A DNA stretch of 64,000 bases from Heptranchias perlo (taxonomy: Eukaryota). This document shows positions 1 to 64,000 of the stretch, piece by piece. Numbering within the stretch: the first letter of the stretch is position 1; every line of letters starts with the position of its first letter. Position numbers and translations under genes: made by a program. The notes under the pieces are model-generated. The model did not search any database, had not been told where the DNA came from, and saw only the letters and a list, made by a program, of their open reading frames with translations. The stretch lies in contig NW_027139653.1 of assembly GCF_035084215.1 (NCBI RefSeq), positions 1 through 64,000 on the forward strand, written 5' to 3'.

Positions 1-268
1 CCCCCTCTCCCTCCCTCCCTCCCACTCTCACATACACACTCACTCCCCCCTCTCCCTCCCTCCCTCCCACTCTCACATACACACTCACTCCCCCCTCTCC
101 CTCCCTCCCTCCCACTCTCACATACACACTCACTCCCCCCTCTCCCTCCCTCCCTCCCTCCCACTCTCTCACACACACTCACTCCCCCCTCTCCCTCCCT
201 CCCTCCCACTCTCACATACACACTCACTCCCCCCTCTCCCTCCCTCCCTCCCACTCTCTCATACACAC
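1..268. repeat. ~45-bp pyrimidine/CA-rich tandem repeat running into an assembly gap
   Basis: About 6 copies of CCCCCTCTCCCTCCCTCCCTCCCACTCTCACATACACACTCACT. Confidence 0.9.
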
Positions 269-505
269 NNNNNNNNNNNNNNNNNNNNNNNNNNNNNNNN
301 NNNNNNNNNNNNNNNNNNNNNNNNNNNNNNNNNNNNNNNNNNNNNNNNNNNNNNNNNNNNNNNNNNNNNNNNNNNNNNNNNNNNNNNNNNNNNNNNNNNN
401 NNNNNNNNNNNNNNNNNNNNNNNNNNNNNNNNNNNNNNNNNNNNNNNNNNNNNNNNNNNNNNNNNNNNNNNNNNNNNNNNNNNNNNNNNNNNNNNNNNNN
501 NNNNN
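269..505. other. Assembly gap (237 N)
   Basis: Run of N. Confidence 1.
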
Positions 506-679
506 CTCACCGTCAGTCTCTCACACACACAATCTCACACTCGCTCAATCTCACACTCACATCCACTGTCACAATCTCACACTGACTCACACACACAGTC
601 GCACACTCACTCGCACACACTCACTCACTCTCACACACTCAGTCAGTCTCAGACCTTCTCCCTCTGAACAACCGTCTCC

Positions 680-3041
680 CTCCCCCTCACCTGTCCTCCT
701 CTCTCTCCCTCACCTGTCCTCCTCTCTCTCCCCCTCACCTGTCCTCCTCTCTCTCCCCCTCACCTGTCCTCCTCTCTCTCCCCCTCACCTGTCCTCCTCT
801 CTCTCTCCCCCTCACCTGTCCTCCCCTCTCTCTCCTCACCTGTCCTCCTCTCTCTCCCCCTCACCTGTCCTCCTCTCTCTCCCCCTCACCTGTCCTCCTC
901 TCTCTCCCCCTCACCTGTCCTCTCTCTCTCTCCCCCTCACCTGTCCTCCTCTCTCTCCCCCTCACCTGTCCTCCTCTCTCTCCCACTCACCTGTCCTCCT
1001 CTCTCTGCCCCTCACCTGTCCTCCTCTCTCTCTCCCTCACCTGTCCTCCTCTCTCTCCCCCTCACCTGTCCTCCTCTCTCTCTCCCCCTCACCTGTCCTC
1101 CTCTCTCTCCCCCTCACCTGTCCTCCTCTCTCTCCCCCTCACCTGTCCTCTCTCTCTCCCCCTCACCTGTCCTCCTCTCCCCCCTCACCTGTCCTCCTCT
1201 CTCTCCCCCTCACCTGTCCTCCTCTCTCTCCCCCTCACCTGTCCTCCTCTCTCTCCCCCTCACCTGTCCTCCTCTCTCTCTCCCCCTCACCTGTCCTCCT
1301 CTCTCTCCCCCTCACCTGTCCTCCTCTCTCTCCCCCTCACCTGTCCTCCTCTCTCTCTCCCCCTCACTTGTCCTCCTCTCTCTCCCCCTCACCTGTCCTC
1401 CTCTCTCTCTCCCCCTCACCTGTCCTCTCTCTCTCCCCCTCACCTGTCCTCCTCTCTCTCCCCCTCACCTGTCCTCCTCTCTCTCCCCCTCACCTGTCCT
1501 CCTCTCTCTCCCCCTCACCTGTCCTCTCTCTCTCCCCCTCACCTGTCCTCCTCTCTCTCCCCCTCACCTGTCCTCCTCTCTCTCTCCCCCTCACCTGTCC
1601 TCCTCTCTCTCCCCCTCACCTGTCCTCCTCTCTCTCCCCCTCACCTGTCCTCCTCTCTCTCCCCCTCACCTGTCCTCCTCTCTCTCTCCTCACCTGTCCT
1701 CCTCTCTCTCCCCCTCACCTGTCCTCCTCTCTCTCCCCCTCACCTGTCCTCCTCTCTCTCTCCCTCACCTGTCCTCCTCTCTCTCCCCCTCACCTGTCCT
1801 CCTCTCTCTCCCCCTCACCTGTCCTCCTCTCTCCCCCTCACCTGTCCTCCTCTCTCTCCCCCTCACCTGTCCTCCTCTCTCTCCCCCTCACCTGTCCTCC
1901 TCTCTCTCCCCCTCACCTGTCCTCCTCTCTCCCCCTCACCTGTCCTCCTCTCTCTCCCCCTCACCTGTCCTCCTCTCTCTCTCCCCCTCACCTGTCCTCC
2001 TCTCTCTCCCCCTCACCTGTCCTCCTCTCTCTCCCCCTCACCTGTCCTCCTCTCTCTCCCCCTCACCTGTCCTCCTCTCTCTCCCCCTCACCTGTCCTCC
2101 TCTCTCTCCCCCTCACCTGTCCTCCTCTCTCTCCCCCTCACCTGTCCTCCTCTCTCTCCCCCTCACCTGTCCTCCTCTCTCTCTCCTCACCTGTCCTCCT
2201 CTCTCTCCCCCTCACCTGTCCTCCTCTCTCTCCCCCTCACCTGTCCTCCTCTCTCTCTCCTCACCTGTCCTCTCTCTCTCCCCCTCACCTGTCCTCCTCT
2301 CTCTCCCCCTCACCTGTCCTCCTCTCTCTCTCCCCCTCACCTGTCCTCCTCTCTCTCCCCCTCACCTGTCCTCCTCTCTCTCCCCCTCACCTGTCCTCCT
2401 CTCTCTCCCCCTCACCTGTCCTCCTCTCTCCCCCTCACCTGTCCTCCTCTCTCTCCCCCTCACCTGTCCTCCTCTCTCTCTCCTCACCTGTCCTCTCTCT
2501 CTCCCCCTCACCTGTCCTCCTCTCTCTCCCCCTCACCTGTCCTCCTCTCTCTCTCCCCCTCACCTGTCCTCCTCTCTCTCCCCCTCACCTGTCCTCCTCT
2601 CTCTCCCCCTCACCTGTCCTCCTCTCTCTCCCCCTCACCTGTCCTCCTCTCTCCCCCTCACCTGTCCTCCTCTCTCTCCCCCTCACCTGTCCTCCTCTCT
2701 CTCTCCTCACCTGTCCTCCTCTCTCCCCCTCACCTGTCCTCCTCTCTCTCCCCCTCACCTGTCCTCCTCTCTCTCTCCTCACCTGTCCTCTCTCTCTCCC
2801 CCTCACCTGTCCTCCTCTCTCTCCCCCTCACCTGTCCTCCTCTCTCTCTCCCCCTCACCTGTCCTCCTCTCTCTCCCCCTCACCTGTCCTCCTCTCTCTC
2901 CCCCTCACCTGTCCTCCTCTCTCCCCCTCACCTGTCCTCCTCTCTCTCTCTCTCCTCTCTCTCTTTCTCCTTCTCCCTCTCCCCCTCACCTGTCCTCCTC
3001 TCTCTCTCTCTCCTCTCTCTCTTTCTCCTTCTCTCTCTCTC
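680..3041. repeat. 25-bp polypyrimidine minisatellite (roughly 95 copies)
   Basis: Unit CCCCTCACCTGTCCTCCTCTCTCTC with 23-27 bp variants from (CT)n slippage. Confidence 0.97.
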
Positions 3042-3070
3042 CGTGACGGAGCCTCTGACCGTCTCCCCAG

Positions 3071-3121
3071 AGTGCACCGGGGCCGCGGGCGGACCGCTTT
3101 CCGAGCCGCGCGGCCTTGTGG
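3071..3121 (+). CDS. Candidate 51-nt internal exon of an unidentified upstream gene
   Basis: Unique CpG-rich island between two minisatellites; CTGAC branch-like motif and TCTCCCCAG acceptor before it, G|GTAATG donor after it; 51 nt preserves frame (phase 1 reading xCTGAAGGPLSEPRGLV). Confidence 0.45.
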
Positions 3122-3128
3122 GTAATGA

Positions 3129-6100
3129 CCACCGCCATTGCTGCTCCCAGACTGACCAAAACACCAGACAGACAGGGGGGAATCCCACCATCAGTCACTG
3201 CACCCAGACTGACCAAAACACCAGACAGACAGGGGGGAATCTCACCATCAGTGACCGCTCCCAGAATGACCAAAACACCAGACAGACAGGGGGGAATCTC
3301 ACCATCAATCACCGCTCCCAGACTGACCAAAACACCAGACAGACAGGGGGGAATCTCACCATCAGTCACCGCTCCCAGACTGACCAAAACACCAGACAGA
3401 CAGAGGGGAATCTCACCATCAGTGACCGCTCCCAGACTGACCAAAACACCAGACAGACAGGGGGGAATCTCACCATCAGTCACCGCTCCCAGACTGACCA
3501 AAACACCAGACAGACAGAGTGGAATCTCACCATCAGTGACCGCTCCCAGACTGACCAAAACACCAGACAGACAGGGGGGAATCTCACCATCAGTGACCGC
3601 TCCCAGACTGACCAAAACACCAGACAGACAGGGGGAATCTCACCATCAATCACCGCTCCCAGACTGACCAAAACACCAGACAGACAGGGGGGAATCTCAC
3701 CATCAGTCACCGCTCCCAGACTGACCAAAACACCAGACAGACAGAGGGGAATCTAACCATCAGTCACCGCTCCCAGACTGACCAAAACACCAGACAGACA
3801 GGGGGGAATCTCACCATCAGTGACCGCTCCCAGACTGACCAAAACACCAGACAGACAGGGGGGAATCTCACCATCAGTGACCGCTCCCAGACTGACCAAA
3901 ACACCAGACAGACAGGGGGGAATCTCACCATCAGTGACCGCTCCCAGACTGACCAAAACACCAGACAGACAGGGGGGAATCTCACCATCAGTGAACGCTC
4001 CCAGACTGACCAAAACACCAGACAGACAGAGGGGAATCTCACCATCAGTGACCGCTCCCAGACTGACCAAAACACCAGACAGACAGGGGGAATCTCACCA
4101 TCAATCACCTCTCCCAGACTGACCAAAACACCAGACAGACAGGGGGAATCTCACCATCAATCACCGCTCCCAGACTGACCAAAACACCAGACAGACAGGG
4201 GGGAATCTCACCATCAGTCACCGCTCCCAGACTGACCAAAACACCAGACAGACAGGGGGAATCCCACCGTCAATCACCGCTCCCAGACTGACCAAAACAC
4301 CAGACAGACAGGGGGGAATCTCACCATCAGTGACCGCTCCCAGACTGACCAAAACACCAGACAGACAGGGGGGGAATCTCACCATCAGTCACCGCTCCCA
4401 GACTGACCAAAACACCAGACAGACAGGGGGTATCTCACCATCAGTCACCGCTCCCAGACTGACCAAAACACCAGACAGACAGAGGGGGAATCTCACCATC
4501 AGAGACCGCTCCCAGATTGACCAAAACACCAGACAGACAGAGGGGGGAATCTCACCATCAGTGACCGCTCCCAGACTGACCAAAACACCAGACAGACAGA
4601 GGGGAATCCCACCATCAATCACCGCTCCCAGACTGACCAAAACACCAGACAGACAGAGGGGAATCTCACCATCAGTCACCGCTCCCAGACTGACCAAAAC
4701 ACCAGACAGACAGAGGGGAATCTCACCATCAGTCACCGCTCCCAGACTGACCAAAACACCAGACAGACAGGGGGGAATCTCACCATCAGTGACCGCTCCC
4801 AGACTGACCAAAACAATAGACATACAGAGGGGAATCCCACCATCAGTCACCGCTCCCAGACTGACCAAAACACAAGACAGACAGAGGGGAATCCCACCAT
4901 CAGTCACCGCTCCCAGACTGACCAAAACACCAGACAGACAGGGGGGAATCTCACCATCAGTCACCGCTCCCAGACTGACCAAAACACCAGACAGACAGAG
5001 GGGAATCTCACCATCAGTGACCGCTCCCAGACTGACCAAAACACCAGACAGACAGAGGGGAATCTCACCATCAATCACCGCTCCCAGACTGACCAAAACA
5101 CCAGACAGACAGGGGGGAATCTCACCATCAGTGACCGCTCCCAGACTGACCAAAACACCAGACAGACAGGGGGGAATCTCACCATCAATCACCGCTCCCA
5201 GACTGACCAAAACACCAGACAGACAGGGGGGAATCTCACCATCAGTGACCGCTCCCAGACTGACCAAAACACCAGACAGACAGAGGGGAATCTCACCATC
5301 AATCACCGCTCCCAGACTGACCAAAACACCAGACAGACAGGGGGGAATCTCACCATCAGTCACCGCTCCCAGACTGACCAAAACACCAGACAGACAGGGG
5401 GGAATCTCACCATCAATCACTGCTCCCAGACTGACCAAAACACCAGACAGACAGGGGGGAATCTCACCATCAGTGACCGCTCCCAGACTGACCAAAACAC
5501 CAGACAGACAGAGGGGAATCTTACCATCAATCACCGCTCCCAGACTGACCAAAACACCAGACAGACAGGGGGGAATCTCACCATCAGTCACCGCTCCCAG
5601 ACTGACCAAAACACCAGACAGACAGGGGGGAATCTCACCATCAGTCACCGCTCCCAGACTGACCAAAACACCAGACAGACAGAGGGGGAATCTCACCATC
5701 AGTCACCGCTCCCAGACTGACCAAAACACCAGACAGACAGAGGGGAATCTCACCATCAGTCACCGCTCCCAGACTGACCAAAACACCAGACAGACAGGGG
5801 GGAATCTCACCATCAGTCACCGCTCCCAGACTGACCAAAACACCAGACAGACAGAGGGGAATCCCACCATCAGTCACCGCTCCCAGACTGACCAAAACAC
5901 AAGACAGACAGAGGGGAATCCCACCATCAGTCACCGCTCCCAGACTGACCAAAACACCAGACAGACAGGGGGGAATCTCACCATCAGTCACCGCTCCCAG
6001 ACTGACCAAAACACCAGACAGACAGAGGGGAATCTCACCATCAGTGACCGCTCCCAGACTGACCAAAACACCAGACAGACAGAGGGGAATCTCACCATCA

Positions 6101-9100
6101 ATCACCGCTCCCAGACTGACCAAAACACCAGACAGACAGGGGGGAATCTCACCATCAGTGACCGCTCCCAGACTGACCAAAACACCAGACAGACAGGGGG
6201 GAATCTCACCATCAATCACCGCTCCCAGACTGACCAAAACACCAGACAGACAGGGGGGAATCTCACCATCAGTGACCGCTCCCAGACTGACCAAAACACC
6301 AGACAGACAGAGGGGAATCTCACAATCAATCACCGCTCCCAGACTGACCAAAACACCAGACAGACAGGGGGGAATCTCACCATCAGTCACCGCTCCCAGA
6401 CTGACCAAAACACCTGACAGACAGGGGGGAATCTCACCATCAATCACTGCTCCCAGACTGACCAAAACACCAGACAGACAGGGGGGAATCTCACCATCAG
6501 TGACCGCTCCCAGACTGACCAAAACACCAGACAGACAGAGGGGAATCTCACCATCAATCACCGCTCCCAGACTGACCAAAACACCAGACAGACAGGGGGG
6601 AATCTCACCATCAGTCACCGCTCCCAGACTGACCAAAACACCAGACAGACAGGGGGGAATCTCACCATCAATCACTGCTCCCAGACTGACCAAAACACCA
6701 GACAGACAGGGGGAATCTCACTATCAATCACCGCTCCCAGACTGACCAAAACACCAGAGAGACAGGGGGTATCTCACCATCAGTGACCGCTCCCAGACTG
6801 ACCAAAACACCAGACAGACAGGGGGGAATCTCACCATCAGTCACCGCTCCCAGACTGACCAAAACACCAGACAGACAGAGGGGAATCTCACCATCTGTCA
6901 CCGCTCCCAGACTGACCAAAACACCAGACAGACAGAGGGGAATCTCACCATCAGTGACCGCTCCAAGACTGACCAAAACACCAGACAGACAGGGGGGAAT
7001 CCCACCATCAATCACCGCTCCCGGACTGACCAAAACACCAGACAGACAGAGGGGAATCTCACCATCAGTCACCGCTCCCCGACTGACCAAAACACGAGAC
7101 AGACAGAGGGGAATCTCACCATCAGTGACCGCTCCAAGACTGACCAAAACACCAGACAGACAGGGGGGAATCCCACCATCAATCACCGCTCCCAGACTGA
7201 CCAAAACACCAGACAGACAGAGGGGAATCTCACCATCAGTCACCGCTCCCCGAGGGACCAAAACACGAGACAGACAGAGGGGAATCCCACCATCAGTGAC
7301 CGCTCCCAGACTGACCAAAACACCAGACAGACAGAGGGGGACTCTCACCATCAGTGACCGCTCCCAGACTGACCAAAACACCAGACAGACAGGGGGAATC
7401 TCACCATCAGACACCGCTCCCAGACTGACCAAAGCAGCAGTCAGACAGGGGGGAATCCCACCATCAATCACCGCTCCCAGTCTGACCAAAACACCAGACA
7501 GACAGAGGGGAATCTCACCATGAATCACCGCTCCCAGACTGACCAAAACACCAGACAGACAGAGGGGAATCCCACCATCAATCACCGCTCCCAGACTGAC
7601 CAAAACACCAGACAGACAGGGGGGAATCTCACCATCATTGACCGCTCCCAGACTGACCAAAACACCAGACAGACAGAGGGGAATCTCACCATCAGTGACC
7701 GCTCACAGACTGACCAAAACACCAGACAGACAGGGGGGAATCTCACCATCAGTCACCGCTCACAGACTGACCAAAACACCAGACAGACAGGGGGAATCCC
7801 ACCATCAGTGACCGCTCCCAGACTGACCAAAACACCAGACAGACAGAGGGGAATCCCACCATCAGTGACCGCTCCCAGACTGACCAAAACACCAGACAGA
7901 CAGAGGGGGAATCTCACCATCAGTCACCGCTCCCAGACTGACCAAAACACCAGACAGACAGGGGGGAATCTCACCATCAGTCACCGCTCCCAGACTGACC
8001 AAAACACCAGACAGACAGGGGGGAATCTCACCATCAATCACCGCTCCCAGACTGACCAAAACACCAGACAGACAGGGGGGAATCTCACCATCAATCACCG
8101 CTCCCAGACTGACCAAAACACCAGACAGAAGGCGGGGAATCTCAACATCAGTGACCGCTCCCAGACTGACCAAAACACCAGAGAGACAGAGGGGAATCTC
8201 ACCATCAGTCACCGCTCCCAGACTGACCAAAACACCAGACAGACAGGGGGGAATCTCACCATCAGTGACCGCTCCCAGACTGACCAAAACACCAGACAGA
8301 CAGAGGGGAATCTCACCATCAGTGACTGCTCCCAGACTGACCAAAACACCAGACAGACACAGGGGGGAATCTCACCATCAGTCACCACTCCCAGACAGAC
8401 CAAAACACCAGACAGACAGAGGGGAATCCCGCCATCAGTGACCGCTCCCAGACTGACAAAAACACCAGACAGACAGGGGGAATCTCACCATCAGACACCG
8501 CTCCCAGACTGACCAAAGCAGCAGTCAGACAGGGGGGAATCCCACCATCAATCACCGCTCCCAGACTGACCAAAACACCAGACAGACAGAGGGGAATCTC
8601 ACCATCAATCACCGCTCCCAGACTGACCAAAACACCAGACAGACAGAGGGGAATCCCACCATCAATCACCGCTCCCAGACTCACCAAAACACCAGACAGA
8701 CAGGGGGTAATCTCACCATCAGACACCGCTCCCAGACTGACCAAAGCAGCAGTCAGACAGGGGGGAATCCCACCATCAATCACCGCTCCCAGACTGACCA
8801 AAACACCAGACAGACATAGGGGAATCCCACCATCAATCACCGCTCCCAGACTGACCAAACCACCAGACAGACAGAGGGGAATCTCACCATCAATCACCGC
8901 TCCCAGACTGACCAAACCACCAGACAGACAGAGGGGAATCTCACCATCAATCACCGCTCCCAGACTGACCAAAACACCAGACAGACAGGGGGGGAATCTC
9001 ACCATCAGTGACCGCTCCCAGACTGACCAAAACACCAGACAGACAGGGGGGAATCCCACCATCAATCACCGCTCCCAGACTGACCAAAACACCAGACAGA

Positions 9101-12100
9101 CAGGGGGGAATCTCACCATCAGTGACCGCTCCCAGACTGACCAAAACACCAGACAGACAGGGGGGAATCTCACCATCAATCACCGCTCCCAGACTGACCA
9201 AAACACCAGACAGACAGGGGGGAATCTCACCATCAGTGACCGCTCCCAGACTGACCAAAACACCAGACAGACAGGGGAGAATCCCACCATCAATCACCGC
9301 TCCCAGACTGACCAAAACACCAGACAGACAGGGGGGAATCTCACCATCAGTGACCGCTCCCAGACTGACCAAAACACCAGACAGACAGAGGGGAATCTCA
9401 CCATCATTCACCGCTCCCAGACTGACCAAAACACCAGACAGACAGGGGGGGAATCACACCATCAGTCACCGCTCACAGACTGACCAAAACACCAGACAGA
9501 CAGAGGGGAATCTCACCATCAATCTCCGCTCCCAGACTGACCAAAACACCAGACAGACAGAGGGGGAATCTCACCATCAGTGACCGCTCCCAGACTGACC
9601 AAAACACCAGACAGACAGGGGGGAATCTCACCATCAGTGACCGCTCCCAGACTGACCAAAACACCAGACAGACAGAGGGGAATCTCACCATCAGTGACCG
9701 CTCACAGACTGACCAAAACACCAGACAGACAGGGGGGAATCTCACCATCAGTCACCGCTCACAGACTGACCAAAACACCAGACAGACAGGGGGAATCCCA
9801 CCATCAGTGACCGCTCCCAGACTGACCAAAACACCAGACAGACAGAGGGGAATCCCACCATCAGTGACCGCTCCCAGACTGACCAAAACACCAGACAGAC
9901 AGAGGGGGAATCTCACCATCAGTCACCGCTCCCAGACTGACCAAAACACCAGACAGACAGGGGGGAATCTCACCATCAGTCACCGCTCCCAGACTGACCA
10001 AAACACCAGACAGACAGGGGGGAATCTCACCATCAATCACCGCTCCCAGACTGACCAAAACACCAGACAGACAGCGGGGAATCTCACCATCAGTGACCGC
10101 TCCCAGACTGAGCAAAACACCAGACAGACAGAGGGGAATCTCACCATCAATCACCGCTCCCAGACTGAGCAAAACACCAGACAGACAGTGGGGAATCTCA
10201 CGATCAATCACCGCTCCCAGACTGACCAAAACGCCAGACAGACAGAGGGGGAATCTGACCATCAGTCACCGCTCCCAGACTGACCAAAACACCAGAGAGA
10301 CAGAGGGGAATCTCACCATCAGTCACCGCTCCCAGACTGACCAAAACACTAGACAGACAGGGGGGAATCTCACCATCAGTGACCGCTCCCAGACTGACCA
10401 AAACACCAGACAGACAGAGGGGAATCTCACCATCAGTGACCACTCCCAGACAGACCAAAACACCAGACAGACAGAGGGGAATCCCGCCATCAGTGACCGC
10501 TCCCAGACTGACAAAAACACCAGACAGACAGGGGGAATCTCACCATCAGACACCGCTCCCAGACTGACCAAAGCAGCAGTCAGACAGGGGGGAATCCCAC
10601 CATCAATCACCGCTCCCAGACTGACCAAAACACCAGACAGACAGAGGTGAATCTCACCATCAATCACCGCTCCCAGACTGACCAAAACACCAGACAGACA
10701 GAGGGGAATCCCACCATCAATCACCGCTCCCAGACTCACCAAAACACCAGACAGACAGGGGGTAATCTCACCATCAGACACCGCTCCCAGACTGACCAAA
10801 GCAGCAGTCAGACAGGGGGGAATCCCACCATCAATCACCGCTCCCAGACTGACCAAAACACCAGACAGACATAGGGGAATCCCACCATCAATCACCGCTC
10901 CCAGACTGACCAAACCACCAGACAGACAGAGGGGAATCTCACCATCAATCACCGCTCCCAGACTGACCAAACCACCAGACAGACAGAGGGGAATCTCACC
11001 ATCAATCACCGCTCCCAGACTGACCAAAACACCAGACAGACAGGGGGGAATCTCACCATCAGTCACCGCTCCCAGACTGACCAAAACACCAGACAGACAG
11101 GGGGGAATCTCACCATCAATCACCGCTCCCAGACTGACCAAAACACCAGACAGACAGGGGGGAATCTCACCATCAGTGACCGCTCCCAGACTGACCAAAA
11201 CACCAGACAGACAGGGGAGAATCCCACCATCAATCACCGCTCCCAGACTGACCAAAACAGCAGACAGACAGGGGGGAATCTCACCATCAGTGACCGCTCC
11301 CAGACTGACCAAAACACCAGACAGACAGAGGGGAATCTCACCATCATTCACCGCTCCCAGACTGACCAAAACACCAGACAGACAGGGGGGGAATCACACC
11401 ATCAGTCACCGCTCACAGACTGACCAAAACACCAGACAGACAGAGGGGAATCTCACCATCAATCTCCGCTCCCAGACTGACCAAAACACCAGACAGACAG
11501 AGGGGGAATCTCACCATCAGTGACCGCTCCCAGACTGACCAAAACACCAGACAGACAGAGGGGAATCTCACCATCAATCACCGCTCCCAGACTGACCAAA
11601 ACACCAGACAGACAGAGGGGAATCTCACCATGAATCACCGCTCCCAGACTGACCAAAACACCAGACAGACAGGGGGGAATCTCACCATCAATCACCACTC
11701 CCAGACTGACCAAAACATCAGAGAGACAGGGGGGAATCTCACCATCAGTCACCGCTCCCAGACTGACCAAAACACCAGACAGACAGGGGGGAATCCCACC
11801 ATCAATCACCGCTCCCAGACTGACCAAAACACCAGACAGACAGGGGGGGAATCACACCATCAGTCACCGCTCCCAGACTGACCAAAACACCAGACAGACA
11901 GGGGGGAATCTCACCATCAGTCACCGCTCCCAGACTGACCAAAACACCAGACAGACAGAGGGGAATCTCACCATCAGTCACCGCTCCCAGACTGACCAAA
12001 ACACCAGACAGACAGGGGGGAATCTCACCATCAGTCACCGCTCCCAGACTGACCAAAACACCAGACAGACAGAGGAGAATCCCACCATCAGTCACCGCTC

Positions 12101-13965
12101 CCAGACTGACCAAAACACCAGACAGACAGAGGGGAATCTCACCATCAATCACCGCTCCCAGACTGACCAAAACACCAGACAGACAGGGGGGAATCTCACC
12201 ATCAATCACCGCTCCCAGACTGACCAAAACACCAGACAGACAGGGGGGAATCTCACCATCAATCACCGCTCCCAGACTGACCAAAACACCAGACAGACAG
12301 GGGGGAATCTCACCATCAGTCACCGCTCCCAGACTGACCAAAACACCAGACAGACAGGGGGGAATCTCACCATCAATCACCGCTCCCAGACTGACCAAAA
12401 CACCAGACAGACAGAGGGGAATCTCACCATCAATCACCGCTCCCAGACTGACCAAAACACCAGACAGACAGGGGGGAATCTCACCATCAGTCACCGCTCC
12501 CAGACTGACCAAAACACCAGACAGACAGGGGGGAATCTCACCATTAATCACCGCTCCCAGACTGACCAAAACACCAGACAGACAGGGGGGAATCTCACCA
12601 TCAGTCACCGCTCCCAGACTGACCAAAACACCAGACAGACAGAGGGGAATCTCACCATCAATCACCGCTCCCAGACTGACCAAAACACCAGACAGACAGG
12701 GGGGTATCCCACCATCAGTGACCGCTCCCAGACTGACCAAAACACCAGACAGACAGGGGGGAATCCCACCATCAGTCACCGCTCCCAGACTGACCAAAAC
12801 ACCAGACAGACAGAGGGGAATCTCACCATCAATCACCGCTCCCAGACTGACCAAAACACCAGACAGACAGGGGGGAATCTCACCATCAATCACCGCTCCC
12901 AGACTGACCAAAACACCAGACACACAGGGGGGAATCTCACCATCAGTCACCGCTCCCAGACTGACCAAAACACCAGACAGACAGAGGGGAATCTCACCAT
13001 CAATCACCGCTCCCAGACTGACCAAAACACCAGACAGACAGGGGGGAATCTCACCATCAATCACCGCTCCCAGACTGACCAAAACACCAGACAGACAGAG
13101 GGGAATCTCACCATCAGTCACCGCTCCCAGACTGACCAAAACACCAGACAGACAGAGGGGAATCTCACCATCAGTCACCGCTCCCAGACTGACCAAAACA
13201 CCAGACAGGGGGGAATCTCACCATCAATCACCTGTCCCAGACTGACCAAAACACCAGACAGACAGGGGGGGAATCCCACCGTCAGTGACCGCTCCCAGAC
13301 TGACCAAAACACCAGACAGACAGGGGGGAATCTCACCATCAGTCACCGCTCCCAGACTGACCAAAACACCAGACAGACAGGGGGGAATCTCACCATCAAT
13401 CACCTGTCCCAGACTGACCAAAACACCAGACAGACAGGGGGGGAATCCCACCATCAATCACCGCTCCCAGACTGACCAAAACACCAGACAGACAGGGGGG
13501 AATCTCACCATCAATCACCGCTCCCAGACTGACCAAAACACCAGACAGACAGAGGGGAATCTCACCATCAGTCAACGCTCCCAGACTGACCAAAACACCA
13601 GACAGACAGAGGGGAATCTCACCATCAGTCACCGCTCCCAGACTGACCAAAACACCAGACAGGGGGGAATCTCACCATCAATCACCTGTCCCAGACTGAC
13701 CAAAACACCAGACAGACAGGGGGGGAATCCCACCGTCAGTGACCGCTCCCAGACTGACCAAAACACCAGACAGACAGGGGGGAATCTCACCATCAGTCAC
13801 CGCTCCCAGACTGACCAAAACACCAGACAGACAGGGGGGAATCTCACCATCAATCACCTGTCCCAGACTGACCAAAACACCAGACAGACAGGGGGGGAAT
13901 CCCACCATCAATCACCGCTCCCAGACTGACCAAAACACCAGACAGACAGGGGGGAATCCCACCAT
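3129..13965. repeat. 57-bp minisatellite, about 190 copies, with higher-order blocks
   Basis: Unit ACCGCTCCCAGACTGACCAAAACACCAGACAGACAGGGGGGAATCTCACCATCAGTC; accounts for all repetitive ORFs in this interval. Confidence 0.98.
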
Positions 13966-14514
13966 TGATCAGCCGGGATGCGCTGTGAAGCTTATATCGC
14001 TTTCATGCCTCGATCTTCCGTGAATATCCAAGTGGAATTGGATGAGAGAGAAAAGAGAATCCAGTTCCCGATCAAGAGACATTATTATCCGGGAAGTGTC
14101 CAGTTCCCCCATCGATTCCCCGTTACATTTGAGACTGATGGGCTTCCATGAGGAATTGTCACTTGGCCCAGGTTGTTCTTCAGCAGCTCGAATTCCATTC
14201 CACGCAGAGATTCTTTTTACAGAGAAAACTGTAAAATACTTTTAGTTTCAGGAAAATCAACAAGTTCCCACAAAGTAAATGCGCGACCCACAGGGCTGAT
14301 TGGAGAGGAATCAGTGGGTGATTGAAACTCACAGCTCAGCAAGGAGTCTTTCCCCTTCTGAGTGTCAGAGAATTGTCCCCCAACAGCCCGTGACTTTCCA
14401 TCTATTTCAATTAACGATCATAAAATCATGGACTGGAATGTGTAATTTCCTAATGTGCCCCCTCTCCCCCCACAACCTGCTTCCCCCCCAGTCCAGGGGC
14501 GCTGATCGCCGAGG

Positions 14515-16003
14515 GACACAGGACACAGGAACAGGAATCGGCCATTTCGCCTCTCAAGCCTGTTCTGCCATTCATTGAGATCCTGGCTGATCTGTGAGCT
14601 GACTCCAGACACCAGCCTTATCCCCACATCCCTTTATATCTTTGGTTACCACAAATCTATCAAACTCAGATTTAAAACCAATGGAGCGAGCATTAACTGC
14701 CGATTGCGGAAGAGAGTTCCAAACTTCTACCGCCCTTTGCGTCACTCCTGAAAGTCCTGGCTCTAATTTTTAGACTGTGTCCCCTCGTCCTGGACTCCCC
14801 AACCAGCGGAAATAGTTTCTCTCTGTCCACCCTATCAGTTCCCCTTAATATCTTGAAAACTTCGATCAAATCACCCCTTAATCTTCTAAATTCCACAGAA
14901 TACAATTCTAGTTTGTGTAATCACTCCTCGTAATTTAACCCTTGGAGCCCAGGTATCATTCTAGTAAATCTCCGCTGCTCTCCCTTCCTAAGGTGCGGTG
15001 CCCAGAACAGTACTCCAGATGTGATCTAACCAGGGCTTTGTACAGCTTTATAACTTCTACCCTCTTGTATTCTAGTCCTCTCGATATAAAGGCCAGCATC
15101 CCATTAGCCTTTTTGATTATTTTCTGTACCTGTCCATAACATTTTAATGATCTATGTACAGGGGCCCTTAAGTCTCTTTGGACCTTCACTGTTTCCAGCT
15201 TTTCACCATTTAGAAAGTACTCTGATCTCTCCTTTTTAGGTCCAAAGTGGATGACCTCACACTTGCCTACACTGAAATCCATTTGCCACAGTTTTGCCCA
15301 TTCACATAATCTATTAATATCTCTGTAATTTTATGCTTCCATCTACACTGCTTACAATGCTGTCTTTCTTTCTGTCATCATCAATACAGTGAATAGTTGA
15401 GGTCCCAACACAGATCCCTGTGGGACACCACTAGTCACATCCTGCCTATTTGAGTACCTGCCCATTATCCCTACTCCCTGTCTCCTGCCGCTCAGCCAAT
15501 TTCCTAACCAGGTCAATAATTTGCCCTCAATTGCATGAGCTTCAACTTTAGCTAACAGTCTCTTATGAGGGACTTTATCAATTGCCTTCTGGAAGTCGAT
15601 ATAAATAACATCCGTAGACATTCCCCCGTCCACTACTTTAGTCACCTCTTCAAGGCATGACCCTTTACAAATCCATGCTGGCTCTCTCTGATCTGCTGAA
15701 AATTTTCAAGGTGTTCAGTCACTCGATCCTTAATTATAGACTCGAGTAATTTCCCAACAACAGATGTTAGGCTAACTAGTCTATAATTCCCTGGTTTCTC
15801 TCTCTCACCTTTCTGAAATAGCGGAGTGACGTGTGCAATTTTCCAATCTAAAGGAACGGTTCCTGAATCGAGAGAAGTTTGGAAGATTATAGTTAGGGCT
15901 TCTGGAATGTTCTCACCCACTTCCTTTAAAACCCTGGGATGGAAACCATCTGGTCCTGGGGATTTGTCACTCTTTAGTGCCATTATTTTCTTCATTACTG
16001 TTA
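14515..16003 (-). mobile_element. CR1-clade LINE, degraded 3' portion (RT to C-terminus) with internal deletions
   Basis: ORF fragments KSPGPDGFHPRVLKE, YIDFQKAIDKVPH, GVPQGSVLGP, LEYC, RTRGHSLKI. Confidence 0.92.
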
Positions 16004-17039
16004 ATTACAGGAAGTCCCCGTCCCTGATTCAGAATTAGTTTCCTACATAATTAGATGGAGAATACTGTTGGGAAAATAAAAATGGTCTCTTTCATCCATT
16101 AAAAAAAAGCCCGGTGCCCGGACGCTGAGTTTCTGCACGAGACTGTAATGCAAGACTTCTGGCTTGGCACTTGAATTTAAAAGCTCCTTCCTCGGCCCAT
16201 GATCTGCTTGCCACTCCCTCCCTCTTCAGGCCTCTGTTCTGCTGCTGCTCCCTACCTCTACCCCGGGGCCCCATTCTTTACTGGTCTCTCCGTCTCTCAC
16301 ACTGCTCCTCATTTGATTTTTCCCGACTGCTCCCGCTTCTGTTTGCTCTCCTATGCTGTACGATCCTTGGCTGCCCCGCTGCCCCCAACTCTCTCCAGGC
16401 GGACACCCTCCCCAACCTCTCCCTCTCTCAAGTCCCTGTTTTCCTCACAAAATCTGGGCCCGAAATTCCTTTGGGGAGTGGGGTGGTGGCAGAGGCAATG
16501 TAATCGGGGCTGGATTCTGGAACTGGACCCGGCTGCTCCAGGTCTCCATCCCTTTTTTCCCCAAAGTTGGGAAATTTCACCGAGAGTGTGAGGGGTCACC
16601 TCTTGTGTCCTTTCCACCCCCCCTCCACCCCCACTCCATGCGGACATCATTGGAAGAGATGGGACTGTAAACATGGCACCATCCATCAGAACTCCCTCAG
16701 TTCCGCTCCCCAGTGCCCCCCAACACTAAGTACTCCTGTAGGGTCCGTATCAGGACTAGATCCCCGTGGAAATGACCAAAAGCACTTTACAGTGAAGGAT
16801 TTTGGACTTTTAAATACCAGTTTTAAGGATTAATTACCTGCTAAAGGAGCTGAGTTTGGTTAAAAGTATTAATTCAACATCGGAACTGTTGAACTGACTG
16901 TTCAAGGCGGCATGCTGGGCAGGTTGGCCACGTTCGAAAAGTGTTATTCGAACTGCCTGGAAGGCTGGAGATAAGGAGGCCTTGAAATATTGTGGGAGAC
17001 CATCGTAAACACCAGGTGATGTTTTTGTAGTCTCAGTCC

Positions 17040-17730
17040 CCTCAGATAATGAAGCAGTCCGTGCCCGCGTGCAGCTCGACCTGGACAACATCCAGGCTTG
17101 GGCTGATAAGTGGCAAGTAACATTCGCACCAGACAAGTGCCAGGCAATGACCATCTCCAACAAGAGAGAGTCTAACCACCTCCCCTTGACATTCAACGGC
17201 ATTACCATCACCGAATCCCCCACCATCAACATCCTGGGGGTCACCATTGACCAGAAACTTAACTGGACCAGCCATATAAATACTGTGTCTACAAGAGCAG
17301 GTCAGAGGCTGGGTAGTCTGCGGTGAGTGACTCACCTCCTGACTCCCCAAAGCCTTTCCACCATCTACAAGACACAAGTCAGGAGTGTGATGGAATACTC
17401 TCCACTTGCCTGCATGAGTGCAGCTCCAACAACACTTAAGAAGCTCAACACCATCCAGGACAAAGCAGCCCGCTTGATTGGCACCCCATCCACCACCCTA
17501 AACATTTACTCCCTTCACCACCGGCGCACCGTGGCTGCAGTGTGTACCATCCACAGGATGCACTGCAGCAACTCGCCAAGGCTTCTTCGACAGCACCTCC
17601 CAAACCCGCGACCTCTACCACCTAGAAGGACAAGAGCAGCAGGCACATGGGAATAACACCACCTGCACGTTCCCCTCCAAGTCACACACCATCCCGACTT
17701 GGAAATATATCGCTGTTCTTTCATCGTCGA
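17040..17730 (+). mobile_element. LINE fragment of a second CR1/L2-group family (C-terminal RT region)
   Basis: QLDLDNIQAWADKWQVTF..KCQAM..LGVTIDQKLNWTSHI..IYKTQVRSVMEY, with an in-frame stop. Confidence 0.85.
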
Positions 17731-17732
17731 TG

Positions 17733-18215
17733 TAACAACAACAACAACAACAACAACAACAACCTGCATTTATATCGCGCCTTTAACGTAGTAAAACGTC
17801 CCAAGGCACTTCACAGGAGCGATTATCAAACAAGACTTGACACTGAGCCACGTAAGGAGATGTTAGGACAGGTGACCAAAAGCTTGGTCAAAGAGGTAGG
17901 TTTGAAAGAGCATCTTAAAGGAGGAGAGAGAGGTGGAGAGGCGGAGAGGTTCAGGGAGGGAATTCCAGAGCTGAGGGCCTAGGCAGCTGAAGGCACGGCC
18001 GCCAATGGTGGAGAGATTAAAATTGGGGATGCGCAAGAGGCCAGAATTGGAGGAGTGCAGAGATCTCGGAGCGTTGTAGGGTTGGAGGAGGTCACAGGGA
18101 TAGGGAAGTGCGAGGCCAGGGAGGGATTTGAACACATGGAGGAATTTTAAAATCGAGGTGTTCCCGGATCGGGAGCCAATGTAGGTCAGCGAGCACGGGG
18201 TGGGTGGGGAACGGG
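17733..18215 (-). mobile_element. L2-type LINE 3' end with (TTG)n tail
   Basis: Minus-strand translation FKSLPGLA..RSLHSSNSGLL..GGRAFS..PQLWNSLP..SSFKML; (AAC)n at 17734-17763 on the + strand. Confidence 0.85.
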
Positions 18216-18824
18216 TGACAGGGAGGGAAGGGAACACCACATTTTCTGGATGCTATTGGGTAGTTTCTGGGTCATACTTTGTAGTCGCCTGAGCAAGAGT
18301 AAGTGGGCTTGAGCAATCCAATGATGCTCCAGTACCTGTGGCCAGTGGGGTGACTCGGCTGGTATCTCAGGATTGGAGGGAGACTGGACTGGAACCCAAA
18401 GAGACTGTGCACAGAGGGTCACCAGTCACTGTTTTAGACACTCTCTGTGCTGGGTGGTTAAAAGCCACTTTAAACTGACCCCAACTGGGGTGATGGTTGT
18501 AGGGCCGCGACATGTGGCCTCAGGGCCCCTGGGTTAGGGAGGGGACTGTTATCCCCACTCTAAATCAAACAGTGTTGGAACTGTGCGTGTCTGGACATCG
18601 GACGGGCCAGGATCTGGCCAGGCTGTGTTGAAAAGCCTATTGATGCTTCGTGTCAAGGTTCACAGGTGTTTAATGGTCACTGGGGCGATATACTGGAGAG
18701 TGACCCCTGTCTGTGGAACCCTATCCAGCAAGAGGTTAATGGATTCAAGAGAGGAGGAGGAGGAGAGAAGGGAGTTGGTGAGGGAAGGAGTGTCGAGAAT
18801 TTGCTTTCGATTCAGTGCTTGAAA

Positions 18825-19122
18825 TCCGTATTCTAACTCGCACCAAGTCCCGTTCTCCCATCACCCCCTGCGTTCGCTGACCTACACTGGCCCCCGGTCC
18901 GGGAACGCCTCGATTTTAAAATTCTCATCCTTGTTTTAAATCCCTCCATGGCCTCGCCCTCCCTTTCCCTGTAACCTCCTCCAGCCCTACAACCCTCCGA
19001 GATCTCTGCGCTCCTCCAATTCTGGCCTCTAGCGCAGCCCCGATTTTAATCGCTCCACCATTGGCGGCCGTGCCTTCAGCTGCCTCGGCGTTAAGCTCTG
19101 GAATTCCGTCCCTAAACCTCTC
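18825..19122 (+). mobile_element. L2-type LINE 3' fragment abutting the left edge of the tandem duplication
   Basis: Same family as 17733-18215 in opposite orientation (TTTTAAAATTCTC..GGCGGCCGTGCCTTCAGCTGCCT..CTCTGGAATTCC). Confidence 0.8.
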
Positions 19123-19319
19123 TGGTTCTCCAGCAGTCTCCCTCAGGATTCCTGTCTTCTTCCTTCCTGTCTCCACACAGTTCCTGAATCCCCTTCTGTC
19201 CGTGATTCTGGCTCCCCTTAAATCCTCTCTTTGGTCTCCTTCCTCCTGCTCTGTGCTCTGAGGTGTCTCCCTGTACACTGTTTTATTGTAAGTTGCTGTA
19301 CACAGTCAAAACATCACAT

Positions 19320-19765
19320 TGGAACATAGGAACAGGAGGAGGCCATTCAGCCCCTCGATCCTGTTCCGCCATTCAATTAGATCATGGCCAATCTGCATCT
19401 CAACTCCATCCTTGGTGCCATATCCCTTAATAACCTTGCCGAACAAAAATCGATCAATCTCAGTTGTGAAATTTTCAATTGACCCCCAGCCTCAACAGTT
19501 TTTTGGGGGAGAGAGTTACAGGTTTCCACTCCCCTTTGTGTGAAGAAACGCTTCCTGACATCACCCCTGAACGGCCTGGCTCTAATTTTAAGGTGACGCC
19601 CCCTTGTTCTGGATTCTCCCACCGGAGGAAATAGTTTCTCTCTATCTACAATATCAAATCCTTCAATGATCTTAATTACAGCACCCGTTAATCTTCTGCA
19701 CTCAAGGGAATACAAGCCTCGTCTGTGCAACCTGTCCTCATAATTCAACCCTTTCAGCCCCCGGT
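19320..19765 (-). mobile_element. Short CR1 3' fragment within the duplicated unit (also about 22628-23080, 29612-30061, 36375-36827, 43359-43810)
   Basis: GLYSLECRRL..RTRGRHLKI..FFTQRGV plus the CR1 3' UTR motif GGCCATTCAGCCCCTC. Confidence 0.88.
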
Positions 19766-20387
19766 ATGAAAGTACTTCTCATAATGAATGGCGTTTCCCA
19801 CATTACAACAGTGATGACACTTTCACATTACTTCACTTTCTGTGAAGCGCTTTGGGACATCCTGAGGTTGTGAAAGGTGATGTATAAAAAGATCTTTTGT
19901 TCTTTCCGAACCTTCTTGTGCTGCTTCAGCAGGGTGACACTGAAATCGAAGCAGATTCGAAGCCTGGCCCCCCGTTCCCACCTTCACCTCACAGCAACAC
20001 AATGGACTTTGGGCTGTCCGATGTCCGATGTGTTGCTCAGGCCCACGACTGACTTTTATTTCTGAGCAAACACTGCCCGTTTATTATAGTCTCTGAGCGG
20101 GTCAAGGCCAAAGTGAACTCTGTGTGTCCGATTTTGGGGAGAATGAGCTGCTGACTCTTCAATAATCAACTGGTGCTCGAGGCAAAAATACTCACAGTGA
20201 TGTTGATCTGGGTGAATTAGAATAAATTGGCATCGAAGCAAATTCACAGACAGATTTTTATGTTAATTTTCAATGCACCGTCTTCGAGTCGCGCTTAACA
20301 TGAGGCTCCTCAGAACAGCAATCCATGAGGATAACAGAGCATTGAACGATGTCAACAAATCCAGTCAGTGGACGTCATGCTCAAACT

Positions 20388-20825
20388 GAGGGGGAGGGGG
20401 AAAGGGAGGGAGAGGGATAGTGGGAGGGAGATGGAGAGGGAGAAGGGGAGGGGGAGTCGGAGGGAGAGTGGGAGGCAGAGGCTGAGGGGGAGGGGAGTGA
20501 GAGTGGAGGGGAGGGAGAGTGGACGGGAGGGAGTGGGTGGGGGAGCTAGAGGGAGAGAGGGAGGGTGATGGGGAAGGGACAGAGAAGGGGATCGAGAGGG
20601 AGAGGTGCAGGAGGGGGTGTGAGTGAAGAGAGAGGGTAAAGGTGGGGAGATGGGGAAGGAGAGGGGGAGTCAGACAAGGAGAGGGAGAGGAAAGGGAAGA
20701 GGACAAGGCAGATGGGGAGGGGGAGGGAGAGGGAGAGGGTGGGAGAGGCAGAGAGGGATTGTGGGAGGGAGAGGGGTATGAGGAGGGAGAGTGGAGGGAG
20801 AGGGAGTGGGCAGGGAGAGGGTGGG
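20388..20825. repeat. GA-rich polypurine tract in each unit (also about 23703-24190, 30684-31171, 37450-37937, 44433-44925)
   Basis: Almost pure G/A on the + strand; copies 1 and 5 share one version, copies 2-4 another. Confidence 0.9.
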
Positions 20826-20990
20826 AGATTATCTGGCTATTATCTCATTGCTATTTGTGGGATCTTGCTGTGTGCAAATTGGCTGCCGTGTTTCCTACAT
20901 TAAAACAGTGACTACACTTCACGAACACTTCACTGTCTGTAAAACTCTTTGGGAGGTCCTGAGGTGGTGAAATCACAATAGGAACGTGAG
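20826..20990 (+). mobile_element. SINE/L2-type 3' tail in each unit (also about 27812, 34793, 41559, 44927)
   Basis: TTTGTGGGATCTTGCTGTGTGCAAATTGGCTGCCGTGTTTCCTACATT..TTTGGGAGGTCCTGAGGTGGTGAAA resembles the tail of shark Deu-domain SINEs; a more decayed copy lies at about 19790-19895. Confidence 0.7.
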
Positions 20991-21179
20991 TCTCTCTTTT
21001 CTTTGTGGTCCCATTGCCAGTGAGAGTCGGTGCATTGGGAAGAGAATGGGAGGGGTGAAAGTGGGAGTCTGGAATAGACCATTGAAATACAGGGGGTGTA
21101 AACAGATGCGATGGTTCGGTGTTAATACTGGGCTGGGCCTCAGTGTGAACCCCTGCTGTAAGATGCAGGCTCAGACTCC

Positions 21180-21364
21180 ACTCCCTGGGACCCAGTGACC
21201 AGAACAAGTCCCTCCATTCTAACTGGATCTGGTTATCAGACCTGCTGCACACAAGCACCAATAAGTAGCTTCAGACTCGAGTGGTGTTGAAAAGTGCAAG
21301 AGATTCAGTTACTGTTACAGCAGCTTCTCTCCTGGTTAATCAGCGCCTCGGGTGACTTTACAAC
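21180..21364 (+). promoter_or_regulatory. Putative proximal promoter/5' UTR of leader cassette 1 (repeated in copies 2, 4 and 5; deleted in copy 3)
   Basis: Immediately upstream of the leader ATG; CCAAT at 21258-21262; X1-like CCCAGTGACCAG at about 21191. No complete SXY module recognised. Confidence 0.35.
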
Positions 21365-21416
21365 ATGCTGCTTGTTACTTTACTGAACGTTTACTGTGTG
21401 CCCAACGTCTCCTCTG
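21365..21416 (+). CDS. MHC class I signal-peptide (leader) exon, copy 1
   Basis: ACAACATG context, in-frame TGA 12 nt upstream, encodes MLLVTLLNVYCVPNVSS plus G, donor G|GTAAGC. Phase 1 joins the alpha1 exon in frame (G+AT = Asp, then FH). Confidence 0.8.
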
Positions 21417-22159
21417 GTAAGCAAATCAAACAGCTTCTATCTGTGGACAGTATTTGAGGGGACACCGAGATTGAACCCATCTTCCATCACAAGATGCTCT
21501 CGAGCGGCCCCTGGGTTTGGACTATCTCATTGCCTTGGGTGTGTGAGCGATTCAGGTTAAGGATGATCCCTGTTCTGGGGAGGGGTCACTGGGGGAGGTT
21601 GTGTCACTGATCTGTTTGCCAAGTGTTTGTTCGAGGCACTTTTCTTCAATTATTGTCAAGGCTCACAGACAAATAACAGCCATTTTGGGGGTGAGGTATT
21701 AGAGCAGTACCTTGGAAGCAGTGGAAGGGAAGGGGATGGAGGGAATGGGAAGGGACAGGAAAGAAAAGGAAGGGAAAGGGAAGGGAAGGAATCGGAAAGG
21801 AAGGGAAAGGGAATGGAAGGGGAGGGAAGGAAAATCCTTTCCCTCGGATGGTGTTTCAAGAAGGATTCCATTATCCCCTTTCACATAACGGGCTAGATTG
21901 TGGTTTTAGCTCCGAGACATTAGGCATCACCTGGGCTGAGTTCAGAACGGAAATCTGGCCGGGCGGGGGGGTGATTTCAATAGAAGGAAAATGCTCCAGG
22001 TTCTGTTCCTGCCGTGTGATCCTCCTCTCCAGATTTTGCTCTCTCTCTGCTCCGCCCTGTTGATGCTGAACACCCAGGTGGTAAAGGTGAAAATCGACCT
22101 CAATATTACTGGACCACAGACACGTGTGAACCTTTCAGAGATTGTGTTCTGATCGATGT

Positions 22160-22450
22160 GTTCTGCCTCCTCCCTCTCACCCCCATCCCTTGTTCGTGCC
22201 AAAACCCCATCGGCTCCTCCAACTCCACAGAATTGACTCGAAGGTTCATTTCTTCACCTTTAAAGCCCTCTCTGTCCTCCTCCCTTCCCACCTCCGCAAT
22301 CTCCCCCAATCTCATGCCCCCACATGCCCCCTCCGCTCCTCCCACACCGGCCTAACCTCTCCTTCTCCACTGCCTCTGTTCCACCACTGAGAGCCGATCC
22401 TTCAGTCTCTCCTGTCCCTGCCCTCTCCAGCAATCTCCCTCAGGATTCCT
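22160..22450 (+). mobile_element. Highly decayed L2-like 3' fragment at the unit junction (repeated in copies 2-4)
   Basis: Translation HRIDSKVHFFTFKAL..PSHL..PLRSSHTGL resembles the L2 ORF2 C-terminus (RIDFKILLLTFKAL..LRSS..GLL). Confidence 0.55.
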
Positions 22451-24190
22451 GCCTTGTCCCTTCCCGGCCTCTCCACTGTTCCTGAATCAACTCCTGAGTG
22501 TGATTCTGGCTCCTCTTAAATCCTCTCTTTGGGCTCCTCCCTCCTGCTCTGTGCTCTGAGGCGTCTCCCTGTACACGAGGGCTGCTGTAGTAATGTAAGC
22601 TGCTGCACACAGTCAAAGCATCTCATCGGAACATAGGAACAGGAGGAGGCCATTCAGCCCCTCAAGCCTGTTCCGCCATTCAATTAGATCATGGCTGATC
22701 TGTTTCTTAACTCCACCCACCCGCCTTGGTGCCATATCCCATAATAACCTTGCCTAACAAAAATCGATCAATCTCAGTTGTGAAATTTTCAATTGACCCC
22801 CAGCCTCAACAGCATTTTGGGGAAAGAGAGTTCCAGATTTCCACTCCCCTTTGTGTGAAGAAACGCTTCCTGACATCACCCCTGAACGGCCTGGCTCTAA
22901 TTTTAAGGTGACGGCCCCTTGTTCTGGACTCTCCCACCAGAGGAAATAGTTTCTCTCTATCTACCCAATCAGATCCTTCAATGATCTTAATTACAGCACC
23001 CGTTAATCTTCTGCACTCAAGGGAATACAAGCCTGGTCTGTGCAACCTGTCCTCATAATTTAACCCTTTCAGCCCCCGGTATGAAAGTACTTCTCATAAT
23101 GAATGGCGTTTCCCACATTACAACAGTGATGACACTTTCACATTACTTCACTTTCTGTGAAGCGCTTTGGGACATCCTGAGGTTGTGAAAGGTGATGTAT
23201 AAAAAGATCTTTTGTTCTTTCCGAACCTTCTTGTGCTGCTTCAGCAGGGTGACACTGAAATCGAAGCAGATTCGAAGCCTGTCCCCCCGTTCCCACCTTC
23301 ACCTCACAGCAACACAATGGACTTTGGACTGTCCGATGTCCGATGTGTTGCTCAGGCCCACGACTGACTTTTATTTCTGAGCAAACACTGCCCGTTTATT
23401 ATAGTCTCTGAGCGGGTCAAGGCCAAAGTGAACTCTGTATGTCCGATTGTGGGGAGAATGAGCTGCTGACTCTTCAATAATCAACTGGTGCTCGAGGAAA
23501 AAATACTCACAGTGATGTTGATCTGGGTGAATTAGAATAAATTGGCATCGAAGCAAATTCACAGACAGATTTTTATGTTCATTTTCAATGCACCGTCTTC
23601 GAGTCGCGCTTAACATGAGGCTCCTCAGAACAGCAACCCATGAGGATAACAGAACATTGAACAATGTCACCAAATCCAGTCAGTGGACGTCATGCTCAAA
23701 CTGAGGGGGAGGGGGAAAGGGAGGGAGAGGGATAGTGGGAGGGAGGGGCAGGGAGGGGGTGGGAGGGGGATGGAGGAGGAGAGGGCGATGGAGAGGGAGA
23801 AGGGGAGAGGGCGAAGGAGATGGGGTGGGAGTTGGGTTTGGGAGGAGAGGGAGAGGGAAAGAGCGAGAGAGAGGGGGAGAGAGAGGGAGTGGGGAGAGGA
23901 GGGATTGGGAGAGGGAGAGGTGATGGGGAATAGGATGGAGTGGCAGAGGGTGAGCGGGAGCGAGAGGGAGGCAGATGGGGAGGGTCAGAGAAGGAGAGCA
24001 AGAGGGAGACGTGGATGAGGGAGTGTGTGAGTGGAGGGAGAGGGGGAGTCGGACAAAGAGAGGGAGAGGAAGGGGAAGAGGACAAGGGAGATGAGGAGGG
24101 GGAAGAAGAGGGGACTGAGAGGGAGAGGGTGGGAGAGGGAGAGAGGGATGGTGGGAGGGAGAGATAGACGAGGAGGGGGCGGGAGAGGGA

Positions 24191-27100
24191 GAACATAAGA
24201 ACATAAGAACATAAGAAATAGGAGCAGGAGTCGGCCAATCGGCCCCTCGAGCCTGTTCCGCCATTCAATAATTTCATGGCTGATCTGATCCTAACCTCAA
24301 ATCTAAATTCATGTCCAATTTCCTGCCCGCTCCCCGTAACCCCTAATTCCCTTTACTTCTAGCAAACTGTCTATTTCTGTTTTAAATTTATTTAATGATG
24401 TTGCTTCCACAGCTTCCTGGGGCAGCAAATTCCACAGACCTACTACCCTCTGAGTGAAGAAGTTTCTCCTCATCTCAGTTTTGAAAGAGCAGCCCCTTAT
24501 TCTAAGATTATGCCCCCTAGTTCTAGTTTCACCCATCCTTGGGAACATCCTTACCGCATCCACCCGATCAAGCCCCTTCACAATCTTATATATTTCAATA
24601 AGATCGCCTCTCATTCTTCTGAACTCCAATGAGTAGAGTCCCAATCTGCTCAACCTCTCCTCATATGTCCACCCCCTCATCCCCGGGATTAACCGAGTGA
24701 ACCTTCTTTGTACTGCCTCGAGAGCAAGTATGTCTTTTCTTCAGTATGGAGACCAAAACTGTATGCAGTATTCCAGGTGCGGTCTCAGCAATACCTTATA
24801 TAACTGCAGCAATACCTCCCTGTTTTTATATTCTATCCCCCTAGCAATAAAAGCCAACATTCCGTTGGCCTTCTTGATCACCTGCTGCACCTGCAAACTA
24901 ACCTTTTGATTTTCTTGCACTAGGACCCCCAAATCCCTTTGTACTGCAGTACTTTCCAGTTTCTCGCCATTAAGATAATAACTTGCTCTCCGATTTTTCC
25001 TGCCAAAGTGCATAACCTCACATTTTCCAATATTGTATTGCATCTGCCAAATCTCCGCCCACTCACCCAGCCTGTCTATATCCCCTTGTCGGTTTTTTAT
25101 GTCCTCCTCACTCTCTACTTTCCCTCCCATCTTTGTATCATCTGCAAACTTTGATATGTTACACTCGGTCCCCTCCTCCAAATCGTTAATATAGATTGTA
25201 AAGAGTTGGGGACCCAGCACCGACCCCTGCGGAACACCACTGGCTACAGGTTGCCAGTCCGAGAATGTACCATTTATCCCAACTCTCTGCTTCCTGTTAG
25301 ATAACCAATCCTCCACCCATGCCAGAATATTACCCCCAATCCAGTGATTCTTTATCTTGAGCAATAATCTTTTATGTGGCACCTTGTCGAATGCCTTCTG
25401 AAAGTCCAAATACACTACGTCCACTGGTTCCCCTTTATCCACCCTGTACGTTATATCCTCAAAGAACTCAAGCAAATTTGTCAGACATGACTTCCCCTTC
25501 GTAAAGCCATGCTGACTTTGTCCTATTAAATTATGTTTATCCAAATGTTCTGCTATTGTCTCCTTAATAATAGACTCCAAAACTTTACCCACCACAGATG
25601 TTAAGCTAACTGGTCTATAATTTCCAGCCTTCTGCCTACTACCCTTTTTAAATAACGGTGTAACATTGGCAGTTTTCCAATCTGCCGGGACCTTTGCCGA
25701 GTCCAGAAAATTTTGGAAAATTATTACCAAAGCATCCACAATCCCTACTGCCACTTCCCTCAAGACCCTAGGATGTAAGCCATCAGGTCCAGGGGATTTA
25801 TCCGCCTTGAGTCCCATTAATTTACTGAGTACCAATTCCTTAGTGATTTTAATCGTATTTAGCTCCTCCCCCCAGAGCCCCCTGTTTGTCCAGTGTTGGG
25901 ATATTCTTAGTGTCCTCTACTGTAAAGACTGAAACAAAATATTTGTTCAGCATTTTTGCCATGTCCATGTTTCCCACCATTAATTTCCCGGTCTCATCCT
26001 CCAAAGGACCTACGTTTGCCTTAGCCACCCTTTTTCTTTTTATATAACTGTAGAAACTCTTGCTATCTGTTTTTATATTTTTTGCTAATTTATTTTCATA
26101 ATCTATCTTCCCTTTCTTAATCAATCCTTTTGTTACTTTTTGCTGTCTTTTGAAGACTTCCCAATCTTCTATCCTCCCACTAAGTTTGGCTACCTTATAT
26201 GTCCTTGTTTTTCGTCGGATACTATCCTTAATTTCTTTACTTAGCCATGGATGGCTGTCATTTCTTTGAAACCCTTTTTTCCTCAGTGGAATATATATTT
26301 TTTGAAAGTTGTAAAATAACTCCTTAAATGAACACCACTGCTCATGTACCGTCTTACCCTTTAATCTATTTTCCCAGTCCACTTTAATCAATTCCGCTCT
26401 CATACCATCATAGTCTCCTTTATTCAAGCTCAGTACGCTTGTTTGAGAACCAACCTTCTCACCCTCTAATTGGATATGGAATGTAACCATGTTATGGTCA
26501 CTCATTCCAAGGGGATCCTTAACTAGGACATTATTAATTAATCCTGGCTCATTACACAGGACCAGGTCCAAGGTTGCTTGCTCCCTTGTTGGTTCAGTTA
26601 CATACTGCTCAAGAAATCCATCCCTAATACACTCAATAAACTCTTCCTCAAGGCTACCCTGCCCAATTTGATTTGTCCAGTTAATATGATAGTTAAAATC
26701 CCCCCAAATTATAGCTGTTCCCTTATTACATGCCCCGACTATTTCCTGATTAATACTTCTTCCAGCAGAGTTGCAACTATTAGGAGGCCTATATACTATG
26801 CCCACGAGTGTTTTTTGCCCCTTATTATTCCTTATCTCTCCCCAAACTGTTTCATTATCCTGATCCTTTGTCCCAATATCTTTTGTCTGTGTTACAGTGA
26901 TTCCTTCCCTTATTAACATAGCCACCCCACCTCCCCTTCCTTCCTGCCTGTCCTTCCTGATTGTTAAATACCCTGGCATATTTAATTCCCAGTCGTTGTC
27001 ACCCTGCAGCCATGTTTCTGTAATGGCCACAAGATCAGACCCATACGTCGTTATTTGTGCCGTTAACTCGTCCATTTTGTTACGAATGCTACGTGCATTC

Positions 27101-27807
27101 AGATAAAGAACTTTCAAATATGTTTTGTGACACTTAGTTCCTGCTTTTTCCTTTTTTAACACTTTACCTTTTACTCCATACCTTCTGTCCCTTCCTGATA
27201 TGCTTTCCTCTGTCTCCCTGCTCAGGTTCCTAACCCCCTGCCACAGCTTTGATGCTGGGTTCATCGCCTTCCGCCATCTAGTTTTTATTTTATCTGTCGT
27301 GCCTAAAGTGCCTAAAGTACACTTTCTTTCCGCTGCTCGATGCTTTTCCCTTTCACTTGTTCTTGAACAACTGTTTGTACTATTTGTATTGTAAATTTCC
27401 CCTGGGTCTTCCCCTCTCTTGCTGCTCTCAACTTTATTCCCTTCTGACTCCCCACTCAGGTTCCCATCCCCCTGCCACTCTAGTTTAAACCTTCCCCAAC
27501 AGCACGAGCAAACACCCCCGCGAGGACATTTGTCCCGGTCCTGCTCGGGTGTAAACCGTCACGCTTGTACAGGTCCCACCTTCCCCAGAACCGGTCCCAA
27601 TGTCCCAGGAATCTAAATCCCTCCCTCCTACACCATCCCTGCAGCCACGCATTCATCCTGTCTATTCTCCTGTTCCTATACTCACTAGCACGTGGCACCG
27701 GTAGTAATCCTGAGATCACTACCTTTGAAGTCCTGCTTTTTAATTTATCTCCTAACTCCTGAAATTCACCTTGCAGGACCTCATCCCTTTTTTTACCTAT
27801 GTCGTTG
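24191..27807 (-). mobile_element. CR1 LINE, 5'-truncated in ORF1, complete but disrupted ORF2 (copy A)
   Basis: APE endonuclease (LYLNARS, ITETWL, GDFN, LDLV, SDH), RT (YLDFQKAFDKV, GVPQGSVLGP, FADD), ORF1 esterase-like end (NDIG..DGLHP), (CTTATGTT)n tail. One-base frameshift in the C6 run at 25868-25873 and in-frame TGA at 24741. Confidence 0.97.
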
Positions 27808-28351
27808 TGGGGAGATTATCTGGTCATGATCTTGTTGCTGTTTGTGGGATCTTGCTGTGTGCAAATTGGCTGCCGTGTTTCCTACATTAAAACAGTGACT
27901 ACACTTCACTAATACTTCACTGTCTGTAAAACTCTTTGGGAGGTCCTGAGGTGGTGAAATCACAATAGGAATGTGAGTCTCTCTTTTCTTTGTGGTCCCA
28001 TTGCCAGTGAGAGTCGGTGCATTGGGAAGAGAATGGGAGGGGTGAAAGTGGGAGTCTGGAATAGACCATTGAAATACAGGGGGTGTAACCAGATGCGATG
28101 GTTCGGTGTTAATACTGGGCTGGGCCTCAGTGTGAACCCCTGCTGTAAGATGCAGGCTCAGACTCCACTCCCTGGGACCCAGTGACCAGAACAAGTCCCT
28201 CCATTCTAACTGGATCTGGTTATCAGACCTGCTGCACACAAGCACCAATAAGTAGCTTCAGACTCGAGTGGTGTTGAAAAGCGCAAGAGATTAAGTTCCT
28301 GTTACAGCAGCTTCTCTCCTGGTTAATCAGCGCCTCGGGTGACTTTACAAC

Positions 28352-28403
28352 ATGCTGCTTGTTACTTTACTGAACGTTTACTGTGTGCCCAACGTCTCCT
28401 CTG
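28352..28403 (+). CDS. MHC class I leader exon, copy 2 (identical to copy 1)
   Basis: Same 52-nt ATG..TCTG followed by GTAAGC. Confidence 0.8.
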
Positions 28404-31171
28404 GTAAGCAAATCAAACAGCTTCTATCTGTGGACAGTATTTGAGGGGACACCGAGATTGAACCCATCTTCCATCACAAGATGCTCTCGAGCGGCCCCTG
28501 GGTTTGGACTATCTCATTGCCTTGGGTGTGTGAGAGATTCAGGTTAAGGATGATCCCTGTTCTGGGGAGGGGTCACTGGGAGAGGTTGTGTCACTGATCT
28601 GTTTGCAAAGTGTTTGATCGAGGCACTTTTCTTCAATTATTGTCAAGGCTCACAGACAAATAACAGCCATTTTGGGGGGTGAGGTATTAGAGCTGTACCT
28701 CGGAAGCAGTGGAAGGGAAGGGGATGGAGGGAATGGGAAGGGACAGGAAAGAAAAAGAAGGGAAAGGGAAGGGAAGGAATCGGAAAGGAAGGGAAAGGGA
28801 ATGGAAGGGGAGGGAAGGAAAATCCTTTCCCTCGGATGGTGTTTGAAGGAGGATTCCATTATCCCCTTTCACATAACGGGCTCGATTGTGGTTTTAGCTC
28901 CGAGACATTAGGCATCACCTGGGCTGAGTTCAGAACGGAAATCTGGCCGGGCGGGGGATTTCAATGGATGGAAAATGCTCCAGGTTCTGTTCCTGCCGTG
29001 TGATCCTCCTCTCCAGATTTTGCTCTCTCTCTGCCCCGCCCAGTTGATGCTGAACACCCAGGTGGTAAAGGTGAAAATCGACCTCAATATTACTGGACCA
29101 CAGACACGTGTGAACCTTTCAGAGATTGTGTTCTGATCGATGTGTTCTGCCTCCTCCCTCTCACCCCCATCCCTTGTTCGTGCCAAAACCCCATCGGCTC
29201 CTCCAACTCCACAGAATTGACTCGAAGGTTCATTTCTTCACCTTTAAAGCCCTCTCTGTCCTCCTCCCTTCCCACCTCTGCAATCTCCCCCAATCTCATG
29301 CCCCCACATGCCCCCTCCGCTCCTCCCACACCGGCCTAACCTCTCCTTCTCCACTGCCTCTGTTCCACCACTGGGAGCCGATCCTTCAGTCTCTCCTGTC
29401 CCTGCCCTCTCCAGCAATCTCCCTCAGGATTCCTGCCTTGTCCCTTCCCGGCCTCTCCACTGTTCCTGAATCAACTCCTGAGTGTGATTCTGGCTCCTCT
29501 TAAATCCTCTCTTTGGGCTCCTCCCTCCTGCTCTGTGCTCTGAGGCGTCTCCCTGTACACGAGGGCTGCTGTAGTAATGTAAGCTGCTGCACACAGTCAA
29601 AGCATCTCATCGGAACATGGGAACAGGAGGAGGCCATTCAGCCCCTCAAGCCTGTTCCGCCATTCAATTAGATCATGGCTGATCTGTTTCTTAACTCCAC
29701 CCACCCGCCTTGCCATATCCCATAATAACCTTGCCCAACAAAAATCGATCAATCTCAGTTGTGAAATTTTCAATTGACCCCCAGCCTCAACAGCATTTTG
29801 GGGAAAGAGAGTTCCAGATTTCCACTCCCCTTTGTGTGAAGAAACGCTTCCTGACATCACCCCTGAACGGCCTGGCTCTAATTTTAAGGTGACGCCCCCT
29901 TGTTCTGGACTCTCCCACCAGAGGAAATAGTTTCTCTCTATCGACAATATCAAATCCTTCAATGATCTTAATTACAGCACCTGTTAATCTTCGACACTCA
30001 AGGGAATACAAGCCTCGTCTGTGCAACCTGTCCTCATAATTTAACCCTTTCAGCCCCCGGTATGAAAGTACTTCTCATAATGAATGGCGTTTCCCACATT
30101 ACAACAGTGATGACACTTTCACATTACTTCACTTTCTGTGAAGCGCTTTGGGACATCCTGAGGTTGTGAAAGGTGATGTATAAAAAGATCTTTTGTTCTT
30201 TCCGAACCTTCTTGTGCTGCTTCAGCAGGGTGACACTGAAATCGAAGCAGATTCGAAGCCTGTCCCCCCGTTCCCACGTTCACCTCACAGCAACACAATG
30301 GACTTTGGACTGTCCGATGTCCGATGTGTTGCTCAGGCCCACGACTGACTTTTATTTCTGAGCAAACACTGCCCGTTTATTATAGTCTCTGAGCGGGTCA
30401 AGGCCAAAGTGAACTCTGTATGTCCGATTGTGGGGAGAATGAGCTGCTGACTCTTCAATAATCAACTGGTGCTCGAGGAAAAAATACTCACAGTGATGTT
30501 GATCTGGGTGAATTAGAATAAATTGGCATCGAAGCAAATTCACAGACAGATTTTTATGTTCATTTTCAATGCACCGTCTTCGAGTCGCGCTTAACATGAG
30601 GCTCCTCAGAACAGCAACCCATGAGGATAACAGAACATTGAACAATGTCACCAAATCCAGTCAGTGGACGTCATGCTCAAACTGAGGGGGAGGGGGAAAG
30701 GGAGGGAGAGGGATAGTGGGAGGGAGGGGCAGGGAGGGGGTGGGAGGGGGATGGAGGAGGAGAGGGCGATGGAGAGGGAGAAGGGGAGAGGGCGAAGGAG
30801 ATGGGGTGGGAGTTGGGTTTGGGAGGAGAGGGAGAGGGAAAGAGCGAGAGAGAGGGGGAGAGAGAGGGAGTGGGGAGAGGAGGGATTGGGAGCGGGAGAG
30901 GTGATGGGGAATAGGATGGAGTGGCAGAGGGTGAGCGGGAGCGAGAGGGAGGCAGATGGGGAGGGTCAGAGAAGGAGAGCAAGAGGGAGACGTGGATGAG
31001 GGAGTGTGTGAGTGGAGGGAGAGGGGGAGTCGGACAAAGAGAGGGAGAGGAAGGGGAAGAGGACAAGGGAGATGAGGAGGGGGAAGAAGAGGGGACTGAG
31101 AGGGAGAGGGTGGGAGAGGGAGAGAGGGATGGTGGGAGGGAGAGATAGACGAGGAGGGGGCGGGAGAGGGA

Positions 31172-34100
31172 GAACATAAGAACATAAGAACATAAGAAAT
31201 AGGAGCAGGAGTCGGCCAATCGGCCCCTCGAGCCTGTTCCGCCATTCAATAATTTCATGGCTGATCTGATCCTAACCTCAAATCTAAATTCATGTCCAAT
31301 TTCCTGCCCGCTCCCCGTAACCCCTAATTCCCTTTACTTCTAGCAAACTGTCTATTTCTGTTTTAAATTTATTTAATGATGTTGCTTCCACAGCTTCCTG
31401 GGGCAGCAAATTCCACAGACCTACTACCCTCTGAGTGAAGAAGTTTCTCCTCATCTCAGTTTTGAAAGAGCAGCCCCTTATTCTAAGATTATGCCCCCTA
31501 GTTCTAGTTTCACCCATCCTTGGGAACATCCTTACCGCATCCACCCGATCAAGCCCCTTCACAATCTTATATATTTCAATAAGATCGCCTCTCATTCTTC
31601 TGAACTCCAATGAGTAGAGTCCCAATCTGCTCAACCTCTCCTCATATGTCCACCCCCTCATCCCCGGGATTAACCGAGTGAACCTTCTTTGTACTGCCTC
31701 GAGAGCAAGTATGTCTTTTCTTCAGTATGGAGACCAAAACTGTATGCAGTATTCCAGGTGCGGTCTCACCAATACCCTATATAACTGCAGCAATACCTCC
31801 CTGTTTTTATATTCTATCCCCCTAGCAATAAAAGCCAACATTCCGTTGGCCTTCTTGATCACCTGCTGCACCTGCAAACTAACCTTTTGATTTTCTTGCA
31901 CTAGGACCCCCAAATCCCTTTGTACTGCAGTACTTTCCAGTTTCTCGCCATTAAGATAATAACTTGCTCTCCGATTTTTCCTGCCAAAGTGCATAACCTC
32001 ACATTTTCCAATATTGTATTGCATCTGCCAAATCTCCGCCCACTCACCCAGCCTGTCTATATCCCCTTGTCGGTTTTTTATGTCCTCCTCACTCTCTACT
32101 TTCCCTCCCATCTTTGTATCATCTGCAAACTTTGATATGTTACACTCGGTCCCCTCCTCCAAATCGTTAATATAGATTGTAAAGAGTTGGGGACCCAGCA
32201 CCGACCCCTGCGGAACACCACTGGCTACAGGTTGCCAGTCCGAGAATGTACCATTTATCCCAACTCTCTGCTTCCTGTTAGATAACCAATCCTCCACCCA
32301 TGCCAGAATATTACCCCCAATCCAGTGATTCTTTATCTTGAGCAATAATCTTTTATGTGGTACCTTGTCGAATGCCTTCTGAAAGTCCAAATACACTACG
32401 TCCACTGGTTCCCCTTTATCCACCCTATACGTTATATCCTCAAAGAACTCAAGCAAATTTGTCAGACATGACTTCCCCTTCGTAAAGCCATGCTGACTTT
32501 GTCCTATTAAATTATGTTTATCCAAATGTTCTGCTATTGTCTCCTTAATAATAGACTCCAAAACTTTACCCACCACAGATGTTAAGCTAACTGGTCTATA
32601 ATTTCCAGCCTTCTGCCTACTACCCTTTTTAAATAACGGTGTAACATTGGCAGTTTTCCAATCTGCCGGGACCTTTGCCGAGTCCAGAAAATTTTGGAAA
32701 ATTATTACCAAAGCATCCACAATCCCTACTGCCACTTCCCTCAAGACCCTAGGATGTAAGCCATCAGGTCCAGGGGATTTATCCGCCTTGAGTCCCATTA
32801 ATTTACTGAGTACCAATTCCTTAGTGATTTTAATCGTATTTAGCTCCTCCCCCCAGAGCCCCCTGTTTGTCCAGTGTTGGGATATTCTTAGTGTCCTCTA
32901 CTGTAAAGACTGAAACAAAATATTTGTTCAGCATTTTTGCCATGTCCATGTTTCCCACCATTAATTTCCCGGTCTCATCCTCCAAAGGACCTACGTTTGC
33001 CTTAGCCACCCTTTTTCTTTTTATATAACTGTAGAAACTCTTGCTATCTGTTTTTATATTTTTTGCTAATTTATTTTCATAATCTATCTTCCCTTTCTTA
33101 ATCAATCCTTTTGTTACCTTTTGCTGTCTTTTGAAGACTTCCCAATCTTCTATCCTCCCACTAAGTTTGGCTACCTTATATGTCCTTGTTTTTCGTCGGA
33201 TACTATCCTTAATTTCTTTACTTAGCCATGGATGGCTGTCATTTCTTTGAAACCCTTTTTTCCTCAGTGGAATATATATTTTTTGAAAGTTGTAAAATAA
33301 CTCCTTAAATGAACACCACTGCTCATGTACCGTCTTACCCTTTAATCTATTTTCCCAGTCCACTTTAATCAATTCCGCTCTCATACCATCATAGTCTCCT
33401 TTATTCAAGCTCAGTACGCTTGTTTGAGAACCAACCTTCTCACCCTCTAATTGGATATGGAATGTAACCATGTTATGGTCACTCATTCCAAGGGGATCCT
33501 TAACTAGGACATTATTAATTAATCCTGGCTCATTACACAGGACCAGGTCCAAGGTTGCTTGCTCCCTTGTTGGTTCAGTTACATACTGCTCAAGAAATCC
33601 ATCCCTAATACACTCAATAAACTCTTCCTCAAGGCTACCCTGCCCAATTTGATTTGTCCAGTTAATATGATAGTTAAAATCCCCCCAAATTATAGCTGTT
33701 CCCTTATTACATGCCCCGACTATTTCCTGATTAATACTTCTTCCAGCAGAGTTGCAACTATTAGGAGGCCTATATACTATGCCCACGAGTGTTTTTTGCC
33801 CCTTATTATTCCTTATCTCTCCCCAAACTGTTTCATTATCCTGATCCTTTGTCCCAATATCTTTTGTCTGTGTTACAGTGATTCCTTCCCTTATTAACAT
33901 AGCCACCCCACCTCCCCTTCCTTCCTGCCTGTCCTTCCTGATTGTTAAATACCCTGGCATATTTAATTCCCAGTCGTTGTCACCCTGCAGCCATGTTTCT
34001 GTAATGGCCACAAGATCAGACCCATACGTCGTTATTTGTGCCGTTAACTCGTCCATTTTGTTACGAATGCTACGTGCATTCAGATAAAGAACTTTCAAAT

Positions 34101-34788
34101 ATGTTTTGTGACACTTAGTTCCTGCTTTTTCCTTTTTTAACACTTTACCTTTTACTCCATACCTTCTGTCCCTTCCTGATATGCTTTCCTCTGTCTCCCT
34201 GCTCAGGTTCCTAACCCCCTGCCACAGCTTTGATGCTGGGTTCATCGCCTTCCGCCTTCTAGTTTTTATTTTATCTGTCGTGCCTAAAGTGCCTAAAGTA
34301 CACTTTCTTTCCGCTGCTCGATGCTTTTCCCTTTCACTTGTTCTTGAACAACTGTTTGTACTATTTGTATTGTAAATTTCCCCTGGGTCTTCCCCTCTCT
34401 TGCTGCTCTCAACTTTATTCCCTTCTGACTCCCCACTCAGGTTCCCATCCCCCTGCCACTCTAGTTTAAACCTTCCCCAACAGCACGAGCAAACACCCCC
34501 GCGAGGACATTTGTCCCGGTCCTGCTCGGGTGTAAACCGTCACGCTTGTACAGGTCCCACCTTCCCCAGAACCGGTCCCAATGTCCCAGGAATCTAAATC
34601 CCTCCCTCCTACACCATCCCTGCAGCCACGCATTCATCCTGTCTATTCTCCTGTTCCTATACTCACTAGCACGTGGCACCGGTAGTAATCCTGAGATCAC
34701 TACCTTTGAAGTCCTGCTTTTTAATTTATCTCCTAACTCCTGAAATTCACCTTGCAGGACCTCATCCCTTTTTTTACCTATGTCGTTG
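31172..34788 (-). mobile_element. CR1 LINE copy B (duplicate of copy A)
   Basis: Same ends, flanks, frameshift and stop; offset 6981 bp. Confidence 0.97.
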
Positions 34789-35155
34789 TGGGGAGATTAT
34801 CTGGTCATGATCTTGTTGCTGTTTGTGGGATCTTGCTGTGTGCAAATTGGCTGCCGTGTTTCCTACATTAAAACAGTGACTACACTTCACTAATACTTCA
34901 CTGTCTGTAAAACTCTTTGGGAGGTCCTGAGGTGGTGAAATCACAATAGGAATGTGAGTCTCTCTTTTCTTTGTGGTCCCATTGCCAGTGAGAGTCGGTG
35001 CATTGGGAAGAGAATGGGAGGGGTGAAAGTGGGAGTCTGGAATAGACCATTGAAATACAGGGGGTGTAACCAGATGCGATGGTTCGGTGTTAATACTGGG
35101 CTGGGCCTCAGTGTGAACCCCTGCTGTAAGATGCAGGCTCAGACTCCACTCCCTG

Positions 35156-35166
35156 CGTCTCCTCTG
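35156..35166 (+). pseudogene. Remnant of leader exon, copy 3 (ATG and proximal promoter removed by a 218-bp deletion)
   Basis: CCACTCCCTG is joined directly to CGTCTCCTCTG|GTAAGC; equivalent to loss of 28175-28392 in copy 2. Confidence 0.8.
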
Positions 35167-37937
35167 GTAAGCAAATCAAACAGCTTCTATCTGTGGACAG
35201 TATTTGAGGGGACACCGAGATTGAACCCATCTTCCATCACAAGATGCTCTCGAGCGGCCCCTGGGTTTGGACTATCTCATTGCCTTGGGTGTGTGAGAGA
35301 TTCAGGTTAAGGATGATCCCTGTTCTGGGGAGGGGTCACTGGGAGAGGTTGTGTCACTGATCTGTTTGCAAAGTGTTTGATCGAGGCACTTTTCTTCAAT
35401 TATTGTCAAGGCTCACAGACAAATAACAGCCATTTTGGGGGGTGAGGTATTAGAGCTGTACCTTGGAAGCAGTGGAAGGGAAGGGGATGGAGGGAATGGG
35501 AAGGGACAGGAAAGAAAAAGAAGGGAAAGGGAAGGGAAGGAATCGGAAAGGAAGGGAAAGGGAATGGAAGGGGAGGGAAGGAAAACCCTTTCCCTCGGAT
35601 GGTGTTTGAAGGAGGATTCCATTATCCCCTTTCACATAACGGGCTCGATTGTGGTTTTAGCTCCGAGACATTAGGCATCACCTGGGCTGAGTTCAGAACG
35701 GAAATCTGGCCGGGCGGGGGATTTCAATGGATGGAAAATGCTCCAGGTTCTGTTCCTGCCGTGTGATCCTCCTCTCCAGATTTTGCTCTCTCTCTGCCCC
35801 GCCCAGTTGATGCTGAACACCCAGGTGGTAAAGGTGAAAATCGACCTCAATATTACTGGACCACAGACACGTGTGAACCTTTCAGAGATTGTGTTCTGAT
35901 CGATGTGTTCTGCCTCCTCCCTCTCACCCCCATCCCTTGTTCGTGCCAAAACCCCATCGGCTCCTCCAACTCCACAGAATTGACTCGAAGGTTCATTTCT
36001 TCACCTTTAAAGCCCTCTCTGTCCTCCTCCCTTCCCACCTCTGCAATCTCCCCCAATCTCATGCCCCCACATGCCCCCTCCGCTCCTCCCACACCGGCCT
36101 AACCTCTCCTTCTCCACTGCCTCTGTTCCACCACTGGGAGCCGATCCTTCAGTCTCTCCTGTCCCTGCCCTCTCCAGCAATCTCCCTCAGGATTCCTGCC
36201 TTGTCCCTTCCCGGCCTCTCCACTGTTCCTGAATCAACTCCTGAGTGTGATTCTGGCTCCTCTTAAATCCTCTCTTTGGGCTCCTCCCTCCTGCTCTGTG
36301 CTCTGAGGCGTCTCCCTGTACACGAGGGCTGCTGTAGTAATGTAAGCTGCTGCACACAGTCAAAGCATCTCATCGGAACATGGGAACAGGAGGAGGCCAT
36401 TCAGCCCCTCAAGCCTGTTCCGCCATTCAATTAGATCATGGCTGATCTGTTTCTTAACTCCACCCACCCGCCTTGGTGCCATATCCCATAATAACCTTGC
36501 CTAACAAAAATCGATCAATCTCAGTTGTGAAATTTTCAATTGACCCCCAGCCTCAACAGCATTTTGGGGAAAGAGAGTTCCAGATTTCCACTCCCCTTTG
36601 TGTGAAGAAACGCTTCCTGACATCACCCCTGAACGGCCTGGCTCTAATTTTAAGGTGACGGCCCCTTGTTCTGGACTCTCCCACCAGAGGAAATAGTTTC
36701 TCTCTATCTACCCAATCAGATCCTTCAATGATCTTAATTACAGCACCCGTTAATCTTCTGCACTCAAGGGAATACAAGCCTGGTCTGTGCAACCTGTCCT
36801 CATAATTTAACCCTTTCAGCCCCCGGTATGAAAGTACTTCTCATAATGAATGGCGTTTCCGACATTACAACAGTGATGACACTTTCACATTACTTCACTT
36901 TCTGTGAAGCGCTTTGGGACATCCTGAGGTTGTGAAAGGTGATGTATAAAAAGATCTTTTGTTCTTTCCGAACCTTCTTGTGCTGCTTCAGCAGGGTGAC
37001 ACTGAAATCGAAGCAGATTCGAAGCCTGTCCCCCCGTTCCCACCTTCACCTCACAGCAACACAATGGACTTTGGACTGTCCGATGTCCGATGTGTTGCTC
37101 AGGCCCACGACTGACTTTTATTTCTGAGCAAACACTGCCCGTTTATTATAGTCTCTGAGCGGGTCAAGGCCAAAGTGAACTCTGTATGTCCGATTGTGGG
37201 GAGAATGAGCTGCTGACTCTTCAATAATCAACTGGTGCTCGAGGAAAAAATACTCACAGTGATGTTGATCTGGGTGAATTAGAATAAATTGGCATCGAAG
37301 CAAATTCACAGACAGATTTTTATGTTCATTTTCAATGCACCGTCTTCGAGTCGCGCTTAACATGAGGCTCCTCAGAACAGCAATCCATGAGGATAACAGA
37401 GCATTGAACAATGTCACCAAATCCAGTCAGTGGACGTCATGCTCAAACTGAGGGGGAGGGGGAAAGGGAGGGAGAGGGATAGTGGGAGGGAGGGGCAGGG
37501 AGGGGGTGGGAGGGGGATGGAGGAGGAGAGGGCGATGGAGAGGGAGAAGGGGAGAGGGCGAAGGAGATGGGGTGGGAGTTGGGTTTGGGAGGAGAGGGAG
37601 AGGGAAAGAGCGAGAGAGAGGGGGAGAGAGAGGGAGTGGGGAGAGGAGGGATTGGGAGAGGGAGAGGTGATGGGGAATAGGATGGAGTGGCAGAGGGTGA
37701 GCGGGAGCGAGAGGGAGGCAGATGGGGAGGGTCAGAGAAGGAGAGCAAGAGGGAGACGTGGATGAGGGAGTGTGTGAGTGGAGGGAGAGGGGGAGTCGGA
37801 CAAAGAGAGGGAGAGGAAGGGGAAGAGGACAAGGGAGATGAGGAGGGGGAAGAAGAGGGGACTGAGAGGGAGAGGGTGGGAGAGGGAGAGAGGGATGGTG
37901 GGAGGGAGAGATAGACGAGGAGGGGGCGGGAGAGGGA

Positions 37938-40900
37938 GAACATAAGAACATAAGAACATAAGAAATAGGAGCAGGAGTAGGCCAATCGGCCCCTCGAGCC
38001 TGTTCCGCCATTCAATAATTTCATGGCTGATCTGATCCTAACCTCAAATCTAAATTCATGTCCAATTTCCTGCCCGCTCCCCGTAACCCCTAATTCCCTT
38101 TACTTCTAGCAAACTGTCTATTTCTGTTTTAAATTTATTTAATGATGTTGCTTCCACAGCTTCCTGGGGCAGCAAATTCCACAGACCTACTACCCTCTGA
38201 GTGAAGAAGTTTCTCCTCATCTCAGTTTTGAAAGAGCAGCCCCTTATTCTAAGATTATGCCCCCTAGTTCTAGTTTCACCCATCCTTGGGAACATCCTTA
38301 CCGCATCCACCCGATCAAGCCCCTTCACAATCTTATATATTTCAATAAGATCGCCTCTCATTCTTCTGAACTCCAATGAGTAGAGTCCCAATCTGCTCAA
38401 CCTCTCCTCATATGTCCACCCCCTCATCCCCGGGATTAACCGAGTGAACCTTCTTTGTACTGCCTCGAGAGCAAGTATGTCTTTTCTTCAGTATGGAGAC
38501 CAAAACTGTATGCAGTATTCCAGGTGCGGTCTCAGCAATACCTTATATAACTGCAGCAATACCTCCCTGTTTTTATATTCTATCCCCCTAGCAATAAAAG
38601 CCAACATTCCGTTGGCCTTCTTGATCACCTGCTGCACCTGCAAACTAACCTTTTGATTTTCTTGCACTAGGACCCCCAAATCCCTTTGTACTGCAGTACT
38701 TTCCAGTTTCTCGCCATTAAGATAATAACTTGCTCTCCGATTTTTCCTGCCAAAGTGCATAACCTCACATTTTCCAATATTGTATTGCATCTGCCAAATC
38801 TCCGCCCACTCACCCAGCCTGTCTATATCCCCTTGTCGGTTTTTTATGTCCTCCTCACTCTCTACTTTCCCTCCCATCTTTGTATCATCTGCAAACTTTG
38901 ATATGTTACACTCGGTCCCCTCCTCCAAATCGTTAATATAGATTGTAAAGAGTTGGGGACCCAGCACCGACCCCTGCGGAACACCACTGGCTACAGGTTG
39001 CCAGTCCGAGAATGTACCATTTATCCCAACTCTCTGCTTCCTGTTAGATAACCAATCCTCCACCCATGCCAGAATATTACCCCCAATCCAGTGATTCTTT
39101 ATCTTGAGCAATAATCTTTTATGTGGCACCTTGTCGAATGCCTTCTGAAAGTCCAAATACACGACGTCCACTGGTTCCCCTTTATCCACCCTGTACGTTA
39201 TATCCTCAAAGAACTCAAGCAAATTTGTCAGACATGACTTCCCCTTCGTAAAGCCATGCTGACTTTGTCCTATTAAATTATGTTTATCCAAATGTTCTGC
39301 TATTGTCTCCTTAATAATAGACTCCAAAACTTTACCCACCACAGATGTTAAGCTAACTGGTCTATAATTTCCAGCCTTCTGCCTACTACCCTTTTTAAAT
39401 AACGGTGTAACATTGGCAGTTTTCCAATCTGCCGGGACCTTTGCCGAGTTCAGAAAATTTTGGAAAATTATTACCAAAGCATCCACAATCCCTACTGCCA
39501 CTTCCCTCAAGACCCTAGGATGTAAGCCATCAGGTCCAGGGGATTTATCCGCCTTGAGTCCCATTAATTTACTGAGTACCAATTCCTTAGTGATTTTAAT
39601 CGTATTTAGCTCCTCCCCCCAGAGCCCCCTGTTTGTCCACTGTTGGGATATTCTTAGTGTCCTCTACTGTAAAGACTGAAACAAAATATTTGTTCAGCAT
39701 TTTTGCCATGTCCATGTTTCCCACCATTAATTTCCCGGTCTCATCCTCCAAAGGACCTACGTTTGCCTTAGCCACCCTTTTTCTTTTTATATAACTGTAG
39801 AAACTCTTGCTATCTGTTTTTATATTTTTTGCTAATTTATTTTCATAATCTATCTTCCCTTTCTTAATCAATCCTTTTGTTACTTTTTGCTGTCTTTTGA
39901 AGACTTCCCAATCTTCTATCCTCCCACTAAGTTTGGCTACCTTATATGTCCTTGTTTTTAGTCGGATACTATCCTTAATTTCTTTACTTAGCCATGGATG
40001 GCTGTCATTTCTTTGAAACCCTTTTTTCCTCAGTGGAATATATATTTTTTGAAAGTTGTAAAATAACTCCTTAAATGAACACCACTGCTCATGTACCGTC
40101 TTACCCTTTAATCTATTTTCCCAGTCCACTTTAATCAATTCCGCTCTCATACCATCATAGTCTCCTTTATTCAAGCTCAGTACGCTTGTTTGAGAACCAA
40201 CCTTCTCACCCTCTAATTGGATATGGAATGTAACCATGTTATGGTCACTCATTCCAAGGGGATCCTTAACTAGGACATTATTAATTAATCCTGGCTCATT
40301 ACACAGGACCAGGTCCAAGGTTGCTTGCTCCCTTGTTGGTTCAGTTACATACTGCTCAAGAAATCCATCCCTAATACACTCAATAAACTCTTCCTCAAGG
40401 CTACCCTGCCCAATTTGATTTGTCCAGTTAATATGATAGTTAAAATCCCCCCAAATTATAGCTGTTCCCTTATTACATGCCCCGACTATTTCCTGATTAA
40501 TACTTCTTCCAGCAGAGTTGCAACTATTAGGAGGCCTATATACTATGCCCACGAGTGTTTTTTGCCCCTTATTATTCCTTATCTCTCCCCAAACTGTTTC
40601 ATTATCCTGATCCTTTGTCCCAATATCTTTTGTCTGTGTTACAGTGATTCCTTCCCTTATTAACATAGCCACCCCACCTCCCCTTCCTTCCTGCCTGTCC
40701 TTCCTGATTGTTAAATACCCTGGCATATTTAATTCCCAGTCGTTGTCACCCTGCAGCCATGTTTCTGTAATGGCCACAAGATCAGACCCATACGTCGTTA
40801 TTTGTGCTGTTAACTCGTCCATTTTGTTACGAATGCTACGTGCATTCAGATAAAGAACTTTCAAATATGTTTTGTGACACTTAGTTCCTGCTTTTTCCTT

Positions 40901-41554
40901 TTTTAACACTTTACCTTTTACTCCATACCTTCTGTCCCTTCCTGATATGCTTTCCTCTGTCTCCCTGCTCAGGTTCCTAACCCCCTGCCACAGCTTTGAT
41001 GCTGGGTTCATCGCCTTCCGCCTTCTAGTTTTTATTTTATCTGTCGTGCCTAAAGTGCCTAAAGTACACTTTCTTTCCGCTGCTCGATGCTTTTCCCTTT
41101 CACTTGTTCTTGAACAACTGTTTGTACTATTTGTATTGTAAATTTCCCCTGGGTCTTCCCCTCTCTTGCTGCTCTCAACTTTATTCCCTTCTGACTCCCC
41201 ACTCAGGTTCCCATCCCCCTGCCACTCTAGTTTAAACCTTCCCCAACAGCACGAGCAAACACCCCCGCGAGGACATTTGTCCCGGTCCTGCTCGGGTGTA
41301 AACCGTCACGCTTGTACAGGTCCCACCTTCCCCAGAACCGGTCCCAATGTCCCAGGAATCTAAATCCCTCCCTCCTACACCATCCCTGCAGCCACGCATT
41401 CATCCTGTCTATTCTCCTGTTCCTATACTCACTAGCACGTGGCACCGGTAGTAATCCTGAGATCACTACCTTTGAAGTCCTGCTTTTTAATTTATCTCCT
41501 AACTCCTGAAATTCACCTTGCAGGACCTCATCCCTTTTTTTACCTATGTCGTTG
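37938..41554 (-). mobile_element. CR1 LINE copy C (duplicate of copy A)
   Basis: Same ends, flanks and lesions; a few private substitutions. Confidence 0.97.
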
Positions 41555-42098
41555 TGGGGAGATTATCTGGTCATGATCTTGTTGCTGTTTGTGGGATCTT
41601 GCTGTGTGCAAATTGGCTGCCGTGTTTCCTACATTAAAACAGTGACTACACTTCACTAATACTTCACTGTCTGTAAAACTCTTTGGGAGGTCCTGAGGTG
41701 GTGAAATCACAATAGGAATGTGAGTCTCTCTTTTCTTTGTGGTCCCATTGCCAGTGAGAGTCGGTGCATTGGGAAGAGAATGGGAGGGGTGAAAGTGGGA
41801 GTCTGGAATAGACCATTGAAATACAGGGGGTGTAACCAGATGCGATGGTTCGGTGTTAATACTGGGCTGGGCCTCAGTGTGAACCCCTGCTGTAAGATGC
41901 AGGCTCAGACTCCACTCCCTGGGACCCAGTGACCAGAACAAGTCCCTCCATTCTAACTGGATCTGGTTATCAGACCTGCTGCACACAAGCACCAATAAGT
42001 AGCTTCAGACTCGAGTGGTGTTGAAAAGCACAAGAGATTAAGTTACTGTTACAGCAGCTTCTCTCCTGGTTAATCAGCGCCTCGGGTGACTTTACAAC

Positions 42099-42150
42099 AT
42101 GCTGCTTGTTACTTTACTGAACGTTTACTGTGTGCCCAACGTCTCCTCTG
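42099..42150 (+). CDS. MHC class I leader exon, copy 4 (closest intact leader, 10.7 kb from alpha1)
   Basis: Identical 52-nt exon with GTAAGC donor at 42151. Confidence 0.82.
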
Positions 42151-45100
42151 GTAAGCAAATCAAACAGCTTCTATCTGTGGACAGTATTTGAGGGGACACC
42201 GAGATTGAACCCATCTTCATCACAAGATGCTCTCGAGCGGCCCCTGGGTTTGGACTATCTCATTGCCTTGGGTGTGTGAGAGATTCAGGTTAAGGATGAT
42301 CCCTGTTCTGGGGAGGGGTCACTGGGAGAGGTTGTGTCACTGATCTGTTTGCAAAGTGTTTGTTTGAGGCACTTTTCTTCAATTATTGTCAAGGCTCACA
42401 GACAAATAACAGCCATTTGGGGGGTGAGGTATTAGAGCTGTACCTCGGAAGCAGTGGAAGGGAAGGGGATGGAGGGAATGGGAAGGGACAGGAAAGAAAA
42501 GGAAGGGAAAGGGAAGGGAAGGAATCAGAAAGGAAGGGAAAGGGAATGGAAGGGGAGGGAAGGAAAACCCTTTCCCTCGGATGGTGTTTGAAGGAGGATT
42601 CCATTATCCCCTTTCACATAACGGGCTCGATTGTGGTTTTAGCTCCGAGACATTAGGCATCACCTGGGCTGAGTTCAGAACGGAAATCTGGCCGGGCGGG
42701 GGGGATTTCAATGGATGGAAAATGCTCCAGGTTCTGTTCCTGCCGTGTGATCCTCCTCTCCAGATTTTGCTCTCTCTCTGCCCCGCCCAGTTGATGCTGA
42801 ACACCCAGGTGGTAAAGGTGAAAATCGACCTCAATATTACTGGACCACAGACACGTGTGAACCTTTCAGAGATTGTGTTCTGATCGATGTGTTCTGCCTC
42901 CTCCCTCTCACCCCCATCCCTTGTTCGTGCCAAAACCCCATCAGCTCCTCCAACTCCACAGAATTGACTCGAAGGTTCATTTCTTCACCTTTAAAGCCCT
43001 CTCTGTCCTCCTCCCTTCCCACCTCCGCAATCTCCCCCAATCTCATGCCCCCACATGCCCCCTCCGCTCCTCCCACACCGGCCTAACCTCTCCTTCTCCA
43101 CTGCCTCTGTTCCACCACTGAGAGCCGATCCTTCAGTCTCTCCTGTCCCTGCCCTCTCCAGCAATCTCCCTCAGGATTCCTGCCTTGTCCCTTCCCGGCC
43201 TCTCCACTGTTCCTGAATCAACTTCTGTCCGTGATTCTGGCTCCTCTTAAATCCTCTCTTTGGGCTCCTCCCTCCTGCTCTGTGCTCTGAGGCGTCTCCC
43301 TGCACACGAGGGCTGCTGGAGTAATGTAAGCTGCTGCACACAGTCAAAGCATCTCATCGGAACATGGGAACAGGACGAGGCCATTCAGCCCCTCAAGCCT
43401 GTTCCGCCATTCAATTAGATCATGGCCGACCTGTTTCTTAACACCACCCACCCGCATTGTTGCCATATCCCATAATAACCTTGCCGAACAAAAATCGATC
43501 AATCTCAGTTGTGAAATTTTCAATTGACCCCCAGCCTCAACAGCATTTTGGGGGAGAGAGTTCCAGATTTCCACTCCCCTTTGTGTGAAGAAACGCTTCC
43601 TGACATCACCCCTGAACGGCCTGGCTCTAATTTTAAGGTGACGCCCCCTTGTTCTGGACTCTCCCACCGGAGGAAATAGTTTCTCTCTATCTACCCTATC
43701 AGATCCTTCAATGATCTTAATTACAGCACCCGTTAATCTTCTGCACTCAAGGGAATACAAGCCTGGTCTGTGCAACCTGTCCTCATAATTTAACCCTTTC
43801 AGCCCCCGGTATGAAAGTACTTCTCATAATGAATGGCGTTTCCGACATTACAACAGTGATGACACTTTCACATTACTTCACTTTCTGTGAAGCGCTTTGG
43901 GACATCCTGAGGTTGTGAAAGGTGATGTATAAAAAGATCTTTTGTTCTTTCCGAACCTTCTTGTGCTGCTTCAGCAGGGTGACACTGAAATCGAAGCAGA
44001 TTCGAAGCCTGCCCCCCCGTTCCCACCTTCACCTCACAGCAACACAATGGACTTTGGACTGTCCGATGTCCGATGTGTTGCTCAGGCCCACGACTGACTT
44101 TTATTTCTGAGCAAACACTGCCCGTTTATTATAGTCTCTGAGCGGGTCAAGGCCAAAGTGAACTCTGTGTGTCCGATTGTGGGGAGAATGAGCTGCTGAC
44201 TCTTCAATAATCAACTGGTGCTCGAGGCAAAAATACTCACAGTGATGTTGATCTGGGTGAATTAGAATAAATTGGCATCGAAGCAAATTCACAGACAGAT
44301 TTTTATGTTAATTTTCAATGCACCGTCTTCGAGTCGCGCTTAACATGAGGCTCCTCAGAACAGCAATCCATGAGGATAACAGAACATTGAACAATGTCAC
44401 CAAATCCAGTCAGTGGACGTCATGCTCAAACTGAGGGGGAGGGGGAAAGGGAGGGAGAGGGATAGTGGGAGGGAGATGGAGAGGGAGAAGGGGAGGGGGA
44501 GTCGGAGGGAGAGTGGGAGGCAGAGGCTGAGGGGGAGGGGAGGGAGTGTGAAGGGGAGGGAGAGTGGAGGGGAGGGAGAGGCTGGGGGAGCTAGAGGGAG
44601 AGAGGGAGGGTGATGGGGAAGGGACAGAGAAGGGGAGCGAGAGGGAGAGGTGCGGGAGGGTGTGTGAGTGAAGAGAGAGGGTAAAGGTGGGGAGATGGGG
44701 AAGGAGAGGGGGAGTCAGACAAAGAGAGGGAGAGGAAAGGGAAGAGGACAAGGCAGATGGGGAGGGGGAGGGAGAGGGAGAGAATCGGAGAGGGAGAGAG
44801 GGATGGTGGGAGGGAGAGGTGGACGAGGAGGGGGAGGGGAGGGGGAGGGAGAGGGTGGGAGAGGGAAAGAGGGATTGTGGGAGGGAGAGGGGGATGAGGA
44901 GGGGGAGCGGAGGGAGAGGGAGTTTGGAGATTATCTGGTCATTATCTTGTTGCTGTTTGTGGGATCTTGCTGTGCGCAAATTGGCTGCCGTGTTTCCTAC
45001 ATTAAAACCGTGACGACACTTCACTAATACTTCACTGTCTGTAAAACTCTTTGGGAGGTCCTGAGGTGGTGAAATCACAATAGGAATGTGAGTCTCTCTT

Positions 45101-45636
45101 TTCTTTGTGGTCCCATTGCCAGTGAGAGTCGGTGCATTGGGAAGAGAATGGGAGGGGTGAAAGTGGGAGTCTGGAATAGACCATTGAAATACAGGGGGTG
45201 TAAACAGATGCGATGGTTCGGTGTTAATACTGGGCTGGGCCTCAGTGTGAACCCCTGCTGTAAGATGCAGGCTCAGACTCCACTCCCTGGGACCCAGTGA
45301 CCAGAACAAGTCCCTCCATTCTAACTGGATCTGGTTATCAGACGTGCTGCACACAAGCACCAATAAGTAGCTTCAGACTCGAGTGGTGTTGAAAACGCAA
45401 GAGATTAAGTTACTGTTACAGCAGCTTCTCTCCTGGTTAATCCGTGTCCATGACTGACATTTATTTCTGGTCAAACACTGCCTGTTTATTGTAGTCTCTG
45501 AGCACGTCAAAGCCAAGGTGAACTCTAAGGGGTCGATTTTAACCCCATGAACGGGTGGGTTTGGGTGCAGGTGGGAAGGTAAAAATTGTAAAAATCTAAA
45601 ACCCGCCTTCAAACCGACCACTTCCGGTTTTAACGG

Positions 45637-48600
45637 CATAGAACCATACAAAAGATACAGCACAGAAGGGGGCTATTCGGCCCATCGTGTCCGTGCCAGC
45701 TCGAAGAACAACCAGGTGCCCATTCTCATCCCACCTTCCAGCACCCGGTCCGTAGCCCTGCAGCTTACAGCACTTTAGATGCAGGTCCAGGTACTTTTTA
45801 AAAGAGTTGAGGGCCCCTGCCTCGACCACCAATTCAGGCAGCGAATTCCATACACCCACCACCCTCTGGGTAAAAGAGTTTTTCCTCATGTCCCCTCTAA
45901 TCCTTCCGCCAATCAGCTCAAATCTATGTCCTCTAGTTCTTGAACTCTCCGCTAGGGGAAACAGGTACTTCCTGTCTACTCTATCTGGGCCCCTCATAAT
46001 TTTGTACACCTCAATCAAGTCTCCCCTCAGCCTCCTCTGCTCCAAGGAAAACAACCCCAGCCTATCCAATCTCTCCTCGTAGCTGCAATTTTCAAGCCCT
46101 GGCAACATTCTTGTAAATCTTCTCTGCACTCTCTCCAGAGCAATTACGTCCTTCCTGTAATGTTGTCACCAGAACTGCGCACAATACTTCAGCTGTGGCC
46201 TTACCAGCGTTTTATACAGTTCCACATTACATCCCTGCTTTTGTATTCTATGCCTCTGCTAATAACGGAGGGCATTCCGTATGCCTTCTTCACAACCTTA
46301 TCTACCTGTACTGCCACCTTCAGGGACCTGTGCACATGCACTCCAAGGTCTCTCACTTCCTCTACCCCTCTCAATATATTCCCGTTTACTGCGTATTCCC
46401 TTTTACTGTTTGCCCTCCCTAAGTGCATTACCTCACACTTCTCCAGGTTGAACTCCATTTGCCACTTTTCCGCCCACTCCACCAACCCATTGATATCTTC
46501 TTGGAGTCTACAGCTATCCTCTTCACTGTCAACTACACGGACAATTTTTGTCGTCAATAAATTTGCCAATCATGCCCCCTACATTCAAGTCCAAATCATT
46601 AATATATACCACAAACAGCAAGGGACCCAACACTGAGCCTTGTGGCACACCACTGGAAACGGATTTCCATTCGCAAAGACATCCATCGACTTTTACCATT
46701 TGTTTCCTGTTACTGAGCCAATTTTGGATCCAATTCACCACATTTCCCTGTATCCCATGGGCTTTTACCTTTCTGACCAGTCTGCCATGTGGGACCTTGT
46801 CAAATGCCTTAATAAAATCCATGTAGACATCACTCTCATCAATCCTCCTTGTCACTTCCTCAAAGAATTTAATCAGATTTGTAAGGCATGACCTTCCCTG
46901 AACAAATCCATGCTGACTACCCCTGATTAAACCATGCCTTTCCAAGTGACAGTTTATCCTATCTCTCAGTATTGATTCTAATAGTTTGCCCACCACCGAG
47001 GTAAGACTGACCGGCCCATAATTGTTCGGCCTTTCCCTCGTACCCTTTTTAAAACAACAGTACTATGTTTGCAGTCTTACAGTCCTCCGGTACCTCCCCT
47101 GTATCTCGTGAGGATTGGAAAATGATCCTCAGCACATCCGCTATTTCCTCCCTGGCTTCCTTCAATAGCCTCGGAAACAATCCATCCGGCCCTGGTGACT
47201 TATCAACTTTCAAGGATTCCAGTCCCTCTAGTACTTCCTCTCTCGTTATGTTTACCTTATCCAATATTTCACACCTTTCCTCTTTAACTACTACGTCCGG
47301 ATCATCCCTTTCCCTTATGAATACGAAGACAAAATATTCATTTAAAACTCTACCCACATCCTCTGCTTCTACACACAAGTTACCCTTATCGTCCCTGATA
47401 GGTCCCATCTTTTCCTCAGCTATCCTCTTGTTCTTAATGTACTGATAAAACATCTTTGGGTTTTCTTTAATCTTACTCGTTAATATTTTTTCCTGCCCTC
47501 TCTTTGCTTTCCTTATTTCCTTTTTTACGTCATCCCTGTACTTTCTATACTCCTCCAGGCTTTCTGCAGTATTTAGTTTTCTGTGACAGTCATAAGCTTT
47601 CTTTTTCTGCTTTATCTTGCCCCGTATACTTCTAGACAACCAGGGGGCTCTAAATTTGGCAGTGCCACCCATTTCCTTTGAGGGGACGTGTCTGCATTGT
47701 ACCCGTAGAATTTCACTTTTGAGTGCCTCCCACTGGCTTGCCACTGATTTCTCCTCAAGTAGTTGTGTCCAGTCCACTTCTGCCAAATCACCTCTTGGTT
47801 CTGTAAAATTTGCCTTCCCCCAATTTAAAATGTTTACTCCTGATTTAACACTGTCCTTTTCCATAATAATGCTAAAACTAACTGAATTGTGGTCACTATC
47901 CCCATTATGGTCACCCACTGTCACTTCACCCACTTGCCCATCTTCATTTCCCAGGACTAAATCTAGAATGGCATCCCCTCTTGTTGGGCTTGTCACGTAT
48001 TGGCTAAAAAAGTTCTCCTGGACACCGATCAAGAATTTTGCGCCCTCTGTGCCCCTCACACTGTTTGAATCCCAGTTGATGTTAGGTTAGTTGAAGTCCC
48101 CTACTATTATTGCCCTCTTATTTTTGCACTCAGAAATTTGCCTACATATTTGTTCTTCTATCTCCCTTTCGCTATTCGGGGGTCGAGAGTACACTCCTAG
48201 TAGTGTGACTGCCCCTTTTTTATACCTTAGCTCAACCCATACGGCCTCGATTGATGATCCATTTAGCATATCATCCCTTCTCACAACTCTAATTGATTAT
48301 TTAACCAATAATGCTGCCCCCCTCCTTTTATATCACCCACTCTATCCTGCTTGAACACTCAATATCCAGGGATATTGAGCTGCCAATTATCCCCCTCTTT
48401 AAGCCAGGTTTCCATTATAGCAATGATATCATGCTGCCACGTGTCCATCTGTGCCCTTACATTGAAGTATATACCCTTTAACCCCGTCAAATTCCTGTGC
48501 TGAACACTATTTAACCTTTGCTTTTTTGCATTTCTGAGTTGCTAACTACGTCACTAACTGCTTTTCTACTTTGCGTTTCCTGGTCTGAATTTGTCCTGTC

Positions 48601-48950
48601 TGTACCTGCCCTTTGGTTCCCATCCCCCACCATACTAGTTTAAACCCTCCCCAACACAACTAGCAAATGTCCCCACGAGGATACTGGTCCCGGTTCTGCT
48701 TGGGTGCAATCCTTTCATCTTGTACAGGTCCCGCCTTTCCCAGAATCGGTCTCAATGCCTCAGGAATTTAAACCCCTCCCTCCTACACCATCTCTCAAGC
48801 CACGCATTCATCTGGTCTATTCTCCTATTTCTGCTCTCGCTGGCATGTGGCACTGGGAGTAATCCTGAGATTACTACCTCAGAGGTCCTGCTTTTTAATT
48901 TATTTCCTATCTCCCGATATTCTGCTTGCAGGACCTCATCCGTTTTTTTT
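45637..48950 (-). mobile_element. CR1 LINE of a different subfamily, 5'-truncated in ORF1, multiple frameshifts
   Basis: Endonuclease (GDFN, ILDLVLGN, DSDHN) and RT (YMDFIKAFDKVPH, GVPQGSVLGP) fragments in colinear order; ORF1 end at about 48640-48945. Confidence 0.94.
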
Positions 48951-50499
48951 TACAATACTTCACACTAAATTGTGGGAGTACGACTTAGGTTCAAACGAGT
49001 AAAAGGCGACTTGGGACAGACGTCAGGATGATATCTTCCTCATGCTAAAGCCTCGATTTTAACCTAACCTGTCCAGAGGGAATGGGATGGATTTGGTTCA
49101 GCTTCAATGGAGCGTAAAATCGGGCAGGGTATAAATAGGGCGAACCATGTGACCTGTTACTAAACGGGGAACAGAGAGGAGACAATAGGAGGGAGTCCAC
49201 AGTTAAAGTCAGAGGTCCTGTGGTGGGATAAAGTTGATGTAGATAGGGTGGAGTCAGCTTGGAGCATCAACCAACTGATGTCCAGGTTCGGTGACAGGGT
49301 GTGGAGGGTGAGTGAGTCCAGAAGCTATTTGAAGAGTAGATTATCGGAGGACGCACTGCTGGGGGGGGATTTCCGTGGGGATGAAGAGTCAGGAGGTTTG
49401 GAGAATCGATCGCAGAGCAGAAGAACAATGGTGAAGATGGAGGTCACTGTAAGATCTAGAAGCAGCGGAGGAATGGACTTCGGCCCAGGGGAGTGAATTT
49501 CTGGCCAGGAACCAGACTGTAGAAAAATAAAGCTGAAAAACCAGTAGTACAGTCATAAACTCAGCAGGTAATAGCTGGGGGATGGGCTGTGGGCTGGACA
49601 AAGTTACCTTAACTCTTAAGCAGCTGAGTCTTCCAGTGCAGTAGCGTAGTGTTGAGAAGTCGAGGAATTTAGAAGCCAAATTTGAGCAAAGATCCAGTTT
49701 TCACTGATGTAAACAAAGAGCAGGCCCGGTCGGGGAATGGGCAGTGGGCCCAGGTAAGTTTAAACTTGCAGCTTGAACTTGTGGGTAGGGGTAAAATGCA
49801 CCCACTATTAGAGCCAGGGAACTTAAACAGTGGAAGAGAGGAGATTGGGGGAGAAAGGGCAAAGGATGGCAATGGATGACCAAGGATAGGATTGTCCAGC
49901 AAAGGAGCTCCCGAGGGAGCAGCCAGCCCAGGAGCCATCTTGTTAACAGTAGGAATCGTAGGAACATAACATTGTACAGCACAGAAGAAGGCCATTTGGC
50001 CCATCATGCTATGCTGGCTCTCTGAAAGCGCTACCCACTTTCTCCTGACCTTTGCCCAGACTCTTTTAAAAAGAAAAATTTAAAAAAATATTTATCCACT
50101 TTCCTTTGAGCAGCTATTGTGGGACCTGTTCTGCCCTCTGGTCGGGCAGTCTGACCAATGCTTTCCTGCTCCAGAACTCCTGGGAGCTCCTAACGGAAGC
50201 TGCCACTTCACAAAGCTCTGAACTTCTCGCCAGTAAAATGAATGGTGGGAGAATCACGGCTGAGGAATTTTCCAACGTGGGCTAGTGGTGTCCGCTTGGA
50301 GCACTGAAGCAGGAAATCCCAGCCTCCGTCTCCGAACATCCCTCTCCATTAACAAAATTCCCCCTAATCTCTCCCTTTGCTCTTGATCTTAAATTTATGC
50401 CCTCTAGTTTCCGACTTACTGACCAACGGAAAGTGTTTATTCTCTTTATTTTACCAAACCCCTGATAGTTTGGACCCCTCCATCAGATCCCCTTGACCA

Positions 50500-51160
50500 T
50501 TAGCAATTAGGAAGGCAAATGGTATGTCGGCCTTTATTACAAGAGGATTTGAGTGCAGGAGTAAAGATGTCTTACTGCAATTATATAGGGCCTTGGTGAG
50601 ACCACACCTGGAGTATTGTGTGCAGTTTTGGTCTCCAAGAAAGGATATACTTGTCATAGAGGGAGTGCAACAAAGGTTCACCAGACTGATTCCTGGGATG
50701 GCGGGATTGTCGTATGAGGAGGGATTGAGTAGACTAGGCCTGTATTCTCTAGAGTTTGGAAGAATGAGAGGTGATCTCATTGAAACATACAAAATTCTTA
50801 CAGGGCTCGACAGGGCAGACGCAGGGAGGATGTTTCCCTTGGCTGGGGCGTCTAGGACCAGGGGTCACAGTCTCAGAATAAGGGGTAGGTCATTTAGGAC
50901 TGAGATGAGGAGAAATTTCTTCACTCAGAGGGTGGTGAATCTTTGGAATTCTCTACCCCAGAGGGCTGTGGAGGCTCAGTCATTGAGTACATTCAAAACA
51001 GAGATCGATAGATTTCCAGATATTAAAGGCATCAAGGGATATGGGGATAGTGCAGGAAAATGGCGTTGAGGTAGGAGATCAGCCATGATCTGATTGAGTG
51101 GTGGAGCAGGCTCGAGGGGCCGGATGGCCTACTCCTGTTCCTGTTTCTTATGTTCTTATC
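50500..51160 (+). mobile_element. CR1 3' fragment
   Basis: LYRALVRPHLEYCVQFWSP..RTRGHSLRIRG..FFTQRVVNLWNSLP; TTCTTATG tail. Confidence 0.93.
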
Positions 51161-51214
51161 TCTGTACCAATGAAAAGAATCCCAGTCTGTTCTCATAACT
51201 CAAGCCTCTCATCG

Positions 51215-51860
51215 GAACCTAGGTATAGGAGGAGGCCATTCAGCCCCTCGAGCCTGTTCTGCCATTCAATTACATCATGGCTTGATGCATATCTTAACTC
51301 CATCTACCAGCCTTGATTCCGTAACCCTTAATACCCTTACCTGACAGAAATCCATCAATCTCAGTTTTGAAATTTTCAATTGACCCCCAGCCTCAACAGC
51401 TTTTTGGGGGAGAGAGTTCCAGATTTCCACTCCCCTTTGTGTGTGGAAGAGTTTCCTGACATCACCCCTGAACGGCCTAGCTCTAATTTTAAGGTTATGC
51501 CCCCTTGTTCCGGACTCCCCCCACCGGAGGAAATAGTTTCTCTCTATCTACCCTATCAAATCCTTTAATCATCTCAAACACCTCAATTGGATCACCCCTT
51601 AATCTTCTACACTCAAGGGAATACAAGCCTCGTCGATGCAACCTGTCCTCATAATTTAACCCTCTAAGCCCCAGTATCATTCTGCTAAATCTCCAAGGCC
51701 AATCTATCCTTCCTGAGGTGCGGTTCCCAGAACTGAACACAGTATCTCCAGATGTGGTCTGACCAGAGCTCTGAACAGCTGGAACATAACTTCCTCCCCT
51801 TTGTATTCCAGCCCCCGAGATAAAGGCCAATGTTCCATTAGCCATTCCATTTTTGTAGCT
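51215..51860 (-). mobile_element. CR1 3' fragment (tail-to-tail with the previous one)
   Basis: GLYSLECRRLRGD and FRALVRPHLE; same family as 19320-19765. Confidence 0.88.
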
Positions 51861-51976
51861 GTCCACCAGATTCCCTGGGATCGCCCGAGCAAATCTCTTC
51901 CCGACCTTCTCCGTGAACTTGACATCCTCTTCAACACATGGTATCCAAAATCGGACGCAACGTCCTCACTGTGGCC

Positions 51977-52800
51977 TAATATGGGAAAATGTGAAGTCAT
52001 CCACTTTGGGAGGAAAAATAAAAAAGCAAAATATTATTTGAATGGAGAAATAATACAAAATGCTGCGGTAAAGAGGGATCTGGGTGTCCTCCTACATGAA
52101 ACACAAAAAGTCAACATACAGGTGCAGCAGGTAATCCGGAAGGCAAACGGAGTATTGGCCTTTATTTCTAGGGGGATGGAGTATAAAAGCAGGGAAGTCA
52201 TGCTACAACTGTACAGGGTGCTGGTGAGACCACACCTGGAGCACTGCGTACAGTTCTGGTGACCTTATTTAAGGAAGGACATACTTGCATTGGAGGCAGT
52301 TCAGAGAAGGTTCACGAGGTTGATTCCGGGTATGGAAGGGTTGTCTTATGAGGAAAGATTGAACAGGTTGGGTCTATACTCATTGGAGTTTTGAAGAATG
52401 AGAGGAGATCTTATGAAAAATACAAGATTCTGAGGGGACTCGATAGGGTAGATGCTGAGAGGACGTTACCCCTCATGGGGGAATCTAAAACTAGGGGGCA
52501 TAGTCTCAGAATAAGGGGTCGCCCGTTTAAGACGGAAATGAGGAGGAATTTCTTCTCCCAGAGGGTTGTGAATGTTTGGAATTCTTTATCCCAAAAAGCT
52601 GTGAAGGCTGAGTCATTGAATACATTCAAGGCTGAGTTAGACAAATTTTTGATCAGCAAGGGAGTCAAACGATATGGGTAAAGGGCGGGAAAGTGGAGTT
52701 GAGGTAAAAACCAGATCAGCCATGATCTCATTGAATGGCGGAGCAGGCTCGAGGGGCTGAATGGCCTACTCCTGCTGCTATCTCTTATGGTCTTATGGTC
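51977..52800 (+). mobile_element. CR1 3' fragment ending about 90 bp upstream of the alpha1 acceptor
   Basis: KCEVIHFGRKN..RDLGV..LVRPHLE..FFSQRVVNVWNSL; TCTTATGG tail. Confidence 0.93.
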
Positions 52801-52888
52801 TAACCAGGCTGAGCATTAGCCGTTTCCACTTTGAGTTACTTATGATTAACGTCATTTTTGAGACTGGTTTCTGTCTGTGATCCTGCAG

Positions 52889-53149
52889 ATTTCCACATCC
52901 TCGCATTTTACTACATACTGAGCCGTGGCGGGGCCGAGATGCCCGAGTACAGCTTGGTCGCGATGCTCGATGACTATGAGATAGTGTATTTCGACAGCAC
53001 CCTGCAGCGGACTGTGCCCAGACAGCAGTGGATGGCCGACTCCTTCGACAACCATCACTGGGACGCCATCGCCATCACAATGGCGGGGTTCCATGGTCTG
53101 GTCAGAGGAAACGCCGAGATATTTTACCGACAGCAACACAGTGCCTCGA
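52889..53149 (+). CDS. MHC class I heavy chain (nonclassical), alpha1 domain exon
   Basis: CTGCAG acceptor, A|GTGAGT donor, 261 nt, phase 1/1; (D)FHILAFYY..PEY..LDD..YFDS..VPRQQWM..HWD matches class I alpha1 motifs (H3, D29, FDS, PRxxW, W60). Confidence 0.95.
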
Positions 53150-53304
53150 GTGAGTATCCTCACAGATTCGGTGCAGCTATCGACTGACAGGAGGAAAGGA
53201 TTTGTATCCATTTTGAGCCTTATCCTGTCTCGGAGAAATGTCCCGAACCACTTTACACCCATTAAATGACTTGGGATGACCTAGTCATTGGCACTATCTG
53301 GGAG

Positions 53305-55055
53305 TAACATGGCAGACATTTTCTGCACAGCAAATGGCAATGAGATGATTGATTTGTTCATCTGTTTTTATTGGTGTGGATTGAGGGAGAAATGGGAGCA
53401 ATAGGTTCTTTTTATGTTCATTTGAACAGGAAGACGAGGCCTCAATTTAACGTCTCATCTGAAGGACGGCATCTCCGATAGTGCAGCACTCCCTCAGTAC
53501 TGCCCCTCCGACAATGCATCGCTCCCTCAGTACTGCCCCTCCGACAATGCATCGCTCCCTCAGTACTGCCCCTCCGACAATGCATCACTCCCTCAGTATT
53601 GCCTCTCCGACAATGCATCACTCCCTCAGTACTGACCCTCCGACAATGCATCACTCCCTCAGTACTGCCTCTCCGACAATGCATCACTCCCTCAGTACTG
53701 CCTCTCCGACAATGCATCACTCCCTCAGTACTGCCTCTCCGACAATGCATCACTCCCTCAGTACTGCCTCTCCGACAATGCATCACTCCCTCAGTATTGC
53801 CTCTCCGACAATGCATCACTCCCTCAGTACTGCCTCTCCGACAATGCATCACTCCCTCAGTATTGCCTCTCCGTCAGTGCAGCACTCCCTCAGTACTGCC
53901 CCTCCGTCAGTGCAGCACTCCCTCAGTACTGCCCCTCCGACAGTGCATCACTCCCTCAGTACTGCCTCTCTGACAGTGCATCACTCCCTCAGTACTGCCC
54001 CTCCGACAGTGCATCACTCCCTCAGTACTGCCTCTCTGACAGTGCATCACTCCCTCAGTACTGCCCCTCCGACAATACATCACTCCCTCAGTACTGCCCC
54101 CCGACAGTGCAGCACTCCCTCAGTACTGCCTCTCTGACAGTGCATCACTCCCTCAGTACTGCCCCTCCGACAGTGCAGCGCTCCCTCAGTACTGCCCCTC
54201 CGACAGTGCAGCGCTCCCTCAGTACTGCCCCTCCGACAGTGCAGCACTCCCTCAGTACTGCCCCTCCGTCAGTGCAGCTCTCCCTCAGTACTGACCCTCC
54301 GACAGTGCAGCTCTCCCTCAGTACTGACCCTCCGACAGTGCATCACTCCCTCAGGACTGCCCCAACGTCAGTGCAGCTCTCCCTCAGTACTGCCCCTCCG
54401 ACAGTGCATCACTCCCTCAGTACTGCCCCTCCGACAGTGCATCACTCCCTCAGTACTGCCTCTCTGACAGTGCATCACTCCCTCAGTACTGCCCCTCCGA
54501 CAATACATCACTCCCTCAGTACTGCCCCCCGACAGTGCAGCACTCCCTCAGTACTGCCTCTCTGACAGTGCATCACTCCCTCAGTACTGCCCCTCCGACA
54601 GTGCAGCGCTCCCTCAGTACTGCCCCTCCGACAGTGCAGCGCTCCCTCAGTACTGCCTCTCCGACAGTGCAGCGCTCCCTCAGTCCTGCCCCTCCGACAG
54701 TGCAGCACTCCCTCAGTCCTGCCTCTCCGACAGTGCAGCGCTCCCTCAGTACTGCCCCTCCGACAGTGCAGCGCTCCCTCAGTACTGCCCCTCCGACAGT
54801 GCAGCACTCCCTCAGTCCTGCCTCTCCGACAGTGCAGCGCTCCCTCAGTACTGCCCCTCCGACAGTGCAGCGCTCCCTCAGTACTGCCCCTCCGACAGTG
54901 CAGCACTCCCTCAGTCCTGCCCCTCCGACAGTGCAGCACTCCCTCAGTACTGACCCTCCGACAGTGCAGCACTCCCTCAGTCCTGCACTGGAGTTTCAGC
55001 CCGGATAATGCGCTCAAATCTCTGGAGTGGGGCCTGAAACCACGACCTTCTTACT
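53305..55055 (-). mobile_element. Deu-domain SINE containing an internal 33-bp minisatellite expansion
   Basis: TTTAACGTCTCATCTGAAGGACGGCATCTCCGATAGTGCAGCACTCCCTCAGTACTGC before the array resumes as ACTGGAGT..CTCTGGAGTGGG after it. Confidence 0.75.
53478..54986. repeat. 33-bp minisatellite (about 45 copies)
   Basis: Unit CAGTACTGCCCCTCCGACAGTGCAGCACTCCCT. Confidence 0.97.
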
Positions 55056-55064
55056 CTCACCTCT

Positions 55065-55605
55065 AGTTCAGAAGGTTGTGGGTTCAAGACCCACTCCAGA
55101 GACTGGAGCACAAAATCTCGGCTGGCACTCCCAGTGCAGCACTGAGGGAGGGGCAGCACTGAGGGAGGGGCAGCACTGAGGGAGGGGCAGCACTGTGGGA
55201 GGGGCAGCACTGAGGGAGGGGCAGCACTGTGGCAGGGGCAGCACTGAGGGAGGGGCAGCACTGAGGGAGGGGCAGCACTGAGGGAGTGCAGCACTGAGGG
55301 AGGGGCAGCACTGTGGGAGGGGCTGCACTGAGGGAGGGGCAGCACTGAGGGAGGGGCAGCACTGAGGGAGGGGCAGCACTGAGGGAGGGGCAGCACTGTG
55401 GGAGGGGCAGCACTGTGGGAGGGGATTACTGAGGGAGGGGCAGCACTGAGGGAGTGCAGCACTGAGGGAGGGGCAGCACTGTGGGAGGGGCAGCACTGAG
55501 GGAGGAGCAGCACTGTGGGAGGGGCAGCACTGAGGGAGGGGCAGCACTGAGGGAGGGGCAGCACTGAGGGAGGGGCAGCACTGAGGGAGGGGCAGCACTG
55601 AGGGA
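55065..55605 (+). mobile_element. Second SINE (tRNA-like head) head-to-head with the previous one, ending in an 18-bp minisatellite (55134-55605, about 26 copies)
   Basis: TCAGAAGGTTGTGGGTTCAAGACCCACTCCAGAGA with a B-box-like GGTTCAAGACC, then (GCAGCACTGAGGGAGGGG)n. Confidence 0.75.
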
Positions 55606-56057
55606 TTTGATGTGAGCACCTTGAACGTTGGAATGAAATCATCGCTGCCACTTGTTTCTCCTCTTCTAAAGCTGCGTTGCCAGGGTTACTAACAAACAGA
55701 TGAAATCAGGACAGGCGGGTCCATCAAGCCTGTCCTGTCTTGGCACGGTGAAACAACACACACACACACACCATCAGCACCCTCTCCCTCCCACAGTCAC
55801 ACAATCTCCTGGGAGAGGCCAAAGAAAGAGGATGAAACTGAGGCCAAGTTAGGAAAGCAAACACTCTGGGAGATTCCTCTGCGACCCCCCCCCCAGGGAA
55901 TCGAGGAAGGTGCAGGAGACCACAGTGTCTGATATCACTGGTCCCCATTAACCCCACACACCTCCTATAACTCGAGATACTTTCTATTGGTCGCCAGTCC
56001 CCTTTCCAACACTTGCAGTCCACACACACACACTGTGCATGCAGGCAACTTGTTCAT

Positions 56058-57345
56058 CGAATCACAGAAAGGTGACAGCACGGAAGGAGGCCATTCGGCC
56101 CATCGAGTCCGTGCTGGTTCTATGCAAGAGCAATCCAGCTAGTCCCTCTCCCCTGCCCTATCCCTGTAGCCCTGCAAATTTTTTCCTTTCATTACTTATC
56201 CAGTTCCCTTTTGAAGTCCACGATTGAATCTGCCTCCACCACCCCCTCGGGCCGTGCATTCCAGATCCTAACCACTCGCTGTGTAAAAAAGTTTTTCCTC
56301 AAGTCACCTTTGGTTCTTTTGCCAATCACCTTAAATCTATGACCTCTGGTTTTTAACCCTTCCGTCAATGGGAATAGTTTCTTCATGATTTTGAACACCT
56401 CTATCAAATCCCCTCGCAACCGTCTCTGTTCCAAGGAGAACAACCCCAGCTTCTCCAGTCTATCCACATAACTAAAGTCCCTCATCCCTGGAATCATTCT
56501 GGTAAATCTATTCTGCACCCTCTCTAAGGCCTTCACATCCTTCCTAAAGTGCGGTGCCCAGAACTGGACACAATACTCCAGTTGTGGCCGAACCAGTGTT
56601 TTATAAAGGTTCATCATGACTTCCATACTTTTGTACTCTATGCCTCTTTTTAAAAAGCCCAGGATCCAGGATGCTTTTTTAACCGCTTTCTCAACCTGCC
56701 CTGCTACCTTGAATGATTTGTGCACATATACCCCCAGATCTCTCTGTTCCTGTACCCTTTTAGAATTGTGCCCTCCAGTACCTCTTCTATATCAATTTTT
56801 AGCCCATCCAGTATCTTAACTATATCTTCCTTTACTGAGACTCTGGCAGCATCTTCTTCCTTGGTAAAAACAGATGCAAATTACTCATTTAGTACCTTGG
56901 CCATCTCCTCTGCCTCCATGAGGAGATCTCCTTTATGGTCCCTAATCGGCCCCACCCCTCCTCTTACTACCCGTTTACTGTTTATATGCCTGCAGAAGAC
57001 TTTTGGATTCCCTTTTATGTTGACCGTCAGTCTATTCTCAGACTCTCTCTTTGCCCCTCTTATTTCCTTTTTCACTTCCCCTCTGAACTTTCTATATTCT
57101 GCCTGGTTCTCACTTTTATTATCAACCTGATATCTGTCATATGCCCCTTTTTTCTGTTTCATCTTACTCTCTATCTCTTTTGTCATCCAGGGAGCTCTGG
57201 CTTTAGTTGCCCGACCTTTCTCCCTCGTGGAGACTGTACCCGAACCATCTCCTCCTTAAAGGCCGCCCACTGTTCAATTACAGTTTTGCCTGACAATCTT
57301 TGATTCCGATTTACCCGGGACCAGATCTGTTCTCATCCCACTGAA
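56058..57345 (-). mobile_element. CR1 LINE fragment with most of RT deleted (junction near 56770)
   Basis: C-terminal LVRPQLEYCVQFWAPH block joined to the EN-RT linker block (NIKGNPKVF..GPIRD). Confidence 0.9.
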
Positions 57346-57446
57346 ATTCCAGAGATCGATGACTCTCTGTGACAATCTAACCTATTGCTAAGGTTAAAGT
57401 CCAAGACAGCAGGACATAAATGGAACCTCAACGTAACACAGCTGCT

Positions 57447-57758
57447 TAGGAGCATCGAAAGAGGAAGAGGCCATTCAGCCCCTCGAGCCTGCTCCACCAT
57501 TCATTTATATCATGGCTAATCTGCACCGTAACTCCATTTTCCAGCCTTTGCTTCCTATCCATCGATACCCTAACCGAACAAAAATTTAACAATCTCAGTC
57601 TTGAAAGCTCCAATGGGTCCCCAGCATCCCACAGCCTTTTGGGGGAGAGAGTTCCTGATTCCCACTCCCCTTTGTGTGATAAAGTGCTTCCTGATTTCAC
57701 TCCTAAATGGCCTGGCTCTAAATCTAAGATCTTGATTCCCCCACCTGAGGAAATAGTC
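57447..57758 (-). mobile_element. CR1 3' UTR fragment
   Basis: GGCCATTCAGCCCCTCGAGCCTG..CACTCCCCTTTGTGTG..GAGGAAATAG, same family as 19320-19765. Confidence 0.8.
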
Positions 57759-57759
57759 C

Positions 57760-57960
57760 CTCTGGAATTCCCTCCCTAAACCTCTCCACCTCTCTCTCCT
57801 CCTTTAAGATGCTCCTTCAAACCTACCTCTTTGTCCAAGCTTTTGGTCACCTGTCCTAATATCTCCTTATGTGGCTCGGTGTCAAATTTTGTTTGTCAAG
57901 TGCCTTGTGATGTTTTACTCCGTGAAAGGCGCTATATAAATGCAAGTTGTTGTTGTTGTA
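57760..57960 (+). mobile_element. L2-type 3' end with (TTG)n tail just upstream of the alpha2 exon
   Basis: CTCTGGAATTCCCTCCCTAAACCTCTC..GGCGCTATATAAATGCAAGTTGTTGTTGTTG; reverse-complement match to 17733-17970. Confidence 0.85.
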
Positions 57961-58014
57961 TGTACCCGATCGAACCCTTTTCACATTTTCAATTGACTTG
58001 AGTTGTTTCTCCAG

Positions 58015-58290
58015 GTGTTTTCTTTGTCCAGGGAATGTGTGGCTGCGAACTGAACAGCGACAACTCCACGGAGGGGTTTATAAAGTTTGGATATGACGGG
58101 GAGGACGCGTATGTTTTTGACAAGGACAGATTGAGTTGGATTGCGGTGAATCCAGAGTTCCAGACTTTAGCAGACCGGTGGAATGCGAACACCTTCATGA
58201 ACAAATACTTCAAGACCCTGTTGGAAAAGGACTGTGTGAAGTGGCTGCTGATATACCTTCGGGCTGGGCGAGAAGCACTACAGAGGAAAG
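58015..58290 (+). CDS. MHC class I heavy chain (nonclassical), alpha2 domain exon
   Basis: TTTCTCCAG acceptor, AAAG|GTACCT donor, 276 nt, phase 1/1; VQGMCGCEL..FGYDGED..FD..W..RWN..LEKDCVKWL..YL..G..L with the C101-C164 pair. Confidence 0.97.
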
Positions 58291-58639
58291 GTACCTCGAG
58301 CGAGCCGGAACTGGAGGTGCCGTACAGGCAAAGTTTATATTCCCAGTCTGTCCTGAGCCAGCTGTTCCCGGACAGGGTAGCAGTGAGGGGTGCTGCACCT
58401 GGCCTCAGTACCCCTTGGGGTGGGTGGGGTGGGGATGGGGGAGATAATCGGGCAGGTGACCTAAATCCGATGACCTACTCAGTCTCCCCGGCTGGAAAGC
58501 CCGTGCGTGTTGACATCGGGTGAGGACGGGGTTCAACTAAATTGTAATACCCCCATGGTTGAATAGCTTCCTGGTCCTCACTGTGAAGGCTCACTCGTGA
58601 ACACTGGGTGCTTGTGTGCGTTACTGGAACGTGACCCGT

Positions 58640-58942
58640 TACATGGAATTTACAACACAGAAACAGGCCATTCGGCCCAACAGGTCTATGCCAGTGTTAT
58701 TGCTGCACCCTCCCTACTTCATCTCCCCCGATCAGCATATCCTTCTATTCCTTTCTCCCTCATGTGTTTATCCAGCTTCCCCTTAAAGGCATCTGTGCTA
58801 TTCGCCTCAACTACTCCTTGTGAGAGCGAGCTCCACATTCAAACCACTCTCTGCGTTTCTCCTGAATTCCCCATTGGATTTATTAGTGACTCTCTTATAT
58901 TTATGGCCCCTCGTTCAGGCCTCTGCCACAAGTGGAAACATC
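58640..58942 (-). mobile_element. CR1 3' fragment split by the Harbinger-like insertion; continues at about 60601-60670
   Basis: ..AAGTGGAAACATC and ATCTTCCCTACGTCTATCCTATCAAACC.. rejoin as contiguous CR1 sequence. Confidence 0.75.
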
Positions 58943-60600
58943 GGGGGAAAAATTTGGATGTGGCCGTTTTTGGGCGGGGGCAGCGTGATGTGCTTTACCC
59001 CGTGTCCAATGGTCCCGGCGCAGGCAGGATGCAAGTTTCGACCCACCCGAGGACCGACCTGCGATCAGCGTTCCATCCCAGGCCTTGCACCTGGAATCAA
59101 TGCAATTCACACTTTCCACCACCAGAGGGAGGGCAATCTCTTAAAGGGAGGATGTTTGTCAGAAATCTCTTAAAGGTAGCTGGTACCTGTTATTTGCTGA
59201 AAATAACAGTCTGCACGGAGTCTGAACGGAGATCAGACATCACACACGTAAAACACGATGCAGGTCCCATCCCTATGTTTACACACTGATGAGTTATGTT
59301 AAAACATTGAATAAAGGTTGCACACTACTAAATCCCACATCCTCCAATCTGCACACCAGACCTCACCAATCTGCCGATCTGAGTTGGTACCAGGCCTGTG
59401 AGAGTGCATGCACCAGGGTTCTCTGCTGATGCACTAGAGGCCTTGGTGCAAGAGGTGGACAGAAGGAGGGACATCCTATATCCACAGTTGGTGGGGGGAG
59501 GGGGGCAAGAGGCCCTCCAGACAGATATCCAAAAGGCAGTGGGAGGCAGCGGGGGACGAAGTCAATCCCAGGCTCACAGCATCATGAACATGGATGTATT
59601 GCAGGAAGAAGTTCAATGCTTTGACATGAGTGGTCAAGGTGAGTGAGGTCAACTGTCAGGTGTTGTCTCCAACCAACTGCTCCACACACTACACCCCCAT
59701 CACCCACATACCAACAAACTCTTTCCATCAGTACTCAACTCTTCCCATCAGATGCTTCCTCTCACCCTTACACATTACCACTGTTTCAAGCCGCCCACCC
59801 ACAACTCACAGGCCACACACACTGGCAGCTATTCAACCATGACAGGAACATCACCCAGACACAGGAGAAGGTGGCGCATATCAAGAGGCAGCAAGTGGCA
59901 GTGACATTTAGCCCCTCGAGCCTGTTCCACCATTCAATGAGATCATGGTGGACCTGTGACCTAACTCCATATACCCACCTTAGCCCCATATCCCTTAATA
60001 CCCTTGGTTCACAGAAATCGATCAATCTCAGATTTAACATTCACAAGTGAGCTCGCATCAACCGCCGTCTGTAGAAGAACGTTCCAAACATCTCCCACCC
60101 TTTGTGTGAAGAAGCATTTCCTAACTTCACACCTGCACATCCTGGCTCTAAATGTTAGGCTATATCCCCGTGTCCTAGTATTCAAATGTAGGAGACCTCC
60201 GAAAACAGTTATGAATGTTTCGGCAGCCAGAAACAATAATCCAGCCACGAACCTGTAAATCCTGCGTGGTCCCTTTAAATAGAGCCGGTGGGGGGTCCTC
60301 CAGGAACTGTAAGACACGTTCAGATGGTCGGGGTTAAGATTGTGCGTTGAGTTGAGCGTTAAGTCCCGAAATGGTGTCTGTCACTTTAAATCAGCGTTGC
60401 ACACTGACTGAAGCCATTTTCTCCCTACTTTACATGATTCCAGTGTTCGTTATCTGCGCCTGCACTAACTCCTATACCAAGATGGCGTCTGGCGCACGTC
60501 ACGCTGGAAATGTGCGTGCGCATCCAAGACGTCATCTTGGATGTCGGAGAGGCCGTCTAGCACCGAAACAACGGGCGCTACACGGCCCTATTTAGCGCCC
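58943..60600 (+). mobile_element. PIF/Harbinger-like DNA transposon derivative with decayed Myb/SANT-like gene
   Basis: 3-bp direct repeat ATC on both sides; imperfect termini (GGGGGAAAAATTTGG versus reverse complement GGGCGCTAAATAGGG); APGFSADALEALVQEVDRRRDILY at about 59400-59490 resembles Myb/SANT-like trihelix proteins; donor AAG|GTGAGT at 59639. Confidence 0.7.
59905..60180 (-). mobile_element. CR1 3' fragment nested in the Harbinger-like element
   Basis: RTRGYSL..FFTQRVGDVWN..KSEIDRFL. Confidence 0.85.
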
Positions 60601-60811
60601 ATCTTCCCTACGTCTATCCTATCAAACCCTTTCATAATCTTAACGACCTCTATCAGGTGACCCCTCAGCTGAACTCCGGTGAACTCCAGCTGTCTCTCAG
60701 CATCAGTCATCTGCCTTCAGGCCGAGAAAATTGATGGTGGTGGGCGGGGAAGAAATGAAGGCAAAAGAAGAGAACTTGTCACCGATTGTACTCTTTGTTT
60801 AAATCTCTCAG

Positions 60812-61084
60812 TCGCCCCTGAGGTGTTTATTGGGAAGAGGAGTGACGGGGACAGAGTGCTAAGGGTCTCCTGCCTTGTGTCGGGGTTCTACCCCTGGGCC
60901 ATCGAGGTGACTTGGTTGGGGAATGGCGAGGAGATCGCTGACATTGAATCCAGTGACGTGCTGCCCAACCAGGATATGACCTATCGGGTACTGAAAACGA
61001 TCGAGCTGAGTGGAGACAACAGGAAGAGCTACTCCTGTCATATCGAGCACGCCAGCCTCCTGCGGGGGATCAACGTACCCTGGG
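60812..61084 (+). CDS. MHC class I heavy chain, alpha3 (Ig C1) domain exon
   Basis: CTCTCAG acceptor, TGGG|GTGAGT donor, 273 nt, phase 1/1; APEV..SCLVSGFYP..IEVTW..VLPNQDMTY..YSCHIEHASL..W. Confidence 0.97.
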
Positions 61085-61299
61085 GTGAGTGGCAAATCGG
61101 GGGGGGGGGCTCAGGGTCTTTCCCTGTGTCTCGGGGGGGCCGCGAGGTACTTCCTGCGCCTCTGGGTCCTTCCCCGATTCTCGGGAGGGCCGCAGAGTTT
61201 TTCACCGTGTCTTTGGTGGTGGGGGGGCAGAGTTTTTCCCCGTGTCTTGCAGGGGCCGCAGGGTCCTTCCCCGTGTCTTGGGGGGGGGCCGCAAGGTCC

Positions 61300-63652
61300 T
61301 TCCCGGGCCTCTGGGTCATTCCCCGTGCCTCTGGGTCCTTTCCCGTGCCTCTGGGTCCTTTCCCGTGTCTCCGCATCCTTCCCTGTCCCTCTGGGTCCTT
61401 CCCGGTGTCTCAGGGTCATTCCCCGTGCCTCTGGGTCCTTCCCCATGCCTCTGGGTCCTTTCCCGTGCCTCTGGGTCCTTTCCCGTGTCTCCGCATCCTT
61501 CCCTGTCCCTCTGGGTCCTTCCCGGTGTCTCAGGGTCATTCCCCGTGCCTCTGGGTCCTTCCCCATGCCTCTGGGTCCTTCCCCGTGCCTCTGGGTCCTT
61601 CCCCGTGCCTCTGGGTCCTTCCCGGTGTCTCGGGGTCCTTCCCCATGTCTCGGGGTCCTTCCCGGTGTCTCGGGGTCCTTCCCCATGTCTCGGGGTCCTT
61701 CCCGGTGTCTCGGGGTCCTTCCCGGTGTCTCGGGGTCCTTCCCGGTGTCTCGGGGTCATTCCCGTGTCTCGGGGTCCTTCCCCGTGCCTCTGCGACCTTC
61801 CCCGTGCCTCTGGGTCCTTCCCCGTGTCTCAGGGTCCTTCCCCGGTCCTTCCCCGTGCCTCTGGGTCCTTCCCCGTGCCTCTGGGTCCTTCCCCGTGTCT
61901 CAGGATCCTTCCCCGGTCCTTCCCCGTGCCTCTGGGTCCTTCCCCATGTCTCGGGGTCCTTCCCCGTGCCTCCGGGTCCTTCCCCGTGCCTCGGGGTCCT
62001 TCCCGGTGTCTCGGGGTCATTCCTGTGTCTTGGGGTCATTCCCCGTGTCTCAGGGTCCTTCCCTGTGCCTCTGTGTCCTTCCCCGTGCCTCTGTGTCATA
62101 TCCCGTGCCTCTGGATCATTCCCTGTGCCTCTGGGTCCTTCCCCGTGCCTCTGGGTCCTTCCCCGTGCCTCTGGGTCCTTCCCCATGCCTCTGGGTCCTT
62201 CCCCGTGTCTCTGGGTCCTTCCCCGTGCCTCTGTGTCCTTCCCCATGTCTCGGGGTCCTTCCCGGTGTCTCGGGGTCCTTCCCGGTGTCTCGGGGTCCTT
62301 CCCGGTGTCTCGGGGTCATTCCTGTGTCTTGGGGTCATTCCCCGTGTCTCAGGGTCCTTCCCCGGTCCTTCCCTGTGCCTCTGGGTCCTTCCCCGTGCCT
62401 CTGTGTCCTTCCCCGTGCCTCTGTGTCATATCCCGTGCCTCTGCGTCCTTCCCCGTGCCTCTGCGTCCTTCCCCGTGCCTCTGCGTCCTTCCCCGTGCCT
62501 CTGCGTCCTTCCCCGTGCCTCTGCGTCCTTCCCCGTGCCTCTGGGTCCTTCCCCGTGCCTCTGGGTCCTTCCCCGTGCCTCTGGGTCCTTCCCCGTGCCT
62601 CTGGGTCCTTCCCGGTGTCTCGGGGTCCTTCCCCGTGTCTCGGGGTCCTTCCCGGTGTCTCGGGGTCCTTCCCGGTGTCTCGGGGTCATTCCCGTGTCTC
62701 GGGGTCCTTCCCCGTGCCTCTGGGTCCTTCCCGGTGTCTCGGGGTCCTTCCCCATGTCTCGGGGTCCTTCCCGGTGTCTCGGGGTCCTTCCCGGTGTCTC
62801 GGGGTCCTTCCCGGTGTCTCGGGGTCATTCCCGTGTCTCGGGGTCCTTCCCCGTGCCTCTGCGACCTTCCCTGTGCCTCTGGGTCCTTCCCCGTGTCTCA
62901 GGGTCCTTCCCCGGTCCTTCCCCGTGCCTCCGGGTCCTTCCCCGTGCCTCGGGGTCCTTCCCCGTGCCTCTGTGTCCTTCCCTGTGCCTCTGGGTCCTTC
63001 CCGTGCCTCTGCGTCCTTCCCTGTGCCTCTGGGTCATTCCCCGTGCCTCTGTGTCCTTCCTCGTGCCTCTGGGTCCTTCCCTGTGCCTCTGGGTCCTTCC
63101 CCGTGCCTCAGGGTCCTTCCCTGTGCCTCTGGGTCCTTCCCTGTGTCTCTGTGTCCTTCCCCGTGCCTCGGGGTCCTTCCCTGTGCCTCTGGGTCCTTCC
63201 CTGTGTCTCTGTGTCCTTCCCCGTGCCTCTGGGTCCTTCCCTGTGCCTCTGGGTCCTTCCCCATTTCTCTGGATCCTCCCTTGTGACTCTAGGTCATTCC
63301 CTGTGTCTCTGGGTACTTCCCTGTGCCTCTGGGTCCTTCCCTGTGCCTATGTGTCCTTCCCTGTGCCTCGGGGTCCTTCCCTGTGTCTCTGTGTCCTTCC
63401 CTGTGCCTCGGGGTCCTTCCCTGTGTCTCTGGGTCCTTCCCTGTGCCTCGGGGTCCTTCCCTGTGTCTCTGGGTCCTTCCCCGTGTCTCGGGGTCCTTCC
63501 CTGTGCCTCTGGGTCATTCCCCGTGCCTCAGGGTTCTTCCCCGTGCCTCTGGATCATTCCCCGTGCCTCTGGGTCATTCCCCGTGCCTCTGGGTCATTCC
63601 CCGTGCCTCTGGGTCATTCCCCGTGCCTCTGGGTCCTTCCCCGTGTCTCAGG
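61300..63652. repeat. 20-bp minisatellite (about 115 copies) in the intron after alpha3
   Basis: Unit CCCCGTGCCTCTGGGTCCTT and variants; degenerate precursors from about 61110. Confidence 0.97.
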
Positions 63653-64000
63653 CTCTTCACTCAGTCTATTCGGAGCAGGAAACCCCGAGTTCACTGATCT
63701 CACCTGTGGAGGCCGGAGGTTTTGCTGCAGTTTCCTTGGGTGTTAAAGGGACCAGACAACGTCGACCATGACAAGCTGTTTCACCTCGTCCAGCACAGGT
63801 AGAACCAGAGGACACGGCCTGTGTGTGAAAGGGGGAGGGGATAAATTCAAAACTAATCTATGGAAACTGGGGGTCATTTAAACCTAAGCTGTGGGGAAAC
63901 TGACGAGATCGGGTGTAACGCTGGTTTTACTCCCCGCCCCGATTTTACTCCCCATTAAAGTCAGTGGGCAGTAATATTGGGCATTCCCACCTGGTGAGTT

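What the first reader, a model, noticed from the sequence alone, without database searches (positions are those of the whole stretch)
21365..53149. Tandem array of promoter plus signal-peptide exon cassettes upstream of a single MHC class I gene body
Seen: a 52-nt exon-like sequence (good ATG context, in-frame stop upstream, MLLVTLLNVYCVPNVSS, phase 1 GTAAGC donor) occurs intact and identical at 21365, 28352 and 42099, once per duplicated unit. No alpha1-3 exons lie inside the units, and I found no other leader candidate before alpha1 at 52889. Established: class I genes begin with a phase 1 leader exon, and class I expansion normally duplicates whole genes. Inference: only the 5' module was amplified here, giving up to three alternative first exons (introns of about 31.5, 24.5 and 10.7 kb) that encode the same protein. 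This could act as a promoter-dosage or promoter-choice system and may vary in copy number. The exon is too short to appear in the ORF track.
Basis: partly seen in the sequence, partly recalled or inferred. Interest (0 to 1): 0.85.

Follow-up and report, generated by a model that had tools for sequence, protein, structure and literature searches.

The report
Duplicated leader-exon cassettes before shark MHC gene
A very recent tandem duplication has copied the start (upstream region plus signal-peptide exon) of a sevengill-shark nonclassical MHC class I gene several times; the exon is the gene's real first exon, but the extra copies look like ordinary, partly decaying structural variation, not a regulatory device.

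Summary
The 52-nt exon encoding MLLVTLLNVYCVPNVSS, followed by GTAAGC, is identical at 21365, 28352 and 42099. Alpha1-3 exons are single-copy, with none inside the repeat units.

The splice inference is supported, but it is already annotated. RefSeq XP_067836932.1 of Heptranchias perlo (P0225) contains all three window exon translations exactly and begins with this leader joined to DFHILAFYY. The Pristiophorus japonicus ortholog has 16 of 17 leader residues. One contig, most likely RNA, ends exactly at the donor at 42150.

The array is larger and messier than described:
- There are five upstream-region copies.
- One has a 218-bp deletion that removes the ATG.
- One is cut off about 30 nt before the ATG.
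- Three units carry a 3.6-kb LINE.
- Units are 99.3-99.6% alike, with mosaic differences.

The leader's perfect identity is not significant, because only about 1.2 changes are expected. Nothing shows promoter dosage or promoter choice. The family is also multi-copy as whole genes in this species (11 proteins, at least 7 scaffolds).

My best reading is neutral, recent unequal crossing-over. The scan noted a similar two-cassette case on another piece of this genome (s1-883333), which I did not test.

The parts
19127..20822 (+). X0: a partial, older copy of the 1.7-kb 'X' segment (LINE 3' fragment, SINE-like piece, GA-rich tract) that also ends every unit. It lies directly before unit 1.
   Evidence: Self-BLAST gives 88-94% identity to 22424-24136, 29408-30880, 36171-37883 and 43155-44865. 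MAFFT gives 91.7-95.3%.
20823..27809 (+). Unit u1 (6,987 nt): SINE-like start, about 350 nt of unique upstream DNA, leader, about 1 kb of intron, X, and a LINE.
   Evidence: u1 vs u2 is 99.30% overall, but 97.6% in the upstream region and 99.83% in the LINE (a mosaic).
21365..21416 (+). Leader exon copy 1 (MLLVTLLNVYCVPNVSS plus the first base of the next codon; donor GTAAGC).
24198..27809 (-). CR1-like LINE inside u1. The same element lies at about 31179-34790 in u2 and about 37945-41556 in u3. It is absent from u4 and X0.
   Evidence: Pfam hits RVT_1 (106 bits), Exo_endo_phos (41 bits) and Lipase_GDSL_2 (37 bits) on minus-strand ORFs. Extent.
27810..34790 (+). Unit u2 (6,981 nt).
28352..28403 (+). 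Leader exon copy 2.
34791..41556 (+). Unit u3 (6,766 nt). A 218-bp deletion at 35155/35156 removes about -177 to +41, that is the proximal upstream region, the ATG and most of the leader.
   Evidence: 28393-35155 aligns to 35156-41921 at 99.5%.
35156..35166 (+). Remnant of the leader in u3: its last 11 nt, followed by an intact GTAAGC donor. It has no ATG.
41557..44925 (+). Unit u4 (3,369 nt, the short form without the LINE). It holds the intact cassette nearest to alpha1.
   Evidence: The upstream region is 99.6% identical to u2, and the second half of X is 91%.
42099..42150 (+). Leader exon copy 3. It lies 10,738 nt upstream of alpha1.
   Evidence: The contig of run X1 lies on 42062-42150 and ends at the donor.
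44926..45448 (+). Unit u5: the upstream region only, 98.3% identical to u2 and u4. It diverges about 30 nt before where the ATG would be and has no leader.
45599..48949 (-). A second, more diverged LINE of the same kind, lying in the intron between u5 and alpha1.
   Evidence: RVT_1 hit of 81.8 bits. Its 5' part is 82.7% identical to the unit LINE. ORFs.
52889..53149 (+). Alpha1 exon (261 nt, phase 1 at both ends; acceptor ...ctgcag|ATTTCCAC).
58015..58290 (+). Alpha2 exon (276 nt).
   Evidence: Pfam MHC_I at 66.4 bits. Boundaries read against P0225.
60812..61084 (+). Alpha3 exon (273 nt, C1-set). The transmembrane exon was not found in the window.
   Evidence: Pfam C1-set at 59.9 bits. Boundaries. 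No TM match.

Best explanation
The window comes from Heptranchias perlo and holds one gene of a conserved elasmobranch nonclassical MHC class I lineage. Its first coding exon is the 52-nt leader, which is spliced across a long, transposon-filled intron to alpha1.

The 5' end of the gene (about 540 nt upstream, the leader and the first part of intron 1) sits in a head-to-tail array. The array was made by unequal crossing-over between repeats: the 1.7-kb X segment and the GA-rich and SINE-like tracts at the unit borders.

The inferred history is:
1. A 3.4-kb unit was duplicated.
2. One copy took up a 3.6-kb LINE.
3. The resulting 7-kb unit was triplicated very recently, with exchange between copies.
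4. One copy then lost its ATG through a 218-bp deletion. The copy nearest the gene body lacks the leader altogether.

All intact copies encode the same signal peptide, so whichever is used, the protein is the same. I take the array to be neutral structural variation in an unstable region that is rich in repeats and paralogs. Most likely the nearest intact cassette (42099) serves the gene, and the others are redundant or silent.

What is shown: the anatomy, the leader-alpha1 link at the family level, and the decay of two copies. What is inferred: the duplication mechanism, the order of events, the neutrality, and which cassette is used.
For: Leader and gene:
- P0225 (XP_067836932.1, H. perlo) is the only 1 of 11 cluster members that holds the alpha1, alpha2 and alpha3 translations of the window exactly, and it starts with the leader joined to DFHILAFYY.
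- 5 of 11 members carry the same leader.
- P. japonicus P0146 and P0156 have 16 of 17 and 15 of 17 identical leader residues.
- The X1 contig of 1,438 nt lies on 42062-42150 only and ends at the donor. The unique parts of the unit have zero depth.

Array:
- Periods are 6,987, 6,981, 6,766 and 3,369 nt.
- Unit identities are 99.30-99.57%.
- Identity is mosaic by segment. For example, u1/u2 is 97.6% in the upstream region but 99.83% in the LINE, while u2, u3 and u4 are 99.6-100% in the upstream region.
- X0 flanks the array on the left.
- The LINE is present in u1-u3 only.

Decay: the 218-bp deletion in u3 and the truncation of u5.

No excess conservation: 0 changes in 52 nt against about 1.2 expected from the flanks (u1/u2 show 23 substitutions in 1,041 nt).
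Against: - No read evidence assigns transcription to any particular cassette.
- The only spliced contig has one mismatch to all three copies, so it may come from a paralogous locus.
- Three intact, identical cassettes, together with a scan note of a similar duplication on another piece of the genome (s1-883333, untested), leave room for a recurrent and possibly useful arrangement.
- Neutrality is inferred from the lack of evidence for selection. It is not demonstrated.
- The array rests on one assembly of a 124.6-kb unplaced scaffold and was not checked against raw DNA reads.
Confidence: 0.6

Rival explanations
1. This is a working multi-promoter system. Two or three cassettes each fire and splice to the same alpha1, raising output (dosage) or allowing a choice of promoter. 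Copy number would vary between haplotypes as an expression polymorphism.
For: - Three cassettes are intact, with identical ATG context, leader and donor.
- The upstream regions of u2 and u4 differ by only 2 of 542 nt.
- The leader is a real, used exon.
- A scan note reports a two-cassette duplication at another locus of this genome (title only, untested).
Against: - 2 of the 5 upstream copies are broken.
- The copies are so recent (0.4-0.7% divergence) that being intact needs no selection.
- The leader's identity is not significant.
- The 542 nt upstream hold no exact ISRE, NF-kB, TATA, CRE or GAS consensus, only a CCAAT at -107 (motifs recalled from memory).
- Only 1 of 4 runs gave a leader contig, and it cannot be assigned to a copy.
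- Reading the sequence directly: if an upstream transcript used the AG at about -47 or -44 of a downstream cassette as an acceptor, the in-frame TGA would end the protein (inference).
Confidence: 0.12
2. The array is an assembly artefact. Near-identical paralogs or haplotypes of this multi-copy family were strung together or over-expanded on a small unplaced scaffold.
For: - The matching RefSeq protein sits on a scaffold of only 124,624 bp, and very similar genes lie on at least 6 other scaffolds of 76-530 kb.
- The units are 99.3-99.6% alike.
- The window is full of long minisatellites.
Against: - The units are not identical. They differ by 29-49 substitutions per pair, several indels, one 218-bp deletion and a LINE presence/absence, in a coherent mosaic.
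- All unit junctions are clean and alike.
- A 7-kb period is shorter than usual HiFi reads (recalled, not checked for this assembly).
Confidence: 0.13
3. The cassettes are stumps of former whole class I genes whose alpha1-TM bodies were deleted, so the array records gene death rather than amplification of the 5' module.
For: Whole-gene copies of this lineage are numerous in the species, and 5 of 11 RefSeq models lack the leader (4 start MPEYSLV, 1 starts MAGFHG). A sixth, P0226, is a partial model that starts FHILAFYY. This shows that 5' ends and gene bodies are often uncoupled.
Against: - There is no trace of alpha exons in the units.
- The junctions u1/u2, u2/u3 and u3/u4 are the same (LINE 5' end to unit start), so the present unit was copied as a unit.
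- The short unit (X plus upstream, leader and intron) is flanked by X on both sides, as unequal crossing-over predicts.
Confidence: 0.08

Closest known systems
RefSeq gene model XP_067836932.1, 'major histocompatibility complex class I-related gene protein-like, partial' (Heptranchias perlo), and its 10 cluster mates
   Same: It has the same leader, the same leader-alpha1 junction, and alpha1-3 translations identical to the window exons.
   Different: The protein record says nothing about the repeated cassettes.
Conserved elasmobranch nonclassical class I lineages (UDA, UFA and UGA are described as single- or low-copy; UBA and UEA as expanded)
   Same: There is one ortholog in each of 10 other shark and ray species at 54-72% identity to the skate protein used as query, which fits an old, usually single-copy MHC-Ib lineage. 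The lineage names come from passages of PMC10751288 and PMC12562908.
   Different: I could not assign the lineage name. The two J Immunol papers that define UDA and UEA are not held, and UFA and UGA are cited there as unpublished. In H. perlo the lineage is multi-copy, or is represented by several haplotigs.
Clusters of tandem alternative first exons with their own promoters (UGT1A, clustered protocadherins; recalled from general knowledge)
   Same: Tandem first exons in the same orientation, each with its own upstream region and donor, lie ahead of one set of shared downstream exons.
   Different: In those clusters the first exons differ and encode different protein parts, and the promoters are known to be chosen individually. 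Here the exons are identical and encode only the signal peptide, the copies are 0.4-4% diverged, two are broken, and promoter use is untested.
Partial (5'-end) tandem gene duplication by non-allelic homologous recombination between flanking repeats (general class of segmental duplication; recalled)
   Same: The units are head-to-tail and highly identical. A direct repeat (X) lies at both ends of the basic unit. Differences between copies are mosaic, as unequal exchange or conversion would give. There is a transposon presence/absence difference between units.
   Different: Nothing essential. This is the class I file it under.

Membership tests
MHC class I gene | Alpha1/alpha2 peptide-binding superdomain (Pfam PF00129) | tested here: met
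   The alpha2 exon frame scores 66.4 bits against a cut-off of 28.3. Alpha1 alone scores 27.1 bits, just under the cut-off. The full RefSeq relatives carry PF00129.
MHC class I gene | Membrane-proximal Ig C1-set alpha3 domain | tested here: met
   PF07654 scores 59.9 bits against a cut-off of 21.
MHC class I gene | Separate short leader exon in phase 1 that encodes the signal peptide and is spliced to alpha1 | tested here: met
   The exon is 52 nt (17 codons plus 1 base), and alpha1 starts in phase 1. The RefSeq model P0225 has the junction VSS|DFHILAFYY. A contig ends at the donor. SignalP was not available, so the signal-peptide character rests on the hydrophobic core, on V at -3 and S at -1, and on conservation in P0146.
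MHC class I gene | Transmembrane and cytoplasmic exons | tested here: inconclusive
   tblastn with P0148 and P0227 finds no TM or tail match in the window after 61116. The gene probably runs past the window's end, and the RefSeq model is itself 3'-partial.
Tandem segmental duplication by unequal crossing-over (NAHR) | Head-to-tail units of high identity with uniform junctions | tested here: met
Tandem segmental duplication by unequal crossing-over (NAHR) | A direct repeat flanking the ancestral unit | tested here: met
   X0 (19127-20822) precedes u1, and X ends each unit.
Tandem segmental duplication by unequal crossing-over (NAHR) | The array is supported by raw long DNA reads and varies in copy number between haplotypes | not tested
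Alternative-first-exon cluster (UGT1A / protocadherin type) | Each first exon has its own active promoter | not testable with these tools
   There are no TSS data. The only contig starts at -37 and cannot be assigned to a copy. The motif scan found only a CCAAT at -107.
Alternative-first-exon cluster (UGT1A / protocadherin type) | The first exons encode different protein segments | tested here: not met
   The three exons are identical.

The most novel reading that the evidence does not exclude
In the sevengill shark, genes of this nonclassical class I family repeatedly gain and lose tandem promoter-plus-leader cassettes. This window has three intact and two broken cassettes, another piece of the genome is said to have two, and about half of the RefSeq models have no leader. 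Cassette number would then set how strongly, or whether, each paralog is expressed with a signal peptide. That would be a copy-number rheostat acting on the 5' end of the gene rather than on whole genes.
Probability: 0.1. Interest if true: 0.6.

Novelty: new member of a known kind. Interest (0 to 1): 0.3.

Why it matters
There are three practical points.

1. The leader of this old elasmobranch class I lineage lies 10 kb or more upstream of alpha1. It seems to be missed in most species' annotations, whose N-termini are not signal peptides. The Heptranchias and Pristiophorus leader gives a probe to correct them.

2. The window shows how fast the 5' ends of MHC paralogs are reshuffled in a shark genome. 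Duplication, LINE insertion, exchange between copies, deletion and truncation all occur within a few per cent of divergence.

3. Mature mRNAs from the three cassettes may not be distinguishable, because all SNPs that separate the copies lie at -54 or further upstream while the known transcript starts at -37 or further upstream.

If the cassettes all proved active, this would be an unusual way to tune a class I gene. Nothing here shows that.

Tried and rejected
- The repeat finder on the whole window returned only the 57-bp minisatellite. I replaced it with a self-BLAST.
- A closer leader candidate in 45440-52889 was rejected: 0 of 66 phase-1 ATG...GT candidates match the leader's scores. The scan is crude, and its donor matrix uses recalled frequencies.
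- A leader remnant behind the LINE that follows u5 was rejected. Sensitive BLAST of 45449-52888 against the array finds only transposon similarities, plus a 78-92-nt X-like piece at 45449-45540.
- Selection on the leader was rejected as not significant.
- Classical class I promoter motifs were not found. The motifs were recalled and matched only as exact consensus, so this is a weak negative.
- The lineage name (UDA, UFA or UGA) could not be settled.
- In print: three searches (and, for the lineage, 38 and 41) gave no paper describing a tandem array of class I promoter and leader cassettes. In one search no listed paper held 'leader exon' at all. I saw only search listings and abstract starts, and passages of PMC10751288 and PMC12562908.
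- The search of earlier findings by sequence was blank.
- In one search the loose-end letters of the key contig were not among the rows shown. The junction to alpha1 is therefore not read directly from RNA. It rests on the RefSeq model and on the contig's exact end at the donor.
- The exact count is 5 of 11, corrected in entry 3.
Exons were searched one at a time, and the joined form was seen only in proteins that the tools returned.
- SignalP was not available.


Full report
**Observation**

The 11-mer that starts the exon occurs three times, at 21365, 28352 and 42099 (0.09 expected by chance). Reading the three places shows an identical 52-nt exon (ATG...TCCTCTG), a GTAAGC donor, A at -3 and an in-frame TGA upstream. 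The introns to alpha1 (52889) would be 31,472, 24,485 and 10,738 nt.

**Gene body**

- Alpha1 is 52889-53149, alpha2 is 58015-58290 and alpha3 is 60812-61084. All are in phase 1.
- Pfam gives MHC_I at 66.4 bits for alpha2 and 27.1 bits for alpha1 alone (cut-off 28.3), and C1-set at 59.9 bits for alpha3.
- tblastn with the three exon frames finds them once each and finds nothing in the repeat units.
- The transmembrane exon is not in the window.

**Is the 52-nt exon this gene's leader?**

A phmmer search with the alpha1 exon alone against 1.84 billion representatives gave a skate protein as best hit (P0001, 69% identity). A search with that returned protein found one relative in each of 10 other elasmobranch species (two further, shorter hits come from Pristiophorus and Leucoraja). 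It also found a Heptranchias perlo cluster of 11 distinct RefSeq proteins on at least 7 scaffolds.

By exact substring tests, only P0225 (XP_067836932.1, 281 aa, 3'-partial, on a 124,624-bp scaffold) contains all three window exon translations.

- 5 of 11 members carry this leader.
- 4 start at an internal MPEYSLV.
- 1 starts at MAGFHG.
- 1 is partial and starts at FHILAFYY.

The sawshark (Pristiophorus japonicus) orthologs begin MLLVTLLNVYCVPTVSS and MLLITLLNVYCVPTVSS. The leader is therefore conserved between two orders.

Most other species' models have N-termini that do not look like signal peptides. P0151 starts MAFPLCDPS-DFHILAFYY, which resembles the in-frame intron read-through CDPA-DFHILAFYY seen in the window. 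This suggests that the distant leader is often missed in annotation.

A crude scan found no rival leader between 45440 and 52889 (0 of 66 candidates).

**RNA**

The best four (X1-X4) come from one sample of one organism and hold 15-26% of the sampled words.

I laid them on 41000-46999. Depth was enormous over transposon pieces and zero over the unique parts of the unit, which is how RNA would look (an inference). In X1, a 1,438-nt contig (depth 31.7) lies on 42062-42150 only. It occupies the last 89 letters of the contig and has one other letter. It therefore covers 37 nt of 5' UTR plus the whole leader, and it leaves the stretch exactly at the predicted donor.

The remaining 1,349 nt fit the rest of an mRNA of this family. 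This is an inference, because the loose-end letters of this contig were not among the rows shown.

The three copies are identical over those 89 nt. The single mismatch therefore means the contig may come from a paralog. It does not reach the SNPs at -54 to -70 that separate the copies. X2-X4 showed no such contig, but contigs show presence, not absence.

**Anatomy of the array**

Self-BLAST and alignments give this layout:

| Element | Coordinates | Notes |
|---|---|---|
| X0 | 19127-20822 | partial copy of X, before u1 |
| u1 | 20823-27809 | long unit |
| u2 | 27810-34790 | long unit |
| u3 | 34791-41556 | long unit with a 218-bp deletion |
| u4 | 41557-44925 | short unit, no LINE |
| u5 | 44926-45448 | upstream region only |

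- Each unit starts with a SINE-like piece. Positions 68-150 of the unit are 83% identical to a copy inside X.
- After that come about 350 nt of unique upstream DNA, the leader, about 1 kb of intron, and the 1.7-kb X segment (a LINE 3' fragment, a SINE-like piece and a GA-rich tract).
- u1-u3 carry in addition a 3.6-kb CR1-like LINE on the minus strand, with hits to RVT_1, Exo_endo_phos and a GDSL-type ORF1.
- u3 has a 218-bp deletion that removes the proximal upstream region, the ATG and 41 nt of the leader. It leaves 11 nt of the leader plus the donor.
- u5 matches the upstream region at 98.3% and then diverges about 30 nt before the ATG. It runs into an X-like 78-92-nt piece and then a second, older LINE. 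No leader follows that LINE.

**History and selection**

- The long units are 99.30-99.57% alike. u4 is about 95.5-95.9% alike to them overall.
- Identity is mosaic. u1 differs from u2 by 2.4% in the upstream region but by 0.17% in the LINE. u2, u3 and u4 are 99.6-100% alike upstream. In the first half of X, u1 and u3 agree against u2. This pattern is what unequal crossing-over or conversion among units gives.
- The leader shows 0 changes in every pair. With 23 changes in 1,041 flanking nt between u1 and u2, only about 1.2 changes are expected in 52 nt (a chance of zero of about 0.3). Its identity therefore says nothing about selection (the arithmetic is mine).
- Two of the five upstream copies are broken.
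- The upstream 542 nt hold a CCAAT at -107 but none of the other recalled class I promoter consensus motifs in exact form. 'Promoter' is thus a positional inference.

**Reading**

The leader-alpha1 link is real and already annotated. The array is real in this assembly. It is best explained as a recent tandem duplication of the gene's 5' end mediated by repeats, followed by a LINE insertion, further unequal exchange, one deletion and one truncation.

All intact cassettes give the same protein. I see no evidence for promoter dosage or choice, and some evidence for decay. The rivals are a working multi-promoter system, an assembly artefact, and stumps of dead genes. They are set out with their tests in the Rival explanations section.

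The family is multi-copy as whole genes in this species. 'Only the 5' module was amplified' therefore holds for this window, not for the family.

**Known relatives**

Passages of PMC10751288 and PMC12562908 describe elasmobranch MHC-Ib lineages: UBA and UEA as expanded, and UDA, UFA and UGA as single- or low-copy. I could not assign this gene to one of them, because the defining papers are not held.

My searches found no paper describing a tandem array of class I leader cassettes. Only listings were seen.

The scan's own notes hold a first-reader title about a two-cassette duplication on another piece of this genome (s1-883333). I could not test it.

Noticed in passing
window 675-3006, 3143-13965; N run 269-505: There are two very long minisatellites upstream of the array: a 25-bp unit in 93 copies and a 57-bp unit in 190 copies (10.8 kb, 94% matches). 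An assembly gap lies just before them.
   Followed up: no
window 53473-54986 and 55136-55605: The alpha1-alpha2 intron holds a 33-bp minisatellite (46 copies) and a 17-bp minisatellite (28 copies). Their units look partly reverse-complementary to each other (GCAGCACT.../...AGTGCTGC type).
   Followed up: no
window 61295-63649: A 20-bp minisatellite (120 copies, 85% matches) starts 210 nt after the alpha3 exon. It creates a spurious 1,032-codon open frame. The RefSeq model is 3'-partial here, and no TM exon is found in the window.
   Followed up: partly
proteins P0144, P0149-P0152, P0154 (orthologs in other elasmobranchs): Their annotated N-termini are not signal-peptide-like. P0151 starts MAFPLCDPS before DFHILAFYY, resembling the intron read-through just upstream of alpha1 in this window. 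The true distant leader is probably missing from these models.
   Followed up: partly
H. perlo proteins P0148, P0221-P0230: There are 11 distinct proteins more than 90% alike on at least 7 scaffolds of 76-530 kb, with up to three on one scaffold. The lineage looks single-copy in the other species listed, but in the sevengill shark it is expanded or is represented by several haplotigs.
   Followed up: partly
window 24744-27558 (minus strand), repeated in u2 and u3: The LINE inside the units keeps long open frames of 391 and 569 codons. Its copies differ from each other by only 0.2-0.3%. It is a young CR1-like element that was copied passively with the unit.
   Followed up: partly
window 41604-41621 joined to 43379-43897 in RNA-like contigs: Many high-depth contigs join the SINE-like start of the unit to the SINE-like piece inside X. 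These are most likely transcripts or copies of the same repeat family from elsewhere, not splicing at this locus.
   Followed up: partly
window 35156-35172: The u3 deletion leaves an orphan donor: 11 nt of the leader followed by GTAAGC, with no ATG and no proximal upstream region.
   Followed up: yes

Follow-up and report, generated by a model that had tools for sequence, protein, structure and literature searches.

The window analyzed here, a stretch of 64,000 nucleotides from Heptranchias perlo (NW_027139653.1, positions 1–64,000), contains an MHC class I gene whose product appears to represent a distinct nonclassical lineage, sister to UGA, with a conserved apolar groove that would hold one fixed class of lipid-type ligand and not peptides, a reading to which we assign a probability of roughly 60%. 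The following features were located:

21365..21416, plus strand: leader exon, additional full copy together with its upstream sequence, in a tandem unit of ~6.9 kb
28352..28403, plus strand: leader exon, another additional full copy, 896/901 bases being as in the 42099 unit
35156..35166, plus strand: remnant of a fourth leader copy, retaining the 3' end of the exon and the donor only, without ATG
42099..42150, plus strand: leader exon, coding part, the nearest of the three complete copies, with a GT donor
52889..53149, plus strand: alpha1 exon, 261 nt (Pfam MHC_I, E 3.7e-06, slightly below the curated cut-off)
53473..55605, no strand assigned: two minisatellites with 33-bp and 17-bp units, in the alpha1–alpha2 intron
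58015..58290, plus strand: alpha2 exon, 276 nt (Pfam MHC_I, E 1.8e-18)
58038..58040, plus strand: Cys99 codon, a third cysteine on the predicted groove-floor strand, without an invariant partner
60812..61084, plus strand: alpha3 exon (Ig C1-set), beyond the interval of the preliminary description
61295..63649, no strand assigned: minisatellite with a 20-bp unit, 3' of the alpha3 exon

An intact ectodomain is encoded by four exons, the leader (42099), alpha1, alpha2 and alpha3 (60812), all in phase 1 and yielding an MHC platform plus C1-set fold (model pLDDT 89.6). All 17 residues of the leader match the start of the protein records P0004 and P0013, and the window protein is identical to an H. 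perlo protein record at 263/263 residues. The alpha1 and alpha2 exons have AG/GT borders and are free of stops, in agreement with the intact frame of the preliminary description; that description had overlooked residues G97 and C99 as well as the 42099 leader exon and gave no coordinates for the alpha3 exon. At peptide-anchor sites the alpha1 exon encodes F7, H59 and Q84, and its helix motif T66-M-A-G-F-H-G72 is common to the window gene and UGA, while the alpha2 exon encodes G97, C99, A123, L143, R146, F156, L159 and D163, the C101–C164 pair and one N-glycan sequon. Residues H3, D29, Q96, G120, D122 and C101/C164 are present as had been described, and the alpha3 proline equated with P235 (P248 in P0013) does not vary across the 91-row alignment. 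A tblastn search with full-length P0004 gave no credible match to the transmembrane and tail part within the 64-kb window; these exons are present in near-identical copies (e.g., P0004 and P0018), and the RefSeq model of the window copy is partial. No other genes were found within the 64-kb window.

Splicing was shown for a near-identical copy of the gene, in one sample. A spliced RNA-type contig joins leader sequence to position 52889 across GT..AG, and since the three leader copies are identical over the stretch covered by this contig, it cannot tell which of them is used. The alpha2-to-alpha3 joint was likewise GT..AG in 3/3 runs, all from one sample and none registered as RNA. The contig differs from the window at three places, including A>G at 61018, and therefore fits other copies better. 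The H. perlo records hold 11 lineage proteins on at least seven scaffolds, the other species having one or two records each; in these H. perlo records the lineage is thus multi-copy, and one UGA gene was found. Simple pattern searches of the 600 bases 5' of the three leader copies returned CCAAT boxes and one kB-like site (without a control) and no ISRE-like, TATA or CRE motifs.

In phylogenetic analysis, the lineage sequences from 16 species (11 sharks, 5 rays) formed a clade of their own, and a separate UGA is also carried by 13 of these species. The lineage and UGA form separate clades with support of 100/99 and 100/100, each containing both sharks and rays; the UGA rows were labelled by their likeness to the supplement of PMC10751288, the nurse shark UGA itself lying outside the tree. 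The two, along with one UFA-like row, form a clade with support of 100/99, and this support was the same (100/99) when the UFA-like row was omitted. That row is single, was labelled by eye and has a long branch, and its placement beside the lineage is weak (90/75); with it included, the comparison of UFA against UGA as the closer sister gave p 0.14. The approximately unbiased (AU) and alpha3 trees were built on 32 of the 49 rows after removal of near-duplicates (31 without the UFA-like row). On alpha3 alone, the grouping of the lineage with UGA was not rejected (p 0.29), and shuffling of the alpha3 exon, which a link to a UEA-like row (87/72) had raised, was dropped as an explanation.

By these trees the window gene is a sister paralogue of UGA and not UGA itself, which answers the question, left undecided in the preliminary description, of whether it belongs to a known or a new lineage, with a position that was absent from the list considered there. 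It is most improbable that the window gene is simply UGA in its H. perlo form or arose by recent duplication of UGA, and as orthology this is already refuted. The best PDB match is indeed UGA, but H. perlo has a UGA of its own (P0201, 74% identical to sawshark UGA), the pairing of the window protein with this own-species UGA was rejected (AU p 1.6e-38), both clades contain sharks and rays, and identity is ~40% to nurse shark UGA (PDB 9CH4) versus 63–66% to carpet-shark orthologues. The separation of the lineage from UGA is, on the same trees, older than the shark–ray split. UGA is probably the neighboring gene of the lineage gene in the MHC class Ib cluster. In sawfish, LOC127585976, which was equated with the protein P0172 on its name and record length alone, immediately precedes three F10-like genes of class Ib in the interval from B2M to COL11A2.

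Membership of classical UAA was rejected on alpha1–alpha2 (AU p 4.9e-06), which together with the retention of only 2/9 anchors upholds the earlier assignment to nonclassical class I. A clade shared with MR1 was also rejected (p 0.0003) on a tree of 25 of the 49 rows and six background rows, the comparison being with a single MR1-like row identified by its motif; the K43-equivalent of the window protein is T. Within the sampling of the trees, the lineage is distinct from UAA, UDA, UEA-like and UFA sequences, UBA and dogfish UCA having been compared by eye only.

Classical class Ia molecules have eight or nine conserved peptide-end anchors. The window protein keeps W147 and Y171 (2/9) and has replacements at the other seven (F7, H59, Q84, A123, L143, R146, L159), exactly as described previously; the HLA-A2 numbering was assigned by eye, with the HLA-A2/UGA alignment of the PMC10751288 supplement as guide. 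The apolar groove residues named in that description are likewise all there, F116 among them, a residue that is atypical of the lineage, which has L in 14/17 rows. Averaged over the 40 groove positions, only two of which are charged, Kyte–Doolittle hydropathy was 1.17. Sufficient positions for scoring were available in 114 of the 140 class I representatives used as background (mean 0.24, sd 0.42); 1.17 was reached by 5/114 and exceeded the value of the other 109; the 60 background proteins with at least seven anchors ranged from -0.57 to 0.48. Values for the 17 lineage rows were 1.04–1.51, compared with 0.35–1.21 for 21 UGA rows and -0.41 to 0.31 for three UAA rows. The groove is also conserved, with 22/40 positions invariant across 16 species, more so than the remainder of alpha1–alpha2 (p 0.015), and among the 11 proteins in the H. 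perlo records, of which several are partial, there are zero changes at scored groove positions.

It was earlier proposed that the ligand is not a peptide, and this gains indirect support from the nearest relatives, since UFA and UGA are mentioned as lipid binders like CD1d in a review, as a personal communication (PMC12562908). Binding of a restricted range of lipopeptides or hydrophobic peptides, held by an altered anchor network, would be in keeping with the retention of W147, W167 and Y171, with helices of normal length and with a whole-ectodomain model that fits peptide binders almost as well (9CH4 Z 27.8, tied with peptide-binding class I of duck, 27.1, and chicken, 26.9). Some chicken classical molecules are, moreover, as hydrophobic as CD1, according to PMC5002281. 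Both end networks, however, are lost (F7, H59, L159 and Q84, L143, A123), the replacements being fixed in every lineage row with coverage of these sites, and we consider such a peptide ligand quite unlikely.

Searches with the full-length sequence and with structural models place UGA closest among solved structures. The best match to the full-length sequence is 9CH4 (241 bits), which also leads the search with the platform model (Z 24.7, rmsd 1.7, 179 aligned), followed by HFE (22.9), with lower scores for chicken CD1-1 (22.4), ZAG with fatty acid (21.7), FcRn (21.0) and UFA (8GM8, 19.9), while Foldseek placed MR1 chains above 9CH4. These matches are uninformative on the openness of the groove, and the models depend on alignments. 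HFE and FcRn have closed grooves. That the groove of the lineage is likewise closed and empty, with apolar residues packing the helices and a protein partner bound instead, is an unlikely reading in our view, despite the higher rank of both molecules relative to peptide binders when the platform was searched, the G97 shared with FcRn, and very apolar invariant positions that would suit a packed core equally well. Set against this are the report that UGA, the nearest relative and top match by 1.8 Z, holds lipid, and the floor itself, where side-chain volume averaged over eight positions is 145–152 in complete lineage rows versus 156–170 in UGA and UAA; floor residues smaller than those of both suggest a cavity.

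Cys99 is the sole extra cysteine in alpha1–alpha2 of the window protein, and position 99 is C in 17/17 lineage rows and F in 21/21 UGA rows. Together with the invariant polar groove residues of the lineage (H59, T66, N77, R146, D163) and the match to ZAG with fatty acid, this residue could speak for a single acyl chain or a hydrophobic metabolite of small size as ligand, perhaps bound via the free Cys99 thiol in a manner comparable to the MR1 lysine or the fatty acid of ZAG. C99 is also present, though, in 6/114 background class I proteins and may be a mere small apolar residue; the site of the MR1 lysine is T, I, A or C, and grouping with the MR1-like row was rejected as above. We judge a small ligand of this kind to be rather unlikely.

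The predicted cytoplasmic tails separate the two sister lineages further, as YxxPhi occurs in 0/16 tails of the lineage versus 14/21 of UGA (in one case at a distance from the membrane), and no acidic di-leucine motif was found in 16/16 predicted lineage tails. A recycling motif in the tail is present in many CD1 molecules but not in all; the tyrosine motif is missing from CD1a and CD1e too, as noted in PMC5002281. Under the preferred reading of a lipid-type ligand, the heavy chain would pair with beta2-microglobulin, the contact residues for which are retained in the window protein, and the small floor residues G97 and C99, with L159 in place of Y159, may open up a deeper pocket for an acyl chain beneath F7, Y9, M67, F70 and F156. 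Without YxxPhi, loading would take place either at the surface or in compartments of the early secretory or recycling routes, and NK-type receptors or innate-like T cells might be shown a lipid pool other than that of UGA, a division of lipid pools that can be likened to CD1a beside CD1b and CD1d. A more far-reaching scenario is offered tentatively, and we hold it to be possible though doubtful: a duplication before the shark–ray split would have turned a CD1-like presenter into two adjacent isotypes, independently of mammalian CD1, with UGA bearing a tyrosine motif like CD1b and CD1d and the lineage lacking one like CD1a. The lineage would then have the most apolar groove among the sampled shark lineages, Cys99 would select or covalently hold the ligand, and recent amplification would have given about a dozen copies in the sevengill.

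The lineage itself appears to be new, the idea of hydrophobic CD1-like shark class I molecules being already known. No description or name was found in the literature covered, which did not include the primary paper on UFA and UGA, and a name may stand in a paper or thesis; the helix motif of the lineage gave 0 matches among the lineage queries of the PMC10751288 supplement. Limited word-index searches returned no members from chimaeras, bony fish or tetrapods, nor were close ones seen among the best 150 representatives. The origin of lipid presentation is an open question in immune evolution, UFA and UGA having only recently been proposed as CD1-like, and if the reading is true, cartilaginous fish had already split non-peptide presentation between isotypes, with a third conserved lineage beside UGA that differs from it in its groove and lacks an endosomal sorting motif. 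The lineage is experimentally tractable, owing to the solved sister structure 9CH4 and a single mutable residue, Cys99, and near-invariant orthologues are found in laboratory species (catshark, bamboo shark and little skate).

When compared to known systems, UAA, UDA and the UEA/UCA-type molecules have the same class I fold and exon layout, and probably the same MHC linkage, but, unlike the lineage, keep 5–9 anchors and have polar grooves. UEA is known only from sharks and is multi-copy, while the window lineage is also found in rays. MR1 gives the best alpha2 sequence matches (79 bits) and the top Foldseek rows, which probably explains the automatic RefSeq name. K43, R9 and R94 have a role in ligand binding by MR1, whereas the lineage lacks the lysine at the K43-equivalent as well as R9 and R94. 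UFA (8GM8), reported as CD1-like, falls in the same clade through the one UFA-like row and also retains 2/9 anchors; its identity to the lineage is 28–41% per domain, and its alpha1 match is 43 bits versus 84 for UGA.

UGA is the closest of these systems. Entry 9CH4, released on 2026-03-18 and titled as the shark nonclassical class I UGA, has the sequence of Gcirratum_UGA in the PMC10751288 supplement. UGA shares with the lineage its presence in sharks and rays, a conserved apolar groove and residues G97, F156, L159, D163, H71, G72 and G76, which are rare in 11 other rows. It differs in having Y, Y, Q, F, K, Y and W where the lineage has F7, H59, N77, C99, R146, D122 and L168, in keeping 3–6 anchors versus 1–2, and in a less apolar groove, with identity at groove positions of only 32–55%.

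With CD1 the lineage shares an apolar groove, lost peptide anchors and low variation. G97 may have a role in the tunnel of CD1b. The human CD1 row of the PMC10751288 supplement also has G97, but it has G at position 116, where the lineage has an aromatic residue or leucine, and in structural alignments identity to CD1 is 16–20%, the lineage differing also in keeping W147 and Y171. A predominantly hydrophobic groove, which the window protein has, is given as a criterion for CD1 in PMC5002281. The absence of a tyrosine motif from the tail is as in CD1a. The best reading is of a lipid-type presenter that may stand to UGA roughly as CD1a stands to CD1b.

The preliminary description had placed a class I gene with an intact frame at 52889..58290, and both platform exons, open and in phase 1, were indeed found there. 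The features identified were as follows.

Exons of the window gene and leader copies
21365 and 28352, + strand: additional complete leader exon copies, in tandem units of ~6.9 kb
35156, + strand: leader exon remnant (3' end only), in the ~6.9 kb tandem units
42099-42150, + strand: leader exon, upstream of alpha1
52889-53149, + strand: alpha1 exon, AG/GT ends, phase 1, stop-free; Pfam MHC_I just under cut-off
58015-58290, + strand: alpha2 exon, AG/GT ends, phase 1, stop-free; Pfam MHC_I
60812-61084, + strand: alpha3 exon, AG/GT ends, phase 1, stop-free; Pfam C1-set

No transmembrane exon was found within the 64-kb window. The encoded ectodomain is identical at 263/263 residues to P0013 (XP_067836932.1, Heptranchias perlo, partial), one of 11 near-identical H. 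perlo proteins (P0004, P0009-P0018) that occupy at least seven scaffolds, two of which carry three each. Their alpha1-alpha2 domains differ by A78T and G87S only, outside the scored groove positions. Other species have one or two records of the lineage each, and the H. perlo copies may represent a recent amplification or uncollapsed haplotypes, both being possible.

The tandem units (20800-45450) are 94-99.5% alike; three carry the full leader exon with its upstream sequence and one the leader 3' end only, and in the single unit scanned the minus strand has frames for a LINE endonuclease and reverse transcriptase. These repeats could provide a series of promoters whose transcripts are all spliced to the one alpha1 exon, or they could be an assembly artefact. 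The region 1-13965 holds long minisatellites (25-bp unit x93 and 57-bp unit x190) giving long spurious open frames, with no Pfam match in the one such frame scanned.

Sequencing evidence came from three runs of one sample, none recorded as RNA. Alpha2 was joined to alpha3 in all three, and in a contig of run X1 leader sequence was joined to alpha1 across a GT..AG intron; by these joins the lineage is spliced, as judged from a transcript near-identical to the window copy. The X1 contig departs from the window once in the leader segment, once in alpha1 and once in alpha3; the alpha3 mismatch (A>G at 61018) gives the residue of the other H. perlo copies. In both the leader-alpha1 and the alpha2-alpha3 comparison the X1 record is 1438 long with a depth of 31.7, and the matched positions abut; from this we infer a single transcript of leader, alpha1, alpha2 and alpha3, extended by about 540 bases.

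Among solved structures, alpha1 matched best to 9CH4 (83.9 bits) and then 8GM8 (43.1), titled in the PDB as shark nonclassical class I UGA and as UFA, respectively. The full-length protein also matched 9CH4 best (241 bits); for alpha2 by itself MR1 ranked first (79 bits vs 66). As far as they are printed, both sequences are the same as those used in the PMC10751288 supplement as nurse shark queries for UGA and UFA. The window protein is only about 40% identical to 9CH4. Proteins from other sharks and rays matched the window protein at 59-72% identity; with further species reached through cluster members, the lineage is known in 16 species including H. perlo (11 sharks, 5 rays). UGA-type proteins, one from H. 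perlo, were recovered in a separate search.

In a 49-row ectodomain tree, the lineage (17 rows, 100/99) and UGA (21 rows, 100/100) formed separate clades, both holding sharks and rays, with 13 species in both. Together with the one UFA-like row they grouped (100/99) apart from UAA, UDA and the one UEA-like row; CD1, UBA and dogfish UCA were absent from the tree. The sawfish UAA was labelled by accession and the other rows by eye against the PMC10751288 supplement. The lineage-UGA grouping held without the UFA-like row (100/99, alpha1-alpha2). That the window gene is plain UGA is highly improbable, since its pairing with the UGA of its own species was rejected (p 1.6e-38, alpha1-alpha2, 32 of the 49 rows). 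The phylogenetic checks proposed earlier bore out a position outside UAA (grouping rejected on the same rows, p 4.9e-06) and outside a clade with the MR1-like row (p 0.0003).

No member of the lineage was present among the lineage queries in the accessible part of that supplement. It is a real and conserved variant, of a kind known only recently, that apparently has no name yet, though one quite possibly exists elsewhere in the literature. Inspected by eye, the chimaera sequence labelled Cmilii_UGA (PMC10751288, Supplemental File 10) has neither AGFHG nor MNxYFK, two motifs found in elasmobranch UGA, and looks doubtful as an orthologue.

In H. perlo, two Chiloscyllium species and little skate, lineage and UGA accession numbers are consecutive or nearly so, and the paired records are of the same length. 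In the sawfish chr34 table of PMC10751288, LOC127585976 is the sole gene with the matching automatic name and is flagged only as MHC-Ib. It sits in the interval from B2M to COL11A2/RXRB and immediately precedes three F10-like class Ib genes; the UGA-type proteins recovered from sawfish number three. As LOC127585976 was matched by name and record length, adjacency of the lineage gene to UGA is presumed. UGA is triplicated in sawfish (including P0209, P0211) and sawshark (P0029, P0030, P0200), and two of the sawfish copies sit on long branches, with altered helix motifs and tails devoid of a tyrosine motif. In three RefSeq models from little skate (P0181, P0182, P0212), UGA is fused to a GPR139-like receptor, probably through the mis-joining of neighbouring genes.

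Nine peptide anchors and 40 groove positions were scored. HLA-A2 numbering was transferred by eye from the PMC10751288 supplement. Only W147 and Y171 are retained, with F7, H59, Q84, A123, L143, R146 and L159 replacing the other anchors, exactly as first described. The groove, already noted as apolar, has a mean hydropathy of 1.17 and two charged residues; it is equalled in 5 of the 114 scorable proteins among 140 background class I representatives, and the 60 background proteins with at least seven anchors reach at most 0.48. Hydrophobic peptides as the ligand appear quite unlikely.

Two residues of the floor strand, G97 and C99, had been overlooked. C99 occurs in 17/17 lineage rows, with no invariant partner cysteine, and in 6/114 background proteins; a small or thiol-linked ligand is judged unlikely. 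Extra cysteines recur close to the groove across the lineage, namely C124 in rays and C45 in carpet sharks (P0171, P0174, P0218, P0219), the latter having also lost W147 (1/9 anchors). Position 242 of alpha3 (60812-61084, residues DMTYR), a beta2-microglobulin contact, is R in most lineage sharks and Q in rays and most class I; G239 is replaced in lineage sharks and sawfish.

In the lineage 22/40 groove positions are invariant vs 54/139 other alpha1-alpha2 positions (p 0.015), whereas the UGA groove is not significantly more conserved (p 0.17), a pattern that points to a putative single fixed ligand or partner. A closed groove is an unlikely alternative.

The ectodomain and platform models had mean pLDDT values of 89.6 and 86.4. 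For the whole ectodomain, 9CH4 (Z 27.8) and classical molecules of birds scored about equally. When the platform was searched alone among 48,161 representatives, it ranked UGA (24.7), HFE (22.9), chicken CD1-1 (22.4), ZAG (21.7) and FcRn (21.0) above peptide binders (20.2-20.8), CD1d (20.1) and UFA (19.9). Because UGA sequences were in the alignment used to fold the platform model, this model-based ranking confirms kinship and says little about the ligand.

The most probable reading (about 0.6) is that the protein pairs with beta2-microglobulin and presents a lipid-type ligand, on the grounds that both peptide-end networks are lost, a floor of small residues lies beneath apolar walls, the groove is fixed and UFA and UGA are its kin. 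For UFA and UGA, crystal structures and mass spectrometry suggest lipid binding like that of CD1d, according to a personal communication cited in a 2025 review (PMC12562908), and UFA was termed CD1-like on unpublished data (PMC10751288). Against the lipid reading, CD1 is not separable by hydropathy alone from some chicken classical molecules (PMC5002281), and G97 is shared with FcRn (PMC10751288 supplement).

The lineage and UGA share G97, F156, L159, D163, H71, G72 and G76, rare elsewhere, and differ at fixed groove positions (lineage/UGA: F7/Y, H59/Y, N77/Q, C99/F, I114/L, R146/K). YxxPhi occurs in 14/21 UGA rows and 0/16 lineage rows, in tails taken from gene predictions, some of which may be wrong; the missing sorting motif suggests that the lineage may load its ligand outside late endosomes. 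No statement on a tyrosine motif was found in the available literature passages on UGA. Its tails carry YQNI, YENI, YNVI or YNAV (P0185, P0183, P0198, P0199, P0202, P0204, P0206, P0208, P0210 and others). The skate motif, YQNI, has the letters given for a human CD1, and the UGA motifs resemble the ones given for CD1b, CD1c and CD1d (PMC5002281).
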